Positions 1 through 64,000 of a DNA stretch of 64,000 bases are shown one piece after another; positions within the stretch are counted from its first letter, which is position 1, and each line of letters begins with the position of its first letter. The notes beneath the pieces were generated by a model, which did no database searches, was not told the DNA's origin, and saw nothing but the letters and a program-made list of their open reading frames with translations. Source of the stretch: a virus (taxonomy: Duplodnaviria; Heunggongvirae; Uroviricota; Caudoviricetes); the IMG/VR virus record IMGVR_UViG_3300032046_000009. One strand, 5' to 3'. Made by a program: the position numbers and the translations under genes.

Positions 1-26
1 TAGAACAGGAACTATGAAGTCAAATA

Positions 27-100
27 GGTAGTATATAAGGGTTTCGGTATAGGGTAGTATATAAACGTTTCGGTATGGCGACCTATATAAAGGTTGTGGT
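27..100 (-). promoter_or_regulatory. three tandem BRE/TATA-like promoter repeats (GTAGTATATAAGGGTTTCGGTAT-like), minus-oriented, driving transcription leftwards out of the window
   Basis: three consecutive approx 23-bp units each containing TATATAA plus GTTTCGG. Confidence 0.35.
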
Positions 101-351
101 CAACCGAAAGTTGAACTTCTGGGGGTAACTGTCTGGGGTGTAACGCACATAGGTATATATTAAGTTAAAATTTGTTTTTCCGCTAAGTTTGCAAGTCAAA
201 AAAAGAGGGAGTTTTATCGGTTCTGTTCGAGCAGTTCAAAAAATCGCTTATTAAACAGTTTGCCGAGATTTCCTTTTAATTTCGGTTGTGTCCGAATTCG
301 TCTTTTTTGTTCCATGATTATCACCAAAAAAACAAAAAGGGGGTAGGGGGG

Positions 352-618
352 TTAATAGCCGTATTTGTTGTTTAATTCGGTTCTGAATTGCTCTTTTTCT
401 GTTTCGGTCAAAGCGTCCGTCTTTTCTAGCAGTTTATGTATGACGGTTTCGAAGTCAAATTTCTCCCATGTTCTGTTTACGTAGCATACTTTAGCCTTTT
501 CGTATTCATTGCCATTTTTGAACAGCCTTGCATCATGTCTAAAACCGCTTCTTGTGCTCACAAATTCACAGAGTATTTCTGTGGTTTCATTCACTTTAAA
601 GATTCTTGCCATTTTCAC
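352..618 (-). CDS. hypothetical small protein (88 aa), probable ATG start at 612
   Basis: track ORF; promoter box TTTATAAGG about 30 nt upstream on minus strand (636-660). Confidence 0.5.
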   Translation of the reverse strand: MKMARIFKVNETTEILCEFVSTRSGFRHDARLFKNGNEYEKAKVCYVNRTWEKFDFETVIHKLLEKTDALTETEKEQFRTELNNKYGY

Positions 619-658
619 ACGTCCTTAATACCTATATGTCAGCGTCCCTTATAAACCT

Positions 659-949
659 TTAGGTGTTCGTTAATCCATAGCGATATTTGGCGTTAATGGT
701 TTGAATCACCTTAATAGCTGAGGCTTCAGGTTGAATAACCTGAACTTTACGGTATGCTAAAGCTATAAAGGTCTGACATTCACAGCATAAAACTTCGCAT
801 ACTTCTAAGTTGCTGTCAGGAACCGCTTCCCATGTGGTTTTTAGTTGTGCCTTTTTGTGCTCGCATGGGTTCTTATCTATGTCACGGTATCCGTCCATAA
901 CTTTTAGATAAGCGAAATATTCTTGTTGTTCTAGTTCGTCCACGTTCAC
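659..949 (-). CDS. hypothetical Cys-rich small protein (96 aa)
   Basis: track ORF; CEVLCCEC motif; AAGGACGTG leader; TATA at 980-1000. Confidence 0.5.
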   Translation of the reverse strand: MNVDELEQQEYFAYLKVMDGYRDIDKNPCEHKKAQLKTTWEAVPDSNLEVCEVLCCECQTFIALAYRKVQVIQPEASAIKVIQTINAKYRYGLTNT

Positions 950-1033
950 ACGTCCTTAACTATAGTAATAGCATCGCCTCTTATAAAGGTTTGCCTAAAA
1001 TCGGAAAGTTTATATACTAGAAAAAAGGGTTGT

Positions 1034-1321
1034 TTAGAGTTGCTGTTCTTCAATGGCTTTTTCTCTGAGTCTAGCGATGAGTCTAAGATGTAGCTGTTCG
1101 ATTTGTTCAGGGTAGAGGTAAACAAAAGACTCTTCAATATCGGATTCGCTGAAAGCTATTGCCCCGTTGTCGTATTCGATAAGTTCAACTATGCTTGTGT
1201 TTGCCCCACAGCATCGATGACGCTTATTTACTAACTTAGTTCGACATTTTACATTATCTTTCACTTTTCCACGTCCTTGTAATATAGTATAGCACCGACC
1301 TATATAAACGTTGCTACTCAA
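1034..1321 (-). CDS. hypothetical protein; true start probably GTG near 1265 (about 77 aa)
   Basis: track ORF; AAGGACGTG leader and TATA at 1298-1312 lie inside the annotated 5 prime end; oligo-A (minus oligo-T) terminator at 1021-1030. Confidence 0.4.
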   Translation of the reverse strand: MSSNVYIGRCYTILQGRGKVKDNVKCRTKLVNKRHRCCGANTSIVELIEYDNGAIAFSESDIEESFVYLYPEQIEQLHLRLIARLREKAIEEQQL

Positions 1322-1497
1322 AATTGAGTTCTGATGTCGGCGAATCTCGGTTGTCTCAGCCTAAACGCTCTTGTGAATGTAAAACCCTGTCTCGTGAGTT
1401 CAGCCCTCATATTTTCAACATTATGACCGCACAGTAAAAGCGTAGCTGTCCCGTGTGCCTCTGTTCGTGTTCCCGTAACGTAAAATAGCTGTGCCAT
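1318..1497 (-). CDS. hypothetical small protein (about 59 aa, MAQLFYVTGTRTEAHG...)
   Basis: hand-translated minus ORF with promoter box at 1532-1560. Confidence 0.3.
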   Translation of the reverse strand: MAQLFYVTGTRTEAHGTATLLLCGHNVENMRAELTRQGFTFTRAFRLRQPRFADIRTQF

Positions 1498-1678
1498 ATT
1501 TTCACCAATAGCATATAGGCATCGTAGCTTATAAACCTTTACCTAAAAACCGAAGGTTTATAAAGGACGACCACAACAAGCGCAAAACGGTTTTGTGTGA
1601 ATCAAAGTTTTACCGTAACCTATTGATTCTTCAACATATCGCCATATAACCTTATTTTTCTCCATTTTGTCACCGTCC

Positions 1679-1694
1679 TTAATCAGTTGATTAA
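1679..1694. promoter_or_regulatory. palindromic site TTAATCAGTTGATTAA
   Basis: TTAATCA-NN-TGATTAA family. Confidence 0.6.
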
Positions 1695-1699
1695 TTGGT

Positions 1700-2250
1700 G
1701 AGGCTTACGGATTCGCACCGTCAAACCCGAACCTACGCGAAGTTTGCACCTTCGCACGATTTGAGGCTTCGGTTTATAAGTCCTCGCCTCGCCTCTTCGG
1801 TTGTGCACCGAGTTCGCTACCGAGTAGAGCAAGTCCTCAATAGTATAATAGTACCGTCCTTTATAAAGGTTTCTGTACTAAAGTGTACGCAAAGGTTTAT
1901 ATACCCGTGTGCTATAGTAGTATTAGGGACGGTGGCGACACGAATCGGATATTACATGGACACGAATGCCATGAGTTCGGTTGCACCACGAGTTGAACTT
2001 TTGGTGTTCCGAAAAAATAATAGAAAAAAGGTGTCGGGAGTCCCGTTTAGTGTTTTGCACTTTTTTGGGTTATCCGTCTTTACGCTCTACCGTTCATCGA
2101 CTTACACTCCTATCGAACGTTTCGAACCGTTCTACCGTTCATCGGTAAGCACTCCTATCGAGCGTGTGTCAGAAGGCTAATTGTCCCTTTGTTAAGGGCT
2201 AATTGTCCCTCGTCCTTGTGAGGCTTCACGAGTTCGCCGTCTTGGGTCGC
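1700..2250 (-). ncRNA. candidate structured non-coding RNA or regulatory repeat region (GC-rich, ORF-less, promoter at 2278-2300)
   Basis: GC-rich island in an AT-rich context; minus-oriented TATA box upstream; tandem 48-bp repeat x2 and 14-bp repeat x2 inside; only a spurious plus ORF. Confidence 0.25.
2085..2211. repeat. tandem direct repeats: CTACCGTTCATCG..CTCCTATCGA(A/G)CGT x2 (about 48 bp period) and GGCTAATTGTCCCT x2
   Basis: read directly in the sequence. Confidence 0.7.
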
Positions 2251-2352
2251 CCGCGCCTCAATAATATACTATGTCAGCGTGGTATATAAACCTTTCTCAA
2301 TTTGTGATTATAGAAAGTTGAACTATTGTCCCTTGCTTATAAAGGTTTCGAC

Positions 2353-2368
2353 TTAATCAGTTGATTAA
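2353..2368. promoter_or_regulatory. palindromic site TTAATCAGTTGATTAA between TATA and ATG
   Basis: TTAATCA-NN-TGATTAA family. Confidence 0.6.
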
Positions 2369-2624
2369 AAAATGCCAAATTCGCCGTTCCGCTTCGCCGT
2401 ACCGTTCCATCAATACCTACGATGTTTCCGAATTTCGTGATGAAAAGTGGGCAACTGTGATTGAAAAGCATGGGAAAAGACCATACCTACACGTCTGTTC
2501 ACGATTCATCACAATGGGAGCTATGGGAAAAAAGCATGGTATTGTGGTGAATAGTGAGCAACTGTGTATTGTGTGGCTAAACGAAAAATTCTCTAAGTTT
2601 TCAGTTAATAGAAAGTTGTACTAA

Positions 2625-2640
2625 AAAAAGAAGGGAAAGT
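2625..2640 (-). terminator. oligo-T terminator (TCCCTTCTTTTTTT on minus strand)
   Basis: A7 run on plus strand immediately 3 prime of the minus gene end; same AAAAAAAGAGGGA-like element recurs at 195-210, 1021-1030, 3540-3555, 6975-6985. Confidence 0.45.
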
Positions 2641-2663
2641 TGCACCGTCTATATCACGGTGGT

Positions 2664-2897
2664 TTAACTCCACAGGCGCACCACAAGTCTGTTTACCGTT
2701 GCAAACTCTGGGTTGACCACGTTAGTTATCCCTGCAAGTTTAACTATTTCGCCGATTATGGTTATTCTTGCAGTTGTTCCGCAGTTGATACATTCGCTTG
2801 TACGCTGTGGTAGTCTCGCAGTTGCACTTTTTATAGCCTTCACGGATTTAACTATCGTGTGGTGTCTGCATTTGGGACAATTTCCGAAATATTCCAT
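2664..2897 (-). CDS. zinc-ribbon small protein (77 aa; CPKC...CINC)
   Basis: track ORF; two CxxC pairs; followed by minus-strand oligo-T at 2625-2640. Confidence 0.55.
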   Translation of the reverse strand: MEYFGNCPKCRHHTIVKSVKAIKSATARLPQRTSECINCGTTARITIIGEIVKLAGITNVVNPEFATVNRLVVRLWS

Positions 2898-3490
2898 TAT
2901 TCATTCACCTCTTTATTAGTTGTATAGTAGTCTAGTGAGTTAGGGCTGACGGTTGCACTTTTGATTATCTTTATTATTCGTTTCGCTCTTATATAATCTA
3001 TGTGTCCGTGTTTGCCCTTATATACTACAGGAACCGTTAGACTTCGAATCCCGACCCGTTTTAAGAGCCTTCTACGCAATGCGTCACGTCTTACGACTAA
3101 AAGGTAATTCTTGTGCCAATTTGGGCTTATTTCTATGTCAATTTGGGTCTTAGGGTCAAAGAAGTCTAATTTGAAAATGTGCCAGCGGTTGCACCTATCC
3201 TTAACTTTTATGCGTACCTCATGGTTCAACTCTAGGTTAAAGTCGTCCACTAATCTCTTGAATTGTGCCTCTAAATGGGTAAATACGTTAGGATTACGCT
3301 TAGAATTCAATTTCCAGCAATTTCCAAAGCCCTTTCCTTTAGCCTTGCCTTTTTCACAGTCCTTATAGTGTTTAAAGAATTCTAAGAACTGCACTTGTGA
3401 TTCTAGGCTTAAATCGAAGAGTCCGATAACGTCCGTGTCCTCTAGTTGTGTTAAGTGTTCGCATATTACGCTAAGTTGTAAGTGTTCCAC
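2897..3490 (-). CDS. hypothetical protein (197 aa), GTG start, lysine-rich
   Basis: track ORF; overlaps downstream gene at 2897; promoter box 3515-3545. Confidence 0.55.
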   Translation of the reverse strand: MEHLQLSVICEHLTQLEDTDVIGLFDLSLESQVQFLEFFKHYKDCEKGKAKGKGFGNCWKLNSKRNPNVFTHLEAQFKRLVDDFNLELNHEVRIKVKDRCNRWHIFKLDFFDPKTQIDIEISPNWHKNYLLVVRRDALRRRLLKRVGIRSLTVPVVYKGKHGHIDYIRAKRIIKIIKSATVSPNSLDYYTTNKEVNE

Positions 3491-3564
3491 GTTCGCACGT
3501 CCTTCAATACTATAATGTCAGCGTCCTATATAAACCTTCGCATTAAAAAAAGAAGGGAATTGTT

Positions 3565-3858
3565 TCAAACGAAATACGGATGTCCGTTTATGCTTATCAG
3601 TTGACTCTTCTGTGAGCATATCCGCTTTAAATCTTCGCCGTATTTAAGTATTTGTTCAGGAGAAACCACGGTTGAACTTTCGATTATCCAAATTTGCACG
3701 TTGTCCAGATACAATTTTCCGTTGTCCAGCCATAGACCCTCACAGTTGTTAATGATAGTTAAACCGCCGAATGCACCGCACAGTTGAACTTTCACAGCAT
3801 CCAATTTCGTTTTATCTGGGTTCTCAGTTGTGACCACGTAGATTTTTATTTCTACCAT
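3565..3858 (-). CDS. hypothetical protein (97 aa)
   Basis: track ORF; TATA at 3888-3900. Confidence 0.5.
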   Translation of the reverse strand: MVEIKIYVVTTENPDKTKLDAVKVQLCGAFGGLTIINNCEGLWLDNGKLYLDNVQIWIIESSTVVSPEQILKYGEDLKRICSQKSQLISINGHPYFV

Positions 3859-3894
3859 CTTTCCACGTCCTTAATAGTGTAATAGCACCGTGAC

Positions 3895-4416
3895 TTATAA
3901 ACCTTCGCTTTTTTTGGTAAACTTAGCGAATTTTGAGATAACGCTCTGCTGTAGCTCTAGCTGTGCATCTATTGTACATGTCCCGATAAACTCACAATAG
4001 ACCCACTCGTTTATCGTTTCTTGTATCAATTCCAACACTAGAGGGTCTGGATTATTATCAAGCAATTCATTTATTGCTGTTTTCCAAGCATAAACCTCTT
4101 GTTTCAGCAAAAATTCTCTATCGTATGACAGGCAAAATTCGGCAATATCCATATTAGGGTAAAGCGTTTGATATACGATAATATGTCCTATTTCGTGATT
4201 CAGAATTAACGCTTTTACCTTATCAGGTATTGAACCATAACCATTAATATAATTAGTTGAATAGTTCTTAGTTCCAATAATGATTTTTCGCTCAGGGTAA
4301 AATGAAGCCTTCGAATGATTCCAGCTTAGGATATAACTGTACTCGATACGGAAACCTAGTTTTTGCGCTAAGTTTTCAAGTCGTGTCAATTCATCCTTAT
4401 CGTTCAAATGTTCCAC
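3895..4416 (-). CDS. putative small zinc metallopeptidase-like protein (HEIGH = HExxH motif)
   Basis: track ORF 173 aa; LNHEIGHIIVY zincin-type motif; promoter elements 4440-4495. Confidence 0.45.
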   Translation of the reverse strand: MEHLNDKDELTRLENLAQKLGFRIEYSYILSWNHSKASFYPERKIIIGTKNYSTNYINGYGSIPDKVKALILNHEIGHIIVYQTLYPNMDIAEFCLSYDREFLLKQEVYAWKTAINELLDNNPDPLVLELIQETINEWVYCEFIGTCTIDAQLELQQSVISKFAKFTKKSEGL

Positions 4417-4499
4417 GTCCTTAAAGATGATATAACACCGTCCTTAATAAAGAGTTCTATGGTTTTTCTTGTAATAGGTATATAAACCTTTCGCTCTGT

Positions 4500-4760
4500 T
4501 CGAACCTGTCCGTGCCAGCGATACCCAAAAGGACTGTATATCAAACCCGTTTGTCAAAAACAAGCCCTGAGCATGTCGTTCGGACGAATACGCTCAATTC
4601 CCTTTATATTTGCTCAACGATATTGAGCGAGCAAGCCCCGTTTAGTCGAATAAGGCTAAATCGTGGAGTTCGGGTCTATGTTAGGCATGGTCAATTCAAC
4701 ATCAGTCCTATGGTAACTATGGTTCGATGACGTTCGTTTAGCTAAATCAGCCTTAGAGCT
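4500..4760 (-). ncRNA. candidate small structured RNA region (GC-rich, ORF-less)
   Basis: GC-rich; flanked by several TATA-like elements (4478-4495, 4858-4885); only a weak plus ORF. Confidence 0.2.
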
Positions 4761-5439
4761 AGTCATCGCGGCGAGTTCGAATCTATAAGATGCCTCTATT
4801 AACTGATTCCGCCTCAAATCGGGGTCCGATGATGTGTAGCTAAAGTGTATCTGTGTTCTACAACTAAAAGCAAACGTTTATATAGGACGCTGAGAACGTA
4901 GTATTTGGCGGCGGCGGTTCGCGTTAAGCGTATATTACATAGTTACGCATCTTATGAATTCAGTTGCACTAAAAGTTCAACTTTGGGTTGCCTCTCTCCC
5001 GTGTCTTGCGTCAAGCTACTAGCAGATACGCACAGCCCTATATAAACCTTCCTATTAAAGTGTAGAACAGAGATACAATAGGAACCTTTATATACCTCGC
5101 TATCCTCTTCTCAGCGCGCCTCAAATCGTGCTTCGTTTGGCTAATCCGCCTCGATTCAGCCCTAATTGAACATGGTTGTTCTAGGCAAACATTTATAAGC
5201 AACCATGCCTTTTATATGGTATGTATCGAAAGACGTGATTAAACCCAGAGTTGTACTTTATGGTTCGAATTTTGCTAAGTTTGCACATATATAAGCAACC
5301 GATAGGTTTAAATAGCTACTATATAAGGCTATCGGCGATACGCTTAAATAGGGGGTATATAAACGTTTTGGTCTAGCACAACTTCTAGTGTAACAAAAAG
5401 TGCAACTTTTGGGGTAACGCCTCGGCTAACAGGAAATTG

Positions 5440-5680
5440 TCCGTAGAATGCAACTGAGAATGTCACATAAGCGCACATAGGCGTTTTTTTGATTCCAATT
5501 ATTTTCTGGTCAGAGCTTCCACGCCGTCCGTTTTACCTGTCGGTTTGCCCTGCTTAATCACCTGATTAAAAGTTCTCCACAGTTCCGCGAGCCTTTCGGA
5601 TAATAAAGTCACCGTTTGCCAAAACGTCTTTTTTTCAGGGCTATTTTGGCATTCAGGGGAGCTAGAGGGGGGGGACTTGT
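5440..5680. repeat. composite intergenic module copy 1 (GTCACATAAGCGCACATAGGCGTTTTTTT ... palindrome ... AACGTCTTTTTTTCAGGG..GCTAGAGGGGGGGGACT)
   Basis: shares about 45-nt 5 prime block, internal TTAATCA palindrome and 3 prime G-rich block with copies at 19745-20035 and 40840-41070. Confidence 0.6.
5554..5569. promoter_or_regulatory. palindromic site TTAATCACCTGATTAA
   Basis: 16-bp perfect palindrome family TTAATCA-NN-TGATTAA. Confidence 0.6.
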
Positions 5681-5699
5681 TTATAATGGGGTATTAATC

Positions 5700-6260
5700 A
5701 GTTGTTTAAAATAGAGCTATAGCACTATGTCAGTCAGCACGTTGTCGTATGCCAACTATTCACTCCATAGACCCTTTACGTATGACAACCCTTTTCTTTA
5801 CGTATGTAAAGGTCATCAGTATCTTTTATCGAGCATTTCTTTTATCCATGTACTCCACTTTTTAGCTATTCTGGGGGTCTAGTACCACTTTTAGGGGTCT
5901 TTTGAGGGGTATAGGGAGTCATCTAGGGGGTTAGTGATTAGAGGTCGTTAGGGGTTCGTGGTTAAGGGGGTCGGACGGGGGTTCTCTGGGGTTCGGGAAT
6001 TTACTTAACAATTTCTGTTAATGGTTAGGGGGGTCGGGGTAAAGGGTGCATGTGGCATGAGAGAGCCTGTTACGAGCTACGATTCGTTAATCAGTTGATT
6101 AAAAGTTCGGGTTTGCCTGTGTCGCCTTGCTACGGGCTTGGCAGAACTTGGGTCAGTCTGGGTTGACTAGGTGAAATCAAAAAGTGTTAAGGATTCTTAA
6201 CAAAAATTGTCTAAGTTTGCAGAGGGTAAAAGAGGGGGTTTCGAGAGAGGTTAGAAGGAA
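5700..6260. repeat. G-tract-rich non-coding block (irregularly spaced TAGGGG(G)T / GGGGTC units, more than 15 G4-5 runs)
   Basis: read directly; no ORF; contains palindrome at 6087-6102. Confidence 0.6.
6087..6102. promoter_or_regulatory. palindromic site TTAATCAGTTGATTAA
   Basis: TTAATCA-NN-TGATTAA family. Confidence 0.6.
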
Positions 6261-6389
6261 TGAGTAGAACGGGCGAAGGGAAAGCGCGAGAAAGGACGGT
6301 GAAAAAATGGAACAATATCCCTTCGCCCTTGATAGAGTAGTATGTCAAACGGGTATATAAAGGTTGTGGTAGAAAGACCATGCTCGAAT

Positions 6390-6617
6390 CTAGTGTTCGA
6401 CTTTATAGATTCCATAGAGCAGTACCAATATTCCAACAGGGACACCCAAAAATAGAAGCGGTGAAAATAGCGCACCAAAAGTAGCAGAAAAAGCGAAAAT
6501 GAAAATTCCACCCAGAATTGCCCCTATACTTTGGGTTAGAGGGTCACGTATGACTTCGATGGTTCTTGTGTAGAGCCACTTAAAGAATCCTATTTTTTGC
6601 TTGACCATCTTGTTCAC
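6390..6617 (-). CDS. small membrane protein (75 aa, 2 predicted TM helices)
   Basis: track ORF; hydrophobic stretches; promoter box 6641-6675. Confidence 0.5.
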   Translation of the reverse strand: MNKMVKQKIGFFKWLYTRTIEVIRDPLTQSIGAILGGIFIFAFSATFGALFSPLLFLGVPVGILVLLYGIYKVEH

Positions 6618-6671
6618 TTGATAATAACAACAACACCGAGCTATATAAAGGTTTCCTAAGAACGTCCATGC

Positions 6672-6809
6672 TCAAAATTCAATGTGAACTTTGAGTATTC
6701 CAGAAAGTATTAGAGCTATTACAACTACGAAAAAGGCTATCGGGGCAAATGCCATGATTATGCCAGCGTTCTCTTTTACTTTCTTAATCACGGTTTTTAG
6801 TGTTATCAT
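6672..6809 (-). CDS. small membrane protein (about 45 aa, 1 TM) with approx 105-nt structured 5 prime leader
   Basis: hand-translated; leader 6810-6915 has hairpins GGAAAC-AA-GGTTTCC and CGTCC...GGACG; promoter box 6941-6980. Confidence 0.3.
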   Translation of the reverse strand: MITLKTVIKKVKENAGIIMAFAPIAFFVVVIALILSGILKVHIEF

Positions 6810-7165
6810 TTTAGACCACTTAGATTAGCGCGGAACACGGACGATTCTCCAATAAGCGTCCATCACTCGTCAGCTAAGGACGTAGTTTGGAAACCTTGTT
6901 TCCGTGCTCATACGAGTAATACAATAATCAAACAACTATATAAAGATTGTGGTAGAAACATCATACTCAAAAAAAGAGAGTTTTAGAGAAATTGTTTATT
7001 CTCTGTCCGTATCTGAATGTCAATGTCCGTAACGAGTATTTCAATGCTGTCTATGTTTTGTTGTTTCTTGCGTCTTTTAGTCTTTACGGCATCTTTTAAG
7101 AGCTTTATGACGTATCGAGCTTGTTTCGGGGTTATTTTGACCTTAAACTCTTTGTCTATCATGGC

Positions 7166-7513
7166 TTAAGCGTCCTTCAAGTAAAGCGTATATCCGACTG
7201 AGAACCATCCCGTTTGGCAGAAGCCAATAATAACGGTTTCTCCGCGCGTTTCGCACTCTTTTATCTTGTCTTTCAGCAATTCGGTCATTGCTTTCGGGTC
7301 TGTTCCAGATTCACCCATAGTTGCTATCCATCCAGAATGAAGGTGTTCATTTTGAAGCCCTGTGCCTGAACGGGTCGTAATTTTGTCGTCATTTCCTAGT
7401 TCAATAGCGTGGTAGCCCCGTTTCTTTGCCAGCGCGTCTAATCTGTCATAGTCTTGGAAAACATTGCAATGGACGGGTGGGAATTTGTCTTTTGATGTTA
7501 GGAAGTTCTTCAT
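7166..7513 (-). CDS. hypothetical protein (115 aa)
   Basis: track ORF, operon with 7525..7914. Confidence 0.5.
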   Translation of the reverse strand: MKNFLTSKDKFPPVHCNVFQDYDRLDALAKKRGYHAIELGNDDKITTRSGTGLQNEHLHSGWIATMGESGTDPKAMTELLKDKIKECETRGETVIIGFCQTGWFSVGYTLYLKDA

Positions 7514-7524
7514 TGCTCAGTCAC

Positions 7525-7914
7525 CTATTGATGTCCGTCTTGAATATTCTGGAAAACTTCAATGAATCCGTGCATGTGAACGGCACACGCGAATAACTCA
7601 TAGATTCCATAGTATGACGCAAAGTTGTCATAACCAACACCCGAATCTACGAAGATTCTGGGTCGCTTTTGGACATTGCCCTTCTCTGTGAGTCCCGCTA
7701 GAACAACGACACGTTTTTCTGGGTTCTTTAGAAGATATTTTTCTAATTGTTCTCTTGCCTCTTTGCCGAAGTTGTCCTCAATGTTCGCTAGGTTCAAGTA
7801 TGTCAGCTTAGAGTATCGTTCAGATGGTTGTGCTGGATATTGGTTTTCGAGCCATGACTCTGAGGGTTTAACGTTCTTCGATGTCAGCTTTTCCTTTAAC
7901 TCTTGTAACTTCAT
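7525..7914 (-). CDS. hypothetical protein (129 aa)
   Basis: track ORF; promoter box 7948-7984. Confidence 0.5.
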   Translation of the reverse strand: MKLQELKEKLTSKNVKPSESWLENQYPAQPSERYSKLTYLNLANIEDNFGKEAREQLEKYLLKNPEKRVVVLAGLTEKGNVQKRPRIFVDSGVGYDNFASYYGIYELFACAVHMHGFIEVFQNIQDGHQ

Positions 7915-8149
7915 AGTTTCAACCTTTGAAGAGTAGTGTTCGCCGTCCTATATAAAGGTTCGCTAAGAACGAACGTGCTCAAAATTTTAGGGGGGTCTTG
8001 GCTAGTGCGTTTCGCCGTGACCCTAGTTTTATTTAATGTAGAGGTTGAAATTTGCCCTATGTCGTATCGCACCGCATAAGGATTTTTCAACGTGCGGAAT
8101 AGACATATACACACCGAAGTATATAAACTTTCGCTAAGAACAACCATAC

Positions 8150-8533
8150 TCAGAGAGGAATAACACCTAGCCATTTATAAACTTCGGTGTTAATTTCAGC
8201 CATACCCGAACCCGTCCATACGTTGTGAGGAATAGAAGTATGAAGAGACTCTGGAATGAAAATAACGTGTGATTTATCGATGTGGTGTCCTTCTGAACCG
8301 TTAAAAGGTGCGTTTAGAATAATAGAGCCTAATTCTCGGCGTTTAGCTTGAATCCTAGCTTGCGTTTTCTTGTGATAAATTCGATGTTCTCTCTCATATT
8401 TTCTCTCATAGTTTGGGTTTTCTAATCTCCATTTCCTCTTATATAACTTTACCTCTTTCTTATGTTTCAAACGCCAATTCTTGTAATATGTAATACGTTT
8501 TTCTCTTGAATCTGTGAGCGTCATTTGATTCAC
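8150..8533 (-). CDS. HNH-like nuclease-motif protein (127 aa), paralog of 9378..9704
   Basis: basic N-terminus; shared C-terminal block GxxxHHID...IPxxLHxSIxHxVWTGxGMAEIN with the paralog; promoter box 8119-8152. Confidence 0.4.
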   Translation of the reverse strand: MNQMTLTDSREKRITYYKNWRLKHKKEVKLYKRKWRLENPNYERKYEREHRIYHKKTQARIQAKRRELGSIILNAPFNGSEGHHIDKSHVIFIPESLHTSIPHNVWTGSGMAEINTEVYKWLGVIPL

Positions 8534-8579
8534 ATTAAACTAAATGTTAAACGTGCTTATAAAGGTTTCGGTAAAAGTT

Positions 8580-8830
8580 AGTTGGAACACGGGGGAGAGT
8601 GTGCCCCCGTGTTCTCGGACGTGGTTTGTGGTTTTTTGTCAGTTGAAGCACAAGTTGGTGGAATGCCCCGTGTACGGGACAAACCTTCGGTCTTGTGCGG
8701 TTCCGTTCTTTGTCGCTTATTTCGAACGTAACCCTAGCGACTATGAAGGGTCGGCAAGTTTGTGAGCGTATAGCTCTTTGGTCTTGCGCGCCCTTTGTTT
8801 AGACGCAAGCGCGTCATGTATTATTGAGAT
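8580..8830 (-). ncRNA. candidate structured RNA (GC-rich, ORF-less, minus promoter at 8840-8870)
   Basis: perfect hairpin GAACACGGGGG-N8-CCCCCGTGTTC at 8588-8618; palindromic GACGCAAGCGCGTC; no credible ORF. Confidence 0.25.
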
Positions 8831-8870
8831 GTCAAACGACTATATAAACTTTTCGGGAGAAAGACCATGT

Positions 8871-9266
8871 TTATTGTCTGGGTTTGTTTGCCCTTTCTCT
8901 AAAATCGTCTGTTTCTTGTTGTGTGAAAACTTTATCAATAGCTGGAAGTCTATCGCTCTTTACATAACCATGTAAAAGGTTTCTCTCTTCTACATATTCA
9001 TTATCGCTTTCAGCGTTCAAGTTGTGAGAAATAGCTGATAAACTTTCGTATGGAAGAATTCGGTTTAATACTTCATAAATTGCAACTTCATTGAATTCGT
9101 GAACGAACAACTCAGCACCAATATCATCAGCGATTATACTGTCAATGGAATAGATAACTTTGGTAATTTTAGTATCATATCTTGAAATAGTCCCAGAAGC
9201 CAAAGCTGTTCCATCGAGTTCAGCGTTATCGAAGTAAATTTTCTCCGTGTTCATCGCGTTCACCAA
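8871..9266 (-). CDS. hypothetical acidic protein (about 127 aa from ATG 9254)
   Basis: track ORF; promoter box 9291-9331 flanked by two palindromic sites. Confidence 0.5.
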   Translation of the reverse strand: MVNAMNTEKIYFDNAELDGTALASGTISRYDTKITKVIYSIDSIIADDIGAELFVHEFNEVAIYEVLNRILPYESLSAISHNLNAESDNEYVEERNLLHGYVKSDRLPAIDKVFTQQETDDFRERANKPRQ

Positions 9267-9286
9267 TTAATCAACTGATTAATCAG
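9267..9286. promoter_or_regulatory. palindromic site TTAATCAACTGATTAA(TCAG), between TATA and start of 8871..9266
   Basis: operator-like position downstream of TATA. Confidence 0.6.
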
Positions 9287-9331
9287 TACAGCGCGCTATA
9301 TAAAGTTTCGCCTAGAACGTCCATGTTCGAG

Positions 9332-9347
9332 TTAATCAACTGATTAA
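9332..9347. promoter_or_regulatory. palindromic site TTAATCAACTGATTAA, upstream of the promoter box
   Basis: TTAATCA-NN-TGATTAA family. Confidence 0.6.
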
Positions 9348-9377
9348 AAATTCGCTAAAAACCACTTGTCGCCACGT

Positions 9378-9704
9378 TTATGTGGTAAGCCATTCGAAAA
9401 CTTTATCATTTATTTCTGCCATACCCTGACCTGTCCAAACGCAATGATGAATAGAAATATGAAGTTCTCTGGGAATATAGATAACACATTCAAAATCTAT
9501 ATGATGAGCAACAGAGCCAATAAATCTCCCATTAAAAGGGTCAAACCCTAATTCTCGCCGTTTTGCATTCTTCATTTTAGTTCGCTCTGGGTGTTTTTTT
9601 CCCCACATTTTTATTTGTTCTCGTTGTCTCTTTTTTTGTGATTCAGTTTTCTCTTTTATTTCAACGTCAAAATTTCCAATAGACTTTAATCGCATCTGAA
9701 TCAT
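9378..9704 (-). CDS. HNH-like nuclease-motif protein (108 aa), paralog of 8150..8533
   Basis: HHID...H...WTGQGMAEIN block; TATA at 9725-9740. Confidence 0.4.
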   Translation of the reverse strand: MIQMRLKSIGNFDVEIKEKTESQKKRQREQIKMWGKKHPERTKMKNAKRRELGFDPFNGRFIGSVAHHIDFECVIYIPRELHISIHHCVWTGQGMAEINDKVFEWLTT

Positions 9705-9745
9705 CTAAAGATAAAATAGTAGAAGTTGCTTATAAAGGTTATGGT

Positions 9746-9961
9746 TTATGTAAATTGAACCTGTTCTATGTCTTTCTTTTTGATGATTTTTTCGAAACAG
9801 TCAGGGCAGAGCCACGTTAAAGTTATGCCAATTTTTCCTCTTTCTTGTACTTTTCCTTTCAAACGATAAACTTTTAGGCTGTTTTTCCAACAATTAGTGC
9901 AACTATAATAGCTTATTGATGAAATACAAATATTATAATCGGTTTTTGTTAGTTGAATCAT
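9746..9961 (-). CDS. VxFT-tail family, Cys-rich; terminal member of array 1 (tail EQVQFT, TAA stop)
   Basis: track ORF; CxxC pairs; no downstream overlap and a TAA stop. Confidence 0.6.
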   Translation of the reverse strand: MIQLTKTDYNICISSISYYSCTNCWKNSLKVYRLKGKVQERGKIGITLTWLCPDCFEKIIKKKDIEQVQFT

Positions 9962-10200
9962 GTAAACTCTACCTTCTCTTTGCTGTTGAGAAAATCCTTA
10001 AACCACTTTTCCTTTTCCCATTCTTCAATGGGCGTATGAAAACCTAAAAGCGTCCCATGTTCTTTGTCAAACCTTTTTGAAAAATATCTCTTCCATTCTT
10101 CGTTACAACTTTCGCAGAGAACAGCCAATAATAGTTTAATTGGAAATTGACCGCTAACTATTCTTTTGCATTTTCTACAACGTCCTTTAAATTTTGTCAT
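9958..10200 (-). CDS. VxFT-tail family, Cys-rich (KEKVEFT)
   Basis: track ORF; ATGA junction at both ends. Confidence 0.6.
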   Translation of the reverse strand: MTKFKGRCRKCKRIVSGQFPIKLLLAVLCESCNEEWKRYFSKRFDKEHGTLLGFHTPIEEWEKEKWFKDFLNSKEKVEFT

Positions 10201-10426
10201 GTAAATTCAACCGTTTCCCGTTCACTCTTCCAATACTCACATGAACAACCTAAACGATAAGAATGTCTAGGACTACCTAACGGAGTTTTCACGTCCCTTA
10301 AAAATCCTGTAGCTTTCCCGTTCGGTTCAGTTAAGTTAGGTTGTGAGCGCATCTCTGTGCATTTATAATAAATCTTGTCGAGATTCCTCTTGTTCGAACA
10401 GTTAAAGCAACCTTTCTCTTTCAAGT
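10197..10426 (-). CDS. VxFT-tail family (RETVEFT); TTG start overlapping upstream ACTTGA (track start 10493 is an over-extension)
   Basis: CFNC...YKC...GCSC motifs; TTGA junction. Confidence 0.55.
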
Positions 10427-10660
10427 GAAATTGACCTTCTCTTTTGTTGTTACTTTGCGTTTTAATAGCCACTTTTTGAAAAAAGACTCCCAAGTATTAT
10501 CTCTTCTATCGTGAAAGAAGTCATGTCGTTCTTGTGATTTTTCCCACAAAATACCATGTGAGTCGCAAAGATAAAGTTTTTCCTCAGTCTGTATATCGTG
10601 ATAATTTGCATAACCTTTTTTACCGCAAATACAACACTTTTTACGGTTTGAATTTATCAT
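10421..10660 (-). CDS. VxFT-tail family, Cys-rich (KEKVNFT)
   Basis: track ORF. Confidence 0.6.
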   Translation of the reverse strand: MINSNRKKCCICGKKGYANYHDIQTEEKLYLCDSHGILWEKSQERHDFFHDRRDNTWESFFKKWLLKRKVTTKEKVNFT

Positions 10661-10836
10661 GTGAACTCGACCTGTTCTTTTTCGTTAGCCTTTTTATAAC
10701 AAACATTTAGGGTATTGCCTTTGAATCCTCTTTCTATTGAACATGGTTTGCAATAACACACGTTCGCGCTCAATTTATGCAAACTATCACATATATTATT
10801 GCAAGTGAATCTCTTTCCACAAACTTTACAAATCAT
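10657..10836 (-). CDS. VxFT-tail family (58 aa, EQVEFT), CxxCGKxFxC...CYCxxC subfamily
   Basis: hand-translated; below the 60-aa track cutoff; ATGA junctions. Confidence 0.45.
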   Translation of the reverse strand: MICKVCGKRFTCNNICDSLHKLSANVCYCKPCSIERGFKGNTLNVCYKKANEKEQVEFT

Positions 10837-11051
10837 GTGAACGTCACCGTTTCCCGTCCCTTTAGACGGTTAATAATCTCTCGCGCCTTCATTTTGTCTA
10901 AGAGTTCCATTATCTCTGGGTTATCGGAAAGTAACTTGTCTATGCGTTCGCCTTGCTCTCTGAGCCTGTCTAGCTCGTACATCATACAATTAAAGCATAA
11001 TTTCTCGTTAATTCGTTGTTTGAACTCGTTTCCACATTTAGAACAAATCAT
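10833..11051 (-). CDS. VxFT-tail family (RETVTFT); likely start ATG 11051
   Basis: track ORF 10833..11087, start revised to the ATGA junction. Confidence 0.55.
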   Translation of the reverse strand: MICSKCGNEFKQRINEKLCFNCMMYELDRLREQGERIDKLLSDNPEIMELLDKMKAREIINRLKGRETVTFT

Positions 11052-11194
11052 GTGAAACAGACCTTTTCTCTTCCTTTGTTGTTGCATTGCTTACACATTC
11101 TTGAACCTATCTTCTTTGCATCCGCATAGTTTTTAACGGGAATATTGAGAGGTCTGCCACATTTTGAACACGGTATAACGAGAACGCCCGTCAT
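11047..11194 (-). CDS. VxFT-tail family (48 aa, REKVCFT)
   Basis: hand-translated MTGVLVIPCSKCGRPLN... Confidence 0.45.
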
Positions 11195-11406
11195 GTGAAT
11201 AACACCTTCTCTTTTGGCTCTGGGGTTTTATATAGTTTGGTTCCTCGCGCTTTCATTTGAGAATTAAGTTCTTGACAACATTTATCAATTTCATCATAAT
11301 CAATACTGTTTTCGTGACATTTATCGTGCATCTTGCATTCCGTACACAAATCCTCATAATCGTACTCGATATAACCGTTATCGTCTATTGTTGTCATGTG
11401 AAACAT
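11191..11406 (-). CDS. VxFT-tail family (KEKVLFT), Cys/His-rich
   Basis: track ORF. Confidence 0.6.
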   Translation of the reverse strand: MFHMTTIDDNGYIEYDYEDLCTECKMHDKCHENSIDYDEIDKCCQELNSQMKARGTKLYKTPEPKEKVLFT

Positions 11407-11588
11407 ACCTTCTCCTTTTGTTGTAATTCGATTAAATCTGTATCAGATACAACATACCTTTCGGTTTTATATCTTATATCAATGGTTCTGTTTGACATAA
11501 TTCTTGTAATTTTAACAAATGAACCTTTGGGGCAATGCCTAAAGCCAGCGTATTTTAGCTTTGCCTTATCGCCAACTTGAAACGTCAC
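11394..11588 (-). CDS. VxFT-tail family (KEKVCFT), GTG start in a GTGA junction
   Basis: track ORF. Confidence 0.55.
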   Translation of the reverse strand: MTFQVGDKAKLKYAGFRHCPKGSFVKITRIMSNRTIDIRYKTERYVVSDTDLIELQQKEKVCFT

Positions 11589-11704
11589 GAGAAAATCACC
11601 CGTTCTTTTCTTCTGTCTAGCCAGCGATTAAACTCTGCCGTATGAATGAAACATCTAAGTTTTCCTGTATCTTTGTCGAACACTATTATAGCACAGTCAG
11701 TCAT
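11585..11704 (-). CDS. VxFT-tail family variant (38 aa, tail ERVIFS with S=TCG)
   Basis: hand-translated; TCGTGA junction giving a GTG start downstream. Confidence 0.4.
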   Translation of the reverse strand: MTDCAIIVFDKDTGKLRCFIHTAEFNRWLDRRKERVIFS

Positions 11705-11994
11705 GTAAACGTCACCTTTTCCCTTTTGTCGTATTCTGTTTTTAAACTGTCCTTTAAAAGCCATCCATTCGGATTTTCTCTCATAAATTGTTCAGCATGA
11801 CTTTTTGCCTCTTCATAAGTGTTAAAGATTCCCTCAGTATCGTATTTTCCTGTTTTATCATCTCTGAGCCAAATCTCTGTGCACTCACATTCATTGGGAG
11901 TATGAGTTTCACAATCTTCATAAACGTCTAAACTAAGAAATTCGGTTCCTATTCTCCACGAATTAGTTCCATCCCAGACCCATTTACCCGTCAT
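11701..11994 (-). CDS. VxFT-tail family (REKVTFT); start ATG 11994
   Basis: track ORF 11701..12042 trimmed to the ATGA junction. Confidence 0.55.
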   Translation of the reverse strand: MTGKWVWDGTNSWRIGTEFLSLDVYEDCETHTPNECECTEIWLRDDKTGKYDTEGIFNTYEEAKSHAEQFMRENPNGWLLKDSLKTEYDKREKVTFT

Positions 11995-12188
11995 GTAAAG
12001 TTCACCTTTTCCTTTGCGTCTGGGTATCTTTGCGCTTTGCATTCTTTATGTTTATAGTTAAGAAAAGGCAATAAGCATAGAGGTTTATAGGGGTTCTTTC
12101 TGTGAACCTTATGAGGACATTCTGCCTCATCAATGCAAATAGGGACATCGTGATTTTTCAGAAGAGCCTTTAAGTTTAAATCCGTCAC
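11991..12188 (-). CDS. VxFT-tail family (KEKVNFT), first gene after a approx 150-nt leader
   Basis: track ORF; leader 12190-12345 contains the palindrome near the TSS. Confidence 0.55.
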   Translation of the reverse strand: MTDLNLKALLKNHDVPICIDEAECPHKVHRKNPYKPLCLLPFLNYKHKECKAQRYPDAKEKVNFT

Positions 12189-12352
12189 GCTTTCAACCCC
12201 TCTCTAAACTTGCCATGTGCGAACGGTTGACCGTGATGTGAGCCTGTCGGCAGACTTGAATAGAAACGTCTAAGTTTTCGGACGTTCAACGGCAGACCCC
12301 CGTGACTTTGCGTTTTGCGAGTTTGCGCTTTATCCTATGAAGTTTTCCCGTA

Positions 12353-12368
12353 TTAATCACCTGATTAA
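12353..12368. promoter_or_regulatory. palindromic site TTAATCACCTGATTAA at the predicted TSS of the 11991..12188 transcript
   Basis: lies about 25 nt downstream of the TATA of promoter box 12372-12415. Confidence 0.55.
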
Positions 12369-12386
12369 CTAGAACAACACCGTGAC

Positions 12387-12635
12387 TTATAAAGGTTGTT
12401 CCAGAAAGACCATTCTCGAAATACTGTTCCGTATCTTACAACTTTCGAGTTTAAGCCCATATTCAGCCTCTAATTGCTTCGCCCTCTTCGCCAGCCCGTC
12501 CTTATAGGATTTAACGCCCAGAATGAGCAGACAATCTTTCATCCATCCCTCATAAACGATTAGTTTGTCCCCCTCAATTCGAACTCCAAATCCAATATGC
12601 CCAAGTTTTCGAGCTACGTTCTTCAAATCAGTCAT
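12387..12635 (-). CDS. hypothetical protein (82 aa), no VxFT tail; 3 prime end overlaps the next promoter box
   Basis: track ORF. Confidence 0.5.
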   Translation of the reverse strand: MTDLKNVARKLGHIGFGVRIEGDKLIVYEGWMKDCLLILGVKSYKDGLAKRAKQLEAEYGLKLESCKIRNSISRMVFLEQPL

Positions 12636-12853
12636 GTAAATTCAACCCTCTCAGGAACCATGAATTTCACCTTTCGAATTATGTCACCGTGAACGAAATA
12701 CTTTGACCATTTTCGTTTTACCACACACACGGTAAAAACAAGTGGGGTTTTTTTTGTAATTGATTCAACTTCTAGTATCGTGCCTACGGGAACGTAAGGA
12801 TTATTTGATTTAAGCAACCGTACAAAATCGCCAGCTTTTATTATTTGATTCAT
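12632..12853 (-). CDS. VxFT-tail family, non-Cys member (PERVEFT)
   Basis: track ORF. Confidence 0.55.
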   Translation of the reverse strand: MNQIIKAGDFVRLLKSNNPYVPVGTILEVESITKKTPLVFTVCVVKRKWSKYFVHGDIIRKVKFMVPERVEFT

Positions 12854-13005
12854 GTAAATGCAACCTTTTCCTTCGTCCGTTTGACCTCTACGACTGTGAG
12901 AATGCCCCCTTCGTCCATTCCGTTTGATAACAGACAGTCTTTCATGTCGAGCAATGTCGGGGGGTCGTCCCCTTCGTATGTAACTAAGAATTTCTTTTTA
13001 GACAT
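12850..13005 (-). CDS. VxFT-tail family (51 aa, KEKVAFT), first member of array 1
   Basis: hand-translated MSKKKFLVTYEGDDPP...; ATGA junction. Confidence 0.45.
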   Translation of the reverse strand: MSKKKFLVTYEGDDPPTLLDMKDCLLSNGMDEGGILTVVEVKRTKEKVAFT

Positions 13006-13282
13006 TATTTCACGCTCTTGTTCTCTAGTTTGTAAAGGTCTGAATTAAGAAACGCTTCGGAAAATTCACAACCGTTCAGCCAATTTTCTACTAATCCCCG
13101 TCTAACTTCGTTGCGTGTCAAAATTCGGTTATCCGTCCACGAAGGTTGTTTTGTCAAAGTTTTCACGTCCGTTCCTTAAAGATTTTTTTCGCTAACGGGT
13201 GTTCTGAAAACTTTTTGCCACCCTCAGTTTCACTAAAGATTTTACGAAATATTTCGTAGCCCGTTAGTTCTTTACTCATTTT

Positions 13283-13561
13283 TTAATCTTCCTTAATGTG
13301 TGGATTTAATGCAATTCCGTAGGCAACTAAGACTTCTTTAATTTTGCCTATGTCTTTTGTCGAAACATAAAAAGTGGACTCGGTACTAACCTCATATTCA
13401 AATTGAGAAAGAAGGTTGCATATAAGGTCAATATCTTCCTGTTCTTCTATGTCGAAACCGTCTTTTCTAATGAGCAACAGAGAACATGGTACTTTAAGGT
13501 TTGAGAACAGTTTAGCGTCCTCTTCTATTTCTTTGGTTGAAATTATATTGAATTGAAACAT
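13283..13561 (-). CDS. hypothetical acidic protein (92 aa)
   Basis: track ORF. Confidence 0.45.
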   Translation of the reverse strand: MFQFNIISTKEIEEDAKLFSNLKVPCSLLLIRKDGFDIEEQEDIDLICNLLSQFEYEVSTESTFYVSTKDIGKIKEVLVAYGIALNPHIKED

Positions 13562-13593
13562 TTTCTTTCACGCTCGAATTTTTGTCTAAGTTT

Positions 13594-14292
13594 TCAGTCC
13601 TCTTCTTTCTTGTTCTTCTTTGCCTTTTCTGCCTTTTGGTCACAGAGAAAACTTTCGCATTGCCCGTTCAATTCGTCCAGCATATTCACGGTGTCTAACA
13701 TTTCGTTATATCGCTCGTGTCCCTTCATGCTTTCGATGTGTGAATTGCAAATCTCAACTGCTTTTCGACATCTCCAAAGTGTGCTCTGAGCCATGCGTTT
13801 GTCTTTTAACCCGTCCTCTGCCATCTTGACGTGTTCCATTATGAAGTTAAGAATGAACTCTGCTTTCTTGTCTTTGTAGTTTTCGAATCCTTCTGGGGTC
13901 GTGAAAATCGGAATGATTTTTATGCGTCTGTCGATGTCCTCAAATCCTTTGCTCTTTGCCTTTGCCTTTATCTCTTCAATTTCTGCAACAGCTAAGTCCA
14001 GCTTATCGCCGTCCAGAAGCCAACTGCTTTCGAGATGTTTCACAGCGTCCAGCTTGAATTTCAGAGCGAACACAATTGCGTTTCTGAAAATTCGCGCAAG
14101 TTTGTTGAATCGCGTGTTTGCGTCCCGTTGTTCTTTTGTCAACTTTTTCTTTTCCGCGTCCGTCAGATATTTCTCGCTGTAAAGGTCATACTCTATTGTA
14201 TAAATCGTTTCGCCGTGTAGTCCTAACGATTCAAGAGCCTTTTCGTCTATGATGAGTTTGTTTGTCGTTTTTTGGTCAGCCATTTTAATCAC
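13594..14292 (-). CDS. hypothetical protein (232 aa), coiled-coil-like, Lys/Glu-rich
   Basis: track ORF; palindromic site immediately upstream (14285-14300). Confidence 0.55.
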   Translation of the reverse strand: MIKMADQKTTNKLIIDEKALESLGLHGETIYTIEYDLYSEKYLTDAEKKKLTKEQRDANTRFNKLARIFRNAIVFALKFKLDAVKHLESSWLLDGDKLDLAVAEIEEIKAKAKSKGFEDIDRRIKIIPIFTTPEGFENYKDKKAEFILNFIMEHVKMAEDGLKDKRMAQSTLWRCRKAVEICNSHIESMKGHERYNEMLDTVNMLDELNGQCESFLCDQKAEKAKKNKKEED

Positions 14293-14300
14293 TTGATTAA
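14285..14300. promoter_or_regulatory. palindromic site TTAATCACTTGATTAA
   Basis: TTAATCA-NN-TGATTAA family. Confidence 0.6.
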
Positions 14301-14352
14301 CTATAAATACAGCGTCCTATATAAACGTTTGCTAGGAATCTCCATTCTCATT

Positions 14353-14715
14353 TTACTTAATCAGGTGATTAAACGATTTATGACTAATAATTCTGTGACA
14401 ATTCGCGCAGACTAATCGAACGTCCTCTGGAATTTTCTCTGCCCTTCTCCAACGAACCAATTCTTTTACTCTTCGATTCGCATTTTTTTGTTGTTCATTG
14501 CAACGAAGCCATGTATCGTTTCCTTCATGGTGAAAATCATAAACACAAGAATCAAAATGTTTATCGCAATGAAAACACTTATCGCCTAACTTTTGAATCG
14601 CCCAGAGTTTTAATTCTTCTAGCCATTTTTGGTGATATATCTTTTGGCATTCAGGACATCTTTGAGATTTTGTATTTGTTTCTTTTTCACAGTCTTGACA
14701 TTTCATTTGAAACAC
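14353..14715 (-). CDS. HNH endonuclease family protein (120 aa)
   Basis: CxxC...DFHHEGND...N...CANCHRII motif arrangement typical of HNH nucleases. Confidence 0.55.
   Translation of the reverse strand: MFQMKCQDCEKETNTKSQRCPECQKIYHQKWLEELKLWAIQKLGDKCFHCDKHFDSCVYDFHHEGNDTWLRCNEQQKNANRRVKELVRWRRAEKIPEDVRLVCANCHRIISHKSFNHLIK
14357..14372. promoter_or_regulatory. palindromic site TTAATCAGGTGATTAA
   Basis: TTAATCA-NN-TGATTAA family. Confidence 0.6.
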
Positions 14716-14772
14716 TAATTAATAGATGGTTAATTAAGTATTTAAGTCTTATGGTTGATTAATTAGGTGAAT
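14716..14772. promoter_or_regulatory. cluster of degenerate TTAAT/ATTAA palindromic sites (TTAATTAATAGATGGTTAATTAAG ... GTTGATTAATTAGG)
   Basis: read directly. Confidence 0.4.
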
Positions 14773-15050
14773 TGAACACATTCTCTCTCAGGAGCTAAGA
14801 GGTTCCATCTGCCCTTATCATAAATGAATTGTTTTCCTTTGAAAAATAAAAAGTCAAAAGGCAAATCATTTTTACGACAAACTTCGCAAAAATAATGCAA
14901 AAAGTGAGTTTCCCTTATTTTTTGTCTATCGTGTTGTGAAAAACTATCTGTGAAAAAAAGTGTTCCACTTTGTTCTTCCAGAATAGAACCACAAGACGGA
15001 CATTTTCGAGTCAAGCGAATTGAACCGCAAGACGGACAATTTTGAATCAA
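14763..15050 (-). CDS. VxFT-tail family (ECVQFT), four CxxC pairs
   Basis: track ORF. Confidence 0.6.
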   Translation of the reverse strand: MIQNCPSCGSIRLTRKCPSCGSILEEQSGTLFFTDSFSQHDRQKIRETHFLHYFCEVCRKNDLPFDFLFFKGKQFIYDKGRWNLLAPERECVQFT

Positions 15051-15292
15051 GTAAATTGCACCTGTTCTCTAGCTTCGGATTCTGCTAGATAAGTTGTGCA
15101 ACAACAACCATAACGATAATCTTCCGCACCGTCCTTCAAAATCTCCATAAAATTAATTCCATTTCTTCTTTGTCCCTCAATAAGATGACATTTTTTGAAT
15201 CGAGCGCAATTAAAACAACCACGCTCTATCGTTAATTCTTCGTCTTGCCCGATATATGTCATTTTTTCACCAATGGAAAATTTCCCGTTCAA
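15047..15292 (-). CDS. VxFT-tail family (REQVQFT), CFNC...GCCC subfamily; probable start ATG about 15260
   Basis: track ORF; paralog of 38390..38578. Confidence 0.55.
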   Translation of the reverse strand: MNGKFSIGEKMTYIGQDEELTIERGCFNCARFKKCHLIEGQRRNGINFMEILKDGAEDYRYGCCCTTYLAESEAREQVQFT

Positions 15293-15419
15293 CTTTCTTT
15301 TTCGGTTTCGATTTTCGTTTGTGAGTTTGAGCGTATTTTTTCTGATAGTCTTTTCTTCTCTCGATTAGAAATTCTTGCATTTCTCTTCGCGCTAACGCCT
15401 CTTCAATATAATCAGTCAT
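15267..15419 (-). CDS. small basic protein (about 50 aa, MTDYIEEALARREMQEF...)
   Basis: hand-translated. Confidence 0.3.
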   Translation of the reverse strand: MTDYIEEALARREMQEFLIERRKDYQKKYAQTHKRKSKPKKKVEREIFHW

Positions 15420-15452
15420 TTTGGTTTTCCTCAAAAAAGTGGAATTTTGGGT

Positions 15453-15779
15453 TTACCATTTATCGTGTAGCCATAGCCAAATTGCACGTTGTTCAATTGG
15501 TAACTCTTCGAATTCTTTACAGTAGAAATGACGTATGAATTCGAGAAGTTTTCCATCTGCAATTTTGTGGCATTTTTTGTGAATATAGTGAATCCGTCCG
15601 TGTGCTTCGCAATGTGCAGTTTTGTGTTTCGGGTCTAGGCAAATTTCACAGATACCTTTCGGGGGGTTTTTGGGGTCAAACGGTTTCTGCAAAGTTTTTC
15701 GTGTCGGTTGTGGTGTTGGGGGTTCTTCGCCAGCAGGGTTCGCTACTATAATTTTTCTATTGCAAAAGAATCTATTCAT
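15453..15779 (-). CDS. Cys/His-rich small protein (108 aa) co-transcribed downstream of the MoxR ATPase
   Basis: track ORF; overlaps the AAA gene by 1 nt. Confidence 0.55.
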   Translation of the reverse strand: MNRFFCNRKIIVANPAGEEPPTPQPTRKTLQKPFDPKNPPKGICEICLDPKHKTAHCEAHGRIHYIHKKCHKIADGKLLEFIRHFYCKEFEELPIEQRAIWLWLHDKW

Positions 15780-16667
15780 TTAGGTATCCTCTTCTTTCTT
15801 TTTCAACTTTTCTACGTCTATCTCAGAGCTATCTTCGAAGAACGACCTAAATAAATTGCGCTCTTCTCTTGCGGTGTAAAGCGAACTTGCTATATCGATT
15901 ATGTCCTCTTCGGACATCTTCGCTTTGTAGAGTTTGCCGTAGTTTATTAGGTTGCCTGTCGTGAGGGGCGTTCTAAGTTTTCCGTTCTCGTATTCGGTTC
16001 GCGTCTTTTTGGCAATTTCTACGAACTTCGCAGAAAAGTCATAGTTTCCAGAGAACTTCTTTACCAATTCGCGTTCTTTCTGGGGGCTAAGGTATTCGAT
16101 TATCAGACCTTCAAATCGTCTAATGGTTGCAATGTTCTCGATGAATGTCCCAGAGTAACCCGATTTTTCTGAGGGGTTATAGCTGATAACGAGATAGTGC
16201 TGTGCTGTCCGTGTGAATTGCTTCTTGTATTCTGGAATATACACGTTTCCCCTAAAGTCTGCCAATGATTCCAGAAGTGAAATTATCGATGGTTCTGCAT
16301 AGTTGAACCCGTCTATGTAAAGCAGACCTTTCTCGCTGTTCAACCATTGAATTATGATTCCATCTCTTGTTTCTGTGCTTCCAGCTTTCAGAGTATCACA
16401 TGCCAGCAAATCCCACTTTGTCACGTCCCGTGTTAAGACAATTTCAAAAAGCGGAACCTCTAACAATTCAGCCAACTTGTGAACAAGAGTTGTTTTGCCC
16501 GTCCCCGTTTCGCCGACTAATCTAAGGTTGCCGACAATTTCAAGAATCGCTCTTGACTTTTCAATGTAGCCATGTTCGTCCACGAACTCGATGCCTTTGA
16601 CGTAGATGCCAGCACCTTCAAGTGCTGATTCGACCTTTGCATGAATCTTTTCAAATTCTGAGTTCAT
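15780..16667 (-). CDS. MoxR-family AAA+ ATPase
   Basis: Walker A GETGTGKT; MoxR-like block LYIDGFNYAEPSIISLLESL; 295 aa. Confidence 0.7.
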   Translation of the reverse strand: MNSEFEKIHAKVESALEGAGIYVKGIEFVDEHGYIEKSRAILEIVGNLRLVGETGTGKTTLVHKLAELLEVPLFEIVLTRDVTKWDLLACDTLKAGSTETRDGIIIQWLNSEKGLLYIDGFNYAEPSIISLLESLADFRGNVYIPEYKKQFTRTAQHYLVISYNPSEKSGYSGTFIENIATIRRFEGLIIEYLSPQKERELVKKFSGNYDFSAKFVEIAKKTRTEYENGKLRTPLTTGNLINYGKLYKAKMSEEDIIDIASSLYTAREERNLFRSFFEDSSEIDVEKLKKKEEDT

Positions 16668-16698
16668 CTTTATTACCTTACGAGTATAGATGCCAGCG

Positions 16699-16756
16699 TC
16701 CTATTTAAATGTTTGCTTAGAAAGACCATGTTCATTTTAGTTAATCAACTGATTAA
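16699..16756 (-). promoter_or_regulatory. promoter box (TATTTAAAT TATA, GACCATGTTCA upstream element) plus upstream palindromic site TTAATCAACTGATTAA (16741-16756)
   Basis: near-identical architecture repeated at 18963-19023 for the VWA gene. Confidence 0.6.
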
Positions 16757-16805
16757 AATTTCTCAAAACCCCTCTCCCGCCCGAACCAAAGGTTGCACCA
16801 AAAGT

Positions 16806-17033
16806 TTAAGTAAATTGCACTTCTTCTCTGCCCGATTCTTGGCAATGAAATTGAACAACGTTAAAAGATTCATAAGTAGAGTCTGCCCCAGACAACTTTG
16901 AAAACTCTTCCGAAACTTTTTTTACACACTCAAGACAATAACAGTCATTCGGATTTTTAAGTCTATCACTTTTGCATTTTCCGTTGCAGAAAAAATTGTT
17001 CTTACAATGTGTGCAATGTCTTTTATATTTCAC
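16806..17033 (-). CDS. VxFT-tail family (EEVQFT, TAA stop), CxxCxxxFxC subfamily; singleton inside the MoxR/VWA operon
   Basis: track ORF. Confidence 0.6.
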   Translation of the reverse strand: MKYKRHCTHCKNNFFCNGKCKSDRLKNPNDCYCLECVKKVSEEFSKLSGADSTYESFNVVQFHCQESGREEVQFT

Positions 17034-17210
17034 AAGTTATCACATTCGAGTTTTGTTAAGTTTACTTCGTTTCAATTCGCAATAAAGCATAGTCCACAAG
17101 AATTTTTTGGTTAGCTTTATCTTGTGTTTATTGTATTCGAAGAGGTCTTTAGAAATTTCGTCTGCCAATTTTCTACATTCTTTATCGTCAATTATGCAAA
17201 CCATTTTTAC

Positions 17211-18938
17211 TCACTTCTGGGTTTCTACGTTTAGATACACGTTTAGGAATCTCTGAGGTAATTCGGATATTTGGTTTATCCGTGTTCGTGAGCACTTCAA
17301 GTTTTTCACTTTGCTTGCGAAGGTTTCTACATTCTCACAGTCACAGAAACCTATGAAGATACATTCAATTCCAGCTTTCGCATATTGGTCGATTAATTCC
17401 TCTGCTTTCGTTTCTTCATCACCACAGAAGCAGAAATCGGACGCAATGACCAGAATCTTTCGGCGTTCGCCTTTAATCGTATTGAACATTCTCAGGCTTG
17501 CCTCTAATCCAACGGAAACCTCAGTACCGCCAGCATTCACCGAAATAGCTCCAATTCTTGCCCGTGTGTTTTCGAAGGTTTCAAAGAAAGTCTTTACTTT
17601 CTGGGTATCTGCCCCAAAGCACCCAATACTGAACCCGTAATCGTCAACGTAATGTCCAAAGACCTCATTCAGTATAGTGGTTATCTTTTCAGCCTCTATT
17701 CGACTAACTGACCCTGAGAAATCGAACCAAAATTGAATTGCGACTTGTTCCTTCTCAAATTTTGTTGTTGTACGCAGATACACATTGCGAACGGTTCCCC
17801 TAAAGCTGTTTGTGTAGATGCGTGGAACAATTGGACTCATCATTTTTCCGCGTTTCTGGAAAATGTCCCGTTGAACTCTCGGTTTCATTTTCTTCTTTAG
17901 TTGATTCAATAGCTCGGAAATTTCAGGCTTGCATTCGTCCAGAAGTTTCGAATACGCCTCAAAATCTGGGTCTGGGGCTGGAATCTCTTCGCCTGTGCCT
18001 TCGCCAGCACCCGAACCTTTCTGCAAATCTTCTAGGTGTTTCTTCTTGTCCTCTTCTGCCTTTTCTTGCTCTTCCTCTTTTTCTAGTAATTGCCTAAGTC
18101 TGTCCGATATTTTGCCCTTTACGTTGCCCCCTCTTCTAGAAACGACATATTCCTTTGTCGTATAGTCAGCGTTCAAGTGTTTAGCTACCAATTCATAAAT
18201 CGTTTGGCAAGACCTTATTATGTCGAGTTTGACACGTTGATATTTCGTCCCCTCTAGCACTTTAAGGGCTGTTTCACAGTCCTTTCTAGCATCTGGGCTT
18301 AGTTTGTTCCATAACTCTGTGCATTTAGCCTCATATAGACCTTCATTGCACAAAATTGCAACCATGTAAACCCCGTCTTGTTGTCCAGCTTGAATTGTCA
18401 TGTTTGGAATTTCGTTTTCGCCTAAGTTTTCGCCCTTCGGTAAGATGGTTGACATGGCTATTTGTGGCTTTTCAATTGTGTTGTCTATCATGTCTTTTAG
18501 TATCAAATTCGCCAAAAGTAGCCTCTTGCCGACATCAAACCTGTATCTGAGAATTATGAAATGATTCACGCGCTTATCTTCAACTATGTTGCAAACTTCG
18601 TGAGCCAGCTTGTAAAATCCTCTCTGTCGTTTGATTTTTGTTGTCCAATTGTTGAAAAATTCCCAATTCGGTTTTGTTAGAATCAGATGACCGCACTCGT
18701 GAACCATGTCACCGTCTAGGATTTTTCGGAATAGACGGGGCGATGTTTTCACGAAATCGGGATAACTCTGTAAACTCAAAGAAATCTCAAAGTTTTCCAT
18801 ATTGAAAGCAGAAGTTGGTTGTTCTGGAATATACTTGATACGAATCCGTTTGTCCTTCGTAATTGCTATGGCAAGATTCCTCATCTCGTCAAGTATCTTA
18901 GAGAAGTTGTTCGTCTTTGCTTGTTTCTGCTTTGTCAT
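17211..18938 (-). CDS. von Willebrand factor A domain protein with N-terminal HExxH (HECGH) zincin-like motif and acidic linker
   Basis: MIDAS motif DFSGSVS plus downstream GGTE and D; 575 aa; adjacent to the MoxR ATPase. Confidence 0.6.
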   Translation of the reverse strand: MTKQKQAKTNNFSKILDEMRNLAIAITKDKRIRIKYIPEQPTSAFNMENFEISLSLQSYPDFVKTSPRLFRKILDGDMVHECGHLILTKPNWEFFNNWTTKIKRQRGFYKLAHEVCNIVEDKRVNHFIILRYRFDVGKRLLLANLILKDMIDNTIEKPQIAMSTILPKGENLGENEIPNMTIQAGQQDGVYMVAILCNEGLYEAKCTELWNKLSPDARKDCETALKVLEGTKYQRVKLDIIRSCQTIYELVAKHLNADYTTKEYVVSRRGGNVKGKISDRLRQLLEKEEEQEKAEEDKKKHLEDLQKGSGAGEGTGEEIPAPDPDFEAYSKLLDECKPEISELLNQLKKKMKPRVQRDIFQKRGKMMSPIVPRIYTNSFRGTVRNVYLRTTTKFEKEQVAIQFWFDFSGSVSRIEAEKITTILNEVFGHYVDDYGFSIGCFGADTQKVKTFFETFENTRARIGAISVNAGGTEVSVGLEASLRMFNTIKGERRKILVIASDFCFCGDEETKAEELIDQYAKAGIECIFIGFCDCENVETFASKVKNLKCSRTRINQISELPQRFLNVYLNVETQK

Positions 18939-18962
18939 TTTTCCACACCTTTATAGATGCCA

Positions 18963-19023
18963 GCGTAGCTTATAAAGGTTTCCCCAGAACGACCATGCTC
19001 GTTTTAGTTAATCAACTGTTTAA
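18963..19023 (-). promoter_or_regulatory. promoter box plus upstream near-palindrome TTAATCAACTGTTTAA
   Basis: duplicate of the 16699-16756 architecture. Confidence 0.55.
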
Positions 19024-19099
19024 AAAAGTGAAAGGTTGCACTCTGAGTGACTTAAATGTTGATGGTCAAAGGCATGGTCGAAACTTTTATTACACCTAG

Positions 19100-19200
19100 A
19101 GTTTAACTGTGCCCCGAAGTAGTGTCCCCCAAAGGACTGTGGATAATGCCCGACTCTCAATTTCATCCCCTGAGCGTTCTCTTCGGGGCAAATCGTTCAA
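19100..19200 (-). ncRNA. candidate small structured RNA (terminal 10-bp stem GCCCCGAAG...CTTCGGGGC), minus promoter at 19205-19228
   Basis: inverted repeat at 19111-19120 / 19181-19190; TATATAAAC immediately upstream in minus orientation. Confidence 0.25.
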
Positions 19201-19406
19201 TAATTTCGAACATATATAAACGATATTGAACGAGTGTCCTTCTTTTGTTCGAAGAGGCTCAAATAATGCTTTTCGACCAATGGAAACGATGTTAAAAAGA
19301 CCATCAGTCCTATGGAATCTGGGTTTCGTTCGGGTTCGTTTTGGAAAATCAGTCTTGGAAAACGGCAACGCGCAGACTTCGAATGTAAAGGCTTCGAGTT
19401 TTGAAA

Positions 19407-19422
19407 TTAATCATTTGATTAA
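19407..19422. promoter_or_regulatory. palindromic site TTAATCATTTGATTAA
   Basis: TTAATCA-NN-TGATTAA family. Confidence 0.55.
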
Positions 19423-19472
19423 ATAAGCTCAACAGTTCGCATCGTGCCTCGGCGTGAAGGGGCGTGAAGCAG

Positions 19473-19488
19473 TTAATCACCTGATTAA
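19473..19488. promoter_or_regulatory. palindromic site TTAATCACCTGATTAA
   Basis: TTAATCA-NN-TGATTAA family. Confidence 0.6.
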
Positions 19489-19744
19489 TTAAATGCGCCT
19501 CGCACCGCGTCCCGTTTGGCAAAAGCGACCATTGTGAAAGCTGTGCTGGAAATTGAGCATGGCGTTTTTAGGGAAAGATTTATAAGCTACCGTGTTGTAG
19601 TATTCACAAAGAGGCACAAATATGTTTCCGTTTGATACTCTGGGTTTCATAATAGGTTTAATTGTTCTTGCAAAAGTAGTTAAAACTTTCAGGCGACCCG
19701 TTGGTTGTCCCGACCCGTCAGAACTTGAGGAAGCACTAGAGGAC

Positions 19745-20035
19745 GAAGGCTAGGTCACACTTTCGGTGTAACTTTCCGTCCCCTCGAAAATTAAATTTTT
19801 AGTAGAATCCTGAGTGTCACATAACGCACATAGGCGTTTTTTCTTCCCAATTAGATTTCGGTTTATGGTGAAGCCCTCTGCCAGCCCCCAACGTATTCCC
19901 CAGACTTTTAATCAACTGATTAAAAAAGCACCGACTTCAGGCTTCAGTTCCCATTGGCTTCGCCCTAGCATCCAGAACGTCTTTTTCCCTAGTCTATTTA
20001 CCTGTCAAATGTAGCTAGGGGTAGGGGACTAATCG
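19745..20035. repeat. composite intergenic module copy 2
   Basis: GTCACATAACGCACATAGGCGTTTTTT ... TTAATCAACTGATTAA (19908-19923) ... AACGTCTTTTTCCC..GCTAGGGGTAGGGGACTA. Confidence 0.6.
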
Positions 20036-20154
20036 AACCGAACTTTCTCTTTTTGTTTATACAATAGTTTTAGACATTCGGGACAAAAAAGTGCACGACT
20101 TCCAGCGAAGGGTTTGCAGAACCAAAGTTTTCCACATCTAAAACATTCTATCAT
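20029..20154 (-). CDS. VxFT-tail family (about 41 aa, KEKVRFD, TAG stop), terminal member of array 4
   Basis: hand-translated MIECFRCGKLWFCKPF... Confidence 0.4.
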   Translation of the reverse strand: MIECFRCGKLWFCKPFAGSRALFCPECLKLLYKQKEKVRFD

Positions 20155-20165
20155 TTTCTCTTCTG

Positions 20166-20396
20166 TCAATCGAAACTCACCTTTTCTGGAATCCGAAACA
20201 TAAGTTCAGAAATTCTAATATCGACTTTTCTCTTCTTTATCAGACAAACCATTTGCATTGGAAAATTTCTCTCTTTTTTATGTAGTTCCGCAGACCTAGT
20301 TAATCGGTTGCTCAATGCTTGTAAAGTATGAATTTCACTTTTCAATTCGACAAGTGGTTTCTTTTTCCATTGTGCAAGCGGAGATTTATGGGTCAT
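20166..20396 (-). CDS. VxFT-tail family variant (PEKVSFD)
   Basis: track ORF. Confidence 0.5.
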   Translation of the reverse strand: MTHKSPLAQWKKKPLVELKSEIHTLQALSNRLTRSAELHKKERNFPMQMVCLIKKRKVDIRISELMFRIPEKVSFD

Positions 20397-20608
20397 GTGA
20401 ATGACACCGTTTCTTTAGCTTTACAGAATCGTGAACAAACTTCTTTCAAATCTTTTGGGTATTCCCCAACTTCGGATTTCTCAAACTTTCGCGCACAATC
20501 GGAGCAATAACAACCCCCGTATTGCACTTTGCCATGACTAAGACCTAATCTAGCGCACCCATTATTGCACACGAAATGTTTTCCGCATTTTCCACAAATT
20601 TTGTTCAT
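20393..20608 (-). CDS. VxFT-tail family (KETVSFT), CxxCGKxFxC subfamily
   Basis: track ORF. Confidence 0.6.
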   Translation of the reverse strand: MNKICGKCGKHFVCNNGCARLGLSHGKVQYGGCYCSDCARKFEKSEVGEYPKDLKEVCSRFCKAKETVSFT

Positions 20609-20883
20609 GTGAATCGAACAACCTCTCTCATATTAAACCAGAGATTCCAGCAATATTCCCATCTTCCAAAATGTTTCCCATGAAAGATGCCCCATTCGTC
20701 ATAACATCCTCTACAAATCCAGATGTTATGTTTAAATCCGCTATTTACTAAAAAGATTAAAACCGCATCTATCGTTTTGGTATCTTCGTCTTTATGTTCA
20801 AAATTATTAGAATTGCTTACGTGGAACCATTTCTTTTTTGGAAGAGTTACAGTTATTGGTTTTCCACATTTCGAACATTTCAA
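20605..20883 (-). CDS. VxFT-tail family (REVVRFT)
   Basis: track ORF. Confidence 0.6.
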   Translation of the reverse strand: MKCSKCGKPITVTLPKKKWFHVSNSNNFEHKDEDTKTIDAVLIFLVNSGFKHNIWICRGCYDEWGIFHGKHFGRWEYCWNLWFNMREVVRFT

Positions 20884-21089
20884 GTGAACTCTACCTTCTC
20901 TTTGAGTTTGGCTAAATATTCTGGAATATGGTCTGAAATTATTATGTCATTCGGATATTTTTCATGACTCCACTTGACAAAAACCATCCAACATTTTATA
21001 CAAAGAAACGCCCATTTTCCGTTATTCTTTTCTCCGCACACGGGACAAAAATCTGGAAGTTCTTCTTTATCAACGAGTTTGTTTGTCAA
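20880..21089 (-). CDS. VxFT-tail family (KEKVEFT); TTG start at the TTGA junction
   Basis: track ORF 20880..21131 trimmed. Confidence 0.55.
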   Translation of the reverse strand: MTNKLVDKEELPDFCPVCGEKNNGKWAFLCIKCWMVFVKWSHEKYPNDIIISDHIPEYLAKLKEKVEFT

Positions 21090-21283
21090 GTGAATAACAC
21101 CTTCTCTTTTTCGGGTATTCCCCCATAGCACAATTCAAGTGACCCTATATCTTCAGTAAATTTTGTTCCCCATTTTTTGATTGAACATTCTTTACAATAG
21201 CATAATGTAGCGTCTGGGGAACATTCTTCGTCACAATTACAGAAGAACTTTTTTCCGCAAACTTGGCACGTCATTTCTTTCAA
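21086..21283 (-). CDS. VxFT-tail family (KEKVLFT), CxxCGKxFxC subfamily
   Basis: track ORF. Confidence 0.6.
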   Translation of the reverse strand: MKEMTCQVCGKKFFCNCDEECSPDATLCYCKECSIKKWGTKFTEDIGSLELCYGGIPEKEKVLFT

Positions 21284-21423
21284 GTGAATTGAACCTCTTC
21301 TTTTTGTTTTCTCACTTCACAAATCGAACGTTGTCTGCAACTCTTTTGACAAAAATCGTCATAATGATTTATCTCCCCGACATCGCAGTAAATTATTTTT
21401 CCAGCGCAGTATATTTCCGTCAT
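21280..21423 (-). CDS. VxFT-tail family (46 aa, EEVQFT)
   Basis: hand-translated MTEIYCAGKIIYCDVGE... Confidence 0.45.
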   Translation of the reverse strand: MTEIYCAGKIIYCDVGEINHYDDFCQKSCRQRSICEVRKQKEEVQFT

Positions 21424-21629
21424 GTGAATTGCACCACTTCTTTTAAGTCAACCTCTTCGCAACCTTCTGGACGACCCGACCCATGATTGCATTTTTCACA
21501 CCAACAAACGCTATATTCGTGAGGACATTTTCCCGTTATTGAAGATTTAGTCCATCCTCTCCCTTTACAAGTGAAAGTTCTACCACAATTACCGCACTTC
21601 TTTGTTAGAGCTAATGGATATTTCTTCAT
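21420..21629 (-). CDS. VxFT-tail family (KEVVQFT)
   Basis: track ORF. Confidence 0.6.
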   Translation of the reverse strand: MKKYPLALTKKCGNCGRTFTCKGRGWTKSSITGKCPHEYSVCWCEKCNHGSGRPEGCEEVDLKEVVQFT

Positions 21630-21841
21630 GTAAATTGCACTACCTCTTTATCTACCCTTTTAATAAACTTGTCCCAGAGAAAGGTTGCTTTTGCTTCGGA
21701 TTCTGGAATGTCGGCATCGTTTTTGTGAAGTTCGTAAAAATTATACCATTTTTCTCTGCATTTTTGACAAAGAATATCGTTATTCGTTTGAAAAGATTCA
21801 CCGCATTTTTCACAAATACGATTATAGGATTTTTGTGTCAT
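21626..21841 (-). CDS. VxFT-tail family (KEVVQFT)
   Basis: track ORF. Confidence 0.6.
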   Translation of the reverse strand: MTQKSYNRICEKCGESFQTNNDILCQKCREKWYNFYELHKNDADIPESEAKATFLWDKFIKRVDKEVVQFT

Positions 21842-21939
21842 GTGAATTGCACTCTCACGGGTTCTTTCTCAATTTCAAAACGGTCATACCATTTTTTGAG
21901 ACTTCTATATTTTGTAAAAATATGTTGTAGATGGTTCAT
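21838..21939 (-). CDS. VxFT-tail family mini member (33 aa, PVRVQFT)
   Basis: track ORF 21838..22041 trimmed to the ATGA junction. Confidence 0.45.
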   Translation of the reverse strand: MNHLQHIFTKYRSLKKWYDRFEIEKEPVRVQFT

Positions 21940-22151
21940 GTAAATTGTACAACCTCTTGATAACGATATTTGTTTCGCTCCATTCGTTCTTCGCAAGAAC
22001 GACCATTTTCCCTTACTGTTTTTGCGTGGCATAATCCACATTCACAACCATTACTATGTTTGCTCTTTTCAAGTTTTCCACAATCATTATCACAGTAAAA
22101 AATTCGTCCACACGTTCTACAAGTTCTTTTGAAAAGTTCGGGGACTATCAT
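21936..22151 (-). CDS. VxFT-tail family (QEVVQFT)
   Basis: track ORF. Confidence 0.6.
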   Translation of the reverse strand: MIVPELFKRTCRTCGRIFYCDNDCGKLEKSKHSNGCECGLCHAKTVRENGRSCEERMERNKYRYQEVVQFT

Positions 22152-22528
22152 GTAAACTCAACCTTTTCTTTTGAATGTAAACGTACAAGTTCGCTATATC
22201 CCTCATTTATTTCTAGTGTCATATCTAAAATTTCTGAATATGCCAAGTCGGTTGTGACAGTCCCGTAACAAGTTCCACTAGCAATTACCTTATCGCCCTT
22301 CCAAATCTCATAGTCAAATTGGTAGCTATCATTTTCTTTATCTATCTCTTTGAAAGCTCCAATAGGAAAAATCAGTTCAAACCCCTTATCCCATAATTTC
22401 TCCCGTTTCAAAATGATAAGGATATTTTTCTCTATCGTGTCATCTGAATATTCTTCCATAATATCTGTTAGTTCGGTTTCAAACTCAGGTTCTTTGCGTA
22501 AAGTCCAATTCGAAAAAGTGCCACTCAA
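22148..22528 (-). CDS. VxFT-tail family, larger non-Cys member (126 aa, KEKVEFT), TTG start
   Basis: track ORF. Confidence 0.55.
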   Translation of the reverse strand: MSGTFSNWTLRKEPEFETELTDIMEEYSDDTIEKNILIILKREKLWDKGFELIFPIGAFKEIDKENDSYQFDYEIWKGDKVIASGTCYGTVTTDLAYSEILDMTLEINEGYSELVRLHSKEKVEFT

Positions 22529-22670
22529 GTAAACTCAACTCGCTCTCTGTTATCTGGAATAAAGCAAGTCCAACTTGTGCAATACCACAATCCTCTTTTT
22601 GAATCCCATACTCTTCCCTCACAATCCAACTCACACTTTTTGCAATAATCAGGTTGTTCGTTTCGATTCA
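22525..22670 (-). CDS. VxFT-tail family (RERVEFT); start at the ATGA junction
   Basis: track ORF 22525..22731 trimmed. Confidence 0.5.
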
Positions 22671-22895
22671 TGTAAATTCTACCTGTTCTTTGTCTATAAT
22701 TCCTATGAACTTGTGATACTCTTCTTTCCAAACTTTATTTTGAAGTTGGAAACCTTCTAATATCTGAATCTTTTTCTCATAAATTTTTATCCAAACTGTT
22801 CTGCACCCCATACAAATAATTCTCATAGTTTCTTTAGATTCTCCTATCTTAACTTCTCGTCCCTGAATTTCTTTGTGACATTTAGCGCACTTCAA
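22668..22895 (-). CDS. VxFT-tail family (KEQVEFT); TTG start
   Basis: track ORF 22668..22934 trimmed. Confidence 0.55.
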   Translation of the reverse strand: MKCAKCHKEIQGREVKIGESKETMRIICMGCRTVWIKIYEKKIQILEGFQLQNKVWKEEYHKFIGIIDKEQVEFT

Positions 22896-23050
22896 GTGAA
22901 CAATACCTTCTCTCTGATTTTGATTTCTCTGCACAAAATTTTGTAAGGATAATTTTCTCTGTCAGCACCACATGAATGACTTTTACAAGTTTTATAGCAG
23001 AAGTTAGCACAACCGTTGCAATGACACTTTTCACAATCGGGGTTATTCAT
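22892..23050 (-). CDS. VxFT-tail family (48 aa, REKVLFT)
   Basis: hand-translated MNNPDCEKCHCNGCANFC... Confidence 0.45.
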   Translation of the reverse strand: MNNPDCEKCHCNGCANFCYKTCKSHSCGADRENYPYKILCREIKIREKVLFT

Positions 23051-23313
23051 GTAAATTGCACTCGTTCTTTTTTAGGTTTGTCTATACTCTTATCCCAGAA
23101 GTTAGGAAGTTCGCCTAGAAAAACAGCCCAACTTGCGTGATGTCCATTTATGCCCTGAGTATATTTTCTTTCAATATCCCTTCCATATTTGTGATGAAAT
23201 TTGTGCCACATCGCAAGACAATCTTTGCACAAAGAAACGTCTATCATATCATCGTCCCGATTATATTCAGGAACCCATGCACCACATTTTAGACAATCCG
23301 TTTTCAACATCAT
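23047..23313 (-). CDS. VxFT-tail family (KERVQFT)
   Basis: track ORF. Confidence 0.6.
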   Translation of the reverse strand: MMLKTDCLKCGAWVPEYNRDDDMIDVSLCKDCLAMWHKFHHKYGRDIERKYTQGINGHHASWAVFLGELPNFWDKSIDKPKKERVQFT

Positions 23314-23585
23314 GTGAAGTCCACTTTCTCAGGTTTCATTGTTACCTGTAATTCAAAATCATCGTATGCAAGAAGGTCTTTGCCAACACGAACAAGATAT
23401 TGAACGTGTGTAGAATTTACGTCTTTAATGTCTGTTATAGAGCCTATTTTGTCAATGAACCCTATCTTGCCTTTGTTTTCCCCCCTCAATATTTTTACGT
23501 CATCGTCTAGTTTAAGTTTTGTTCGTTGCTTAACAAGTTTGTCTATCTGAGCGCGAAACGCTTTACTTCCTTCCATTGCAGACAC
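23310..23585 (-). CDS. VxFT-tail family, non-Cys first member of array 4 (PEKVDFT)
   Basis: track ORF; promoter box 23608-23645. Confidence 0.55.
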   Translation of the reverse strand: MSAMEGSKAFRAQIDKLVKQRTKLKLDDDVKILRGENKGKIGFIDKIGSITDIKDVNSTHVQYLVRVGKDLLAYDDFELQVTMKPEKVDFT

Positions 23586-23639
23586 TCAGTTATGTCTATG
23601 TGTTCGTCCTATATAAATGTATGCCTAGAACGAACGTAC

Positions 23640-23876
23640 TCAGCAAACGTAACCTCTAAGTCTTTCCTTCCTTTTTTCGGGGTTCTCAACCATTTCTTCC
23701 GAAAACGCCAACTCGGAAACGGCTTGTTTCTCCGCATTAAATTGTCGTGTGAATATCGGGGTCGGATTATCGCAGATGAAAAGAATCGCCGTTCCCTTCA
23801 TTCGTCTAAGTTCTGCATTCGGGTCTTTCTTTTTCTTTTGGGCTTCAATGTAAATCGAAGATTCAAGCGTTGGCAT
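23640..23876 (-). CDS. hypothetical protein (78 aa), last gene of a five-gene operon of small proteins
   Basis: track ORF. Confidence 0.45.
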   Translation of the reverse strand: MPTLESSIYIEAQKKKKDPNAELRRMKGTAILFICDNPTPIFTRQFNAEKQAVSELAFSEEMVENPEKRKERLRGYVC

Positions 23877-24033
23877 CGTCTATTTTCTCCATTGCTTTTC
23901 TTAATTCGATAACTATTTCTGTTGCATCTTCTTTTGAATAGCCTAGAACTCTGAGTCTTTCGTAAACTCTTGACCGAAAGTCTATCTTTCGAACTAGGTC
24001 TTTTACTTGTTCATCTGTTGCTTGTTTTGGCAT
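23863..24033 (-). CDS. hypothetical small protein (56 aa, MPKQATDEQVKDL...)
   Basis: hand-translated; overlapping junction. Confidence 0.35.
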   Translation of the reverse strand: MPKQATDEQVKDLVRKIDFRSRVYERLRVLGYSKEDATEIVIELRKAMEKIDDANA

Positions 24034-24034
24034 T

Positions 24035-24169
24035 TTACTTTTCTCCTAGAAACTTCTCAACTTTTTTTACAATCTCCGAAGCAACTATTTCTGAATCGAC
24101 ATCTTCTCCGTAGTATTTCAATTGTTTGTCCAATTCCTTTAAGACAACATCATAAAGGGTTTTTGGCAT
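24035..24169 (-). CDS. hypothetical small protein (44 aa, MPKTLYDVVLKEL...)
   Basis: hand-translated. Confidence 0.35.
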   Translation of the reverse strand: MPKTLYDVVLKELDKQLKYYGEDVDSEIVASEIVKKVEKFLGEK

Positions 24170-24170
24170 T

Positions 24171-24335
24171 TCATTCACCGCTAAGTTTTGCTTCCTGATT
24201 CCATGCTAAGTTGAAGAGAATCTTTTCGTCCCTGTCCAACTTTTTCTCTGCCTGTATGTAGGCTGTTTGCTTGTCCTTCGCTTTCTCAACCCAATTGCGT
24301 TTACTCGTAACTATTTTGAATTTCGGTTCAGGCAT
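24171..24335 (-). CDS. hypothetical small protein (54 aa, MPEPKFKIVTSKRN...)
   Basis: hand-translated. Confidence 0.35.
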   Translation of the reverse strand: MPEPKFKIVTSKRNWVEKAKDKQTAYIQAEKKLDRDEKILFNLAWNQEAKLSGE

Positions 24336-24556
24336 TAACCTTCGTCCTCTTCGAATGTTCGAGTTATATTTCCCTGTTTATCTAGGTAGCCAGCTTCGAT
24401 TAATTGGTGAGCCATGCGTCCGTAGGTTCCCTGTAAACTCCAAGCGTGTCCGTTTTTCACTAGCATCGAGAAAAGTTCCAGAGTTTTCTGTTCGTCTAGT
24501 TCGCCTGATTCGTAGGCGATAATCAAATCAACTTCGGAGTCCATTTTTATCAACAA
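24335..24556 (-). CDS. hypothetical acidic protein (73 aa)
   Basis: track ORF; promoter box 24570-24603. Confidence 0.45.
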   Translation of the reverse strand: MLIKMDSEVDLIIAYESGELDEQKTLELFSMLVKNGHAWSLQGTYGRMAHQLIEAGYLDKQGNITRTFEEDEG

Positions 24557-24605
24557 GAGTATATTAGCATCGTCCTATATAAACCTTAGCCCAGAACTAC
24601 CATAC

Positions 24606-24893
24606 TCAAGTGAACTGAACTACTTCTTTTATAGCGTTCCTTATATCGCCTAGTGAAGTAATTTTAATATCCAAAATCATCTCATCTGCCATCTGTTGAA
24701 AGTGTTCTATCTCGCTTTCGTGTATCTCTTCAAATGAACATTTAGATATATGTTCTCCGTCATCGTAGTCATCTTCAAAAAACATAGAGCAAAGAGCACA
24801 TTCCTCTGAACCCCCACTTATACCCCCTCTAAATTTTACTGCAAGAGGGTCATTAGAATACGCAAGCCATCTTAAACTAACTTTACGTGTCAT
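24606..24893 (-). CDS. VxFT-tail family (KEVVQFT); stop embedded in the next promoter box
   Basis: track ORF. Confidence 0.6.
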   Translation of the reverse strand: MTRKVSLRWLAYSNDPLAVKFRGGISGGSEECALCSMFFEDDYDDGEHISKCSFEEIHESEIEHFQQMADEMILDIKITSLGDIRNAIKEVVQFT

Positions 24894-25105
24894 GTGAACT
24901 CAACCCTCTCTTTTCTTTTTTCTTTCAAAATTAGCTTTTTGAAACATTCGGGACAAAGCCACCAAAACTTGTGAGCAAATTTTACTCTTCCCCCATTGCC
25001 TATTTCTCTAATACTACTTGCGAACTTCTCACAATTATAACAAGTAAGTTTCTCTCTATAATCTGGGGGGTCATAATCTTCTTCTAGCGGAATTTTTTCG
25101 GTCAA
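24890..25105 (-). CDS. VxFT-tail family (KERVEFT); probable TTG start at the junction
   Basis: track ORF 24890..25114. Confidence 0.55.
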   Translation of the reverse strand: MTEKIPLEEDYDPPDYREKLTCYNCEKFASSIREIGNGGRVKFAHKFWWLCPECFKKLILKEKRKERVEFT

Positions 25106-25266
25106 GTGAAACACACAACTTCCTTTTTAGGCTTTTTGCCACTAACATCGCACACAGAATACATGTCACACTTTTGGCATCTGTCTTGTAAATAGTTTGT
25201 GCATATCAAAACTTTCAGAGTAGTTACGCCCGTTTTTATGTTAGCTTGCAGTTGCATTCTTCTCAA
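25102..25266 (-). CDS. VxFT-tail family (about 53 aa, KEVVCFT)
   Basis: hand-translated. Confidence 0.4.
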   Translation of the reverse strand: MRRMQLQANIKTGVTTLKVLICTNYLQDRCQKCDMYSVCDVSGKKPKKEVVCFT

Positions 25267-25391
25267 GTGAAGGACACCTTTTCTTTATTCTCCAAGATGT
25301 AAATTAATGCCTGAGCAATTATTTGCTGATTCTGTTGGACATTTCCTGTTGGAACAGATTTTAGATTTTTGATTATCTGTTCTCGATTCAA
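25263..25391 (-). CDS. VxFT-tail family, non-Cys helical member (42 aa, KEKVSFT)
   Basis: hand-translated. Confidence 0.4.
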   Translation of the reverse strand: MNREQIIKNLKSVPTGNVQQNQQIIAQALIYILENKEKVSFT

Positions 25392-25537
25392 GTGAATTGC
25401 ACTTCCTCTTGTTCTTCTAAATATGGAATCCCATGAACTATTTTTTGAACCAGATAACGATAACCGTTTTTGTGAAAGACATCTCCAACTTTCAACTCTT
25501 CTCTGTTGGCTTGTCCTCTGGGTATTATTTTGTTCAA
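25388..25537 (-). CDS. VxFT-tail family, non-Cys member (50 aa, EEVQFT)
   Basis: hand-translated. Confidence 0.4.
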   Translation of the reverse strand: MNKIIPRGQANREELKVGDVFHKNGYRYLVQKIVHGIPYLEEQEEVQFT

Positions 25538-25707
25538 GTGAACATCACTATTTCCCTTTCATTTGGTTGCTTGACTTTAAGACATTCTACAAGTCTTTCT
25601 TTCTTTTTCACCCAACAATCAGGACATAAACATTGGTTCATCTTTCTATTTTTCGCATCACATGATTGCTTGCAATTAAACTCTTTTTTACAATTTTTAC
25701 ACTTCAA
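25534..25707 (-). CDS. VxFT-tail family (56 aa, EIVMFT), CxxCxxxFxC subfamily
   Basis: hand-translated MKCKNCKKEFNCKQSCD... Confidence 0.45.
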   Translation of the reverse strand: MKCKNCKKEFNCKQSCDAKNRKMNQCLCPDCWVKKKERLVECLKVKQPNEREIVMFT

Positions 25708-25931
25708 GTAAACTTCACCCTTTCCTTTACTTTCTCTTTATCCCATTTTGCGAAAAGGTCTATTCCTTGTTTCCAAGTTATACAACTGCTTCCTGTCGTC
25801 TTAATGGATTTTTCGCTGTGTTTTCCTATATTCTCATATCTCGTTCCATATTGTTCTCCTTTCGTATCACAATATCCTTTTTTTCGGTTGTTAAACAAAC
25901 AGTTGAAACAGCCCTGTGTTGGTAAACTCAA
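25704..25931 (-). CDS. VxFT-tail family (ERVKFT)
   Basis: track ORF. Confidence 0.6.
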   Translation of the reverse strand: MSLPTQGCFNCLFNNRKKGYCDTKGEQYGTRYENIGKHSEKSIKTTGSSCITWKQGIDLFAKWDKEKVKERVKFT

Positions 25932-26251
25932 CTGAATTGCACCTTAACCTTTGGTTCTTTACCGTCTTTAGTGAATGGTTTATTAGGGTCAATTATGTTT
26001 ATCGTAAATTGTTCTGAACTATTGTGGTATTCCCAATAAAAACAACCGTCAGCTAAATCTTTGAGAATATAGTCTATACAATCATCGTTACAAACTACGT
26101 CCTCAAAATCTGTGCCATTATATTCTTTCTTAACTTTCTCTTTCACTTGTTCAAGAGTCAAATCTAGCAAACCGCGTTTTCTCAGTTGTTCGACTAACTC
26201 TTCCGCGTCCCCAACTTGAAAATCATCTAAGATTTTTAATCCGACAATCAT
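25928..26251 (-). CDS. VxFT-tail family variant (KVKVQFS; S=AGT with a TTGA junction)
   Basis: track ORF. Confidence 0.55.
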   Translation of the reverse strand: MIVGLKILDDFQVGDAEELVEQLRKRGLLDLTLEQVKEKVKKEYNGTDFEDVVCNDDCIDYILKDLADGCFYWEYHNSSEQFTINIIDPNKPFTKDGKEPKVKVQFS

Positions 26252-26469
26252 GTGAATTTCACCATTTCTGGTTCTACGTCCTCAACTTTTCTGTAACCGC
26301 ATTTTTTAATTCCTTTCGCGGTATCTAAGCGTTGTTTTCTCGTACATTCTTCACAATAACATTCATGTATCTTTTTGTGAAATTGTGAAACTCGAATGCC
26401 GACAGAACACATATCATTACCATTACAGTAAAATTCTTTTTTGCAATTCGCACATCTGACCTTAATCAT
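26248..26469 (-). CDS. VxFT-tail family (EMVKFT), CxxCxxxFxC subfamily, first member of array 5
   Basis: track ORF. Confidence 0.6.
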   Translation of the reverse strand: MIKVRCANCKKEFYCNGNDMCSVGIRVSQFHKKIHECYCEECTRKQRLDTAKGIKKCGYRKVEDVEPEMVKFT

Positions 26470-26611
26470 TCTGTTGTTCTCCCTTTCAATGCTAAAACTA
26501 TTAATGGGTCATTGAGAAGGAAAAAAAGGAAAAGAAGAAATTCAGAATGGGTGTAATAGGCAATAATATTGCCCGTAACCAAAACCCATTTCTGATAAAC
26601 TTTCCAGAAAT

Positions 26612-27478
26612 TCATAGGAAAACTCTCTCGGCATGAATCCTTGTGTTAATGGTTTTGTCGTTAAATTCATAAGGTTTACCGTTCTGTTCGAACTTTGGAA
26701 ACGAAATTTTCATAGAGTTTTCGCCCTCTCTGTCAACCCAGAGAAATTCGCCTTTTCGCAAACTCATAACTACATTTGCTATTCTCTGTCCCTTCTCTGA
26801 ACCAAATGCCCTTTTCAATTTCGAGATGTCGTTATCGCCAGCGAGAGAACCTATCAGTAGATATTTTGTGCGCTCAACTATCTGAGTAGAAATGTCACTC
26901 AGACGTTGACCTATTCCTATGAAGAATTGACTATAATTTCTTGATTCGCTCCAAATCTTCAACCAGAAGTCAGATTTCTTGTAAGAACCAAACAAGTTCT
27001 GAATCTCTTCCAGAACGTAGATTCTCTGGATTTCTGCCGTCCCGTTGTTCTTGTTCATTGATTCTCTCTGAATGTAATAGTCTTGTCCGACTAAGTTTTC
27101 GACTAGGCTAACATTTTTTGCAGTTGATAAGAATCCCAAATCAAGCAAAACTGTTTTCTCGTCCTCTGGAATGCTCGGTTTCTTTGTTATGTCAACGTAG
27201 GGTATTTCATCAAATGTGAGTTTCCATGTATTAGCACTATCGCCTATTCGAATTACTATTTTTCCCTCTTTATATCTTTGTGAGTTTCGAATGTATCTTA
27301 CTATGTGCTTCACGGCGTTTGTCTTGCCCGTTCCCCCTAGCCCAATAACAAGCAATCTTCCGTTATCGACTAGGTTCTTCACTATCATTTCAAGTATTGC
27401 ATCGCTCATTTCTTGAACCTTATCGGGTTCAGATATTTCAACCGCGATTTTATTTTCTGTTTCGGTCATTCCATTCAC
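26612..27478 (-). CDS. P-loop NTPase (288 aa)
   Basis: Walker A GLGGTGKT; hydrophobic-D Walker B candidates. Confidence 0.55.
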   Translation of the reverse strand: MNGMTETENKIAVEISEPDKVQEMSDAILEMIVKNLVDNGRLLVIGLGGTGKTNAVKHIVRYIRNSQRYKEGKIVIRIGDSANTWKLTFDEIPYVDITKKPSIPEDEKTVLLDLGFLSTAKNVSLVENLVGQDYYIQRESMNKNNGTAEIQRIYVLEEIQNLFGSYKKSDFWLKIWSESRNYSQFFIGIGQRLSDISTQIVERTKYLLIGSLAGDNDISKLKRAFGSEKGQRIANVVMSLRKGEFLWVDREGENSMKISFPKFEQNGKPYEFNDKTINTRIHAERVFL

Positions 27479-27736
27479 CTAAAGTGGTGTTGCCATACTG
27501 CTTAATAGTACATTCATAAACTCTATGAATGCCAAAGCTAACAACAAACCCCCGAAAATCCAAAAACACGCAAGTTTCTTCGAACGGAACATTGAAAACT
27601 CTTCCATACGTTTATCTCGAACAAGCATTGCTCTACGTTGTCTTTCTTTTAGCTTTTGAACTGCCGTTTCAATATCCATTTCGTTTTCTGGATTAACACT
27701 CAAATCACGCATTAATGTTTCTTTTTTCTTTGTCAT
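27479..27736 (-). CDS. small membrane-anchored protein (85 aa)
   Basis: track ORF; C-terminal TM segment. Confidence 0.45.
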   Translation of the reverse strand: MTKKKETLMRDLSVNPENEMDIETAVQKLKERQRRAMLVRDKRMEEFSMFRSKKLACFWIFGGLLLALAFIEFMNVLLSSMATPL

Positions 27737-27799
27737 CTAATCTACCCTGAATTATTAATAGCATCGACCCTTATAAACCTTTGCCCTAAAACCCCATAC

Positions 27800-28090
27800 T
27801 CAAGTGAAGGACACCTTTTCTGCCCCATTCTTTGCCTTTTCCTCTTCTTGGCGTTTGTCATCTAAATCTCCTAGATAACAGTCAATAGTATCCCAAGTTA
27901 CACCTATTGTTGCGTCATGTCTATGTTCCATTATGTCAATAATTTCCTCTGCTTCATTTTTGGTAATTTTCATACCCCTGTCTTTTGCCCGTCCCAGAAC
28001 GTCCTCAACATTCCAAATTATTAGACAGATATGTTCGTTTGGCTTGTTATAATTCTGAATGTGCTTTATTGCATCTTCTCTTGTTGTCAT
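27800..28090 (-). CDS. VxFT-tail family singleton (AEKVSFT), non-Cys
   Basis: track ORF; promoter box 28110-28150. Confidence 0.55.
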   Translation of the reverse strand: MTTREDAIKHIQNYNKPNEHICLIIWNVEDVLGRAKDRGMKITKNEAEEIIDIMEHRHDATIGVTWDTIDCYLGDLDDKRQEEEKAKNGAEKVSFT

Positions 28091-28248
28091 ATTAGGATAT
28101 ATTATCAGCGTCCCTTATAAACTTTTGCCTAGAACATCCATGCCAATATAACCGTCTGTCCAAGCCCTTGTGCCATCAAAAGCCACTTTTTTAAACAGTT
28201 GATTAACTCGACTTTGGAAAAAATTCCACGGTCTTTCCAATAAATTAA

Positions 28249-28264
28249 TTAATCAACTGATTAA
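28249..28264. promoter_or_regulatory. palindromic site TTAATCAACTGATTAA (plus degenerate copy at 28191-28206)
   Basis: TTAATCA-NN-TGATTAA family. Confidence 0.6.
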
Positions 28265-28417
28265 AATTTCTCAAATTTGCCGTTCCGCCCACAGTAGTAG
28301 TGTTTAAGAAGGGTTCATATATAAAACCAGAAGAGTTTGTTATGTTTTAAAGTTACAGAAAATTAAAGCAGTATGCCCTAAAATGGATAACTAGATTAAA
28401 AAAGAGAAATATAGAGA

Positions 28418-28432
28418 GCAATTAAAAAAATG
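28418..28432 (-). terminator. oligo-T terminator (A7 on plus strand) after 28435..29115
   Basis: T7 run on the minus strand directly 3 prime of the stop. Confidence 0.45.
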
Positions 28433-28434
28433 CT

Positions 28435-29115
28435 CTATTGTTTGGTATTTTTGTTTTTGGTTTCTTTGACGCAAACACACTTTCGATTGTTGAGCAATGC
28501 CCCAATTATCAGTCCTAGTATGAAAGTCAGTATGATTATCAAGAGCCAACATGGGTTACAGTCTTTCTTGTTGTCGGTGATATAGACGTAGAATGGCTTG
28601 TCAACGTAAACAACTCTGTTCACGTAAAGGACTTTCTCGATGTACTTGATGACTTCTTTTGGCACTTCGATATAGACCGTGTTGTTGCAGTATTTGATTA
28701 TTTCGACTTCCTTGATGACTTCGACAGGCACTTCCTTAATGACTTCTTTGATGACCTCTATTGGCACTTCAACGTAAACGACTGTTTCAACAACTTTGTC
28801 AACATAGACAATCTTTTCAACTATTCTGTCAATGTAAACAGTCTTTTCCACTATTCTGTCTTTGTAAACGATTTTCTCAACAACTCTGTCAACGTACACT
28901 ATTCTGTCCACGTAAACAGGAACTTCAACCGTTTGGTTGACGTAAACAATTCTGTCCACGTAGATTATTTTGGTCTTGTTGTTACAAGAGTTGCCATCGT
29001 CACCGTCATTGCAATTTGGCTTATCATTGTCGTCAGAAGCAAATGCTGGAACTATCACTATTGGTATCACTAACGCAATCAAAAGCGCGATTATTATCAA
29101 ATTTCTTTTTTTCAT
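28435..29115 (-). CDS. secreted/surface repetitive protein: signal peptide, approx 11-aa (33-bp) VYVDRIVEK-type tandem repeats, C-terminal TM anchor
   Basis: track ORF; N-terminal hydrophobic leader; DNA tandem repeats 28790-28960; C-terminal hydrophobic helix plus basic tail. Confidence 0.55.
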   Translation of the reverse strand: MKKRNLIIIALLIALVIPIVIVPAFASDDNDKPNCNDGDDGNSCNNKTKIIYVDRIVYVNQTVEVPVYVDRIVYVDRVVEKIVYKDRIVEKTVYIDRIVEKIVYVDKVVETVVYVEVPIEVIKEVIKEVPVEVIKEVEIIKYCNNTVYIEVPKEVIKYIEKVLYVNRVVYVDKPFYVYITDNKKDCNPCWLLIIILTFILGLIIGALLNNRKCVCVKETKNKNTKQ

Positions 29116-29202
29116 TTTTCTCGACCTTACTAGAATACTATAACAATCCTCTATATAAATGTTTACTAAGAAAACCCATATACAAAAAAAGAAAGGAAGA
29201 TT

Positions 29203-30099
29203 TTATGGAGTTGTCGAATTGGTTGGCAGTTGGAAGAACGGAATTATACCGCTTCCGTAATAGGTCGGCAGTTTGCCGTCCCATTGTTGCAGATAGAGAT
29301 ATTGAAGATATTCTGGGCTAACATTTAGTTTCTGTGCGATTAATTGCAATGCTTCCGCGTCTGCATTGGCTTTTGCCAAAGTTGCGTATGCGTATGCGTC
29401 TGCTTCAATTCTTGTCATGTTTGCTTGTGCTTGTTGCTTGAGAATTTCCTGTTCCTGTTGATAGCGAACTATTTCTAAGTTGTTCTTTTCTGTGATTGCT
29501 TGCTGTTCGGCTGTTACTTTGTTCTCAATGGCTTCGTTGAACTTTGTTGAGAATGCGAAGTTCTCTAGCTGAACGTCAACGACTGTTATGTGATAATCCT
29601 TTATTCGTGAGCGAAGTGTGTCTAAAAAGAGAACTTTTACTGCATCTCGTTTTTGGAGAAGTTCTTCTGCTTTGAAAGTAGAGATTGAACCTTTTAGACT
29701 TTCTTGCATGTTGTTGATTATAACCCGTGATTCCCAATCTGTGCGGAGTGTTCTGTAAATATCCTCTGCAAATCCAGACTCAATTCGATAGTTTATTGCA
29801 ACTGTGGTTGTGACTTCTTGCATGTCGTTAGTTCCACAAGACATGTTTGCTAGTTCTGCTTTATGAATCTGCAAGTCAATGTTCACTATGTCTTGTCCAA
29901 ACCAAATGTTGACCCAATGAATGCCTTCACCCGTTGTGCCTGTAATTTGCCCGAATTGAGTAGAAACGCCTATGTAACCGCTTGGAACAGTCCTGATTCC
30001 TAGAACGCCTGTCAACACTAGAAATGCGGAAATGATGACAACAATAGCAATTCGAATAATGCTCCATTCGCCGTTTTTATTCTTTAGTATATTTCTCAT
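29203..30099 (-). CDS. SPFH/band-7 (prohibitin/stomatin-like) membrane protein
   Basis: N-terminal TM then GYIGVSTQFGQI...GIHW block characteristic of SPFH; C-terminal coiled coil; 298 aa. Confidence 0.65.
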   Translation of the reverse strand: MRNILKNKNGEWSIIRIAIVVIISAFLVLTGVLGIRTVPSGYIGVSTQFGQITGTTGEGIHWVNIWFGQDIVNIDLQIHKAELANMSCGTNDMQEVTTTVAINYRIESGFAEDIYRTLRTDWESRVIINNMQESLKGSISTFKAEELLQKRDAVKVLFLDTLRSRIKDYHITVVDVQLENFAFSTKFNEAIENKVTAEQQAITEKNNLEIVRYQQEQEILKQQAQANMTRIEADAYAYATLAKANADAEALQLIAQKLNVSPEYLQYLYLQQWDGKLPTYYGSGIIPFFQLPTNSTTP

Positions 30100-30167
30100 T
30101 TATTCTCGACCTTACTGAAAGTAAGTTATCAGCGTCACTTATAAACCTTCGCTAAGAAAGTCCATGT

Positions 30168-30437
30168 TCAAGTAAATTGAACACGTTCGGGTTCGTTCCA
30201 GATTTCAACTCGTCTTTGCCAAGCTAAACGGCGAACCCCTAAATTAAGTGAAATAGAAGGATAATAAGATTCTCCGCTATGAAGTAGTGCCACGTTGTTG
30301 TGAACAATCGCACCATTATATAGTGCAAGAGAATGTATAAACGCATCTCTGTGAAGTTTCTCGTGTTCCTCTCTAGCAAGAAGAATAAATTTTGTTTTGC
30401 ATCCACATTGCAGATATTGTTTTACTTTTTCACTCAC
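30168..30437 (-). CDS. VxFT-tail family singleton (PERVQFT)
   Basis: track ORF; stop embedded in a promoter box. Confidence 0.55.
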   Translation of the reverse strand: MSEKVKQYLQCGCKTKFILLAREEHEKLHRDAFIHSLALYNGAIVHNNVALLHSGESYYPSISLNLGVRRLAWQRRVEIWNEPERVQFT

Positions 30438-30439
30438 GG

Positions 30440-30455
30440 TTAAACACCTGATTAA
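30440..30455. promoter_or_regulatory. degenerate palindromic site TTAAACACCTGATTAA
   Basis: one mismatch to the family consensus. Confidence 0.4.
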
Positions 30456-30592
30456 TTAGTCAGAGGGAAATTTAGGAACGACAAAAAGAATTTCTTCGCC
30501 TTTCTCGGCTAGTTTCCACGCCTCTCGCTCCGCGTCTGCTTTTCTTTTAGCCTTAACTTCAAATTTACGTTTGCTAGTTACAACTGTCCACT

Positions 30593-30817
30593 TCAAGTGA
30601 ACATCACCTTTTCGCTAATAAAGCCTTTCCAGCGTTTGTTTGATTCCTCTCTCATTTCTCTAAGTTTTTGTTCTACGTTATCTCTGGAATAATCTATGTT
30701 AGTTTTCAAAGGATGAGTTTTCATATACGTCTGCCATTCTTTATTGCATTCAAAACAAGTGTCCGAAGGATTAAAGATTCTCCGTCCGCATCGAATACAA
30801 TGTCTTTCTTTAGTCAT
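30593..30817 (-). CDS. VxFT-tail family singleton (SEKVMFT), Cys-rich
   Basis: track ORF. Confidence 0.55.
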   Translation of the reverse strand: MTKERHCIRCGRRIFNPSDTCFECNKEWQTYMKTHPLKTNIDYSRDNVEQKLREMREESNKRWKGFISEKVMFT

Positions 30818-30974
30818 TGATTCAACCTATTCCTTGCTAACCAAAGTTCTGATATTTGTAATTGCCCTTCACGTTCGCCTTTTACTCTGCTATCGCACCA
30901 CTTTCTAAATTCCATTTCGTCAACTAAGAAGCATCGTTCACGAAGAAGTTTCAATGCTCGGCGTTCGTCTTGAT

Positions 30975-31241
30975 TCATAGTTTTCGCTCTCTAGTGTTTC
31001 TCCATTTGTGGTATCCTCTCGTGTGCGCTAAACACAAACAAGAATCTGGTACTCTTGCTGTTTGACCGCATTTGACACACGACCCATATAGCGCACGTTT
31101 TCGAAATTCCTCTTCGGATATTCCCAGATAATCCCAAATGGCAAGATGTTTTCGTAATTGTCCCCTATTCATACATCTTACGTTCATGCTAAACGCCCCA
31201 GATGTTGAATGAATTGCTGTCCCTGTGGTGAAGTAACCCAA
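30975..31241 (-). CDS. Cys/His-rich small protein (88 aa), no VxFT tail
   Basis: track ORF. Confidence 0.45.
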   Translation of the reverse strand: MGYFTTGTAIHSTSGAFSMNVRCMNRGQLRKHLAIWDYLGISEEEFRKRALYGSCVKCGQTARVPDSCLCLAHTRGYHKWRNTRERKL

Positions 31242-31335
31242 CTAAGAAACCATATCCAAGTTCCAAAGCTAGACATACCAATCCACACCCAATTTCGCCA
31301 ATCTCGGATTTCTTTCTTCCAATTTATTTTGTTCA

Positions 31336-31599
31336 TTATTGGTTCCCTTCCATATTGTAAAGTTGTGCTAGTGGAGATTTCTCAGTTGGCAACATTATGT
31401 GAGATGTGTGTAACCAATGAACGTGAGGATGACACTTCATAGATTCAAGACAACTTTCATAATGAGCCTTATCGCCAACAATTTCTCTTTTCGACCAAGC
31501 CCTCAAATTTCCCATACCTTCACCGTAATATCTAGCTTGCATACTGCAAACTGAGCATCGCCCGTTAGAACCCCAATGATGTTCTCGACATTCGCTCAT
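31336..31599 (-). CDS. Cys/His-rich small protein (87 aa)
   Basis: track ORF. Confidence 0.45.
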   Translation of the reverse strand: MSECREHHWGSNGRCSVCSMQARYYGEGMGNLRAWSKREIVGDKAHYESCLESMKCHPHVHWLHTSHIMLPTEKSPLAQLYNMEGNQ

Positions 31600-31817
31600 C
31601 TGAAAACACCTTTGCTTTCTAGGTATAGGTCTGAATATTCTATTAGTTCACCTATATTCATTATCAGTATTCGAATGGTTTCTTGAGCAATCATTTTTTC
31701 TAAATCCCTTTCGATTCGTTTATCTTGTGTTCGAATTATTTTCAGTCTTTCTTTGAGCATTTTACGGGGAACTTCACGACAACCGTTGCACTCGTGACAG
31801 TTACAACCGCTATTCAT
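31596..31817 (-). CDS. small protein (73 aa, CNCHECNGC)
   Basis: track ORF. Confidence 0.45.
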   Translation of the reverse strand: MNSGCNCHECNGCREVPRKMLKERLKIIRTQDKRIERDLEKMIAQETIRILIMNIGELIEYSDLYLESKGVFR

Positions 31818-32067
31818 AGTTCCAATACCTCAGTTTGTAGTTGTCAAGCCAAACTCTAAGTTGCCAATACCGATATTGTAATTCTAGTTTGATTTTTGTT
31901 AATACCTGATGTCGTCTATGCCTTTCGCTTAGATAATTCTCATAATCAGAGCATCCCGTTGCATAAGCACATTTCGGACAAACCTTTTTTGGGTTAACCG
32001 TTTCCCCTATTTGACATTCTATTTCACTCTTTGGAGTTTCCCGATTTCTAAGTCTAACGTGTGCCAT
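31810..32067 (-). CDS. small Zn-finger-like protein (85 aa)
   Basis: track ORF. Confidence 0.45.
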   Translation of the reverse strand: MAHVRLRNRETPKSEIECQIGETVNPKKVCPKCAYATGCSDYENYLSERHRRHQVLTKIKLELQYRYWQLRVWLDNYKLRYWNYE

Positions 32068-32258
32068 TATCTTATTTCTCCTTTATAGCCACACTTTTTA
32101 CATGTTGCGTGAAAATCTGTCCGACCCTCTGACTTTACTATTCCCTCAATATGCCTGTACGCTTCTGCCTTTGCTTTCTTCGATAACTTTGAACGATTCA
32201 CATCGTATGCGATTTTTGAACTTCCGCAATTAGGACACTTCATTTTAATCGCTTCCAT
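32067..32258 (-). CDS. zinc-ribbon protein (63 aa, CPNC...CKKC)
   Basis: track ORF. Confidence 0.5.
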   Translation of the reverse strand: MEAIKMKCPNCGSSKIAYDVNRSKLSKKAKAEAYRHIEGIVKSEGRTDFHATCKKCGYKGEIR

Positions 32259-32514
32259 TGTAGAGTTTCCAAATGTCTTTGCCGAAGATTTCCATAACTA
32301 ACTCGAAAGCATAGTGGTCATTATCGTTATCTTCACACCAATCTTCGCCGAGTTTTTCGTCCATGATTTTTTTGGCGAATGCGTAAACTTTACGGAAATA
32401 TTCTATCTTTTCTTTGTCTGTAAAAGATTCAAAAGTTCTGAGTTGTTTTGATTCTTTTTCCATCTCTGCAATCTTCGTCAATTCGCTTTCGAGTTTTCGT
32501 TTTCTTGTTTCCAT
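32245..32514 (-). CDS. acidic small protein (89 aa)
   Basis: track ORF. Confidence 0.45.
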   Translation of the reverse strand: METRKRKLESELTKIAEMEKESKQLRTFESFTDKEKIEYFRKVYAFAKKIMDEKLGEDWCEDNDNDHYAFELVMEIFGKDIWKLYNGSD

Positions 32515-32807
32515 CTTCAGTCACTATCTATGTTTGTTTCTTCGACAACTATTTCTTTATCCTTCTCAACGATTTCGCAAACTTTTCCGAATTGAGTTGT
32601 GTAGCCCAATATCTTCTTTGTCATTTCAACCACTTTATACTTATGTTATAACAGCGTAACTAATAAAGGTTTCCCTAGAAAGACCATACTCAATCACGTT
32701 TGAACGGTTCTGGGGGTTTGTGCTTCTCATACTTCAAGTGAGCGAATATAACCACACCGAGAAAGTAGAGAGCCATCAAGCCGTAGAATTGAAGTTCGGT
32801 CAACATA

Positions 32808-32823
32808 TTAATCACTTGATTAA
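32808..32823. promoter_or_regulatory. palindromic site TTAATCACTTGATTAA lying inside an operon (between the ATPase stop and a small TM gene start)
   Basis: TTAATCA-NN-TGATTAA family. Confidence 0.55.
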
Positions 32824-33756
32824 TTGAAGTATCCCATCTTTACTTATTTGGAGTTTGTGGTATCGCATATCAGCCTTGCCTAGCCGACACTTGAGAACCC
32901 GTATGAAGTGTAGAAGTTCGCCTTGTTTTGCTTCGGTGTCGATTTTCATTTGAGCGTCCCAACTTGAGAGTTTCTTAAAGTTGATTTCAAACTCCACGTC
33001 TAGCAAATGGCTTAATGCAATGCCCCCTGCAAGTCCGTGTTGGTCAACTGATTCCTCATTTGCTTTCTGTGAGATAAAGATTCCTGTCACGCCTTTCTTC
33101 TGATTATAGCGGACAAATTCGCCTAAGTGGAATTTCAGTCCAGCACGATAATCATCTAGGAGAGTTAACGAATCGACAATTAGAAACTCAGCCTTTTCCT
33201 GTTCTACGAGTACGCGATAAGTTGAAACAAGTGTATTCCATTCTCTAAGTTCGCCGTGTGCAATAACGTCCAGCACAAAAAGATTCTGCTTTATGTTTTC
33301 CCAACTCAGTCCCAGAAAAGTTGCCATCTGTTTCATTCGACTCTGCAAATCAAATCTGTCGTTGTCAGCTTGGAAAATATCTTCGCTAGTTGTGAAAATA
33401 ACTTTGTTTCCGTCACTAGCTAATCTGAGCGCAACTTCCTGAGCGATTAAAGACTTGCCGACATCTGGGTTTCCGACCACACCTATCTGTGCAACTTTCG
33501 GAATGCCCCCCATAGGTTTATCGTCTTTGTCTAAGAAGAAATTGTCTAGGAAGGTTCTGCTTTTGAATAATGCTATTTGTGTCTTTATCTTTGCATCGTT
33601 CGGTCTAGTGGTCAGAAAGTCTTTAGTAAGTTGAATTGGTTTGTTAAAACTCTCTAGCGTTCCATCATTCTGAGCCTTAGCGATTATCTCTTCCATTCTC
33701 TCCATTACAGATTTAGCTCTTTCCTCTAGTTCTTTTTTACTTTGTTCTTCGCTCAT
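32812..33756 (-). CDS. RecA-superfamily ATPase (KaiC/DnaB/RadA-like)
   Basis: Walker A GNPDVGKS; Walker B FLIVDSLTLL; 314 aa. Confidence 0.6.
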   Translation of the reverse strand: MSEEQSKKELEERAKSVMERMEEIIAKAQNDGTLESFNKPIQLTKDFLTTRPNDAKIKTQIALFKSRTFLDNFFLDKDDKPMGGIPKVAQIGVVGNPDVGKSLIAQEVALRLASDGNKVIFTTSEDIFQADNDRFDLQSRMKQMATFLGLSWENIKQNLFVLDVIAHGELREWNTLVSTYRVLVEQEKAEFLIVDSLTLLDDYRAGLKFHLGEFVRYNQKKGVTGIFISQKANEESVDQHGLAGGIALSHLLDVEFEINFKKLSSWDAQMKIDTEAKQGELLHFIRVLKCRLGKADMRYHKLQISKDGILQLIK

Positions 33757-33758
33757 TT

Positions 33759-33977
33759 TTATTCCTCTGTCTTTACTATCGCTTGAAGGATAATTTCTCG
33801 AAGTTTTACAACAGCCAGCGCAGTTGCTTTCGGTCTTGAACGCTGTGCATCGCCAGCACTTATAGAAACGGTTACTCTATGTCCACAATCATATTCAATC
33901 GACAAGTAACCTAATTCTTTCAGCGCGTCTAGTATTCCCTGTGCTTGTGCTTTTTGTTTTTCAGACATTTCAATCAC
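33759..33977 (-). CDS. hypothetical small protein (about 70 aa from the second ATG)
   Basis: track ORF; AAGGTGATTGAAATG leader. Confidence 0.45.
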   Translation of the reverse strand: MIEMSEKQKAQAQGILDALKELGYLSIEYDCGHRVTVSISAGDAQRSRPKATALAVVKLREIILQAIVKTEE

Positions 33978-34174
33978 CTTAAATTAGTGAATTTAAAGAA
34001 TCTCCAATGAATCTTCTTGTCCTCAAAGTCTATCTGCAAATAGATAAAATGTTCTATCTTTGGGTTTGGAACTATGCCTATCTGGAAATAGAAAGCTAGA
34101 TTAGAAAGCATCGCGTAGAATCTTTCGCCTAAATGGAAAGTACCTACGAATTTTATTTCGGACATTTCAATCAA
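33974..34174 (-). CDS. hypothetical small protein (about 64 aa)
   Basis: track ORF; TTGATTGAAATG leader. Confidence 0.45.
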   Translation of the reverse strand: MIEMSEIKFVGTFHLGERFYAMLSNLAFYFQIGIVPNPKIEHFIYLQIDFEDKKIHWRFFKFTNLR

Positions 34175-34175
34175 C

Positions 34176-34409
34176 TCAAGTGAATTGAACCTTTTCTTTT
34201 CCCGTCAACTTCTTTAACTCTTTTCTTAAACCTTCGTTTTCCTCTTTCAAGTCTAAGTATCGTAATTCGAAATGGTGAAGATAATTCGTAAGTGTTTCCA
34301 TTCTGTCGCGGTAAGTACGAATCGTTTCGCTCTCTAATCTCATTGCGTCCTCTAAAATTTTCGCTGTTGGACAACTATCGCATTTATCTTTCTTTCCCCA
34401 TCCGAACAT
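34176..34409 (-). CDS. VxFT-tail family singleton (KEKVQFT), coiled-coil-like
   Basis: track ORF. Confidence 0.55.
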   Translation of the reverse strand: MFGWGKKDKCDSCPTAKILEDAMRLESETIRTYRDRMETLTNYLHHFELRYLDLKEENEGLRKELKKLTGKEKVQFT

Positions 34410-34410
34410 T

Positions 34411-34728
34411 TCAATCGTCCTCTATTTCTTTGATTTCGATTTTGCCTTTTTGTATTTTGTTCTTTACCGAGTAAACTGTGACTAGAACCCAATATGCAAC
34501 TGTTGGAAGAGCGAAGAAAAATGAAACCCAATAATTTCCCAAACCCTGTCCGATAAAGACAATATACGCTCCCTGAACGCAAGCCATCGCCGACAAAGTT
34601 AGCAATGCCCCTAGCCAATCGTAGCCTTTCAAGATGTTTCGGTTCTTCAATACTGCCCTAATCAGCGCAGATGTGCCAAGCAGAAAGAGAATGTTAGAAA
34701 TGTTGAAAAGCATTGAGGGGTCTATCAT
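34411..34728 (-). CDS. multi-pass membrane protein (105 aa)
   Basis: track ORF; three hydrophobic segments. Confidence 0.45.
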   Translation of the reverse strand: MIDPSMLFNISNILFLLGTSALIRAVLKNRNILKGYDWLGALLTLSAMACVQGAYIVFIGQGLGNYWVSFFFALPTVAYWVLVTVYSVKNKIQKGKIEIKEIEDD

Positions 34729-35054
34729 TCTCTTTTCCCCTTTGCCTTTCCGCTTAGATATTCTTCTTTTGAAAAAATAAGAGCCAAACTAACATCGTGA
34801 ACTAATTCAATCGTTTTCACTACTCTTCCGTTGTTTTCAAGATATTTTATCTTCTCGCGTATCGCTTTTCGCAACTCTTTAGGAGTTTTCCCTTCTGCAT
34901 AAGCAGTATAATGATACTCTGCTCCCCGTTGCTTCTCTTCTGGAACTATGAAACCTATTTTTGCATTCCATTTGTCGTGTTTTTCTACTTGCATTCTAAT
35001 CTTCTCTACGTTTTCGTTTGTTCTTTTTTCCACCCAAATTCGGGTTTGGAACAA
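34725..35054 (-). CDS. hypothetical protein (109 aa, TTG start), possibly the downstream half of a frameshifted gene
   Basis: track ORF; upstream ORF (about 35010-35160) ends just after an A6/T6 homopolymer at 35021-35035. Confidence 0.4.
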   Translation of the reverse strand: MFQTRIWVEKRTNENVEKIRMQVEKHDKWNAKIGFIVPEEKQRGAEYHYTAYAEGKTPKELRKAIREKIKYLENNGRVVKTIELVHDVSLALIFSKEEYLSGKAKGKRE

Positions 35055-35223
35055 GCATCGTGACTAACGTATCGTAGCCATGTCTTTGTTGAATTTGTGT
35101 TATCCAAATCTTCTCGGACTTGGTATCTATCTTTTTCGTATCTCTGTCAACCATTTCAATCACTTTACTTCTATACTATCTCAATGTGACTTATAAACTT
35201 TGCGTTAGAACGTCCATGCTCGA

Positions 35224-35421
35224 TTAATCGTGCATCACGGGGATTCCTTTTGCTCTAAGTTTTGCTTTACGTCTTGCAACCTCTTCAAAATCGTCCGCGC
35301 CAGCGTCATAACCCTCTGAAAATCCAGCTTCATGTGCTTCCCATTCTTTTTCTTCGGACGTTTGTTTTATTTTCTTTCCTTCTAAAAAAAGGTGAAGTTT
35401 TTTGGTTTTTATCGTGTTCAT
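35224..35421 (-). CDS. acidic small protein (65 aa)
   Basis: track ORF; promoter box 35188-35225. Confidence 0.45.
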   Translation of the reverse strand: MNTIKTKKLHLFLEGKKIKQTSEEKEWEAHEAGFSEGYDAGADDFEEVARRKAKLRAKGIPVMHD

Positions 35422-35834
35422 CGAGATAGCAATGCTCCTATCAAAGCTCCTATGAACACCGTGACTACGAGTGTTGAAACGGCAAAAAGAATTATTCCGA
35501 TAATCAGGCAGTAAATCAATGGGGCATAGATTAGCAAGTTTGTGAAGGTTGCTGTTTGTGCAGTTGTAAAGTTTCCCAGACTAATCAGTAATTGATTTAG
35601 TTGTATCGCCCAGACCCAATAGAGATATATGCCAACGTAGGGAATAAGCGAAGCCAGCATTATGAGTTCAGTCAGGAAAACCATAACGAAGCCGACTATG
35701 AATCCTTGTATGCTTGACGTAATTAGAAAGCCGACAGCACCGACTATGAGTGCGATAATCAGCGAAGTTATCCACGAAGTTCCATAGGTTTTTACTACGA
35801 CTTGAGTTGATTTCTTGTCGTTCATTTCAATCAC
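35418..35834 (-). CDS. multi-pass membrane protein (about 135 aa)
   Basis: track ORF; 4 hydrophobic helices; promoter box 35858-35895. Confidence 0.55.
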   Translation of the reverse strand: MIEMNDKKSTQVVVKTYGTSWITSLIIALIVGAVGFLITSSIQGFIVGFVMVFLTELIMLASLIPYVGIYLYWVWAIQLNQLLISLGNFTTAQTATFTNLLIYAPLIYCLIIGIILFAVSTLVVTVFIGALIGALLSR

Positions 35835-35879
35835 TACACACTAAGATAGCAATGTCCCTTATAAACTTTCCCTAAGAAT

Positions 35880-36640
35880 TGCCATGCTCAGTTTCGAAGT
35901 TAGTTCGAAAAAGTATATGAATTAAATTTAAGATTTAATGGGACTGTTATATAATTTTTCATGGTCTTTTCCCATAGGTTATAAACTATTCCATAAATCC
36001 TAAATATAATCCTTGATAGATTTCGGAGTTAGTTCGAAACATCAAAAAGTCCATACTTTTACCATAGACTATTCGAACAATTTTCGAAAAGAAAATATAA
36101 TTATTTAGGATTTTATGGATTAAAATAACTATCCGATTGCCCAGAGAAGCCATAAGAATGCCCCGTTTGACAAAAGGACATAGATATAAAAAATATTAAA
36201 ATTATATTTTAGAATTTTAATCAGGTGATTAACCGTGGTCGTATATTGCATGGACAATATAGGATAATTAATCAACTGATTAAAAATTCGAAAAATCGGG
36301 TGAGTCGCGCTCGCGCAAAATTTTGAGCATTCGAAAAAAAACTAACGTAGAAAAATTGAAAATGAAACATCCAAAACGGAACAGCCGTTAGGGGGTTTCG
36401 CTTCGTCCACTTGAACGGGACGGGCACGATTAGGCTAGAAGTACGTGTTTCTTTCTACACGCATTTTAATTCTATATACCAATTCATTAAATATATATAA
36501 TGGAAACAGTAATCGTTGTTTCAAGTCCTATTCTAGCATTCAGACGATTCGTTGTGGTGTAGTTTTCCATGCTATCACCCATAGCTGAGAAGTAGTATGT
36601 GCAAACTACTATATAAAGGTTGTGGTAGAAGAACCATGCT
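35880..36640. repeat. AT-rich repeat-rich intergenic region (TTCGAA-containing direct repeats, two palindromic sites at 36227-36242 and 36278-36293)
   Basis: direct repeat TTCG(A/G)AGTTAGTTCGAAA at 35893 and 36022; no ORFs; long AT tracts. Confidence 0.5.
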
Positions 36641-36786
36641 CAAGTAAAGGTTACTTTCTCCACGTCCATTTTGTGCATACAGTCATAACAAAGCCACTTT
36701 CTTCCTTTAAGAACTACCACAATCTGTTTTCTTCCGCATCCGTCACACGTTAATCCTGTATAAGCCATAGTGATTTTGGCATTCAT
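36640..36786 (-). CDS. VxFT-tail family (49 aa, EKVTFT), terminal member of array 6; stop lies inside a promoter box
   Basis: hand-translated MNAKITMAYTGLTCDGCGRK... Confidence 0.45.
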   Translation of the reverse strand: MNAKITMAYTGLTCDGCGRKQIVVVLKGRKWLCYDCMHKMDVEKVTFT

Positions 36787-37076
36787 GTAAATGCAACCTT
36801 CTCTTTTCTGGTTTCTATGTTTTTCAAAAACTCTTCAAAATATTTGTTCCAAATTTCGCTGAATTCTTTCCACGCTTTTTCACCCTCATCGTTATCATTT
36901 CCAAATTTTGCACTATTGTTATAATTTTTACGAGCATCATTTAATCTTTGTATTCTACTTCCTTTGTCAAGAAAGTGTGTCCATTTTGAAAAACAATCTT
37001 TACATATAGTATATGGGGCAATAGAATGGCATGTCTTTTCCTCATTACAAACAGAACAAATTTTCAGGTCTGTCAA
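36783..37076 (-). CDS. VxFT-tail family (KEKVAFT), TTG start
   Basis: track ORF. Confidence 0.6.
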   Translation of the reverse strand: MTDLKICSVCNEEKTCHSIAPYTICKDCFSKWTHFLDKGSRIQRLNDARKNYNNSAKFGNDNDEGEKAWKEFSEIWNKYFEEFLKNIETRKEKVAFT

Positions 37077-37213
37077 GTAAACTCAACTCTTTCTTTCTGT
37101 TGAATATAAAATCCGTCAGCTATACAGAAATATTGTTTCTTCTCATCGTCCCATTCTTTGCCCCAACAATCCATTTGACAACCTTTGCACTTATGTTCTG
37201 GAAGTTCGGTCAT
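37073..37213 (-). CDS. VxFT-tail family (44 aa, KERVEFT)
   Basis: hand-translated MTELPEHKCKGCQMDCW... Confidence 0.45.
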   Translation of the reverse strand: MTELPEHKCKGCQMDCWGKEWDDEKKQYFCIADGFYIQQKERVEFT

Positions 37214-37350
37214 GTAAACTGTACCTTCTCCTTTGTATCCTTTATTGGTTTTCCCATGACAATCATTTTATCTCCTCTAATAGCAACCAAGAACCCGTCT
37301 TTCTCCATTATTTCTATGGCTTTCTGAATGTCAGCGTAGTCTATACTCAT
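37210..37350 (-). CDS. VxFT-tail family, non-Cys (45 aa, KEKVQFT)
   Basis: hand-translated MSIDYADIQKAIEIMEKDG... Confidence 0.4.
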   Translation of the reverse strand: MSIDYADIQKAIEIMEKDGFLVAIRGDKMIVMGKPIKDTKEKVQFT

Positions 37351-37364
37351 AGTGATTCTTTTGC

Positions 37365-37688
37365 TCAAGTAAAACTCACAACCTCTGGAAGTGTATCAAA
37401 TGGTTCGCTAGTTCTGCCACAAATTTTTACCCACTCATTTTCGTTGTGCATGTGAAAATGTTCTCTAATTGGTTTGCCGTTTGTTGAGCCGAAATGATAC
37501 CATCCATCATTTTCAAGTTTCCACGAATTTAGTTGGTAAACTTGCCCGTCTGAATCTTCTTGAAAAATACTGCAACTACATTTGAAAGTGTCTCCAACTT
37601 TGGCTTTCAGTTTTTCGTCTTGAGTTACGCTTTGGTTGTTCGGTTGATGAAACATTTTTTGTTTGCAGAAGGGACAATAGTAAGTCAA
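37365..37688 (-). CDS. VxFT-tail family (PEVVSFT)
   Basis: track ORF. Confidence 0.6.
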   Translation of the reverse strand: MTYYCPFCKQKMFHQPNNQSVTQDEKLKAKVGDTFKCSCSIFQEDSDGQVYQLNSWKLENDGWYHFGSTNGKPIREHFHMHNENEWVKICGRTSEPFDTLPEVVSFT

Positions 37689-37921
37689 GTGAACTCGACC
37701 TTTTCCTTATCAACATACTCTATTCTGAAAACTTTACCACATTTCTTGCAAGTTACTTTAAGAGGATAAGGGTCGTGTCCTTCAACAACTTTATATCCCA
37801 TTAAGAATTTATGTCCGTTCGGAACCCATTTTATGTCTTTTTGCTCAAAAGCAAATCCCCATTCATTCCATCCGTTTCCACATTTAGGACATTTTACGTT
37901 TTGTCTATTTTTCGGTTTCAA
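37685..37921 (-). CDS. VxFT-tail family (KEKVEFT)
   Basis: track ORF. Confidence 0.6.
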   Translation of the reverse strand: MKPKNRQNVKCPKCGNGWNEWGFAFEQKDIKWVPNGHKFLMGYKVVEGHDPYPLKVTCKKCGKVFRIEYVDKEKVEFT

Positions 37922-38121
37922 GTAAATTGCACCCTTATTCTATCATCCACTTTAGGTTTCAAGTCGAAAATCTCTCGCTGTATATTCTTATATCTGAGCC
38001 ATTTATTTTCTTGTTTAAAATGTTCTTCACAAAGAAAAATTATTTCTACTCTGTTCACCTTTTTGTAAACGTGAACTTCTTTTACAGCTTCTTTATTGCA
38101 CATCGGAATTTGGCATTTCAA
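37918..38121 (-). CDS. VxFT-tail family (RIRVQFT)
   Basis: track ORF. Confidence 0.6.
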   Translation of the reverse strand: MKCQIPMCNKEAVKEVHVYKKVNRVEIIFLCEEHFKQENKWLRYKNIQREIFDLKPKVDDRIRVQFT

Positions 38122-38393
38122 GTGAATTGCACCTTCACAAAATCGTCCGCGAACTCTTTGGCTAATTCGTTTGCTTCACCTATTCCCTTTGAAAATATTA
38201 TAGACGCGCCCCATCTTTTCTTTTCAATTTTGATATTTGGGTCTTTCTCTTTAAGAAATTTCAACCACTTCCAAAAACAACCACAATCAGCACCAATATA
38301 AAATACAGGATTTAGTTTAAGAATGTTGGTTGTCCCCGTTTCCCTAAACATCGTGGCTTTTCCGTTTTCCTTTCCGCATTTAGCACAAATCAT
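38118..38393 (-). CDS. VxFT-tail family (DFVKVQFT); ATG start at the junction
   Basis: track ORF 38118..38438 trimmed. Confidence 0.55.
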   Translation of the reverse strand: MICAKCGKENGKATMFRETGTTNILKLNPVFYIGADCGCFWKWLKFLKEKDPNIKIEKKRWGASIIFSKGIGEANELAKEFADDFVKVQFT

Positions 38394-38578
38394 GTGAACA
38401 GCACCTTTTCTTTGACAAACTCGTAATTTTGGCAACAACAGCCAGCACGATAAGGTATATTATTTCTACCTTTCTGAATTTCTTTTGGGTCTATTCCTTT
38501 TTCACTATCTATGGAACCACGACAATTTTTGTATTTCTTACAGTTGAAGCAACCACGATTAATTGATAAACCACTCAA
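38390..38578 (-). CDS. VxFT-tail family (KEKVLFT), CFNC...GCCC subfamily; TTG start
   Basis: track ORF 38390..38611 trimmed; paralog of 15047..15292. Confidence 0.55.
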   Translation of the reverse strand: MSGLSINRGCFNCKKYKNCRGSIDSEKGIDPKEIQKGRNNIPYRAGCCCQNYEFVKEKVLFT

Positions 38579-38763
38579 GTAAAGTTCACCTTTTCCTTTA
38601 CCTCTATGCAAGTATGTCTAGGTTGTGGTTCTCCACTATTACTAACTGCTGTCCAGAGGCAATGTTCACAGCAGAAGTTTTGTTCACCAATATCGTGAGC
38701 GTCCCCGTATTGTTCATAAGACCGTCCGCAAACGTCACACTTAACAATTTGCCAAGTCGTCAA
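38575..38763 (-). CDS. VxFT-tail family (KEKVNFT)
   Basis: track ORF. Confidence 0.6.
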   Translation of the reverse strand: MTTWQIVKCDVCGRSYEQYGDAHDIGEQNFCCEHCLWTAVSNSGEPQPRHTCIEVKEKVNFT

Positions 38764-38996
38764 GTGAACACAACCTTCTCTCTAGTATAGTCTGCAATTT
38801 TCCCCTTAAATACTTCCCAAGTTGGGTTTATTTTCTTAGGATATTTAGCAACAAAAAATGTATTATGGTCAGCAAAAAACTCTAGCCATTTTCTTAGACA
38901 AGAACCACAAAGAATAGCGTCTATAGAATGAGGATATTTTAGTTTATCTTCTGTCACCGTGAAAACTCGTCCACATTTCTCACAGTTTCTTTTAGT
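38760..38996 (-). CDS. VxFT-tail family (REKVVFT); TTG start overlapping the upstream TTTGACTAA
   Basis: track ORF 38760..39047 trimmed. Confidence 0.5.
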   Translation of the reverse strand, partial: TKRNCEKCGRVFTVTEDKLKYPHSIDAILCGSCLRKWLEFFADHNTFFVAKYPKKINPTWEVFKGKIADYTREKVVFT

Positions 38997-39225
38997 CAAA
39001 GCTAACAACTTCTGGACGTTCCTCTTCTGCAAGAACTTCCTTTGCACTTCCTTCCATGTTTCCTAAAATATAAGTGAATCCTTTTTCTTTACCTTCCGTA
39101 CAAAGTTCATACCATCTTGCAAGTCGTCTGAGATGTTCTTCACTTTTAAAATGAGTATCAACGCCTCTCTTTGTTGCAAAGTTTTTCTTGCACAAACCAC
39201 AACGCGCGTAGAATTTCTTAGGCAT
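38992..39225 (-). CDS. VxFT-tail family variant (PEVVSFD, TAA stop) with C2H2-like zinc finger (CGLC-x12-H-x5-H)
   Basis: track ORF. Confidence 0.55.
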   Translation of the reverse strand: MPKKFYARCGLCKKNFATKRGVDTHFKSEEHLRRLARWYELCTEGKEKGFTYILGNMEGSAKEVLAEEERPEVVSFD

Positions 39226-39315
39226 TAATCAAGTTCTCCTAAGTCGAATGGATTCCCGTGAGGCATCGGTCTAGTCGGGCGTTCATCGTCCTCAATGAAA
39301 GGACGCGGAATGAAT

Positions 39316-39972
39316 CTATGCTTCACCATTTATTATCTCCTTCAATTCCTTTATTCTTCTTCTATCGTAATATGTGTTTCGTTCATAATAGTTGACGTTT
39401 ACTTTTACGAATTGTCCCTTATCTTTTTTTGCTTTCCTGACTTGTTCCAAATCATCGGCTAGTTCTTTCTTCCAATATTCCAATTCCCGTTCAGCCCAGA
39501 ACTTTGTCAAATCCCATCTTTTACTTTTCGGATAATAGACATACAACATACTTCGCATGGGATTTTCTTCATGCTGTTTCTTGTCATAAGTTGAATAACC
39601 AGAGTGCATATAGAAAGATTCGAGTTTTTCTCTTTCCATGAATTGATGAATTGTATTTAGGTAATGTTCGACAGTTTCCATGTATTCGGGTGTTTGAGCG
39701 TCAATCTCCCCTCTGAGAGAAAGAAGGCATGACCAATATTGGTGTGACCAAATCCATCTACCTGTCGGATACCACGGATAAGGTATGTCCGAGTTCTCGA
39801 AAGACTTCTTTACTAACGCTAGAAAAACTTCACCGAGTTCATCAAGAACGTCATAATATTCATCTGTTGTACCTTTTCTACTCACACGAAACGGGTGTCG
39901 AATAGCTAAATGGTGAAGGTCTTGCAACCGTTCCATTGTAACTATAATTTTCTTTCTCTTTTCCTCAATCAT
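39316..39972 (-). CDS. hypothetical protein (218 aa)
   Basis: track ORF. Confidence 0.55.
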   Translation of the reverse strand: MIEEKRKKIIVTMERLQDLHHLAIRHPFRVSRKGTTDEYYDVLDELGEVFLALVKKSFENSDIPYPWYPTGRWIWSHQYWSCLLSLRGEIDAQTPEYMETVEHYLNTIHQFMEREKLESFYMHSGYSTYDKKQHEENPMRSMLYVYYPKSKRWDLTKFWAERELEYWKKELADDLEQVRKAKKDKGQFVKVNVNYYERNTYYDRRRIKELKEIINGEA

Positions 39973-40193
39973 TATTCATCCTTCCCTGTATCAAGAAAGT
40001 GCATTGCTTCCATGACGCTAACGTATTGGTTTGTTCTCGTTAGAATCTTGAAAAATTCGGAGTCAAGATATTCAGTTAAGACTTTTGGGTGTTTCTTTGC
40101 AACCCATTGAATGAGACATTGAGCATTATCGAGATTGGTTTTCGGTCTGTTCCTGATTCCTATCTGCTTCATTGTATCTCTAACTTTTCCCAT
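39972..40193 (-). CDS. hypothetical protein (73 aa)
   Basis: track ORF; promoter box 40228-40262. Confidence 0.5.
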   Translation of the reverse strand: MGKVRDTMKQIGIRNRPKTNLDNAQCLIQWVAKKHPKVLTEYLDSEFFKILTRTNQYVSVMEAMHFLDTGKDE

Positions 40194-40325
40194 TAATCGG
40201 TCACTACCTAGAGATATAGCTTTCCCCTATATAAAGGTTTAGTAAGAACTCCCATGCTCAAAACCCTATGAGTATCGCTGGTTTGCATGGACTTCTCCAT
40301 GCCGAAGGTCATAAAAGGAACTATT

Positions 40326-40341
40326 TTAATCAGTTGATTAA
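40326..40341. promoter_or_regulatory. palindromic site TTAATCAGTTGATTAA
   Basis: TTAATCA-NN-TGATTAA family. Confidence 0.6.
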
Positions 40342-40469
40342 ACATTCGGTTTCCATGACCAGCAGGGTTGGGAGCTTTTTTGGCACTTCGAAAAATTTCG
40401 AAAGCCATTCTCTCCATACAAACATCCCCAACCAGCAAAAAAGTGATGGTCATTTGCGAGACCTGTAAA

Positions 40470-40640
40470 AATTATCTGCCTCGAAATTTGCTCGTTTTCG
40501 GAAATTCGACTCAGTTCGAAACTCACCCTATGGGAAATTTTCTCGGTGGGAAAGGGCGGGAGCCAAATCGCCCCGAAATTTGCTCGTATTGCCGAGTTCG
40601 ATTCAGTTCGGGGGTCAGATGGCTTTTTTCCACCCCCTCG
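40470..40640. repeat. two imperfect approx 90-bp tandem repeats (CGAAATTTGCTCGT(T/A)TT..GTTCGA..)
   Basis: read directly. Confidence 0.5.
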
Positions 40641-40658
40641 GCTCCATGCCCCAAACTT

Positions 40659-40674
40659 TTAATCAGTTGATTAA
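40659..40674. promoter_or_regulatory. palindromic site TTAATCAGTTGATTAA
   Basis: TTAATCA-NN-TGATTAA family. Confidence 0.6.
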
Positions 40675-40839
40675 TAACTACCGAAAGGTTTATATGGTGC
40701 AACTCGTATTATATAAGGAAGAGTTGAACTTTCAATGACACAGAAAGTTACACTAACCGTAACCTCGAAAGTGACCCAGACGGAAACACGGAAAAGGGTA
40801 ACGCAGAAAAACCTTTAGGAAAAAACCATCGGTCACACT

Positions 40840-41070
40840 TTTTGAAACCACATACCCACACATAGGCGGCGCGCAGGCGAAAATTTGATTTTGGTCGGCG
40901 AACTTTGTGATTTCTGTTATGATTGTTATTTTGGTATTATTTTTATTTCCTATTTCCTGAGCATTTCGATTTAGATTTACTAAGGATTCGAGAAAAGAAA
41001 ATAACTGAAAACGTCTTTTTTTCAGGGAGTTTTGAACGTCTAGGGGAGCTAGGGGTAGGGGACTATCCCA
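40840..41070. repeat. composite intergenic module copy 3 (partial 5 prime block CACATAGGCG; full 3 prime block AACGTCTTTTTTTCAGGG..GCTAGGGGTAGGGGACTA)
   Basis: read directly. Confidence 0.55.
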
Positions 41071-41088
41071 GAGAAAGTTGGTATATGC

Positions 41089-41277
41089 TCAGAAGGAAGC
41101 GGGTGGCGGGGAAGCTGTTGTAATAAAGTCTGGGCACTTGCCATTCTCCTTTATTGCCTGAACGATAAGGTCGTTTACTGGAATACGCTTGCAGTATTCT
41201 TCCCTTAAACATTCCTTACATTTTGCACGTTCCTTTATCTCTTCAAATGGTATCTTATTCACCACCCTTATTGCCAT
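41089..41277 (-). CDS. small Cys-rich protein (62 aa)
   Basis: track ORF. Confidence 0.45.
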   Translation of the reverse strand: MAIRVVNKIPFEEIKERAKCKECLREEYCKRIPVNDLIVQAIKENGKCPDFITTASPPPASF

Positions 41278-41552
41278 ATTTCCCTTAATATTTCGTGGTA
41301 GTACAATCCAAGACTCTCTAAGTATTTGTCATATTGTTTAGGTCTTGTTTTTGTCATATTTGTAATTATCCAATGAAGAAACTCGTGATTAAGAACGCAA
41401 CACATATCTTCTACATTAAGCCACTTTTCTTGGTCAGTAATCTCCACTTTAGCCGAACCTTTTTTAACCCAAATTTTTGCTCGTCTATGATTTTTAGGCG
41501 TACTTTTTCGCACCTTAATAATGAGGTTTTCAAGATTTATTTCTTCGGTCAA
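41268..41552 (-). CDS. minimal HExxH (HEFLH) zincin-like protein, TTG start translationally coupled to the last array-7 member
   Basis: track ORF 41268..41576 trimmed; VLNHEFLHWI motif. Confidence 0.5.
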   Translation of the reverse strand: MTEEINLENLIIKVRKSTPKNHRRAKIWVKKGSAKVEITDQEKWLNVEDMCCVLNHEFLHWIITNMTKTRPKQYDKYLESLGLYYHEILREIWQ

Positions 41553-41788
41553 GTGAATTGTACCTTCTCTATCCATTCAGCCAAAAACTTGGCGTAAATT
41601 TTTTCCCATAATTCAGACCATTTAGGAGTTCTCGCTACATCATGAAGTTTGGAAAGAAATGGTTGTATAAAATTACCCCATTCTGTACTACATTCTCTGC
41701 AAAGAAAATGTTCAAATTTGCCTAAAACCAATTCAGATTCTTTTCCACAACGGTCACATTTTCTACCTTTAAGCCAATTAGCTCTCAT
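41549..41788 (-). CDS. VxFT-tail family (IEKVQFT)
   Basis: track ORF. Confidence 0.6.
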   Translation of the reverse strand: MRANWLKGRKCDRCGKESELVLGKFEHFLCRECSTEWGNFIQPFLSKLHDVARTPKWSELWEKIYAKFLAEWIEKVQFT

Positions 41789-41964
41789 GTGAATTGCACT
41801 ACCTCTCTCGGTATTATCACTTTTAAATCCCCACGTTTTATTTCCCTTTCAATTGGAATTTTGATACTTTTACCACCATGAGTGCAAAAAATTTCTCCAT
41901 GTTTGTTAGTCCGTAATATGCATCCTTTGGTAAGTGTGCAACAAGTACATTTATATTCAGTCAA
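41785..41964 (-). CDS. VxFT-tail family (56 aa, REVVQFT)
   Basis: hand-translated (L)TEYKCTCCTLTKGC... Confidence 0.45.
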   Translation of the reverse strand: MTEYKCTCCTLTKGCILRTNKHGEIFCTHGGKSIKIPIEREIKRGDLKVIIPREVVQFT

Positions 41965-42251
41965 GTAAACTGCACCTTTATTCTCTTTAATTCTTTCGGC
42001 ACATCTTTAGGCGTTCCCCACATATCCCTTTCATCATAAAATCTCCATTTGTCATTAAGAAGATGTTCCCATTTATTATCATAGAAAATCTTTGGAGTCC
42101 CATCTTCATTTTTGAATGCCTCGCTAATAATATTGTGCCCGCACTCACAAGCATAGAAACTCGCGCCTAAATCTCCAAACCAACCTATGCCATTTCGTTT
42201 TCCAGTAAATATCAGTTCACTTTTACAGAACGGACAAATCCAAACAGTCAT
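41961..42251 (-). CDS. VxFT-tail family (RIKVQFT)
   Basis: track ORF. Confidence 0.6.
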   Translation of the reverse strand: MTVWICPFCKSELIFTGKRNGIGWFGDLGASFYACECGHNIISEAFKNEDGTPKIFYDNKWEHLLNDKWRFYDERDMWGTPKDVPKELKRIKVQFT

Positions 42252-42451
42252 GTGAACTGCACTACCTCTGGGTCCTCTGGTACTATAAAAACTTTGTTGC
42301 TATGCTCAAAATATGTCCCATCTGTTTTTCTATTCCAAATACACGTCAATGATTCTTTGTCGAAAAGATGTACTCTTCGAACAAACTGAGCATGACAATC
42401 TTTACATTCCATACATACTTCTTTCTTTTCTATATTTCGTGAATGGCACAT
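42248..42451 (-). CDS. VxFT-tail family (PEVVQFT); paralog of 44551..44823 but apparently N-terminally truncated
   Basis: track ORF; in-frame conserved KCPMC codons lie upstream of the ATG with no start codon. Confidence 0.5.
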   Translation of the reverse strand: MCHSRNIEKKEVCMECKDCHAQFVRRVHLFDKESLTCIWNRKTDGTYFEHSNKVFIVPEDPEVVQFT

Positions 42452-42495
42452 AGGGCATTTAGTGAAGTTGAATTTTAAACCAAAAGTATTGAGAG

Positions 42496-42726
42496 CTATG
42501 TGAATTCCACCTTCTCCTTTGCATCAATTCCAAAATCCATTCTACTTCTACAACGCTCTTTTCCAGAGACAATTTCTCTGCCACCCTTCTCTCTCTCAAA
42601 TTCTTGAATGCAAGCCCCACAATAGCAAGCAGTTTCTTGTTTAGCTTTAAGTTCTATTCCACATTCTCCGTGACACATAAAACTGCAATGGCAATAACAA
42701 CACTTTTTATGATACCATCGTTTCAT
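42496..42726 (-). CDS. VxFT-tail family (KEKVEFT, TAG stop)
   Basis: track ORF. Confidence 0.6.
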   Translation of the reverse strand: MKRWYHKKCCYCHCSFMCHGECGIELKAKQETACYCGACIQEFEREKGGREIVSGKERCRSRMDFGIDAKEKVEFT

Positions 42727-42971
42727 GTAAACTGCACCTTTACTGGTCTATTTATTCTCTTTGTTCTTACTTTTAGTCCTAAGTAATTTGAAAAATACAT
42801 ACCGAACTCATAAGCATGTTCTTCACAAAATTCATCGTGGCATATATGTGTTATTTTTGTAGCAAATTCACGAGTGCTCCCTTCGCTTCGCACCATTTTG
42901 TATGACAAAATAATCTCTGATTCTTTTCTACAATCAACCGCGAGACAACAGGTTAAAACACGACCATTCAA
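42723..42971 (-). CDS. VxFT-tail family (PVKVQFT); TTG start; paralog of 44306..44554
   Basis: track ORF 42723..43034 trimmed; shared AYEFxMYFSNYLGLKV block. Confidence 0.55.
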   Translation of the reverse strand: MNGRVLTCCLAVDCRKESEIILSYKMVRSEGSTREFATKITHICHDEFCEEHAYEFGMYFSNYLGLKVRTKRINRPVKVQFT

Positions 42972-43096
42972 GTAAACTGCACCTTTTCCCTTCTGTGTTT
43001 GTTCTGTCTCCAAATTGCAACAACAAGCATCCAATCTATTACTCTAGCTTTGTATTGAATTTCTGTATCCCAATTATCAAATAACTTTGACTTCAC
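42968..43096 (-). CDS. VxFT-tail family, non-Cys (about 42 aa, REKVQFT) with GTG start in an ACGTGA junction
   Basis: hand-translated. Confidence 0.4.
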   Translation of the reverse strand: MKSKLFDNWDTEIQYKARVIDWMLVVAIWRQNKHRREKVQFT

Positions 43097-43446
43097 GTAA
43101 ATTGCACCTTTTCTCTAGTGATTCCTTCTCTGGAAGCCCAACGTATATTAGATGCGATTCCATTTACACGACATTGAGTTTGTGATAAAAATTCAATCTC
43201 AGTTATTAGTATTTCCCCTGTAGTAGTTTCAATCATTGGTTTTGAATCCTTCATTGATGTACTTTCTATATGAAGCCTGAACATTTTGTTATTATCACAA
43301 TCTTTACATAATTTCTGTGCGTTATCTATTTTAAGTTCGATTTCCCAAATGTCGCCACCATTCACTTTTACTGTCATATCGACTGATGAAATCCCCTCAT
43401 ATTTCTTGTTACCCTGAACTAGATATGCCCGTAAAAATTTGCTCAT
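43093..43446 (-). CDS. VxFT-tail family (REKVQFT; T codon ACG)
   Basis: track ORF 43093..43488 trimmed to the ATGA junction. Confidence 0.55.
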   Translation of the reverse strand: MSKFLRAYLVQGNKKYEGISSVDMTVKVNGGDIWEIELKIDNAQKLCKDCDNNKMFRLHIESTSMKDSKPMIETTTGEILITEIEFLSQTQCRVNGIASNIRWASREGITREKVQFT

Positions 43447-43658
43447 GTAAACTTCACCTTTACAGGTCTCTTTAATTCTTCTCTCCATTCAGTAGCAATT
43501 CTTTTCCATTTTGAAAGACGTAAAGTTTTATTACGGTCTTTGATATATATTCTTACTCTTTTTATCATTTTGCGTTTTTGTCTTTTTGCCTCTAATACCA
43601 TTGCAATAATTAGACCACAAATTGTACTTATCATTCCAATAATTAGTAGTTCAGTCAT
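43443..43658 (-). CDS. VxFT-tail family member with TM helix (PVKVKFT)
   Basis: track ORF. Confidence 0.55.
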   Translation of the reverse strand: MTELLIIGMISTICGLIIAMVLEAKRQKRKMIKRVRIYIKDRNKTLRLSKWKRIATEWREELKRPVKVKFT

Positions 43659-43882
43659 GTAAATTGCACTACCTCTCGTTCTAATTCTGGATGACTTTCT
43701 GGTTTAGCTATTATCTGTCCGCAATTGTGACATTGAACAACTTTGTTATAAGAATTCCATTTTATTGCTCCATTATATCCACAACCGAAACAAATATTAG
43801 AATGTATAGACCTATGTTCTCGCGTAGTCAAACGAACCAAACCACAATCTTTATCATAATGCAAAACTTTGAGTTGTTTCAT
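43655..43882 (-). CDS. VxFT-tail family (REVVQFT)
   Basis: track ORF. Confidence 0.6.
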   Translation of the reverse strand: MKQLKVLHYDKDCGLVRLTTREHRSIHSNICFGCGYNGAIKWNSYNKVVQCHNCGQIIAKPESHPELEREVVQFT

Positions 43883-44061
43883 GTGAATTGAACCTTCTCC
43901 CGTTCATTCATAATTGACACATAAACCGTACAATGTTCTCTTATTCTGCAAGATTTTATGCAATATTCTTTGTTAAGCGAATTATGTACTGTGCATCCCG
44001 AAATACTCCATTTAACGTTCAGTTTAGAAGGATGCGTTAAAAGAACTGGTTCAGCACTCAT
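43879..44061 (-). CDS. VxFT-tail family (REKVQFT)
   Basis: track ORF. Confidence 0.6.
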   Translation of the reverse strand: MSAEPVLLTHPSKLNVKWSISGCTVHNSLNKEYCIKSCRIREHCTVYVSIMNEREKVQFT

Positions 44062-44309
44062 GTAAACTGCACCACTTCTCGTTCTTCATATTTCCCACTC
44101 ATAAAGTTTTCCCAAGAATTAGTCCACGCACTTTGGAATTTAATAGAATCAACATTCTTTACTTCCTTATCATAAACTTTTCCCCACGCCGCACGACAAT
44201 TTGGGCAAAGATAAACAGTTTCCAAATTTTGTCCATTTTTATCAATTGGATGTACTCTTACTAACGCATCAGACATATTATTGCACTTGTCACATGGTCT
44301 CTTCATCAT
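44058..44309 (-). CDS. VxFT-tail family (REVVQFT)
   Basis: track ORF. Confidence 0.6.
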   Translation of the reverse strand: MMKRPCDKCNNMSDALVRVHPIDKNGQNLETVYLCPNCRAAWGKVYDKEVKNVDSIKFQSAWTNSWENFMSGKYEEREVVQFT

Positions 44310-44554
44310 GTAAATTGTACCCTCTCTTTAAGTCTCATCTCTTCGATTATTACTTTTAGCCCTAGATAATTCGAGAAATACATTGAGAATTCATATGCGT
44401 CATCTTCGCAAAACGGTTCAACATTAACTCTTCCTTGTATTTTATAGTAAAGTAAGAATTCTGCCTCTTTTGGGCATTGGTCACTCCGACCATGCATTGC
44501 TACACATCTAGTGTGTCCGTCTTTTCTTATATTAGCAATAGTTGACCCAATCAT
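44306..44554 (-). CDS. VxFT-tail family (KERVQFT)
   Basis: track ORF. Confidence 0.6.
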   Translation of the reverse strand: MIGSTIANIRKDGHTRCVAMHGRSDQCPKEAEFLLYYKIQGRVNVEPFCEDDAYEFSMYFSNYLGLKVIIEEMRLKERVQFT

Positions 44555-44823
44555 GTAAAATGCACAACCTCTGGGTCTTCTGGCGTTACAAAGACGCTAG
44601 TGCTTTCAGGCTCAATTTTAGTGCCATTTCCTCTACGATTCCAAATAACAATAGATTCTGTTGGGGAATTACTTGAACAACTTCTAACAAACATTGCCGT
44701 ACAATCTTCGCAACGAACCCACGGTACTTCCTTTTCAGTATGTTGGCTATGAAGATGAGGGGCTAAATTTCGTGAGCCGCACATAGGACATTTCTTGAAG
44801 TTCTTTTTAAGTATGATTGTCAT
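44551..44823 (-). CDS. VxFT-tail family (PEVVHFT); ATG start at 44823
   Basis: track ORF 44551..44952 trimmed; the 5 prime extension is the overlapping frame of the upstream member. Confidence 0.55.
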   Translation of the reverse strand: MTIILKKNFKKCPMCGSRNLAPHLHSQHTEKEVPWVRCEDCTAMFVRSCSSNSPTESIVIWNRRGNGTKIEPESTSVFVTPEDPEVVHFT

Positions 44824-44987
44824 GTGAACTGTACCTTCTTCTCTCCTTCTATATATTTTTTCCGTGCTATTTTTGCACAAGCAACAGAACAAAAGCCCTT
44901 TTGACTTGAAAGAGTGCCGTTGTATATGTATTCTTTGTGGCATATTGAGCAAGTTCTAGGACCATTACCATGTCTATGTCGTTTCAA
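44820..44987 (-). CDS. VxFT-tail family (55 aa, KKVQFT), TTG start
   Basis: hand-translated (L)KRHRHGNGPRTCSICHKEY... Confidence 0.45.
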   Translation of the reverse strand: MKRHRHGNGPRTCSICHKEYIYNGTLSSQKGFCSVACAKIARKKYIEGEKKVQFT

Positions 44988-45085
44988 GTGAATTGCACCT
45001 TCTCTTTCTGATATTCTTTAGCAAGTCGTTTAAACCAGCGAAGTCGTCTAAAGATGAGAGGATAGTCTATATCTTTTCTGTTCAT
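44984..45085 (-). CDS. VxFT-tail family mini member (33 aa, KEKVQFT), no Cys
   Basis: hand-translated. Confidence 0.4.
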   Translation of the reverse strand: MNRKDIDYPLIFRRLRWFKRLAKEYQKEKVQFT

Positions 45086-45318
45086 GTGAAATGCACTACT
45101 TCTCCTATTGTGATAATATTTTTTACTTCTTTACTAGACAAAGTTATTTCCTTCCATTCTGGATGTTCAATCACTCTAATGAAAAGAATTGGCTCATCAG
45201 TATTCACAAATGGTCTAACAACATAACGATAACCTTTAGCTGACACTCTGCCATGAAGCATTTTTCCTTCTCGCTCGAACATTACAATGTCGCCAGCCCT
45301 TATTTTGTCAAAGTTCAA
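45082..45318 (-). CDS. VxFT-tail family, non-Cys (GEVVHFT)
   Basis: track ORF. Confidence 0.55.
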   Translation of the reverse strand: MNFDKIRAGDIVMFEREGKMLHGRVSAKGYRYVVRPFVNTDEPILFIRVIEHPEWKEITLSSKEVKNIITIGEVVHFT

Positions 45319-45533
45319 GTAAATGTCACCTTTATAACTGGGTCTGTAAGTTCATAGATTTCTATAGGTTTCTGTTTTGTCTCAGGAAAATCATGCTGTA
45401 ATTTTTTGAAGTGTGTTCCACAAAGAAAGTTATGGTCCGCAAAAGGTTCAATGATTATTGGTCTAGGCTCGTTTTTCCAATTGATAACATATTCCGATTT
45501 CTTAGAACACCCTCTCCATTCACAATGAATCAT
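45315..45533 (-). CDS. VxFT-tail family (VIKVTFT)
   Basis: track ORF. Confidence 0.6.
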   Translation of the reverse strand: MIHCEWRGCSKKSEYVINWKNEPRPIIIEPFADHNFLCGTHFKKLQHDFPETKQKPIEIYELTDPVIKVTFT

Positions 45534-45667
45534 TCTCTCAGAAACCCCGCTCCTTTACATCTTCTACACATAACTCTAATCCATCTATCTCCTTTTGGGT
45601 CTGGATTTCTTTCTATCACGTAACCAATTCCTCTACAAACAAAACATTCTTTCGGTGGCTTCATCAT
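45530..45667 (-). CDS. small Cys-rich protein (about 45 aa) inside array 7 without the tail (ends FLRE)
   Basis: hand-translated MMKPPKECFVCRGIGY... Confidence 0.35.
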   Translation of the reverse strand: MMKPPKECFVCRGIGYVIERNPDPKGDRWIRVMCRRCKGAGFLRE

Positions 45668-45906
45668 GTGAACGTCACTTTCTCTTTGGCTTTAAACTTC
45701 TCTTCGGCTTCCCTTATGCCCTCTGCTTTTCCTTCCTGATAACCCTCATCATGTGCTGTACCGCATCCTTCGTCATAGCCAGCTTGCCATGCATCTGCTA
45801 ATGCCTCACCAATCTCGTCTTCCAACTTCTTTGTATCAATATCACCAGCAATTTGCTCTGCTCGTCTGTTGAGTTTTCCGAATGGGGTTTTACGATTGTC
45901 GCTCAT
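45664..45906 (-). CDS. VxFT-tail family, acidic non-Cys first member of array 7 (KEKVTFT)
   Basis: track ORF; promoter box 45940-45975. Confidence 0.55.
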   Translation of the reverse strand: MSDNRKTPFGKLNRRAEQIAGDIDTKKLEDEIGEALADAWQAGYDEGCGTAHDEGYQEGKAEGIREAEEKFKAKEKVTFT

Positions 45907-46024
45907 TTTCCATCTGGGAATAATAATGTCTTTCGTCCCTTATAAACCTTGCGCTAGAAACTCCATACTCAATTTTTCCGCAACCGAAAGACTTAAATAC
46001 TTATAATCACATATTGTATTATAA

Positions 46025-46453
46025 GTGAAAAATATGTCAGAAAGAAAAGAAAAAAACCACAAATATTTTTTAACCCATAAACCATACTTTAGAGATTATA
46101 TGAGAAATTGGTCGAGAAAAAACAAAAACAAAGTAAGTGACTATCACTTTCATAAAAAGTTAATAGCACTTGCCCATTATGGTGGAGAGCCACCAAAATG
46201 TGTTTGTTGCGGTGAAACAGAACCAAGATTTCTTACTATAGACCACATTAATGGTGATGGAGATAAACACAGAAGAGCTATTTCTAATAATCGCAGTTTT
46301 TCTGGTGGACCATTTTACGGTTGGTTAATCAAAAATAATTTCCCAGAAGGATACCAAGTAATGTGTTCTAATTGTAATATGGCTAAAGGGAAAACGAAAG
46401 TTAAGTTTTGTCCAGTTCATCATCCAGAACTATACCAACCGCAACATTTATAA
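46025..46453 (+). CDS. HNH endonuclease
   Basis: CVCCGE...TIDHINGDGDKHR...N...CSNCN arrangement; 142 aa; rare plus-strand gene. Confidence 0.65.
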   Translation: MKNMSERKEKNHKYFLTHKPYFRDYMRNWSRKNKNKVSDYHFHKKLIALAHYGGEPPKCVCCGETEPRFLTIDHINGDGDKHRRAISNNRSFSGGPFYGWLIKNNFPEGYQVMCSNCNMAKGKTKVKFCPVHHPELYQPQHL

Positions 46454-46548
46454 GTCGGTTTTGACTTATGGTGCGGAGCAGAGCCACGGAGTCAAGATTT
46501 CTATAACGCCTCTTCATCCTCGCCGCGATTCTAAAATTTTAAACAGTT

Positions 46549-46564
46549 GATTAAAAGAATTCAC
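46549..46564. promoter_or_regulatory. degenerate palindromic site TTAAACAGTTGATTAA
   Basis: one mismatch to the family consensus. Confidence 0.4.
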
Positions 46565-46602
46565 GTATAATGCCTATTTACGCCTTTCGCAATACTTATA
46601 TA

Positions 46603-47040
46603 CTAGAAGATTTCTATAGTTGTACTATTCTTCTTTTTCGTAACAAATTCGACTGTAAATCGCCATTTTTTTGTGTTAGTATCATAGCAATAAAGTGATT
46701 TGTGAATATTGTCGAGAGACATCTTAGCCTCATGTCCCACAACTTGGTCTAACACTTGATGAAGAACTTCATGCCCAATAATTTCTTCAGCGCATTTCTC
46801 ATAATCGCTACATTCTGGTCGAGCAAAAATTTTTATCTGAATCCACCCAGTATATCCACCCGCAATACAATTATCAAAATACATATTGACTTCGGATTTG
46901 TTGCAGATTCCTACATAAACTCCTATAGGATTCTCTTTTGTTACAGCGGCTTTGATTTTAAGATAATAGTCATAAAAGGCGGGCAAAGACACTCGTATCA
47001 AATCAAATGGAAACCGTGCTTTTTTCTTTAAGCCAGCCAT
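46603..47040 (-). CDS. hypothetical protein (145 aa)
   Basis: track ORF; TATA TTTAAAGG at 47075-47090. Confidence 0.5.
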   Translation of the reverse strand: MAGLKKKARFPFDLIRVSLPAFYDYYLKIKAAVTKENPIGVYVGICNKSEVNMYFDNCIAGGYTGWIQIKIFARPECSDYEKCAEEIIGHEVLHQVLDQVVGHEAKMSLDNIHKSLYCYDTNTKKWRFTVEFVTKKKNSTTIEIF

Positions 47041-47089
47041 ATTTACCTATAGAAAGAGAAGAAAAACGGGTATTTAAAGGTTATGGAAA

Positions 47090-47400
47090 TAGAATGTGGG
47101 GACGGGTAAAGTACACCCGACCCCATAGCTATCACGGCGAGCCGTTGCCAATCCGTATATCATAGTGTACGTTTCGCTCCCACCGTGGGTCTTCGGTCAT
47201 GACACGGTTTTGTCAGGGTTTCGCCACCCCCAATGCATTGCTGGCGGGTTCACCCAACTCCTATAGGTCTTGTTCGTTGTCCGACCAATCATGTTGTCGC
47301 CAATCGTGTACCCGAAAGGTCCTAACATGGGGCATGTCCATCTATGTAAGTTGTGAACAATTACCCGTGTCTAAGAGATACTGTATTAAAAGAAGTATAT
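47090..47400 (-). ncRNA. candidate structured RNA (GC-rich, about 55% GC, ORF-less; minus promoter TATATAAACTT at 47396-47410)
   Basis: strong GC enrichment versus the surrounding AT-rich DNA; several short helices such as CCCACCGTGGG; only a weak plus ORF. Confidence 0.3.
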
Positions 47401-47572
47401 AAACTTTACGGTTAGTCGAATTGTACCTTTACTGGTCGGTTCCAAAAATCTGAAAGATAATTCTCAGCGTAAATATCAGACCATATTCGTCCACAATGGG
47501 GGCACTTATTTATACACATTATTGGGTCATGAATAGGAACAGAACCACAATATGGACATCTATTACAATCAC

Positions 47573-48328
47573 TCATGGTTCACGCCGTTTTTCCTTGCCT
47601 CGCTCTTTATATTTTCCACCCTTGCGAATTGACTTGCGCTTTGACATTCGAATAGCATCCTCTTTTGCTTCCAGTTCTTCCTCTTCTTCCCAGCATTCAT
47701 CACTTCGAGAACGTATTACAGGAACAAATGGTTTAGCCTCTTCTGTCTTTAATGCGTCTAATCCCTTTTTTATTTCCTTTTTTTCTCTAGGAGAAACACC
47801 TTCTCGCGGAGAACTTAGATAGTCAGCTAATTCTTGGTTATATGTTACTGGAAATGTTGGTTTCTTGAATCTTTCGGGATTTATCGGACACTTCTCTTCG
47901 CCACACCATTTGAGATGATTTGGGTTGCCCATCTGGTGATTCTTATAGCAAACTGGGTTACATTCTTTGCAAGCCAACTCGCTACCAAACCACGCAAGAT
48001 GACAATGAATAGATTTGGTTTCAAGTTTTTCATAAGTTTTAGCCAAGTTTTCCACACTAGCTCCTTCCCATATTTTTATTTCATGATACAACGATATTGC
48101 TTTTTCCCACGGAATATCTCTTGCTTCAAATTCTCTAATCATTTTGAGTTCCTTTAAGGTAACTACAGAAACGTGACCGTAACACATTTCAAGTGTAGCA
48201 TTTCGTTGTTGAGCATGACATATTGGACAGTCCAATACTCCGCCTAAACCTATAGGCATCCAATTATCTGGATATTCTTCACTTACCCAACCGCAAATAC
48301 ATATCATATATTTTGCCATATTAGTCAT
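47573..48328 (-). CDS. Cys-rich protein (251 aa) with basic C-terminal tail
   Basis: track ORF; multiple CxxC and CxxxH motifs. Confidence 0.55.
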   Translation of the reverse strand: MTNMAKYMICICGWVSEEYPDNWMPIGLGGVLDCPICHAQQRNATLEMCYGHVSVVTLKELKMIREFEARDIPWEKAISLYHEIKIWEGASVENLAKTYEKLETKSIHCHLAWFGSELACKECNPVCYKNHQMGNPNHLKWCGEEKCPINPERFKKPTFPVTYNQELADYLSSPREGVSPREKKEIKKGLDALKTEEAKPFVPVIRSRSDECWEEEEELEAKEDAIRMSKRKSIRKGGKYKERGKEKRREP

Positions 48329-48341
48329 CTATAGAATGTAT

Positions 48342-48548
48342 CTATCGGTCACTAATAAACCTTGCGGTTTCTCTCATCTTTTTGAGGTCTTCTCGTTTAG
48401 CGTATCGGGCATAATACATGATAAAAAACGCCCATACCAATCCCAGAAACCCAAAGTAATTGAAAAGAATCACAGCCGTTAGAAGCCACCACATTAGAGA
48501 AAGCTGTAGAGTAATGAAAAGATTCCAGAGTTTCTTGAGGGGATTCAT
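48342..48548 (-). CDS. small membrane protein (68 aa, 2 TM)
   Basis: track ORF. Confidence 0.45.
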   Translation of the reverse strand: MNPLKKLWNLFITLQLSLMWWLLTAVILFNYFGFLGLVWAFFIMYYARYAKREDLKKMRETARFISDR

Positions 48549-48621
48549 GAAGGATTAAACACCCAATTGTCAGTAAGATATGCTTGCCAGAATAATGAAC
48601 CGTCTTCTAATTCTTCCTCGC

Positions 48622-48782
48622 TCAAAATTCTTCCTCTCCTATCATTCCATTCATTATGAAATACCAGATACATTTTTTGCATCCAGTTTCGTAGTCGTAA
48701 CGGCATGAAGTACAAACCCGTTGTGCTATCCTAGTGGCTCTAGCCTGTTGTTCCTCTTTTGTCAAAGGAATAAATGGCTTTG
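48622..48782 (-). CDS. small Cys-rich protein (about 53 aa from MAKPFIPLT)
   Basis: track ORF 48622..48870 trimmed. Confidence 0.35.
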
Positions 48783-48789
48783 CCATGCT

Positions 48790-48835
48790 TATCACTACAC
48801 AATCTGTATATAGAAGGAGAAAGGTATATATAAGT
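48790..48835. promoter_or_regulatory. divergent promoter region (CTGTATATAGAAGGAGAAAGGTATATATAAGTC) at the switch from minus to plus coding polarity
   Basis: two TATA elements; GAAAGG + TATATATAAG in plus orientation precedes the plus-strand array. Confidence 0.45.
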
Positions 48836-48837
48836 CT

Positions 48838-48976
48838 TATGGTTATTGTTCTATTGATTACCATGTGCAACTATCGTTGGGATGACTATTACAACATTGT
48901 TCTACTTCCAGCCGACAAAATGAAACCTAAATTTCCGAAAAAAGAAGATGAGAGGGTAAAGGTGCAGTTCGATTGA
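48838..48976 (+). CDS. VxFT-tail family variant (ERVKVQFD), start uncertain; first plus-strand array member
   Basis: track ORF 48734..48976 3 prime part; GATTGA junction. Confidence 0.4.
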
Positions 48977-49155
48977 TAAAAATGAAATGTGTTGATTGTG
49001 GAAAAGAATTTTTCTGTAAAGGTGATATAGTGTGTGAGGAAAGTGTGTCAAAAGGACTTTCTGTTTGTCTTTGTAAAAAATGCACTTGTAAAAGTAAAGG
49101 TCAAATTAAAGAATGTGGTTATAGAGAACTTGGAGAGAAGGTCGAGTTCACTTGA
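48973..49155 (+). CDS. VxFT-tail family (GEKVEFT), CxxCGKxFxC subfamily
   Basis: track ORF; TTGATAAAAATG leader. Confidence 0.6.
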   Translation: MIKMKCVDCGKEFFCKGDIVCEESVSKGLSVCLCKKCTCKSKGQIKECGYRELGEKVEFT

Positions 49156-49271
49156 TTTGCGATGGGTGTGGCAAAGATGTTCAAGTATTATACAAGAAGC
49201 CAAAGACGACACGATGGCTCTGTGAGAATTGTAAACATATAAAAGAAAAAACTAAGGTGCAGTTCACTTGA
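49152..49271 (+). CDS. VxFT-tail family (36 aa, KTKVQFT), TTG start
   Basis: hand-translated (L)ICDGCGKDVQVLYKKPKTTRWLCENCKH... Confidence 0.45.
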   Translation: MICDGCGKDVQVLYKKPKTTRWLCENCKHIKEKTKVQFT

Positions 49272-49537
49272 AAATCCCTATAATTATGGTTCCCATAGAC
49301 AAAATAATTCCAAGAGGAAATCCCAAAGTTGAGAAGGTATTACTTGAAGATATTCGAGTTAATGGATTAAAAGAGCCTTTGCGAGTAATGTTTCGTGAAG
49401 ATGGAAAAGCCATAATTCTGAATGGTCATCATCGGTACTTTTGTTGTAAAGAATTGAACTATAAAGAAATACCATGTTTTGATGGGAAAATTTATTACCC
49501 ACCTAATTCCTATCTTGATTATCCCAAATCAATTTGA
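49268..49537 (+). CDS. ParB/Srx-like nuclease-domain protein, TTG start translationally coupled to the plus-strand VxFT array
   Basis: ILNGHHRYFC = ParB-like GxHR motif; 89 aa. Confidence 0.5.
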   Translation: MKIPIIMVPIDKIIPRGNPKVEKVLLEDIRVNGLKEPLRVMFREDGKAIILNGHHRYFCCKELNYKEIPCFDGKIYYPPNSYLDYPKSI

Positions 49538-50175
49538 TTGGGGTCTGGACCATCTTCTAAATTCCAATGTGTAGTTTCATATTCGTGAAGCCAATGTTTG
49601 TATTCTTCCTCTCGTTTACGCATCTTCTTTATGTCGGCTATTTTTTGATGGTCAAATACAATATTGATTATTGGAGCATGTACTATATCTAATTCACCAT
49701 CTTTATCAAATATTCTCCTATGGTCTGTTGACCAATGTATTGTTTCTGTCTTTTTAACAAGTCCATATCTTAGAAGTGCCGTATGAGGTTTATAAAATTT
49801 CCAATAAATACGATATACTTTCTCATTTGATATTTCAAGCGTTTTACGAACATTATCGCCCCACATGATTATTATCTCATCTGAGTCGAGAAAAATTGCC
49901 CAATCTCCATCACCACAAAATTTTAATGATTCTGTCCTAGCTTCCCATTGATGCATAGGTCGTAATCTTGTGTAACAAACACGAGATTTTGAATGTTCAG
50001 AAAAATTCAAAATTATTTCCTGTGTTTCATCAGTTGAATGGTCTAAACCACTCGTACCAATCCATCGCCCGTCAAGACAAAATATCTCATCAACTTTGCC
50101 GTCTATAGATTTTAAGGCTTCTAGAACTACATCAGCCGAGTTGTAAACTGGCATTAAGCAAATAAGTTTGTTCAT
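49519..50175 (-). CDS. family-2-like glycosyltransferase (218 aa), paralog of 63122..63691
   Basis: N-terminal ICLMPVYN...LEALKSI block and DxD (FLDSDEII). Confidence 0.5.
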   Translation of the reverse strand: MNKLICLMPVYNSADVVLEALKSIDGKVDEIFCLDGRWIGTSGLDHSTDETQEIILNFSEHSKSRVCYTRLRPMHQWEARTESLKFCGDGDWAIFLDSDEIIIMWGDNVRKTLEISNEKVYRIYWKFYKPHTALLRYGLVKKTETIHWSTDHRRIFDKDGELDIVHAPIINIVFDHQKIADIKKMRKREEEYKHWLHEYETTHWNLEDGPDPNQIDLG

Positions 50176-50450
50176 ATTCTATTTCTACTCACATATCTGT
50201 TCAAGTCTTCTATTCCGAACATATGATTAACCTCTCTTTCCTCAAGTTCAAACCATAATTCATCTTTAGTAAACTTCCATTGTTTCTCTCTTTCAAATAT
50301 GGCTTTATAGATAACGCCTTTCTCTTCCGTATCAGCGATAACTCTAAGACTCTGTAACTGAACTTTAGCAGTTTCTATAGTTACTATTTGAAATTCCCAG
50401 ACTAACCATACTTTCTTTTTAGGTATCATAGAATAACCGTTTCTCTTCAA
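50172..50450 (-). CDS. hypothetical protein (92 aa)
   Basis: track ORF. Confidence 0.45.
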   Translation of the reverse strand: MKRNGYSMIPKKKVWLVWEFQIVTIETAKVQLQSLRVIADTEEKGVIYKAIFEREKQWKFTKDELWFELEEREVNHMFGIEDLNRYVSRNRI

Positions 50451-50814
50451 CGCCTAATTCTTCTAAGGCTTTCTTTACTTCATCAAAGAATCCCATATTT
50501 ATAAGTGCCCGTGGACATGCTTTTCGAACTTTTGCCCAATGATAAGCGAAATCTCTGCCGTCAATATTAAGCATAAATACCATTACGGCACATGCGATAG
50601 TATTTGACCGAGATATTCCGCCGCAACATCTAACTACAACTTTTTGCCCGACAGAAAGAAGGTTAGCTATGATTTGTATTTTGGTTTTTATAGCTTCAAT
50701 ATCGTTGCCAGTTCCATCCTTTATATCTCTAACATCTACGATTATCCATCCTTCGGGAGTCATAGATTCTAAGATGTTACAAGTTGCCAAATGGTCTTTC
50801 CAGATTTCAAACAT
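50419..50814 (-). CDS. dual-specificity (Cys-based) protein phosphatase
   Basis: catalytic loop VVVRCCGGISRSNT (C-x5-R-S/T); 131 aa; promoter box 50855-50890. Confidence 0.65.
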   Translation of the reverse strand: MFEIWKDHLATCNILESMTPEGWIIVDVRDIKDGTGNDIEAIKTKIQIIANLLSVGQKVVVRCCGGISRSNTIACAVMVFMLNIDGRDFAYHWAKVRKACPRALINMGFFDEVKKALEELGVEEKRLFYDT

Positions 50815-50904
50815 TACTGTTTCACCTATCTACACACTAATACGCATTCATTCCTTATAAACTTTGTGGTAGAACGCCCATGCTCAAAATTTCGAACATA
50901 TCAA

Positions 50905-51070
50905 TCGTCCTCATGCAATTTTGGCATTAGATAATACTTCTTTGAAAGACAGTTAATACAATAGTATGCACAGGTATGCAAATTCTCACAATATGCCGCT
51001 TCGATTTCTGTTAATTCTCTTTTACAACTTTTACATTTTTTACCAGACGACTTAACCCATTGTTTCATTG
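50905..51070 (-). CDS. small zinc-ribbon protein (about 55 aa), approximate coordinates
   Basis: hand-translated MKQWVKSSGKKCKSCKREL... Confidence 0.25.
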
Positions 51071-51195
51071 TTTCATTCAATTTTTACTACCACATTTATT
51101 CCAACACACTTCACATATCCATGACATTGAAGTGCCGTTCCAGTAAAGATGAACTTCTTGAACGAGAACATCGTTTCCACAATGGTCACAAGATT
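51065..51195 (-). CDS. small zinc-ribbon protein (about 43 aa), approximate coordinates
   Basis: hand-translated MVAIKSCDHCGNDVLV... Confidence 0.25.
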
Positions 51196-51207
51196 TAATA
51201 GCAACCA

Positions 51208-51468
51208 TTATTTCACCTGATTGTCAATATCTTTTTGTGTATAACCATAATAGACAGGAAACTCTAAACCTTTTCTACAATCTTGGTTAATACACATCCA
51301 TTTGCAATCGACACGCTGACGTTCCTTCTCTTCATTAACCCGAATAAGCAATTCACCACATTTGGGGCATTTAAGAAGTTTAACTTCCTCGGTCATAAAT
51401 CGAGAATCCCCAATTTGACGAATGTTCCTATAATCCAGTACCAAAGAGTTATCGGGGTTGTAAGCCAT
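51208..51468 (-). CDS. zinc-ribbon protein (86 aa)
   Basis: track ORF; CPKC...CINQDC. Confidence 0.5.
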   Translation of the reverse strand: MAYNPDNSLVLDYRNIRQIGDSRFMTEEVKLLKCPKCGELLIRVNEEKERQRVDCKWMCINQDCRKGLEFPVYYGYTQKDIDNQVK

Positions 51469-51556
51469 AGACTAATTTCAAGAGCCATTGGAATATTTTT
51501 TCTATCTAGGAAAAACATTATGTCCACTTGAATTTTCCATCTGGCTTCGTTAAAGT

Positions 51557-52234
51557 TCATGGTTCTTCCTTCTTTTCTTCCTTGAATTCTAAAGATTTCT
51601 GTAGTTCCTTTTTGTATCCCTCTAAGCCCAACTTCTTTATTTTGTCTTCTATGAATGCGGTAACTTCATTCTTTGCTTCGACTACAGTTTCATCCATCTG
51701 TTCTGAGAATTGTCTTTTTATAAAAGGAACATTATTTTCTATCTGCATCTTTAACTGGTCGAGTTGCTTTTGAATTTCTTCCCTATCATGTTTTCCTATG
51801 CTCGGCTTCGCTAGTATCCCAGCAATCTTGGTGTAAAATTGGTTAGTAGTCGATGCGACTTCCTTCATCTTATCTTCGAATTCGGTATCGAACTGCACAC
51901 GTTTACTTTCAAATTGTGCCTCTTTTACTTCATGTCCATCCATGTAACGTATTGTGCATGGGGTTCCTTCACCCTGATTCAAAGATGTTATAGCATCTGC
52001 AAACTGTGACGGCGAAAGATAAACGGATACTATCGGTACGCCGTGGTCCGACATAATCCAATCTTTGTAAAGGTCCCTCATAAGAATAGCTTTGCTAATA
52101 TCTACTCTGATGAATGTTCTCTGCTGGATACTGCTTCCAAACAAATTCATTTTCTCTGAGCAAACGCCCCTAGAGATATTTATTACACCAAAACTTGGGT
52201 GTCTTATTTCTTTTCTTTTCTCTTCATCAGGCAT
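51557..52234 (-). CDS. hypothetical protein (225 aa), C-terminal coiled coil
   Basis: track ORF. Confidence 0.55.
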   Translation of the reverse strand: MPDEEKRKEIRHPSFGVINISRGVCSEKMNLFGSSIQQRTFIRVDISKAILMRDLYKDWIMSDHGVPIVSVYLSPSQFADAITSLNQGEGTPCTIRYMDGHEVKEAQFESKRVQFDTEFEDKMKEVASTTNQFYTKIAGILAKPSIGKHDREEIQKQLDQLKMQIENNVPFIKRQFSEQMDETVVEAKNEVTAFIEDKIKKLGLEGYKKELQKSLEFKEEKKEEP

Positions 52235-52652
52235 ATTTTTTTGGCTTCCTTTTATGTAGTTTCTCTCGTAAATCTTTTAAATCAAATTGTGACGGTTTGG
52301 AAACACAGAGAGAACCAATATCGCTTACTTCTTCTGAAAAACCAAATCGCCGCATTATTCGATAAATTAATGCATGTTCCAACTCGTGGCTAATTACATC
52401 ATCAACGGTTTTCAATTGGAACAAACGTTTCAAATACATTTTGTTCAACCTAATAAGGTTGTAATAAGGTGAATATTCCCCACTAATACGACTATCGAGA
52501 TTAGAAGCCCTCAAAAATACATCGTTAAAATCCACGGCATATTCTTCTCTATATTTCTTGAAGCAACATACGCACAATTCACATTTATCTATCTGTGTAT
52601 CGGGGTTATATTTTTCTTTAAGACTCTTTTTAGCTTTTTTAAGCCAGTTCAT
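52227..52652 (-). CDS. minimal HExxH (HELEH) zincin-like protein (SprT/WLM-like size)
   Basis: ISHELEHALIYRIM; 141 aa. Confidence 0.45.
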   Translation of the reverse strand: MNWLKKAKKSLKEKYNPDTQIDKCELCVCCFKKYREEYAVDFNDVFLRASNLDSRISGEYSPYYNLIRLNKMYLKRLFQLKTVDDVISHELEHALIYRIMRRFGFSEEVSDIGSLCVSKPSQFDLKDLREKLHKRKPKKYA

Positions 52653-52870
52653 TTTCTTCCCTCATTTATGTGCCAAGTTGAACAGTCTATTAGAGTATGC
52701 CCATTTTCACTATATACTTCAACGTCTGCCGCAAAGTGACTGTGCCATCTCTTCTTTTTATCCTGATGCCAACCACGATGACAAACATTACAAGTATAAA
52801 GGTCGGCATCTAGTTGAACGTTATGTCTGGGATTTACTAATTCTCCTTTTCTGCAATGTGGACATATCAT
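52649..52870 (-). CDS. zinc-ribbon protein (73 aa)
   Basis: track ORF; CPHC...CNVCH. Confidence 0.5.
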   Translation of the reverse strand: MICPHCRKGELVNPRHNVQLDADLYTCNVCHRGWHQDKKKRWHSHFAADVEVYSENGHTLIDCSTWHINEGRK

Positions 52871-53012
52871 TTTCTCATTACCTTTACAACTTTAAGATAC
52901 CTATAGACTCTGTTATATTCTCGCCTTGCTTCCAAATATTCTTTAAGACTTTCTGAAATTATTCGTAATTCTTCATCGGTCATTTCTTTCTACTCTCCAT
53001 ATATCACTATCA

Positions 53013-53336
53013 TCATCTTTTTAAATAAGAAATTTTATTATCTTCGAGAAGTTTTTGGAGATAATGTTCGTAATGTAATCCACATTTGGCACATTCTGTA
53101 ACCCAATCATAATCACTTTGCCATTTATGTTCTGGGCAATGTTCTTCACAATAGTATTTGTCTTCGTAAAGATGACAAAGATTCATAACAAGCCGTGCAT
53201 TACAAATAGTACAATTTCGAAAGGATTCTATCTCTTTCTTTTTCTGTTCCCATTCCTCATTAGAAAGATTTAATATTCCTTCAAATGTAGCTTTCATTTT
53301 TTCTTCTCCGTCCATTCTCTGCAACTTCCCCACCAT
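53013..53336 (-). CDS. Cys/His-rich protein (107 aa)
   Basis: track ORF. Confidence 0.5.
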   Translation of the reverse strand: MVGKLQRMDGEEKMKATFEGILNLSNEEWEQKKKEIESFRNCTICNARLVMNLCHLYEDKYYCEEHCPEHKWQSDYDWVTECAKCGLHYEHYLQKLLEDNKISYLKR

Positions 53337-53406
53337 CTATGGGTGCATTCTTCATTTCCACAGGTTGCACAACAATTATACGGTCTAAAGTTAACGGGAT
53401 ACCTTC

Positions 53407-54525
53407 TCATTTCTTTCTTCGCTCCATGTAATCTTCATAGAATGTGAACAAGTTTCCACGACTTGAGTAGAGATGTTTTCGGCATTCTTCTGAAACGGCT
53501 TTAGCAATAAGTGGCATATCATGTTTTGGTGTACCATCTAATCCAAAGTCCGCTTCGACATGGCTTATTGCACCCATGATTTCGCTCTCTGGAATTTGTG
53601 GTAACTTTGGCGGTCCCTCTCGTATCCGTTCGACTATTGGCTTTGGAATATCTAGTTTCACTTTTGCTTGAATATACTCTCCTTCTTTATCGAATGTTTT
53701 CAGTACCATACCTTCATCTTTGCCGTAATCCTTTTCGGTGTTACAGTATTCCAGAACGTGATTAGAAAACTTTATCAAATCCTTTATTGTTCTGTGTCTT
53801 GTTGATGCGTAAAGCTGGACAACTGGAATTTTAGAGTGATAACAATATTGATATACCTGTGTATAAGGAAGGAAATTCTTGAGTGCGGTATCGTAGATGT
53901 CAACAACGAACAGGATAGGCTTTTCATACCTTCTTATCCCTGTGACGCTTGCACCTTTGGCACATTCTTCTACAATTACTCTGAATGTTGGATTAGCTTC
54001 GATTAGTGCTACGATTTTCTCATAATCCTCTACACAATCTTTTCTTACTCTGGCTTGAATATCCTTAGCGGCTATCTCTTGATTATGACTTGATATGACA
54101 AACTCGAACTGTTTCCGCGTATGTGGTTTCTTTCTCTTCCATATGGTAACATTTTCACCATCTTCTTTTATTGTCCATTGAAGTCTAAGTCCGAGCAATG
54201 ACCTTCTAAGTCTGGCATTAGTTGTCAAAATAGGAATATGAGGGTAGTGTTCCCACGGAAGTTCTTTTTGGCGTTTCTTTGTTCCAGTAAAGAATGGAGA
54301 TATACATATGGCTGGTTTATCGAAATCAACCTTAACAGATTCCTTAACCAACTTTCTCAGTTTTGCATTATTACATCTAGTATCAATCAATTCTTTAGCT
54401 TTAGGGTCCCATTCGAATCCTTCTGGAATCTTTCGTGGTTTTCTCATCTTCTTTCCTAATTTCTCCAACCTTTTGAATACTTTGGAAGGTTTCCAGATTT
54501 CGTCTGGATTATCTGCGCCTGTCAT
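53407..54525 (-). CDS. putative covalent nucleotidyltransferase (ATP-dependent RNA/DNA ligase-like)
   Basis: candidate motif I KEDG (TIKEDGENV), motif IV DEGMVLK, motif V AKVKLD in the expected order; 372 aa. Confidence 0.4.
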   Translation of the reverse strand: MTGADNPDEIWKPSKVFKRLEKLGKKMRKPRKIPEGFEWDPKAKELIDTRCNNAKLRKLVKESVKVDFDKPAICISPFFTGTKKRQKELPWEHYPHIPILTTNARLRRSLLGLRLQWTIKEDGENVTIWKRKKPHTRKQFEFVISSHNQEIAAKDIQARVRKDCVEDYEKIVALIEANPTFRVIVEECAKGASVTGIRRYEKPILFVVDIYDTALKNFLPYTQVYQYCYHSKIPVVQLYASTRHRTIKDLIKFSNHVLEYCNTEKDYGKDEGMVLKTFDKEGEYIQAKVKLDIPKPIVERIREGPPKLPQIPESEIMGAISHVEADFGLDGTPKHDMPLIAKAVSEECRKHLYSSRGNLFTFYEDYMERRKK

Positions 54526-55238
54526 TACTTCTCAGCCTTTTGTGCTTTCTCAAGTTTCTTTTTCAGTTCGGCTATGTGAGCGTCTTTCTTCTTTACTTCT
54601 TCTATGATTTTTGCAGTTTCGGGGTCAATCAATGGTATCATTTCTTCTTTTGTGGGTATCATAGTTTCTGGTTTCTTAAATTGTTCGGCTAGTTTTGCTT
54701 GGCGTTCAGCTTCCATTGCGGCACGTTCTTTCTTCTGTAGTTCATATGCTTCCGCTTTTCTAGTTTCCTGATAGTCTGTCTGGGTTTTTCTGAAAATTTC
54801 ATATTTGTAAATATCAGCGTTACTTATCGAATCTGGAACCACCTTTATGTCATCAGGCACACCCATTGCAATTTTTCGTTCACGATTCTTGGTAGCTTGT
54901 TCGCTTCTAATTTGCCAATTACGACATTTCTGGCACATTGATTTCTCTGGAATCATAACATTGTCAACCTCTGTGTTCGGTTCCTTTATTAGTCTTTTTC
55001 CTTTTTCTTCGAGACTTCGAGTTGAACCCTCAATTTTTGTGCCCATACTATTCCATTCGGTTGGAACAGTTTTACGAAATACCTTCTTACATTTAGGGCA
55101 ACCAAAAATATTCCCATCAATAGACTTCGCCAATTCTGTTTTGTCGTCAGGGCAAGTATGTTTCTTGAAGACGTAAACCTTCAACATTGTTACGAAATAA
55201 TCTTGTCCACATGATGAACATTTCTGTTTTTGTTTCAT
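54525..55238 (-). CDS. zinc-ribbon plus Lys/Glu-rich coiled-coil protein (237 aa)
   Basis: track ORF; CSSC...CPKCKK; C-terminal KAE repeats; promoter box 55275-55310. Confidence 0.55.
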   Translation of the reverse strand: MKQKQKCSSCGQDYFVTMLKVYVFKKHTCPDDKTELAKSIDGNIFGCPKCKKVFRKTVPTEWNSMGTKIEGSTRSLEEKGKRLIKEPNTEVDNVMIPEKSMCQKCRNWQIRSEQATKNRERKIAMGVPDDIKVVPDSISNADIYKYEIFRKTQTDYQETRKAEAYELQKKERAAMEAERQAKLAEQFKKPETMIPTKEEMIPLIDPETAKIIEEVKKKDAHIAELKKKLEKAQKAEK

Positions 55239-55487
55239 ATTTCAATCACTATAAAGGTATTACGCACTCGTCCTATTTAAACTTTGCGTCAGAAACTCCA
55301 TGCTCAACTTCTAATCAATGAGAGGGTCAACCATTCATTGACGAGAACCATAATGTCATCTGGGTATTTTGGAAACTCTGGAATATCTAAAAATAGAAAC
55401 AACTCGATAAAGAAGTAAGGCTTTCGGTCTGTCCAATAAATTCTTTGAACCATCGAAGGACGTATTCTAAGTTCTTTTATCAATCGA

Positions 55488-55659
55488 ACTTCACCTTTTC
55501 AGACTCTACACGAACTTTATAACAGTCATCAAATGCATGGGGATTCTCAATATACGAACGAGTTTTCTTCCAACATTTTCTACAGAAACATTCTTTGGTT
55601 CTACAGTCTTTAAACTTGGCATCACATTCGAATTCGATACCGCAATTAAGGCATTTCAA
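55488..55659 (-). CDS. VxFT-tail family (about 55 aa, SEKVKFD)
   Basis: hand-translated (L)KCLNCGIEFECDAKFKDC... Confidence 0.4.
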
Positions 55660-55805
55660 TCGAATTGGACCTTCTCTATTTTATGAAAATAGTTGTAATA
55701 TTCGTGAGCAAGTCGTACAAACCATCTCATACATGCTCTATGATTACTACCACATTGAGTGGTCGGTGGTGGTATTATACATCCCCATGTATTTTTTGGT
55801 TTCAT
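55656..55805 (-). CDS. VxFT-tail family (47 aa, IEKVQFD)
   Basis: hand-translated MKPKNTWGCIIPPPTTQCG... Confidence 0.4.
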   Translation of the reverse strand: MKPKNTWGCIIPPPTTQCGSNHRACMRWFVRLAHEYYNYFHKIEKVQFD

Positions 55806-55849
55806 GTGAACGTAACCTTTTCTTCTTCTACAAATTTAATTGCCATCAT
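55802..55849 (-). CDS. mini-ORF (MMAIKFVEEEKVTFT, 15 aa) consisting almost only of the conserved tail, first cistron after a TATA at 55895-55910
   Basis: hand-translated; ATGA junction to the next member. Confidence 0.3.
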   Translation of the reverse strand: MMAIKFVEEEKVTFT

Positions 55850-55925
55850 AATAAAACGAGTGTACCATCCTAAAGCCGCTCTGCATTTGTTATTTCCAAG
55901 TCGAAATTTGTGATTATGGATTTGC

Positions 55926-56618
55926 CTATATAATTTTGTTTGAGCCATCCCGCCATTCCCTCAGTCCGTAACTTTTGTTTGCCTTAATGAACACGAGTGG
56001 ACCGTGGGTATAACTCATTTCCTTAACTTCTCTTTGCAATCTTGGAATCAGATTAAGTTTATCTTGAACGGTCCATTCTGATTTTTGAGCGGCTTGAATA
56101 TCTTTCTTAATAAGGGCATCAGCCATAATGTTGACACAGCATATCTCACCACATTGTATAAGTCTGTCAGTCACGACATGAGTTAATTCGTTAAGTTCTT
56201 CTCCTGTAAAATCATTCACCGTAAAGTGTGAATTAACATTAATCATATGTGGTTGGTCTTTGAAAATAATTTTCGTCCTATATTGCCATTTCTTCCACCA
56301 CGACTGAACCCAAAAATGAACAAATTCCTCTGTGTCTTTTATATCTTGCAAATTTTTGGTTACGCCAAAATTTTCTACAATTAATGATATAATCTCTTCC
56401 ATGATTACTTGTTGCGAAGGTAGAAACTCTTGAGATATTTGTTTATCAACACTCATATGGTTTCTGTCAAGATATTCAGTATAATTCTTAAAGTCTTCAA
56501 TGCAGATTTCATAAACCTTTCGGTCTTCGCCAGTAAGACTTAGCAATGGACAAATTTCAGCTAGATTATTGAAAATTAACGTGTTAATCCAAAATCTCAT
56601 ATCTATATTAAGAGCCAT
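55926..56618 (-). CDS. hypothetical protein (230 aa)
   Basis: track ORF; promoter box 56655-56695 plus palindromic site 56711-56726. Confidence 0.55.
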   Translation of the reverse strand: MALNIDMRFWINTLIFNNLAEICPLLSLTGEDRKVYEICIEDFKNYTEYLDRNHMSVDKQISQEFLPSQQVIMEEIISLIVENFGVTKNLQDIKDTEEFVHFWVQSWWKKWQYRTKIIFKDQPHMINVNSHFTVNDFTGEELNELTHVVTDRLIQCGEICCVNIMADALIKKDIQAAQKSEWTVQDKLNLIPRLQREVKEMSYTHGPLVFIKANKSYGLREWRDGSNKII

Positions 56619-56710
56619 TATACATCAATACTCCAACTACTATAATCTCTCCGTCCCTTATAAACCTTACGCTAGAATAACCATGCTCAATTTAAAGGTT
56701 ATGATGCCAG

Positions 56711-56726
56711 TTAATCAACTGATTAA
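56711..56726. promoter_or_regulatory. palindromic site TTAATCAACTGATTAA upstream of the promoter box
   Basis: TTAATCA-NN-TGATTAA family. Confidence 0.6.
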
Positions 56727-56792
56727 AATATTGGTTTTGATAACCTTCTCCGCCGTTTTCCCATGCTTTCAACATGCTTTATAATATAGTTA

Positions 56793-57068
56793 TCAAACTT
56801 TAGTTCTGATTTTTTTCTGCTTGGCGTGAAACTTTTTGTGACATTTTGTGTGAGCCAATACTAGATATTCAGGAGAATAAGAAACATGGTGAATATCAAC
56901 TTTGTCCCTTCCATCAATCGGAAAATCGGATGCATCAAAAGGCAAACCACAAAAGTAGCATATTGTTGGATTAGACCTTTGCATTATAGAAATTATGTTT
57001 ATCATGCGTTCTTTAAAAAGAAATGTGCGATAGGACTTAGAAATCTTCTTCGTCTTTTTGCTCTTCAA
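56793..57068 (-). CDS. small HNH-like nuclease-motif protein (91 aa)
   Basis: CYFCG...DIHHV...HTKCH. Confidence 0.4.
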   Translation of the reverse strand: MKSKKTKKISKSYRTFLFKERMINIISIMQRSNPTICYFCGLPFDASDFPIDGRDKVDIHHVSYSPEYLVLAHTKCHKKFHAKQKKIRTKV

Positions 57069-57315
57069 GTTTCTTACCTCTAAGTTTGTATTCGGTTTCT
57101 ACTGGATTTTCTCCGAACCTAGCTTTATCGGAAAGTATTTCTTCCATAGTTGATTTGGGACTATCACCAGTTTCCCAATCCTTATCTGCAATACGCTCCC
57201 AGCATTTGGCACATACACCTATTTGACCCTTCTTTTTCCAAGTTATATAAACAATGGCTGGGTCTTCGAGAGTCTTGCACCGAACGTGAAGTTTCATTTC
57301 ATTTACTTGGCACAT
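57037..57315 (-). CDS. small Cys-containing protein (92 aa)
   Basis: track ORF. Confidence 0.45.
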   Translation of the reverse strand: MCQVNEMKLHVRCKTLEDPAIVYITWKKKGQIGVCAKCWERIADKDWETGDSPKSTMEEILSDKARFGENPVETEYKLRGKKLEEQKDEEDF

Positions 57316-57464
57316 TGAGTTCTTTTTCTCCTAAAGTCCATTCTAACAAATCTATGTAACTTTTCAAAATATGGAACATCGCCCACTCGTGGTCAACTTT
57401 AGCTTTTTCTCTCAACTTCTTGAAAGAATCAATCATCATATGAATTTCTTCAACAGTTTTTCTC

Positions 57465-57863
57465 TTATACGCCATAATGAAGTTGCTCCTGTAGTTTGAC
57501 TAAGAAACTAATCCAATTCTCATGATTCTTCATTGAACGAGTTGCACAATGAGAAAGTTCCTCAACCAAGACAGCACTCATGAATTGACTTATTCCGACC
57601 ATATCCTCTGGACAGTCATGCATCTTCTTAGCCATATAAAGATTCATCGTCACCAAGTTAATAGGCTTTGCATAGAATGTATTTCCAGATTGAAGTCTTT
57701 TGTTCCAGACCCAGATAATATAGGGGTCTTCATCTATATCAGGTTCTTTGAATATATACTTGTCTTTTATTCGTATTGTCTTTATCTGTGGTGCATTAGG
57801 AAAATTCAATTCAAGAGGCATTTTTTTCTTCCTTCTCTTTTGGTACTTCTTGCATAGGACCAC
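57465..57863 (-). CDS. hypothetical protein (132 aa)
   Basis: track ORF. Confidence 0.5.
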   Translation of the reverse strand: MVLCKKYQKRRKKKMPLELNFPNAPQIKTIRIKDKYIFKEPDIDEDPYIIWVWNKRLQSGNTFYAKPINLVTMNLYMAKKMHDCPEDMVGISQFMSAVLVEELSHCATRSMKNHENWISFLVKLQEQLHYGV

Positions 57864-58206
57864 CTTGCCATTCTACTTTATCCTTCTTTGGTCGCCCACG
57901 CTTTCGTTTCTCAAGAGTTTCCCCAATTTCCATCTGAATGTCTTTGTCTGCTTTCCACTCAGTTTTTGGATAAATTTTAGCAAAACATTCTCTATTAAAA
58001 GTAGCCAAGCAAACTCTGAATGTGCATTTACATTTAGGACATTCAAGTAAACCTTCTGGACCTTTATTCTCTTCTTTGAGTTGAAGTTCTGCGTTACAAT
58101 GTGGACAATGAATGGTTACTGGCATTATTGTATCAATCCTTCCTTTGCTAATTTCTTTGCTTCTCTCCAATTCGTTTTGAGCAATTTTCGTTTGCATTCC
58201 GCACAA
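57811..58206 (-). CDS. zinc-ribbon protein with AT-hook-like KRKRGRPKK tail (131 aa)
   Basis: CPHCNAE...CPKCKC; GRP motif. Confidence 0.5.
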   Translation of the reverse strand: MCGMQTKIAQNELERSKEISKGRIDTIMPVTIHCPHCNAELQLKEENKGPEGLLECPKCKCTFRVCLATFNRECFAKIYPKTEWKADKDIQMEIGETLEKRKRGRPKKDKVEWQGGPMQEVPKEKEEKNAS

Positions 58207-58514
58207 TTATCTACGCTGTCGTCATTTCCTAACTCATAAGTGTTTCCTAGATATAGCCAACGTCCGCAAAGCGCACGATGTTCCTTGACATAATGTGCCT
58301 TTTTGCTATTAAGAAACCAAACCCATCCTTCCTTAAGTGGTGCTGGTTGTCTCCAATCGTCACCAACCCGATAACCACATTTACGACATTCCATCTTTGT
58401 ATAAGTTTCTGAAACATATGTAAGTTTGACTTCTATTGAGCCGCACTTCGGACATTTCTCTTGATTGATAGGAAGAACTGGCTTGATTGTTGGTACTTTC
58501 GGTATTTCTGGCAT
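58125..58514 (-). CDS. zinc-ribbon protein (129 aa)
   Basis: CPKCGS...CRKCGY...CAECKRK. Confidence 0.5.
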   Translation of the reverse strand: MPEIPKVPTIKPVLPINQEKCPKCGSIEVKLTYVSETYTKMECRKCGYRVGDDWRQPAPLKEGWVWFLNSKKAHYVKEHRALCGRWLYLGNTYELGNDDSVDNCAECKRKLLKTNWREAKKLAKEGLIQ

Positions 58515-58744
58515 TATTCATTAACCTCTACTGATTTGGCTCCCATAACGATATAGGCTTTGAATGCTTCATTTATTTCCCTAAGAGCTTGTTCCATTAT
58601 CCAAAGATTATAGGATTCGCCTATTTTTCTTTGTGCCCATCTTCTCAAGCTCTCGTAATCCCTTATAGTTATTTTACCCATTTTTAGGTCACTATCCTAT
58701 TATATCAGTCGTCCTATATAAATCTTGCGTAAAAAACACCATGC

Positions 58745-59680
58745 TCAATATTTGAAATCTTTCACATAGGTAGCCCACGGACGGTTTTTTGCCGTTTCAT
58801 TAGACATAGCACCCAAATGAGCGAACTTTATTCTGAAATCAAGATGAACTGAATATCCCAAACTACCAGCTAAAAGACAAAATCCAAAGTCTTCGCTTGC
58901 CCCCTCTTCTTGTTTAGCCAAATCATGGCGTATAGGAACAAAATTCAATCTTTTATCATTAAGAATTTTTCTGCTTAACGCCAAAGCACCAGCACTTGTG
59001 CAAGTCGCTTTGTATATCTTTCCCTCGTCATAATCTTGATATTTAAAGCCGAGAACATTAAGATTAAGTTGTCTGGCTTTTCTTATCTCTTTTGCAATTC
59101 CTCGTTTTATAATCGGAACAGTCCCTTTCGGCATGTCCTTAATAGGAGCATCAATAGACCATACGGTTGCTACCATAGTTTCTTGTGGAAAATCCCTAGT
59201 ATATGACCCGCCACAAATATCGAGATTATTGTCGTAATAAATATTATCCAAAAACCTTTGAATAAAATCTTTATCCTGTGGGATACAGTCATCATCGAGA
59301 AATATCGCTATGTTTGCACCAAATGTTCTTGCCCGTGTTAAAAGCAGTTGACGAACATTAGCTATTGGCTCATAAGGTTGTCCCTTAGCGGCATCTTCTT
59401 TGAACCAAATACGAATAACTTCGTGTGGCAACTGAAACTTTTCAATCAGTTCAAGAGTATTATCTACGCTATTGTTTTCGCAGAAGATGACTTTTTCAGG
59501 CTGTGGGTCTAAGCGATAAAGTGCTCGTTCGAAAACTTTCCAGCAACGTCTTGTAGTATTGTAAATAGGCACAAGAAGAACTACATCTTTAGCTACTTTC
59601 CCTAAAAATGGGGTATCATCTCTAACCCAAAGAAGAGTGAAAGAAACTTTGAAGCCCTCAATTTCTATTAGTGGCAACAT
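58745..59680 (-). CDS. family-2 glycosyltransferase (GT-A fold)
   Basis: CENNSVDNTLELIEKF and LDDDCIPQ (DxD) motifs; 311 aa; promoter box 58715-58750. Confidence 0.6.
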   Translation of the reverse strand: MLPLIEIEGFKVSFTLLWVRDDTPFLGKVAKDVVLLVPIYNTTRRCWKVFERALYRLDPQPEKVIFCENNSVDNTLELIEKFQLPHEVIRIWFKEDAAKGQPYEPIANVRQLLLTRARTFGANIAIFLDDDCIPQDKDFIQRFLDNIYYDNNLDICGGSYTRDFPQETMVATVWSIDAPIKDMPKGTVPIIKRGIAKEIRKARQLNLNVLGFKYQDYDEGKIYKATCTSAGALALSRKILNDKRLNFVPIRHDLAKQEEGASEDFGFCLLAGSLGYSVHLDFRIKFAHLGAMSNETAKNRPWATYVKDFKY

Positions 59681-59966
59681 TGATTATTTTTCTTCCCCAT
59701 TGTATTCTATTCCATCCACGTTCATTGAAATAGGTAATAGCATAACAAAGTCCTTCTATCCCAATTGCTACGCCTAAAGATTCCGCTGGACGTTGGAAGA
59801 TAAGGTCGAGAACTATGAAGTCAAATACTACTTCCAACATCTTTGCGGTTACACCTTTAAGGACTGTACGCAAACGACTTTCGCAGACCTTATGCTCGTG
59901 GTCGCATTTGGACATTAGATTGCCTCTGTTTCTTCTTCGCTTGGAATGGTTTCTTTGCGCCAGCAT
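59658..59966 (-). CDS. hypothetical protein (102 aa)
   Basis: track ORF. Confidence 0.45.
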   Translation of the reverse strand: MLAQRNHSKRRRNRGNLMSKCDHEHKVCESRLRTVLKGVTAKMLEVVFDFIVLDLIFQRPAESLGVAIGIEGLCYAITYFNERGWNRIQWGRKIINVATNRN

Positions 59967-60276
59967 CTCTAACTAATTCTTCTGCCGTCTTTGGTTTAGT
60001 CTTGTATGAGATGACTTCTGCACCAACTTTGAATTTCTGCCACGGATGGTCTTGGCATATGAAATATTTGGTGAGTCCTTCTCGGCATTTAGGCATGAAA
60101 TCTTTGCGGCATTTCAAGCATTTACGCATACCTTTCTTTTTCTCGGTCAAGATGAATGGCTTAGATTGACTTCTTTTACAGTTAGGGCATTCGGATAATC
60201 CCAAGTTAGTTATGAGTTTTCTGGTTCGCAGTAATCTAATACATTTTGGTTCTGGACATCTAGGGTTCAAACTCAT
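59890..60276 (-). CDS. basic zinc-ribbon protein (128 aa)
   Basis: CPNCKRS...CLKCRKD. Confidence 0.5.
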   Translation of the reverse strand: MSLNPRCPEPKCIRLLRTRKLITNLGLSECPNCKRSQSKPFILTEKKKGMRKCLKCRKDFMPKCREGLTKYFICQDHPWQKFKVGAEVISYKTKPKTAEELVRDAGAKKPFQAKKKQRQSNVQMRPRA

Positions 60277-60285
60277 TCACCACCT

Positions 60286-60516
60286 TTATTCTTCGCTCCA
60301 TTGATTGAAATGCGGTATTACCAATTGTATTGGTTTCTGCGATAATTCAATGGCTTTTTTATTATCCACTAGCCAGCTAAGAACTTTTAGATAGATAGTC
60401 TCATATGGGGTTCTCGGCATCTTCTTCTCTTGTAACTTACAAAGCAAATAGTATGCTTCTCGGTCAACAAGATAAGTTTTTTCTCCGATGTAAACCATTG
60501 ACATATAATCTGGCAT
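60286..60516 (-). CDS. hypothetical protein (76 aa)
   Basis: track ORF. Confidence 0.45.
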   Translation of the reverse strand: MPDYMSMVYIGEKTYLVDREAYYLLCKLQEKKMPRTPYETIYLKVLSWLVDNKKAIELSQKPIQLVIPHFNQWSEE

Positions 60517-60524
60517 AAAACCAT

Positions 60525-60824
60525 CTACTTCGTTTGTCTATTGGCGTATGTGAGAATCCCATGTAATTTGCCATTCCCGTTGTTGATTGTGCAGTAGAGA
60601 CATTCCTCAATAACGAATAGCTTTCCGTCAATATGTTGTGTGTACTTCATACGTTTATGTCGTCCACAAGTAAGACACGGTTCTTCAACATTAACTACAA
60701 CGATTCGCCCATCCATTTCCTTGATTTTTCGTTTCTCGTCTTCGCTTATGTTTTCTAAAGGAATCCGCATACAACTTCGGATTTGTTTTATCATTTTTTT
60801 CTTACCTTGAATATATACACGCAT
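60525..60824 (-). CDS. zinc-ribbon protein (99 aa)
   Basis: CLTCGRH...CLYC; promoter box 60820-60860. Confidence 0.5.
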   Translation of the reverse strand: MRVYIQGKKKMIKQIRSCMRIPLENISEDEKRKIKEMDGRIVVVNVEEPCLTCGRHKRMKYTQHIDGKLFVIEECLYCTINNGNGKLHGILTYANRQTK

Positions 60825-61020
60825 TCGTCCTATATAAACCTTGCCCTAGAAAGACCATGCTCAACTTTCGAGTCTCTGTTCTTTTCCAAGATGTCTCAGA
60901 ATAATAAATTGATGATGAAATCCCTCAACTGGTGGAATAAGATTTTCGCCCTTCATTTTCCATTCTATACTATATCTATCGGTTGCATGAATCCAAAGTC
61001 CATCATATTCGAAACTCATA

Positions 61021-61422
61021 TTACCATCTTGGTCTATTTCTCTTTGTTACAGGTTCTAGGCAAGTGCCATTTACTCCATACAAAGAAATGAAGTGAGCTA
61101 TGAAAGTTCCTCTATATCCTTTAATGTTAAAGTCTGCATTCCAATCTTTGCGATACTTTATTAGGATTTTGATAATCTCAACTTCTGTGAATTCATGAAT
61201 ATATGTTCCTAAATCCTGAGAATATCTGGGAGCAATTTCTACTGTTTCTGTTGCAAAACAAACCCCAGTTTCGGAAAGATAAACTGGGCGAACATGGTCA
61301 TTGCATAAATGTCGAGAACGACAATGTTTACATATATCATGTTTCCATTCACTACATTCATGAACACATGTAAATTTGAAACCTAATAGGTCATGCTTTG
61401 TATATACCTTTCGTTCACTCAA
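61021..61422 (-). CDS. Cys/His-rich protein (133 aa)
   Basis: track ORF. Confidence 0.5.
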   Translation of the reverse strand: MSERKVYTKHDLLGFKFTCVHECSEWKHDICKHCRSRHLCNDHVRPVYLSETGVCFATETVEIAPRYSQDLGTYIHEFTEVEIIKILIKYRKDWNADFNIKGYRGTFIAHFISLYGVNGTCLEPVTKRNRPRW

Positions 61423-61735
61423 TCAATATACCCTCGGACCTTAATTCTCTAATTACATCGTCACGAGAAATTGGTAGAAGTATTCTCTTATAATAGAGTG
61501 CCCAATCGAACATAACGTGCATCTTTGCTACTTCAATAAATCTTTCACGTTGTTTTATATCTGGGTAATCCTCTGGGTTGTATTTATCATAAATTGCAAT
61601 TGTATAGTGTGTATCTATCCAATGAGTACGTCCGTTAGTTCCATTATATGTTCCATCTATCCACTTATGAACTTCGGGATAAGATTCTCCAAAAATTTTC
61701 CAATCAATATCTTCATGAATTTTCGGGTTAGGCAT
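61415..61735 (-). CDS. hypothetical protein (106 aa)
   Basis: track ORF. Confidence 0.5.
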   Translation of the reverse strand: MPNPKIHEDIDWKIFGESYPEVHKWIDGTYNGTNGRTHWIDTHYTIAIYDKYNPEDYPDIKQRERFIEVAKMHVMFDWALYYKRILLPISRDDVIRELRSEGILIE

Positions 61736-61813
61736 ATTTTCTCACTAAGGGATAACATAGAGTAAAGGAAGTATTTAAATCTTGCGGAAAAAGAGGGAGA
61801 GTGAAGGTAGTTC

Positions 61814-62686
61814 TTATTCTTGATGAGAACTGCCTTTTGGTGCGGGGAAGGACATTTTTCGTTCTTCCTCTTCCATTTTCGCCTTACGAAGTTCTGCACA
61901 TTTCTTGCTGTCGGTTGTCTTGTCGTAAACAAACTGGAAAAAGTTTTCTTCTAGGAAACGGTAGATACTATCAATCGGTATGAAAAATCCCATCCAAGTG
62001 ATTATGTCCACACCGAAACCAAGTTGCACACTTGCTACTCTAGCGGTATTTCCTATATATTCATAGGTATCTTCCAGAAAAACTGGACCGCCTGAGTTGC
62101 CAAAGATGATGTTGGCAGAAGTCATCCAGTATTCTTTTGCTTCTATTTGGTCGCCTTTGCTTGTCAAACTTCCAAAAGTGAAAAACGGATTATGTGCCAT
62201 CGAACAACCACAGCTTATCATTGATGTGCCGAGTTTTATATCATCTCCTTTTTCTCTTGGAAAGAGTTTTGCAACATGTTCTACTTTATCAGAGCATTTT
62301 ACCTTGAGTAAAGCGACATCAAGTGGTTTATCATAAGCAACTATTTCGGCATCCAAAGTTGTGCCACCTATGCATCGACTCAACTTTTCGTATTTGAAAA
62401 GTTCCACACGCACAAGTTCGTTAGCTTCAACCGTGATGTCTTTCTTGGAAATGCTAGACCACTTTTTGACGAACTTGATTGCTTCTTCAACAACGTGGTG
62501 GCAAGTTACAACATATGATTCATACTCTTTGTCTTCGTCTGGTTTGTCGATAGTCTCTGGTGTTACAGCCGAGTAGATAACTACGCCAGTTCCAGCGGCA
62601 TGTTCCGTCAAAACTCTAACAATAGGATAAAGGATATTCCGATGAATTTCTTTTAGTTTTTCAGCAGATATTCCCATCATAGTCAC
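61814..62686 (-). CDS. trypsin-like (S1/HtrA-type) serine peptidase
   Basis: His motif VTCHHVV and Ser motif GNSGGPVF in the correct order; 290 aa. Confidence 0.6.
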   Translation of the reverse strand: MTMMGISAEKLKEIHRNILYPIVRVLTEHAAGTGVVIYSAVTPETIDKPDEDKEYESYVVTCHHVVEEAIKFVKKWSSISKKDITVEANELVRVELFKYEKLSRCIGGTTLDAEIVAYDKPLDVALLKVKCSDKVEHVAKLFPREKGDDIKLGTSMISCGCSMAHNPFFTFGSLTSKGDQIEAKEYWMTSANIIFGNSGGPVFLEDTYEYIGNTARVASVQLGFGVDIITWMGFFIPIDSIYRFLEENFFQFVYDKTTDSKKCAELRKAKMEEEERKMSFPAPKGSSHQE

Positions 62687-62734
62687 CTATAAAGTAATAG
62701 ACAACCCAAGTATATAAGTGTTATGGTTTATGGT

Positions 62735-63091
62735 TTAACCAAAACTTTGTCCTATATGGTCAATTACACCAGACCAACCACCATCGCCATCTTCATCCTC
62801 TTCTTCTTCTTCCTCATCTGGACCCATTAATTCATTCCAAATATTGTTTTCGCTTTTCTCTCCATCTTCGGGCGGTGGGGGCAAGACATCCTCTTCCATT
62901 CTTTCTAAAATATGAAAAGCGCAAAGATAAATTTGAACCATCTCATACATTCCTCTACGTTCACGTTTCACAAGAACAGGATACAAACTTTCAGTTGATT
63001 TACCACAAACATCACACTTCGGACCAATAGCTTTCTCTTTTGCTTCTTCTTCCTCTGGGCAATAATCGTCTTCTGACATAATCAACACCAA
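62735..63091 (-). CDS. acidic zinc-ribbon protein (118 aa)
   Basis: track ORF. Confidence 0.5.
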   Translation of the reverse strand: MVLIMSEDDYCPEEEEAKEKAIGPKCDVCGKSTESLYPVLVKRERRGMYEMVQIYLCAFHILERMEEDVLPPPPEDGEKSENNIWNELMGPDEEEEEEDEDGDGGWSGVIDHIGQSFG

Positions 63092-63121
63092 GAAAGATAA
63101 AGTAGAAGTAGTATTTAAAGG

Positions 63122-63691
63122 TTATGGATGTGGTCTCTGAGCAGTTTCCGAAGCGTGTTTCTCGCGTTTTCGTTTGTTGAAATCATGACGTACATTAATG
63201 TTAATCATGTAAAGGGCTTGCAATATCTTGCCTTTAGAATCACAAACTCTACAAGTGAAATATTTCATACATTTTTCCTTTCTAAAGAGGCGGCAAACTG
63301 GAAACATATGACTATCCATATACCAAAAGAATCCTTTCTCTATGGTGTTCTCAAGAATAGAACGAACATTATCATCCCATCGTATAACTACTTCGTCAGA
63401 ATCTATAGCAAAAACCCAATCTCCTTCTGCCACATTTTCTATAGAAGCATCTCTGCATTTTTGTTCACTCATTGGGGACGATAACATAATATAGTCTGCT
63501 TTCGTCTTAGAGGTTTTAGAGAAATTTTCTATTATTTGTTTCGTATCGTCAGAAGAATGCAAAGTTGACGGGTTAATCAGCCAACAAGTATCGTAACAAT
63601 GAATCTCATCAACTTTTCCATCCACACTTCTTAGCGTTTCGAGTAGCATATCTCCGCAATTGTAAACTGGTATCACACAAATTATTCGCAT
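63122..63691 (-). CDS. family-2-like glycosyltransferase (189 aa), paralog of 49519..50175
   Basis: ICVIPVYNCGDMLLETLRSVDGKVDEI and AIDSDEVV blocks shared with the paralog. Confidence 0.5.
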   Translation of the reverse strand: MRIICVIPVYNCGDMLLETLRSVDGKVDEIHCYDTCWLINPSTLHSSDDTKQIIENFSKTSKTKADYIMLSSPMSEQKCRDASIENVAEGDWVFAIDSDEVVIRWDDNVRSILENTIEKGFFWYMDSHMFPVCRLFRKEKCMKYFTCRVCDSKGKILQALYMININVRHDFNKRKREKHASETAQRPHP

Positions 63692-63963
63692 TTATATCTA
63701 TCTCTTGGAAATGGGGTTGCATGTGGTCCGTAGTTCCGAACTATGCATTCCACTTCCTTCCAGCCTAACATTTTGCAAGCTCTCAATCTGTGAACACCTT
63801 CTACAACTTCATAGTAATCTTTTACTCGATGAATTTCTATCGGATTTTTCAAACCATTTTTTGAGATGTCTTCAGCTAATTCTTCTACACGCCGTTTAGC
63901 CGCTTTGAATCTACTATAATACAAGTCAAAGTCATCACGAATTTCATCAATTTTGACTAACAT
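63682..63963 (-). CDS. ParB/Srx-like nuclease-domain protein (93 aa)
   Basis: VVEGVHRLRAC (GxHR) motif; directly upstream of the GT2 paralog. Confidence 0.45.
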   Translation of the reverse strand: MLVKIDEIRDDFDLYYSRFKAAKRRVEELAEDISKNGLKNPIEIHRVKDYYEVVEGVHRLRACKMLGWKEVECIVRNYGPHATPFPRDRYKCE

Positions 63964-64000
63964 TTTATCACTTCGACTTTGGTGGACGTGGACTAGCCTG

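What the first reader, a model, noticed from the sequence alone, without database searches (positions are those of the whole stretch)
9746..55849. Massive tandem expansion of small, mostly zinc-ribbon ORFs sharing a conserved C-terminal V-x-F-T tail
About 84 ORFs of 15-130 aa all end in (E/K/P)(K/R/V)-V-x-F-(T/S/D) followed by a stop, and they occupy roughly a quarter of the window. About 60 are in the ORF track and about 24 are shorter than 60 aa and were found by hand. They form nine arrays plus singletons, on both strands. The bodies are heterogeneous: several CxxC/His zinc-ribbon subfamilies (CxxCGKxFxC...CYCxxC; CFNC...GCCC; a C2H2-like finger), but also Cys-free helical, acidic and TM-containing members. 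The tail is the only universal feature. Synonymous variation at the V codon (all four GTN codons) and a fully variable x codon argue that the tail is selected at the protein level rather than being a pure nucleotide signal. Possible roles are a shared C-terminal recognition tag, for example a docking, packaging, export or degradation motif. The penultimate aromatic residue recalls HbYX-like proteasome-docking tails, but that link is only speculative. I do not recognise this family or tail from any described system.
Basis: seen in the sequence. Interest (0 to 1): 0.95.

Follow-up and report, generated by a model that had tools for sequence, protein, structure and literature searches.

The report
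Shared C-terminal tag on viral mini-proteins
About 85 small, mostly unrelated proteins of a large archaeal tailed virus all end in the same seven-residue tail, which related viruses replace with their own version on the same proteins, so it looks like a virus-wide address or degradation tag whose codons also serve as the ribosome-binding site and start codon of the next gene.

Summary
85 credible ORFs of 33-126 aa (28% of the window) end in [KRP]-E-[KVR]-V-x-F-[T/D/S]; shuffles give 0.6.

Two constraints are superimposed on the tail.

In 67 junctions the tail codons GAR-AAG-GTG-NNN-TTY-ACW-TGA contain a Shine-Dalgarno-like AAGGTG, an 8-nt spacer and an overlapping ATGA/TTGA start for the next gene. 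Lys is AAG 35:0 AAA there, against 21% AAG in gene bodies.

(2) Protein level.
- Array-terminal and monocistronic genes keep E-x-V-x-F-T while the SD bias relaxes.
- The motif is never internal (70 C-terminal, 0 internal).
- AlphaFold models it as a flexible extension.
- Related viruses carry other tails (EKVxLT, VKVxLI, ETFVLS, xFVFR, LERVC) on orthologous bodies. These use all six Leu codons, both Ser codon families and mixed stop codons.

The bodies are mostly unrelated, so this is not one expanded family.

Best reading: a lineage-specific C-terminal recognition tag read by one shared partner. The leading candidate, by inference only, is an archaeal-type LonB protease encoded 8.5 kb outside the window and conserved in relatives. 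That would make the tail a degradation tag. No known C-terminal motif class fits, and I found no description in the searched literature.

The parts
9746..12188 (-). Array of 12 tail genes joined by 4-nt NTGA stop/start overlaps. The last gene (9746-9961) ends EQVQFT-TAA and is followed by a TATA-like box.
12632..13005 (-). Array of 2 tail genes
14763..15262 (-). Array of 2 tail genes. The terminal gene ends ECVQFT-TAA with no SD-like AAGGTG.
16806..17033 (-). Single tail gene (EEVQFT-TAA) lying between the VWA/CobT-like and MoxR/CobS-like genes
20029..23576 (-). Array of 17 tail genes. It includes several members of the CxxCGKxFxC zinc-ribbon family. The terminal gene ends EKVRFD-TAG.
24606..26469 (-). 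Array of 9 tail genes, apparently co-transcribed behind non-tail genes (26466-27736) from a BRE/TATA-like box at 27770-27781. It includes the 95-aa gene 24609-24893, whose orthologue in L008 ends ETFILS.
27800..28090 (-). Monocistronic tail gene (AEKVSFT) with TATA-like boxes on both sides
30168..30437 (-). Single tail gene (PERVQFT; CGT-GTT, no SD) followed by a promoter-like box
30593..30817 (-). Single tail gene, coupled upstream to a non-tail gene through an ATGA overlap
34176..34409 (-). Single tail gene (KEKVQFT)
36640..39225 (-). Array of 12 tail genes. The start of gene 38760-39047 is uncertain. Gene 38992-39225 ends EVVSFD-TAA.
41549..45533 (-). Two adjacent arrays (4 + 14 genes) separated by a TAG-terminated tail at 42496. 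One member has an N-terminal TM helix (43443-43658).
45664..45906 (-). Single tail gene (KEKVTFT)
47412..47576 (-). Single tail gene (PVKVQFD-TAA) followed by a TATA-like box
48785..49271 (+). Plus-strand array of 3 tail genes
55480..55948 (-). Array of 3 tail genes (tails ...VTFT, ...VQFD, ...VKFD)
42968..42988 (-). Example junction that matches the consensus exactly, GAAAAGGTGCAGTTTACTTGA. It reads Glu-Lys-Val-Gln-Phe-Thr-stop in the upstream frame. It reads SD-like AAGGTG + 8 nt + TTG start (overlapping TGA) for the next gene.
61814..62686 (-). Context only: HtrA-like serine protease (Trypsin_2), one of the element's own proteases. No link to the tail has been shown.
15780..18938 (-). Context only: MoxR/CobS-like AAA+ gene (15780-16667) and VWA/CobT-like gene (17211-18938; invariant HExxH and MIDAS DxSxS). 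These were the markers used to find relatives. With the 232-aa gene at 13594-14292 they form a trio conserved in all 11 relatives.

Best explanation
The window is part of a metagenomic contig of at least 152 kb from a large tailed dsDNA virus. The host is probably an archaeon.

The arrays are operons of small accessory proteins, most of them zinc ribbons. Each protein carries a flexible 7-residue C-terminal tag, [KRP]-E-[KVR]-V-x-F-[T/D/S]-COOH.

The tag is kept by purifying selection on the protein. It is strictly C-terminal. It is specific to the viral lineage: relatives put a different tag on orthologous proteins. Tags have therefore changed genome-wide in concert, which implies that all tagged proteins are read by one shared trans-acting partner (inferred).

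My leading candidate is the virus's own archaeal-type LonB AAA+ protease. It is encoded on the same contig and conserved in relatives that use another tag. On that reading the tail is a private degradation tag that gives the whole set of small effector proteins a common, virus-controlled lifetime. I put the probability of this step at about 0.3, and it is inference only.

In this lineage the tag codons have also been recruited as the translation signal for the next cistron. AAG-GTG is the SD-like element, NNN-TTY-AC is the 8-nt spacer, and the last base of the Thr codon plus TG of the TGA stop forms an ATG or TTG start. The genes are therefore read by termination-reinitiation coupling. The coupling is read directly from the sequence; reinitiation itself is inferred.
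For: Nucleotide layer:
- 78/86 stops are TGA.
- The last codon is ACA or ACT in 80/86, giving ATGA/TTGA.
- 67 genes start at such an overlap.
- In coupled tails Lys is AAG 35: AAA 0, against 21% AAG in bodies. Val is GTG in 60% against 15%. Glu is GAG in 47% against 25%.
- The first CxxC knuckle begins within 9 residues of the TTG in 15/28 TTG-started genes, and 12 of these have no in-frame ATG before it.

Protein layer:
- About 12 terminal or monocistronic tails keep E-x-V-x-F-[TD]. They have TAA/TAG stops or a following promoter, and relaxed SD codons (AAG 3: AAA 3, Val mostly GTT).
- 44 NTGA junctions without the tail show that coupling does not need it.
- The motif is C-terminal 70 times and internal 0 times in all six frames.
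- Conservation stops sharply at -8, and the linker is K/R/E/P-rich and Cys-poor.
- In AlphaFold2 the body has pLDDT 74-88 and the last 15 residues 47-53.
- In one orthologue family KEVVQFT is invariant while the 7-8 residues before it are hypervariable.

Lineage specificity:
- Tails are E-K-V-x-F-T (L003, L006), E-K-V-x-L-T (L013), [VI]-K-V-x-L-[IV] (L007, L010), E-T-F-[VI]-L-S (L008), F-[VI]-F-R (L012, L015) and L-[ED]-[RK]-[VIM]-C (L014).
- In L008 the Leu uses all 6 codons, Ser uses AGY and TCN, stops are mixed, and the next start lies 3-10 nt downstream. In L015 the Arg uses AGG/AGA/CGA/CGT.
- Orthologous bodies carry different tails. One example is 57% identity over 91 aa (E 9e-31) between ...KEVVQFT and ...EETFILS.
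- The CxxCGKxFxC family in 1.84 billion representatives ends in VxFT, FIFR/FVFR, FILS or VLLT.

Candidate reader:
- A 760-aa LonB (TIGR00764, 1e-73) with the GPSAG Ser and the EKIxAA Lys lies 8.5 kb beyond the window on the same contig and strand.
- It is 61% identical in a virus with the F-V-F-R tail and 49-56% identical in six more IMG/VR contigs.

Virus and host:
- Relatives are in IMG/VR and encode tail fibre, minor tail and PolB proteins.
- BRE/TATA-like AAGGTTTATAWR occurs 36 times against 3 expected.
- One relative sits in an archaeal MAG.
Against: - No partner has been identified by any direct test. The LonB link rests only on co-occurrence in the same viral clade, plus general knowledge that Lon and Clp proteases read short hydrophobic C-terminal tags.
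- The E-K-V part of the tail cannot be cleanly separated from the SD constraint in this lineage. AAG-GTG recurs at the same distance from the start in types A, A', B and E.
- The 10-kb flanks of LonB in relatives contain no arrays, so linkage gives no support.
- Concerted tails could also arise if the tags bind each other.
- Timing of expression is unknown.
- Both AlphaFold models rest on shallow alignments (7 and 12 sequences).
- The host is not identified, so complementarity to the 16S 3' end is untested.
Confidence: 0.6

Rival explanations
1. Pure nucleotide signal. The tail is only the ribosome-binding site, spacer and start codon of the next gene (translational coupling), and the amino-acid conservation is a by-product.
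For: - There is strong synonymous-site bias toward AAG-GTG, and ACA/ACT-TGA is near-universal in coupled junctions.
- AAGGTG sits at a fixed distance from the start in several lineages.
Against: - Terminal and monocistronic genes keep the peptide while losing the SD and start.
- 44 coupled junctions work without it.
- TTY-AC has no known role in initiation.
- In L008, L012, L014 and L015 the peptide is conserved through all Leu, Ser and Arg codon families, mixed stop codons and non-overlapping starts.
- The motif is always in frame with the upstream ORF and is never internal.
Confidence: 0.05
2. Docking or loading tag for something other than proteolysis. Examples are packaging of the small proteins into the capsid (as with encapsulin cargo-loading peptides), delivery to a viral compartment or factory, or binding to a host hub protein that the virus targets.
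For: - It shares the protein-level evidence of the main explanation: a strictly C-terminal, flexible, lineage-specific tag on orthologous bodies.
- Tailed viruses have HK97-fold capsids related to encapsulin shells (own knowledge).
- One tagged protein is Lar-like (anti-restriction), which would fit proteins delivered with the DNA.
Against: - 85 different cargo proteins is far more than any known packaging system carries.
- No shell, portal or compartment gene is linked to the arrays in the window.
- A host hub would be expected to hold the tail constant across related viruses, whereas the tail changes drastically.
Confidence: 0.17
3. Tag-tag interaction. The tails are short beta-strand zippers that bind each other, so all tagged proteins co-assemble into one heteromeric body or condensate. 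Concerted change follows because every copy must match the others.
For: - All six tail types are beta-prone, with hydrophobic residues at -4 and -2 and charged residues before them.
- This reading explains genome-wide uniformity without a separate receptor.
Against: - Six or seven residues ending in Thr, Ser, Arg or Cys make a weak zipper.
- The requirement to be at the extreme C-terminus is not explained by strand pairing.
- No structural prediction supports pairing, since the tail is modelled as disordered.
Confidence: 0.08
4. No function of its own. The tail is a hitch-hiking remnant of how the arrays grow (unequal crossing-over or cassette exchange at the conserved junction, with gene conversion) and is homogenised within each genome.
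For: - The 21-nt junction is repeated about 67 times in tandem-oriented genes, a plausible substrate for unequal recombination.
- Unrelated bodies share it.
Against: - Synonymous sites vary freely while the residues are fixed, which gene conversion would not produce.
- Lineages without nucleotide conservation keep the peptide.
- Within an orthologue family the tail is invariant next to a hypervariable linker.
- A 21-nt junction at about 75% identity is too short for homologous recombination (own knowledge).
Confidence: 0.05

Closest known systems
C-terminal degradation tags read by AAA+ proteases (ssrA tag with ClpXP; Mycoplasma ssrA tag re-specified for Lon; the SulA C-terminal tag for Lon). 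From own knowledge.
   Same: - It is a short, exposed, hydrophobic peptide at the extreme C-terminus.
- Tag and protease can co-evolve.
- An active-looking Lon-family protease is encoded by the same element.
   Different: - The tag is genome-encoded on about 85 different genes rather than added by tmRNA or present on one substrate.
- The sequence differs from any known degron.
- The protease is viral and of the archaeal LonB type.
- No degradation has been shown.
Paralogous C-terminal sorting tags with a dedicated partner (PEP-CTERM/exosortase, PGF-CTERM/archaeosortase, LPXTG/sortase). From own knowledge.
   Same: Dozens of otherwise unrelated proteins in one genome share a short C-terminal signature, and the signature varies by lineage together with its processing enzyme.
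   Different: - Those signals are tripartite (motif, TM helix, basic tail) on secreted proteins.
- Here the motif is the last 7 residues of small cytoplasmic proteins with no TM segment after it.
- No sortase-like gene was found.
C-terminal PDZ-binding motifs of small zinc-binding viral proteins (HPV E6 ...ETQV/L; adenovirus E4-ORF1). From own knowledge.
   Same: A small Cys-rich viral protein carries a flexible C-terminal linear motif, with an acidic residue a few positions upstream, that docks by strand addition.
   Different: - PDZ ligands need a hydrophobic last residue. Here it is Thr, Asp or Ser (85/85).
- PDZ motifs occur on one protein per virus, not 85.
- No PDZ domain was found in the window.
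Encapsulin cargo-loading peptides and the PTS1 peroxisomal signal. From own knowledge.
   Same: A short C-terminal peptide is sufficient to address diverse proteins to one destination. Encapsulin peptides are lineage-specific.
   Different: - The consensus differs.
- Known systems have one to a few cargo proteins next to the shell gene.
- No shell or import gene is linked here.
Translational coupling through overlapping stop/start codons (ATGA) with an SD inside the upstream gene (reviewed in PMC12548453; abstract only seen)
   Same: There is a 4-nt NTGA overlap, with an SD-like purine-rich element 8 nt upstream inside the upstream coding sequence.
   Different: - Ordinary coupling does not fix a 7-residue peptide. 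The same window has 44 coupled junctions without it.
- Use of TTG in 28 of 67 starts is unusually high.
Arrays of small early or accessory genes in large phages (T4 hyperplastic regions, SPO1 host-takeover module). From own knowledge.
   Same: Long co-oriented runs of very small, fast-evolving genes without database homologues, some anti-restriction-like.
   Different: Those genes do not share a common peptide tag.

Membership tests
Stop/start-overlap translational coupling junction | Downstream start codon overlaps the upstream stop (NTGA) | tested here: met
   67 of 85 tail genes start at an A/T/G-TGA overlap with the preceding tail stop.
Stop/start-overlap translational coupling junction | SD-like element 5-10 nt upstream of the start, selected beyond what the peptide requires | tested here: met
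   AAGGTG lies 8 nt before the start. AAG is 35: AAA 0 against 21% AAG in bodies, and GTG is 60% against 15%. The bias relaxes in terminal tails.
Stop/start-overlap translational coupling junction | Complementarity to the host 16S rRNA 3' end; reinitiation demonstrated | not testable with these tools
   The host is unknown, no rRNA is in the window, and there are no expression data.
PDZ-binding motif (classes I-III) | Hydrophobic residue at the C-terminal position (P0) and a class-specific residue at P-2 | tested here: not met
   P0 is Thr 76, Asp 7, Ser 2 of 85. The hydrophobic residues sit at P-1 and P-3.
HbYX proteasome-docking motif | Hydrophobic residue, then Tyr, then any residue at the C-terminus | tested here: not met
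   The penultimate residue is Phe in 85/85 and never Tyr. The antepenultimate is mostly Gln or Glu. Relatives have Leu, Phe or Val at the penultimate position.
Sortase/exosortase/archaeosortase sorting signals | Signature motif followed by a TM helix and a basic cluster, on secreted proteins, with a cognate sortase gene | tested here: not met
   The motif is the extreme C-terminus (70 terminal, 0 internal). No TM segment follows it, and Pfam scans found no sortase-like gene.
C-terminal degron with cognate AAA+ protease | Short, exposed C-terminal peptide | tested here: met
   Seven residues with a sharp conservation boundary. They are modelled as a low-confidence extension outside the folded body.
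C-terminal degron with cognate AAA+ protease | Protease with intact catalytic residues encoded by the same element | tested here: met
   LonB (TIGR00764, 1e-73) with the GPSAG Ser and EKIxAA Lys lies on the same contig 8.5 kb outside the window. It is conserved in relatives.
C-terminal degron with cognate AAA+ protease | Tag-dependent binding or degradation | not testable with these tools
   This needs biochemistry or multimer modelling.
Encapsulin-type cargo-loading peptide | Shell protein gene adjacent to the cargo; known loading-peptide consensus | tested here: inconclusive
   No shell or capsid gene was detected in the window, but the structural module lies outside it. The consensus does not resemble known loading peptides (own knowledge).
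RiPP precursor peptide arrays | Conserved leader or follower peptide plus adjacent modifying enzymes; a short unstructured core | tested here: not met
   Pfam scans found no RiPP enzyme families. Members reach 126 aa, and one is modelled as a folded domain.
DNA-level cassette junction (integron attC-like) | A conserved DNA site that does not depend on reading frame or on the peptide encoded | tested here: not met
   The motif is always in frame with the upstream ORF. Relatives conserve the peptide but not the nucleotides. Inverted repeats were not examined.
Viral cobST-like cluster (context genes) | AAA+ MoxR/CobS-like ATPase next to a VWA/MIDAS protein | tested here: met
   AAA_5 at 15780-16667 with a weak CobS hit. 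The VWA protein has DxSxS and an integrin I-domain match. The cluster is common in tailed viruses (PMC8651126), so it is not specific to the tails.

The most novel reading that the evidence does not exclude
A previously undescribed virus-encoded protein-addressing system. A private 7-residue C-terminal tag is written onto a large share of the viral proteome (at least 85 small effector-like proteins). A co-evolving viral reader, possibly the viral LonB, recognises it. Tag and reader drift together between viral lineages, so each virus controls the fate of its own small proteins independently of the host. In addition, the tag is overprinted with the translation-initiation signal of the next gene.
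Probability: 0.3. Interest if true: 0.95.

Novelty: new variant of a known kind. Interest (0 to 1): 0.85.

Why it matters
If the tag is read by one partner, this is a simple, portable addressing code used by a whole clade of large, uncultured archaeal viruses from peat and freshwater sediments.

- It would show how such viruses manage dozens of tiny host-takeover or anti-defence proteins as a single class.
- It gives a handle (tag peptide, reader, swap experiments between lineages) on proteins that have no homologues.
- It offers natural orthogonal tag/reader pairs for protein control in archaea.
- It is also a clean natural example of dual coding. The same 21 nucleotides are constrained as a peptide and as a ribosome-binding site plus start codon. 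The two layers can be separated by comparing coupled genes, terminal genes and relatives.
- For annotation, it shows that 33-60-aa ORFs and TTG starts in these genomes are real genes.

Tried and rejected
- Exact-pattern scan of IMG/VR for the 21-nt consensus gave 0 hits because the pattern was too narrow. A looser pattern in metagenomes gave mostly single chance hits, with only 4 multi-hit contigs.
- blastn and tblastn against phage records found nothing for the DNA or the VWA protein. The phrog_6452-like protein hits only bacterial phages and says nothing about the host.
- There are no tRNAs in the window.
- Word-indexed protein searches with two tail proteins returned only 2 and 7 homologues.
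- Foldseek of the 95-aa model against the PDB gave no match with E <= 0.001.
- The 232-aa conserved partner of the MoxR/VWA pair has no Pfam, NCBIfam, PHROG or PDB match.
- MoxR/VWA as the tag reader was considered because it is conserved in all 11 relatives. It was set aside because this cobST-like pair is common in tailed viruses in general.
- Frameshift or polyprotein reading of the junction was rejected. There is no slippery heptamer, and relatives have non-overlapping genes.
- TGA recoding was rejected. The downstream frame changes at every junction, zinc knuckles begin right after the overlapping start, and relatives use TAA, TAG and TGA.
- Tail arrays near LonB in six relatives: none within 10 kb. 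This also served as a negative control for the tail-clustering script.
- Five literature searches found no description of such tails.

Full report
**What is there**

Scanning all six frames, 86 of 1029 stop-to-stop ORFs of at least 33 codons end in V-x-F-[T/S/D]. Fifty shuffles of the window give a mean of 0.62 and a maximum of 4. The underlying 21-nt consensus with up to three mismatches occurs 64 times against 0.05 expected.

One hit (359-484, +) lacks the rest of the motif and is probably chance. The other 85 are genes of 33-126 aa (median 71; 25 are shorter than 60 aa). They cover 18.2 kb, or 28% of the window, and sit in arrays of 12, 2, 2, 17, 9, 12, 18, 3 and 3 genes plus seven singletons, almost all on the minus strand.

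The conserved part is seven residues, [KRP]-E-[KVR]-V-[Q/E/..]-F-[T/D/S]. Information content is 1.5-4.6 bits at these positions and at most 0.45 bit from -8 upward. The six residues before the tail are enriched in K, R, E and P and nine-fold depleted in Cys.

The bodies are heterogeneous. 55 have four or more Cys and 8 have none. BLAST with the tails removed gives 53 singletons, five pairs and one loose Cys-rich cluster. Pfam recognises only assorted zinc-ribbon families, one Lar-like restriction-alleviation hit and DUF7569.

The consensus is GAR-AAG-GTG-CAA-TTY-ACW-TGA. The stop is TGA in 78 of 86 tails. The base before it is A, T or G, so an ATG, TTG or GTG start overlaps the stop. Sixty-seven tail genes begin at exactly such an overlap with the previous tail, using ATG 37 times, TTG 28 times and GTG twice.

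The TTG starts are credible. In 15 of the 28 the first CxxC zinc knuckle begins within nine residues of the TTG, and in 12 of those there is no in-frame ATG before it.

AAGGTG, 8 nt upstream of the start, looks like a Shine-Dalgarno element. Codon usage shows that it is selected as such:

| Codon choice | Bodies of these genes | Coupled tails |
|---|---|---|
| Lys AAG | 21% (AAA 79%) | AAG 35 : AAA 0 |
| Val GTG | 15% | 60% |
| Glu GAG | 25% | 47% |

When position -5 is Val instead of Lys, GAG-GTN recreates GAGGT one codon upstream. The arrays are therefore operons read by stop/start-overlap coupling, and the tail codons double as the initiation signal of the next cistron.

**Why it is nevertheless a peptide signal**

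1. About a dozen tails are not followed by a coupled gene. They end in TAA or TAG, or are followed directly by a promoter-like box. They keep E-x-V-x-F-[T/D] while the SD bias relaxes (AAG 3: AAA 3, Val mostly GTT as in gene bodies).
2. The same strand has 44 NTGA junctions without the tail. Many have purine-rich SD-like runs, so coupling does not require V-x-F-T.
3. The motif E[KRVQTE]V.F[TDS] occurs 70 times at a C-terminus and never internally in any open frame.
4. In an orthologue family found in public data, KEVVQFT is invariant at 61-87% identity while the 7-8 residues before it are hypervariable.
5. AlphaFold2 models that 95-aa protein with a confident body (pLDDT 74-88) and a low-confidence last 15 residues (47-53). 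A 71-aa zinc-ribbon member gives the same picture at lower overall confidence.

**Relatives carry different tails on the same proteins**

I used the 575-aa VWA protein of the window as a marker (77 homologues at 31-95% identity, on contigs of 40-150 kb). With it I fetched the surroundings of relatives.

| VWA identity to the window | Loci | Tail |
|---|---|---|
| 74% and 68% | L006, L003 | E-K-V-x-F-[T/D/S] |
| 59% | L013 | E-K-V-x-L-T |
| 52% and 50% | L007, L010 | [V/I]-K-V-x-L-[I/V] |
| 45% and 42% | L015, L012 | x-F-[V/I]-F-R |
| 42% | L008 | E-T-F-[V/I]-L-S |
| 33% | L014 | L-[E/D]-[R/K]-[V/I/M]-C |

In L008 the conserved Leu uses all six codons and the Ser uses both AGY and TCN. Stops are TGA 7, TAA 6 and TAG 3, and the next gene starts 3-10 nt downstream without AAGGTG. 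In L015 the Arg uses AGG, AGA, CGA and CGT. That is protein-level selection.

Bodies that are clearly orthologous carry the tail of their own lineage:
- Window 24609-24893 (...KEVVQFT) and L008 (...EETFILS): 57% identity over 91 aa, E 9e-31.
- Window 22151-22528 (...KEKVEFT) and L010 (...KVKVLLI): 47% identity.
- Window 38763-39047 (...REKVVFT), L012 (...KKPFVFR), L008 (...RETFVLS) and L014 (...LGRVC).

A profile of the CxxCGKxFxC family, searched against 1.84 billion representative proteins, finds 75 members. Most end in VxFT. Others end in FIFR/FVFR/FTFR, FILS or VLLT.

The tail has thus changed genome-wide and in concert, with intermediates (EKVxFT, EKVxLT, VKVxLI). This is not a tandem expansion of one family.

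**What the element is**

The window matches ENA metagenome contigs of 86 and 152 kb. Relatives are listed in IMG/VR and encode collagen-like tail fibres, a minor tail protein and a family B DNA polymerase.

Several things point to an archaeal host, which itself remains unidentified:
- The archaeal-style box AAGGTTTATAWR occurs 36 times against 3 expected.
- First genes follow these boxes at 24-39 nt.
- One relative is binned in an archaeal MAG.
- The element encodes KaiC-like and LonB proteins of archaeal type.

Genes of 200 aa or more never carry the tail (0 of 16). Many small genes outside the arrays also lack it.

**Who reads the tail**

This part is inference. Concerted, lineage-specific change of a strictly C-terminal flexible peptide on unrelated proteins is what one expects if a single trans-acting partner reads it.

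The MoxR/VWA pair and a 232-aa protein are conserved in all 11 relatives. However, this is the cobST-like cluster found widely in tailed viruses (PMC8651126), so it is not a specific candidate.

Extending the contig beyond the window end reveals a 760-aa archaeal-type LonB protease 8.5 kb away on the same strand. It hits TIGR00764 at 1e-73 and has the catalytic GPSAG Ser and EKIxAA Lys. The same flank holds a glycan-synthesis cluster and a ParB_N gene. LonB is 61% identical in the virus that uses the F-V-F-R tail, and 49-56% identical in six further IMG/VR contigs of up to 156 kb.

Lon and Clp proteases are known to read short hydrophobic C-terminal tags, and tag specificity can shift between proteases (own knowledge). 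I therefore favour a private degradation tag read by the viral LonB, at roughly 0.3 probability. The more general claim of a shared recognition tag stands at roughly 0.6.

The window also encodes an HtrA-like protease and a SprT-like protein.

Rival readings are a loading or packaging tag, tag-tag zippers, a pure RNA signal, and a functionless recombination scar. They are weighed in the rival section. The last two are contradicted by the codon data.

**Comparison with known motifs**

- The tail is not a PDZ ligand, because the last residue is Thr, Asp or Ser.
- It is not HbYX, because the penultimate residue is Phe in 85 of 85 and never Tyr.
- It is not a sortase- or exosortase-type signal, because no TM segment follows and it is not internal.
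- It does not resemble known encapsulin loading peptides.
- No PDZ, TPR or sortase domain was detected in the window.
- Five full-text searches found no description of such tails.

I file it as a new variant of a known kind (C-terminal recognition or degradation tags).

Noticed in passing
window, 25 sites, e.g. 14285-14300, 14357-14372, 19407-19422, 19473-19488, 28191-28206, 28249-28264, 36217-36232, 36268-36283; also L003, L006, L007, L008: A near-palindrome, TTAATCANNTGATTAA, occurs 25 times against 1.8 expected. Sites are often in pairs 50-70 bp apart in intergenic DNA, frequently just after the last gene of an operon. The same motif follows array-terminal stops in distant relatives, so it is conserved across the clade. 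It could be an operator, a terminator or another protein-binding site.
   Followed up: partly
window, 36 sites, e.g. 24576-24587, 27770-27781, 30138-30149, 45939-45950, 60831-60842 (all minus strand): AAGGTTTATAWR (BRE/TATA-like) occurs 36 times against 3 expected. The first ATG lies 24-39 nt downstream, which suggests archaeal promoters with very short or no leaders.
   Followed up: partly
L135:1-1210 (same contig, about 8.5-10.8 kb beyond window position 64000, minus strand of the window): A virus-encoded 760-aa archaeal-type LonB protease with intact Ser-Lys catalytic residues. It is conserved at 49-61% identity in at least seven IMG/VR contigs. Next to it lie a glycan-biosynthesis cluster (PIG-L, SDR, hexapeptide transferase, GT2/Anp1, Asn synthase, UDP-GlcNAc 2-epimerase, UDP-sugar dehydrogenase) and a ParB_N gene.
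   Followed up: partly
window 13594-14292, 15780-16667, 17211-18938 (minus strand): A trio of MoxR/CobS-like AAA+ protein, VWA/CobT-like protein (invariant HExxH at 80-84 and MIDAS DxSxS at 406-410) and an unannotatable 232-aa protein is conserved in all 11 relatives examined. Some VWA homologues (P0005, P0020, P0059) carry inteins (PF14528, PF14890).
   Followed up: partly
window 16313-16339 (minus strand), inside the MoxR-like gene in another frame: A junction-like sequence, AGAAAGGTCTGCTTTACATAG (..RKVCFT-stop), sits inside the AAA+ gene with only 4 open codons upstream in its own frame. It may be chance or a relic; it is unexplained.
   Followed up: no
window 1-9700: This stretch differs from the rest: GC is 0.40-0.415, GC skew is near zero, and long ORFs are few. 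It holds a dense run of promoter-like boxes (about 16 of the 36) and several of the palindromes. There are no tail genes here or in the 10 kb beyond (L136).
   Followed up: no
window 30456-32633, 50172-51468, 56793-58681 (minus strand): Operons of small genes (40-130 aa) that are also coupled by ATGA overlaps but carry no tail. The tag therefore marks a subset of the small proteome rather than all small genes.
   Followed up: partly
arrays throughout, e.g. 20880, 22892, 38118 (stop positions): TTG serves as the overlapping start codon in 28 of 67 coupled genes (and in most junctions of L006). This is an unusually high share of non-ATG starts.
   Followed up: yes
window 29203-30099, 53407-54525, 58745-59680, 32812-33756; several mid-size genes: Accessory genes include an SPFH/HflK-C-like protein, an RNA ligase, GT2 glycosyltransferases and a KaiC/RadA-like ATPase. 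Among the 40 mid-size genes scanned together there are also a dual-specificity phosphatase and a SprT-like protein; the summary scan did not say which genes these are.
   Followed up: no
P0148, P0154 and P0147 (hits of the zinc-ribbon family profile): Some family members end in ...WRQII or ...WRQVI, and one has WRQMI near its end. This may be a further tail type from a lineage not sampled here.
   Followed up: no

What the first reader, a model, noticed from the sequence alone, without database searches (positions are those of the whole stretch)
15047..44823. Recent paralog pairs and subfamilies inside the arrays, including an apparently N-terminally truncated copy
42723..42971 and 44306..44554 share AYEFxMYFSNYLGLKV. 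42248..42451 and 44551..44823 share KCPMC(H/G)SRN...PEDPEVV(Q/H)FT. 15047..15292 and 38390..38578 share RGCFNC...YRxGCCC. In 42248..42451 the in-frame conserved KCPMC codons lie upstream of the only ATG, and no start codon precedes them. This indicates ongoing duplication and decay and makes the locus look like a diversifying multigene family.
Basis: seen in the sequence. Interest (0 to 1): 0.55.

Follow-up and report, generated by a model that had tools for sequence, protein, structure and literature searches.

The report
Old paralogs in phage gene-cassette arrays
The three look-alike gene pairs are real but ancient relatives sitting in long arrays of tiny phage genes that all end in the same short adaptor sequence, where genes are swapped in and out between strains, and the "truncated" copy is an intact gene that has kept an unusual ATA start codon.

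Summary
With the shared tail masked, the three pairs are the three best hits among 82 small genes (E 5e-17, 7e-12, 4e-9). They are not recent: 48-52% amino-acid and 58-62% nucleotide identity, and each copy has a closer orthologue in another phage (55-97%). The "truncated" gene 42248..42451 is not truncated. At the position where 72 of 76 junctions carry ATG, TTG or GTG inside NTGA, it has ATA inside ACATAG, in frame with KCPMC. That junction is identical in at least seven assemblies. It is also conserved in two further lineages (80% and 86% identity) behind different upstream genes, and the 16 codons before the internal Met change mostly synonymously.

The setting is arrays of about 76 tail-bearing genes of 33-126 aa, mostly unrelated to each other, in an uncultivated, probably large phage. 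Each gene ends in (K/R)E(K/V)VxFT plus TGA. This roughly 21-nt adaptor supplies a Shine-Dalgarno-like AGGTG, an 8-nt spacer and an overlapping stop and start for the next gene. Strain comparisons show genes gained, lost and reordered, with crossovers inside the adaptor. The closest analogue is PeSL-mediated shuffling in T4-like phages, but this adaptor is coding and has no promoter or stem-loop. Whether the peptide tail has its own function is unresolved.

The parts
44551..44823 (-). Lar-A cassette (90 aa), a Zn-ribbon protein. Its ATG start overlaps the upstream stop (ACATGA). Tail PEVVHFT.
   Evidence: Pfam Lar_restr_allev 31.8 bits (cut-off 28.6), residues 8-64. PHROG 599 Lar-like, E 1.3e-5. 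Orthologue in L014 at 92%.
42248..42499 (-). Lar-B cassette (83 codons). This is the supposed truncated copy. The reading frame runs from ATA at 42499..42497. The first in-frame ATG at 42451 is the Met inside CPMC.
   Evidence: 51% aa identity to Lar-A. Orthologues with the same ACATAG junction in L045 (80%) and L066 (86%), and with ACATGA in L067 (76%) and L064 (57%).
42496..42499 (-). ATAG junction. The TAG stop of the upstream gene (42496..42726) overlaps the ATA start of Lar-B. It is the only internal junction in the window without NTGA.
   Evidence: 72 of 76 junctions are NTGA; the other three exceptions are array ends with TAA. 100% identical in L004, L005, L006, L007, L008 and L010.
44306..44554 (-). 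AYEF-A cassette (82 aa), immediately downstream of Lar-A.
   Evidence: Orthologues in L014 (97%) and L064 (64%).
42723..42971 (-). AYEF-B cassette (82 aa), TTG start in a TTGA junction. It lies one gene upstream of Lar-B.
   Evidence: Orthologues in L045 (73%) and L066 (79%, directly upstream of Lar-B).
15047..15292 (-). RGCFNC...YRxGCCC family member. Probable true start is the ATG at 15262.
   Evidence: Orthologues L046_1827 (57%) and L039_1587 (55%).
38390..38578 (-). RGCFNC...YRxGCCC family member (62 aa).
   Evidence: Orthologue L039_2172 (62%). L039 carries both lineages.
10197..10424 (-). Distant third member of the RGCFNC family (KGCFNC...YRLGCSC).
   Evidence: (E 0.017 to 15047).
25704..25931 (-). 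Possible fourth, very distant RGCFNC member (QGCFNC...GSSC).
   Evidence: Motif-level similarity only (about 28% identity).
41268..45906 (-). Largest array: 23 back-to-back cassettes joined by 4-nt stop/start overlaps. It contains both the Lar and the AYEF pairs.
   Evidence: No regular promoter-like or terminator-like sites inside.
45934..45946 (-). Promoter-like motif TTTATAAGGGACG upstream of the first cassette of the 41268..45906 array.
   Evidence: 23 copies in the window against 0.29 expected.
44820..44987 (-). 55-aa cassette present in the window but absent from nine other strain contigs. In L014 an unrelated 54-aa cassette occupies the slot.
   Evidence: The L004 junction is a hybrid of the two flanking adaptors.
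36640..39047 (-). Array of 11 cassettes, including 38390..38578.
20166..23585 (-). Array of 16 cassettes.
24606..26469 (-). Array of 9 cassettes.
9746..13005 (-). Array of about 15 cassettes. The terminal gene 9746..9961 keeps the EQVQFT tail but has a TAA stop and no overlapping start.
14763..15292 (-). Two-cassette array. The terminal tail RECVQFT is followed by TAA and the palindrome TTAATCAAC...

Best explanation
The six genes are members of three old small-protein families: a Lar-like Zn-ribbon family, an 'AYEF' family and an 'RGCFNC' Cys-rich family. They sit in gene-cassette arrays of an uncultivated, probably large phage.

Shown:
- About 76 minus-strand genes of 33-126 aa end in (K/R/P)E(K/V)VxFT. 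Most are unrelated to each other.
- The DNA under this tail has the consensus GARAAGGTGCAATTYACWTGA. It contains a Shine-Dalgarno-like AGGTG, an 8-nt spacer and a stop codon that overlaps the next gene's start (ATGA or TTGA).
- Strain-to-strain differences are whole cassettes gained, lost, replaced or reordered, with breakpoints inside this adaptor.
- The A and B copies of each pair diverged before the phage lineages sampled here split.
- The Lar-B gene carries a conserved ATA in the start position, overlapping a TAG stop.

Inferred:
- Each array is one transcript from an upstream phage promoter, and the cassettes are translated by termination-reinitiation.
- The adaptor lets any cassette be expressed behind any other and serves as the short homology for recombination.
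- Lar-B is translated from AUA, probably at a low level. Its first CxxC knuckle is therefore retained.
- The B copies arose either by an old duplication of a linked Lar+AYEF module followed by differential loss, or by import of diverged cassettes from related phages.
For: Paralogy and age:
- The three pairs are the top three in the tail-masked all-versus-all search.
- Identity is 48-52% aa and 58-62% nt, with third codon positions matching at 34-57%.
- There are no long DNA repeats within the window.
- Cross-phage orthologues are closer than in-genome partners: Lar-A/L014 92%, Lar-B/L045 82%, AYEF-A/L014 97%, AYEF-B/L045 73%, 38390/L039 62%, 15047/L046 57%.

Adaptor:
- 76 tails in the window; 72 junctions are NTGA.
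- 278 unique junctions were collected from related metagenome contigs.
- Synonymous sites are biased toward AGGTG: AAG 92% in tails against 23% in gene bodies, and GTG 57% against 13%.
- 115 of 122 non-identical homologues keep V.F[TS].

Shuffling:
- The junction in L004 is a hybrid of the two adaptors flanking the cassette it lacks.
- L009 and L014 have a different cassette order and content.
- 8 of 10 unique array breakpoints fall in the adaptor, against 15.6% expected.

Operon structure:
- No regular promoters or terminators lie inside the arrays.
- Junctions have no consistent hairpins; fold z-scores range from -2.05 to +1.12.
- The promoter-like motif lies upstream of first cassettes, which lack the adaptor.

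ATA start:
- ATA is in frame at the canonical start position.
- The region is identical in six other contigs.
- ACATAG is also present in L045 and L066, each behind a different upstream cassette, while L067 and L064 have ACATGA.
- The first 17 codons show 7 synonymous and 3 nonsynonymous differences, and the whole gene 24 and 16.
- The Lar model begins at the CPMC knuckle.

The cassettes are real genes: 23 orthologue pairs show 340 synonymous and 395 nonsynonymous codon differences.

Background literature:
- ATGA overlaps give termination-reinitiation coupling, and the intragenic SD usually matters (PMC6728339).
- AUA initiates at 1-2% of AUG in E. coli (10.1101/063800).
Against: - There are no expression data. 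Coupling, polycistronic transcription and AUA initiation are all inferred.
- The invariant TTYAC spacer is not explained by a Shine-Dalgarno function. Non-array genes in the same window use ATGA overlaps without it.
- Array-terminal cassettes keep ExVxFT even though the SD bias, the start codon and the TGA are lost. This points to an additional constraint, either on the peptide or for recombination.
- The recombination mechanism is inferred only from breakpoint positions, and there are just 10 of them.
- Lar-B scores below the Pfam cut-off (14.4 bits).
- Phage identity rests on gene content and weak PHROG/Pfam hits. No structural genes lie in the window.
Confidence: 0.75

Rival explanations
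1. One reading: the pairs are recent tandem or segmental duplicates, and 42248..42451 is an N-terminally truncated, decaying copy.
For: - The pairs are the closest relatives within the window.
- No ATG, GTG or TTG precedes KCPMC.
- AUA is a poor initiator in E. coli, at 1-2% of AUG.
Against: - Identity is 58-62% nt and 48-52% aa.
- Orthologues in other phages are closer than the in-genome partner.
- The A pair runs Lar then AYEF, while the B pair runs AYEF, one gene, then Lar. This is not a simple tandem copy.
- The ATA/TAG junction is conserved in three lineages at 80-86% aa identity, with mostly synonymous change in the N-terminal 16 codons.
Confidence: 0.03
2. The conserved tail is primarily a peptide signal: a C-terminal ...E-K-V-x-F-T-COOH tag. 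It might be a common degron, a targeting, packaging or export tag, or a nascent-peptide element that tunes termination at UGA and reinitiation. On this view the nucleotide conservation is secondary.
For: - Variation in the motif falls on third codon positions and on the free x codon. GT, TT and AC are fixed while the Val wobble uses all four bases and the Phe wobble uses both.
- In the unbiased homologue set the only deviations in the last two residues are FN, FI, FD and one F-to-V; Ser is counted as a match.
- Array-terminal cassettes keep ExVxFT with a relaxed SD bias, an ACC Thr codon, a TAA/TAG stop and no downstream start.
- Other ATGA-overlapped genes in the window do without the motif.
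- A precedent exists in eukaryotes for amino-acid-sequence-dependent termination-reinitiation (PMC3923131; title and abstract only).
Against: - Synonymous sites are strongly biased at the nucleotide level, so RNA/DNA selection certainly acts.
- Once the SD and start constraints are removed, only TTYAC needs explaining. One variable site out of five coinciding with a wobble position is weak statistics.
- The terminal-cassette set was chosen by the tail pattern itself, which is a selection bias.
- No candidate tail-binding protein was identified.
Confidence: 0.3
3. The B copies (42248, 42723) are not in-genome duplicates but xenologues. They would be diverged cassettes imported from a related co-infecting phage by recombination at the adaptors.
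For: - The B cassettes are absent from the nearest relatives L009 (about 93% nt) and L014.
- They are present in more distant phages: L045 (about 77% nt to the window) and L066.
- Lar-B carries its own ATAG junction into three different upstream contexts.
Against: - Differential loss after an old duplication gives the same pattern.
- L039 carries both RGCFNC lineages, as the window does, so at least that duplication is old and vertically kept.
- No complete genomes are available for reconciling gene trees with a genome tree.
Confidence: 0.4
4. Lar-B is expressed only from the internal AUG (42451) as a 67-aa protein, or it is a silent pseudogene. On this view the upstream conservation is incidental.
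For: - Gene callers predict the 67-aa product (P0004).
- AUA is a weak start codon.
Against: - No SD-like sequence precedes the internal AUG (AACTTCACTAAATGCCCTATG).
- That Met is the conserved residue of the CPMC knuckle in all homologues.
- A start there removes the first Cys of the Zn site, which is covered by the Lar model.
- The upstream 16 codons stay open and change 7:3 synonymous to nonsynonymous.
- An ATG-started sister lineage encodes the same N-terminus, MSLNTFSLKFNFAKCPMC.
Confidence: 0.08
5. The missing start codon is an assembly or sequencing error.
For: None found.
Against: - Window 42240..42530 is 100% identical in L004, L005, L006, L007, L008 and L010, which come from JGI, ENA and Logan assemblies of different samples.
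- The same ACATAG is present in the diverged L045 and L066.
Confidence: 0.01

Closest known systems
PeSL (promoter-early stem-loop) regulatory cassettes of T4-like phages (Arbiol et al. 2010, PMC2839356; Comeau et al. 2014, PMC4122927)
   Same: - Short repeated expression elements flank small ORFan genes in plastic regions.
- They end with a Shine-Dalgarno sequence and the start of the next gene.
- Recombination between copies produces insertions, deletions and replacements of whole genes between close relatives.
   Different: - PeSLs are intergenic and consist of a sigma-70 promoter plus a stem-loop terminator, so each gene is its own transcription unit.
- Here the element lies inside the upstream coding sequence (its last 7 codons plus stop).
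- It has no promoter-like hexamers and no conserved hairpin.
- It links genes by a 4-nt stop/start overlap and gives about 76 proteins a common C-terminus.
- A separate promoter/palindrome element that looks more PeSL-like also exists in this phage.
Translationally coupled overlapping gene pairs (ATGA; termination-reinitiation; Huber et al. 2019, PMC6728339)
   Same: A 4-nt ATGA-type overlap with an SD motif inside the 3' end of the upstream gene.
   Different: - Ordinary coupled pairs do not share a fixed 21-nt sequence or a common peptide.
- Here TTG is as common as ATG at junctions (132 and 117 of 278) and GTG is rare.
- One lineage uses ATA/TAG.
Integron gene-cassette arrays
   Same: - Long arrays of small, promoterless, mostly unrelated cassettes in one orientation behind an upstream promoter.
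- Cassette content and order differ between close strains.
   Different: - No integrase domain was found in the 20 larger ORFs scanned.
- The junction is about 21 nt and coding, not a 60-140-nt attC with imperfect inverted repeats.
- Hybrid junctions look like homologous exchange rather than site-specific exchange.
Lar restriction-alleviation protein family (Pfam PF14354; PHROG 599)
   Same: Lar-A passes the Pfam gathering score over residues 8-64, including both CxxC knuckles. Lar-B is its paralogue.
   Different: - Both carry a 20-26-residue C-terminal extension ending in the array tail, which lies outside the family model.
- Lar-B alone is below the cut-off.
- No functional test has been done.
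- There are no detectable homologues in cultured phages.
Capsid-targeting sequence of T4 internal proteins in hypervariable ip loci (from my own knowledge, not checked in a paper here)
   Same: A short conserved terminal peptide shared by otherwise unrelated small proteins encoded in a hypervariable phage locus.
   Different: - The T4 signal is N-terminal, is cleaved by the prohead protease, and is found on a handful of proteins.
- Here the peptide is C-terminal, is on about 76 proteins per 64 kb, and is superimposed on a translation signal.

Membership tests
Recent segmental or tandem duplicates | High nucleotide identity between copies, including synonymous sites | tested here: not met
   58-62% nt identity; third codon positions match at 34-57%. 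The longest within-window repeat is 100 nt at 71%.
Recent segmental or tandem duplicates | Copies closer to each other than to orthologues in other genomes | tested here: not met
   Every copy has a closer orthologue elsewhere, at 55-97% against 40-51%.
Pseudogene or truncated gene | Loss of the reading frame or relaxed constraint in the affected part | tested here: not met
   The frame is open from the junction. There are 7 synonymous and 3 nonsynonymous changes in codons 1-17 against L045. The same N-terminus is found in L066 and in the ATG-started L067.
Pseudogene or truncated gene | Absence of any usable start codon | tested here: inconclusive
   No ATG, GTG or TTG is present. ATA sits at the canonical reinitiation position and is conserved in 3 lineages. 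AUA use was not measured.
Lar_restr_allev (PF14354) | Profile HMM score above the gathering threshold | tested here: met
   Lar-A (44551..44823) scores 31.8 bits against 28.6. Lar-B scores 14.4 bits and is below the threshold. It is linked to the family only through Lar-A (BLASTP E 5e-17).
Lar_restr_allev (PF14354) | Alleviation of type I restriction | not testable with these tools
   Requires a phage or plasmid restriction assay.
PeSL regulatory cassettes | Sigma-70-like promoter within the repeated element | tested here: not met
   The adaptor consensus GARAAGGTGCAATTYACWTGA has no -35/-10 pair. Promoter-like hits in the arrays number 51 against 38.6+/-5.8 in shuffles and are not positioned at junctions.
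PeSL regulatory cassettes | Stable stem-loop acting as terminator or attenuator | tested here: not met
   12 junctions folded. Z-scores range from -2.05 to +1.12 and there is no common structure.
PeSL regulatory cassettes | Intergenic location | tested here: not met
   The element is the last 7 codons plus the stop of the upstream gene.
PeSL regulatory cassettes | Recombination between copies creates gene indels and replacements between close relatives | tested here: met
   Hybrid junction in L004. Reordering in L009 and L014. 8 of 10 breakpoints lie in the adaptor.
PeSL regulatory cassettes | Excised mini-circles | not testable with these tools
   Needs read-level or PCR evidence.
Integron | IntI tyrosine recombinase adjacent to the array | tested here: not met
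   No integrase domain in the 20 larger ORFs of the window. The rest of the genome was not examined.
Integron | attC sites (imperfect inverted repeats) between cassettes | tested here: not met
   The junction is a 21-nt coding sequence without a conserved hairpin.
Termination-reinitiation coupled genes | Overlapping stop and start (ATGA type) | tested here: met
   72 of 76 junctions in the window and 257 of 278 unique junctions overall are NTGA with ATG, TTG or GTG.
Termination-reinitiation coupled genes | SD motif in the 3' end of the upstream gene | tested here: met
   AGGTG lies 8 nt upstream of the start, with codon bias toward it at synonymous sites (p 1e-20 and 3.5e-13).
Termination-reinitiation coupled genes | Downstream translation depends on upstream translation | not testable with these tools
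   Needs reporter constructs or ribosome profiling.

The most novel reading that the evidence does not exclude
A clade of uncultivated phages uses an undescribed, integrase-free gene-cassette system. A dual-coded adaptor of about 21 nt acts as a universal plug. It is the C-terminal tag ...EKVxFT of one protein, it is the Shine-Dalgarno, spacer and overlapping start/stop for the next, and it is the crossover site for cassette exchange. Dozens of unrelated small genes, probably for host takeover or anti-defence, can then be shuffled and still be expressed from one transcript. In the strongest version the shared peptide also acts, either as a nascent-chain signal for termination-reinitiation or as a common targeting or turnover tag. 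Start-codon identity (ATG, TTG, or ATA in Lar-B) would then be used to set the dose of each cassette.
Probability: 0.35. Interest if true: 0.8.

Novelty: new variant of a known kind. Interest (0 to 1): 0.6.

Why it matters
The paralogue pairs on their own are ordinary. Their setting is not. About 76 small proteins in 64 kb share one C-terminal heptapeptide, because a single coding adaptor joins them, and related contigs in many metagenomes are built the same way.

If the adaptor works as inferred, it would explain how phages keep large and rapidly changing sets of tiny accessory genes expressed. It would be a natural plug-and-play design for polycistronic expression, and a simple sequence signature for finding phage accessory or anti-defence gene arrays in metagenomes.

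The conserved ATA/TAG junction is a clean natural test case for non-canonical start codons at termination-reinitiation sites. It is also a warning that gene callers truncate or mis-start such genes. Here they produced 67-aa, 54-aa and 99-aa calls for what is one 83-84-codon gene.

Tried and rejected
- Megablast of 41500..46500 against cultured phages found no match. tblastn of Lar-A against the same set also found nothing.
- The CobS-like ATPase has only hits of about 25% identity in diverse phages, so it gives no taxonomic placement.
- An adaptor pattern scan of IMG/VR returned two single chance hits.
- The 575-aa protein has no relatives in IMG/VR.
- Searches of the large protein database with Lar-A and the DUF7569 cassette returned only the same phage population and one relative at 73%.
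- Pfam on all 82 cassettes gave single hits to generic Zn-ribbon families, Lar and DUF7569, so function cannot be assigned broadly.
- Literature searches for the tail peptide, and for coding or translationally coupled cassette arrays in phages, found nothing closer than PeSL.
- Explanations considered and rejected:
  - Programmed frameshifting or readthrough at the junction. There is no slippery site, and each downstream frame begins with its own start codon.
  - A stop-codon reassignment. Large ORFs are intact under code 11.
  - A conserved RNA hairpin at junctions.
  - Internal promoters in the arrays.
- No tRNAs were found in the window.
- Structure prediction was not run. It would not distinguish between the hypotheses.

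Full report
**1. Check of the observation**

The six reading frames exist on the minus strand at the stated coordinates and carry the quoted strings.

I defined 82 small array genes, using the start codon that overlaps the preceding stop. I removed the last seven residues and ran all-versus-all BLASTP. The three pairs in the finding are the three best pairs:
- 42248/44551: 43% over 82 aa, E 5e-17
- 42723/44306: 47% over 55 aa, E 7e-12
- 15047/38390: 45% over 51 aa, E 4e-9

The paralogy is therefore real and does not depend on the shared tail.

That ATG is the first in-frame ATG rather than the only one.

**2. The setting**

All genes in the window run on the minus strand, and GC is about 38%.

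Seventy-six minus-strand ORFs between about 9.7 and 45.9 kb, plus one at 55.8 kb, end in (K/R/P)E(K/V)VxFT. The underlying DNA consensus is GARAAGGTGCAATTYACWTGA. In 72 of 76 cases the TGA stop overlaps the next gene's start:
- ATGA: 39
- TTGA: 31
- GTGA: 2

Three of the four exceptions are array ends with TAA. The fourth is the junction in front of 42248.

The genes are 33-126 aa (median 72.5). Cys makes up 5.4% of residues, and 33 of 82 have at least two CxxC motifs. With the tail masked, 53 of 82 have no relative in the window at E<=1e-3. The remainder form eight small families.

Only a few genes hit Pfam: Lar_restr_allev, DUF7569 and generic Zn-ribbon families.

Larger neighbouring genes include an RNA ligase, a KaiC/RecA-like ATPase, an SPFH protein, a CobS-like AAA ATPase, glycosyltransferases and a trypsin-like peptidase. 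No cultured phage is similar. I read this as a non-structural region of an uncultivated, probably large phage.

**3. What the tail is at the nucleotide level**

The K-V codons of the tail form AGGTG, 8 nt upstream of the overlapping start. Synonymous sites are pulled toward this sequence:

| Codon | In tails | In gene bodies | p |
|---|---|---|---|
| AAG among Lys codons | 92% | 23% | 1e-20 |
| GTG among Val codons | 57% | 13% | 3.5e-13 |

- First cassettes of arrays lack the adaptor. Instead they sit 25-35 nt downstream of a separate repeated motif, TTTATAWRGGACG, which has 23 copies against 0.29 expected.
- Inside the arrays, promoter-like and terminator-like sites are not regular.
- Junctions have no common hairpin.

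I infer that each array is one transcript and that cassettes are translated by termination-reinitiation. This mechanism has been shown for ATGA-overlapped genes with an intragenic SD (PMC6728339).

**4. The arrays are shuffled at the adaptor**

Exact-protein look-ups and one metagenome pattern scan recovered strain variants and diverged relatives.

- The 55-aa cassette 44820..44987 is absent from nine other contigs. The L004 junction is a hybrid of the two adaptors that flank the cassette in the window, with the crossover between GGTGCA and GTTCAC. In L014 the same slot holds an unrelated 54-aa cassette.
- L009 (about 93% identity) has the order 43655, 42968, new, 43443-like, 42496-like, new, 41268. 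The window has 43655, 43443, 43093, 42968, 42723, 42496, 42248, 41961, 41785, 41549, 41268.
- Of 10 unique array-internal breakpoints of HSPs at >=85% identity, 8 lie within -5..+30 nt of a tail stop codon, against 15.6% expected. The other two are also at gene boundaries.

About 35 of the 51 scanned loci carry at least two tail ORFs. Several of these have no DNA similarity to the window. Across all loci there are 278 unique junctions with the same logo.

Of 122 non-identical homologues of window cassettes, found without using the tail, 115 end in V.F[TS].

Orthologue pairs show 340 synonymous and 395 nonsynonymous codon differences, so these are real but fast-evolving genes.

**5. Age of the paralogues**

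| Pair | aa identity | nt identity | Third-position identity |
|---|---|---|---|
| 42248 / 44551 | 52% | 62% | 57% |
| 42723 / 44306 | 51.5% | 58% | 34% |
| 15047 / 38390 | 48% | 59% | 47% |

These values are over aligned codons. The window contains no DNA repeat longer than 100 nt, and that one is only 71% identical.

Each copy has a closer orthologue in another phage:
- Lar-A to L014: 92%
- Lar-B to L045: 82%
- AYEF-A to L014: 97%
- AYEF-B to L045: 73%
- 38390 to L039_2172: 62%
- 15047 to L046/L039: 55-57%

L039 carries both RGCFNC lineages. The B copies are missing from the nearest relatives (L009, L014) but are present in more distant ones (L045, L066).

The duplications therefore predate the divergence of these phages. 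The present distribution reflects either differential loss or cassette import, and I cannot separate the two.

**6. The 'truncated' copy**

At the junction, the paralogue Lar-A reads ...TTCACATGACAATC... while Lar-B reads ...TTCACATAGCTCTC.... ATA at 42499..42497 is in frame with KCPMC and sits exactly where the start belongs. The upstream gene stops with the overlapping TAG.

- **Not an assembly error.** The 291-nt region is 100% identical in six other contigs from JGI, ENA and Logan assemblies.
- **Conserved in other lineages.** L045 (80% aa) and L066 (86% aa) have the same ACATAG, each behind a different upstream cassette. L067 (76%) and L064 (57%) have ACATGA.
- **Under purifying selection.** Against L045, the first 17 codons show 7 synonymous and 3 nonsynonymous differences, and the whole gene shows 24 and 16.
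- **Same N-terminus everywhere.** It reads (I/M)(A/S)LNT(F/Y)xLK(F/L)NFxKCPMC in all lineages.
- **The internal Met is a poor start.** The Lar model begins at this CPMC knuckle, so a start at the internal Met would remove a Zn ligand. No SD precedes that Met.

I conclude that the gene is intact and uses AUA, most likely through reinitiation after UAG. AUA gives 1-2% of AUG in E. coli (10.1101/063800), so expression is probably low. Initiation at AUA is inferred, not measured.

**7. What remains unexplained**

The invariant TTYAC (Phe-Thr) spacer is not needed for ATGA coupling elsewhere in the window.

Array-terminal cassettes keep ExVxFT although the SD bias, the NTG and the TGA are gone, and ACC Thr codons appear. 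This set was selected by the tail pattern itself, so the evidence is biased.

Either the peptide has its own role or the adaptor is kept as recombination homology. I rate a peptide-level function at about 0.3.

**8. Comparison with known systems**

- **PeSL.** The closest analogue in how it works is PeSL-mediated modular shuffling in T4-like phages (PMC2839356, PMC4122927). Membership fails on promoter, stem-loop and intergenic location.
- **Integrons.** They share the array logic, but no integrase or attC was found here.
- **Translational coupling.** The junction meets the sequence criteria for termination-reinitiation coupling.
- **Lar.** Lar-A is a member of Pfam Lar_restr_allev by score. 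Lar-B is linked only through its paralogue.

Literature searches found no description of a shared coding adaptor or tail of this kind. The searched library is incomplete.

**9. Verdict**

The interpretation of recent duplication, truncation and decay is mostly wrong, although the locus is indeed a diversifying set of small genes.

What is there is a cassette array with a dual-coded adaptor, old paralogous modules and a conserved non-canonical start codon. Interest is 0.6. I class it as a new variant of a known kind (regulatory-repeat-mediated cassette shuffling combined with translational coupling).

Noticed in passing
window, 23 sites, e.g. 45934-45946(-), 28109-28121(-), 23605-23617(-), 14313-14325(-), 56652-56664(-), 643-655(-): A repeated promoter-like motif TTTATAWRGGACG lies within a conserved intergenic element of about 55 nt (TGAGCATGGTCnTTCTAGGCAAACnTTTATAAGGGACGCTG). 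It has 23 copies against 0.29 expected. Of these, 21 are on the coding (minus) strand, 25-35 nt upstream of the first genes of transcription units. It is probably a phage-specific promoter class.
   Followed up: partly
window 40630-40700 and 40310-40380; also 16740-16760, 18990-19010, 9340-9360, 14350-14370, and directly after the stops at 14763 and in L040: The palindrome TTAATCA(A/G)(C/T)TGATTAA accompanies several promoter elements and follows array-terminal stop codons. A 316-nt deletion in strain L004 (window 40657-40341) lies exactly between two copies. This is a second recombinogenic repeat, more PeSL-like than the adaptor.
   Followed up: partly
window 48734-49537 (+): A small inverted mini-array lies on the opposite strand. 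It has three tail-bearing cassettes: 48734-48976 ending ERVKVQFD, 48973-49155 ending GEKVEFT, and 49152-49271 ending KTKVQFT. They are joined by TTGA overlaps and followed by an 89-aa ORF. The second belongs to the MICxKCGKxFxC Zn family.
   Followed up: partly
window 44306-44823 and 42248-42971; L014 9484-10004; L045; L064; L066 2669-3165; L067/L068: The Lar-like and AYEF families occur within 1.3 kb or less of each other in all seven contexts examined, in both orders. They are directly adjacent in window A, L014 and L066. This may be a two-gene functional module that was duplicated or moved as a unit, or it may only be residual synteny.
   Followed up: partly
window junctions, all arrays: TTG is as frequent as ATG as the overlapping start (31 and 39 in the window; 132 and 117 among 278 unique junctions). 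GTG is rare (8 of 278), although ACG Thr codons are 17% in gene bodies. Because of the NTGA overlap, the second residue of every cassette is encoded by an ANN codon (T, K, N, I, S, R or M).
   Followed up: partly
window 20166-20396, 55480, 55656-55805, 48734-48976(+); L054 2676-2930, L029, L040, L064: Rare tail variants change only the last residue: ...EKVxFD (four in the window), FI, FN, and one F-to-V (KVKVT in L009). Val and Phe are almost invariant, while the C-terminal Thr is more tolerant.
   Followed up: partly
L045 (P0005, 99 aa), L066 (P0007, 54 aa), window and L004 (P0004, 67 aa): Public gene calls for the same Lar-B gene have three different wrong N-termini because of the ATA start. 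One is extended into the upstream gene's out-of-frame region, and two are truncated at internal Mets.
   Followed up: yes
L014 14364-14690 and L066 5653-5850: Genes in related contigs carry weak precomputed Pfam hits to Acb5 (PF26761). The family name suggests an anti-CBASS protein, but I did not check this. If so, it would fit an anti-defence role for these regions.
   Followed up: no
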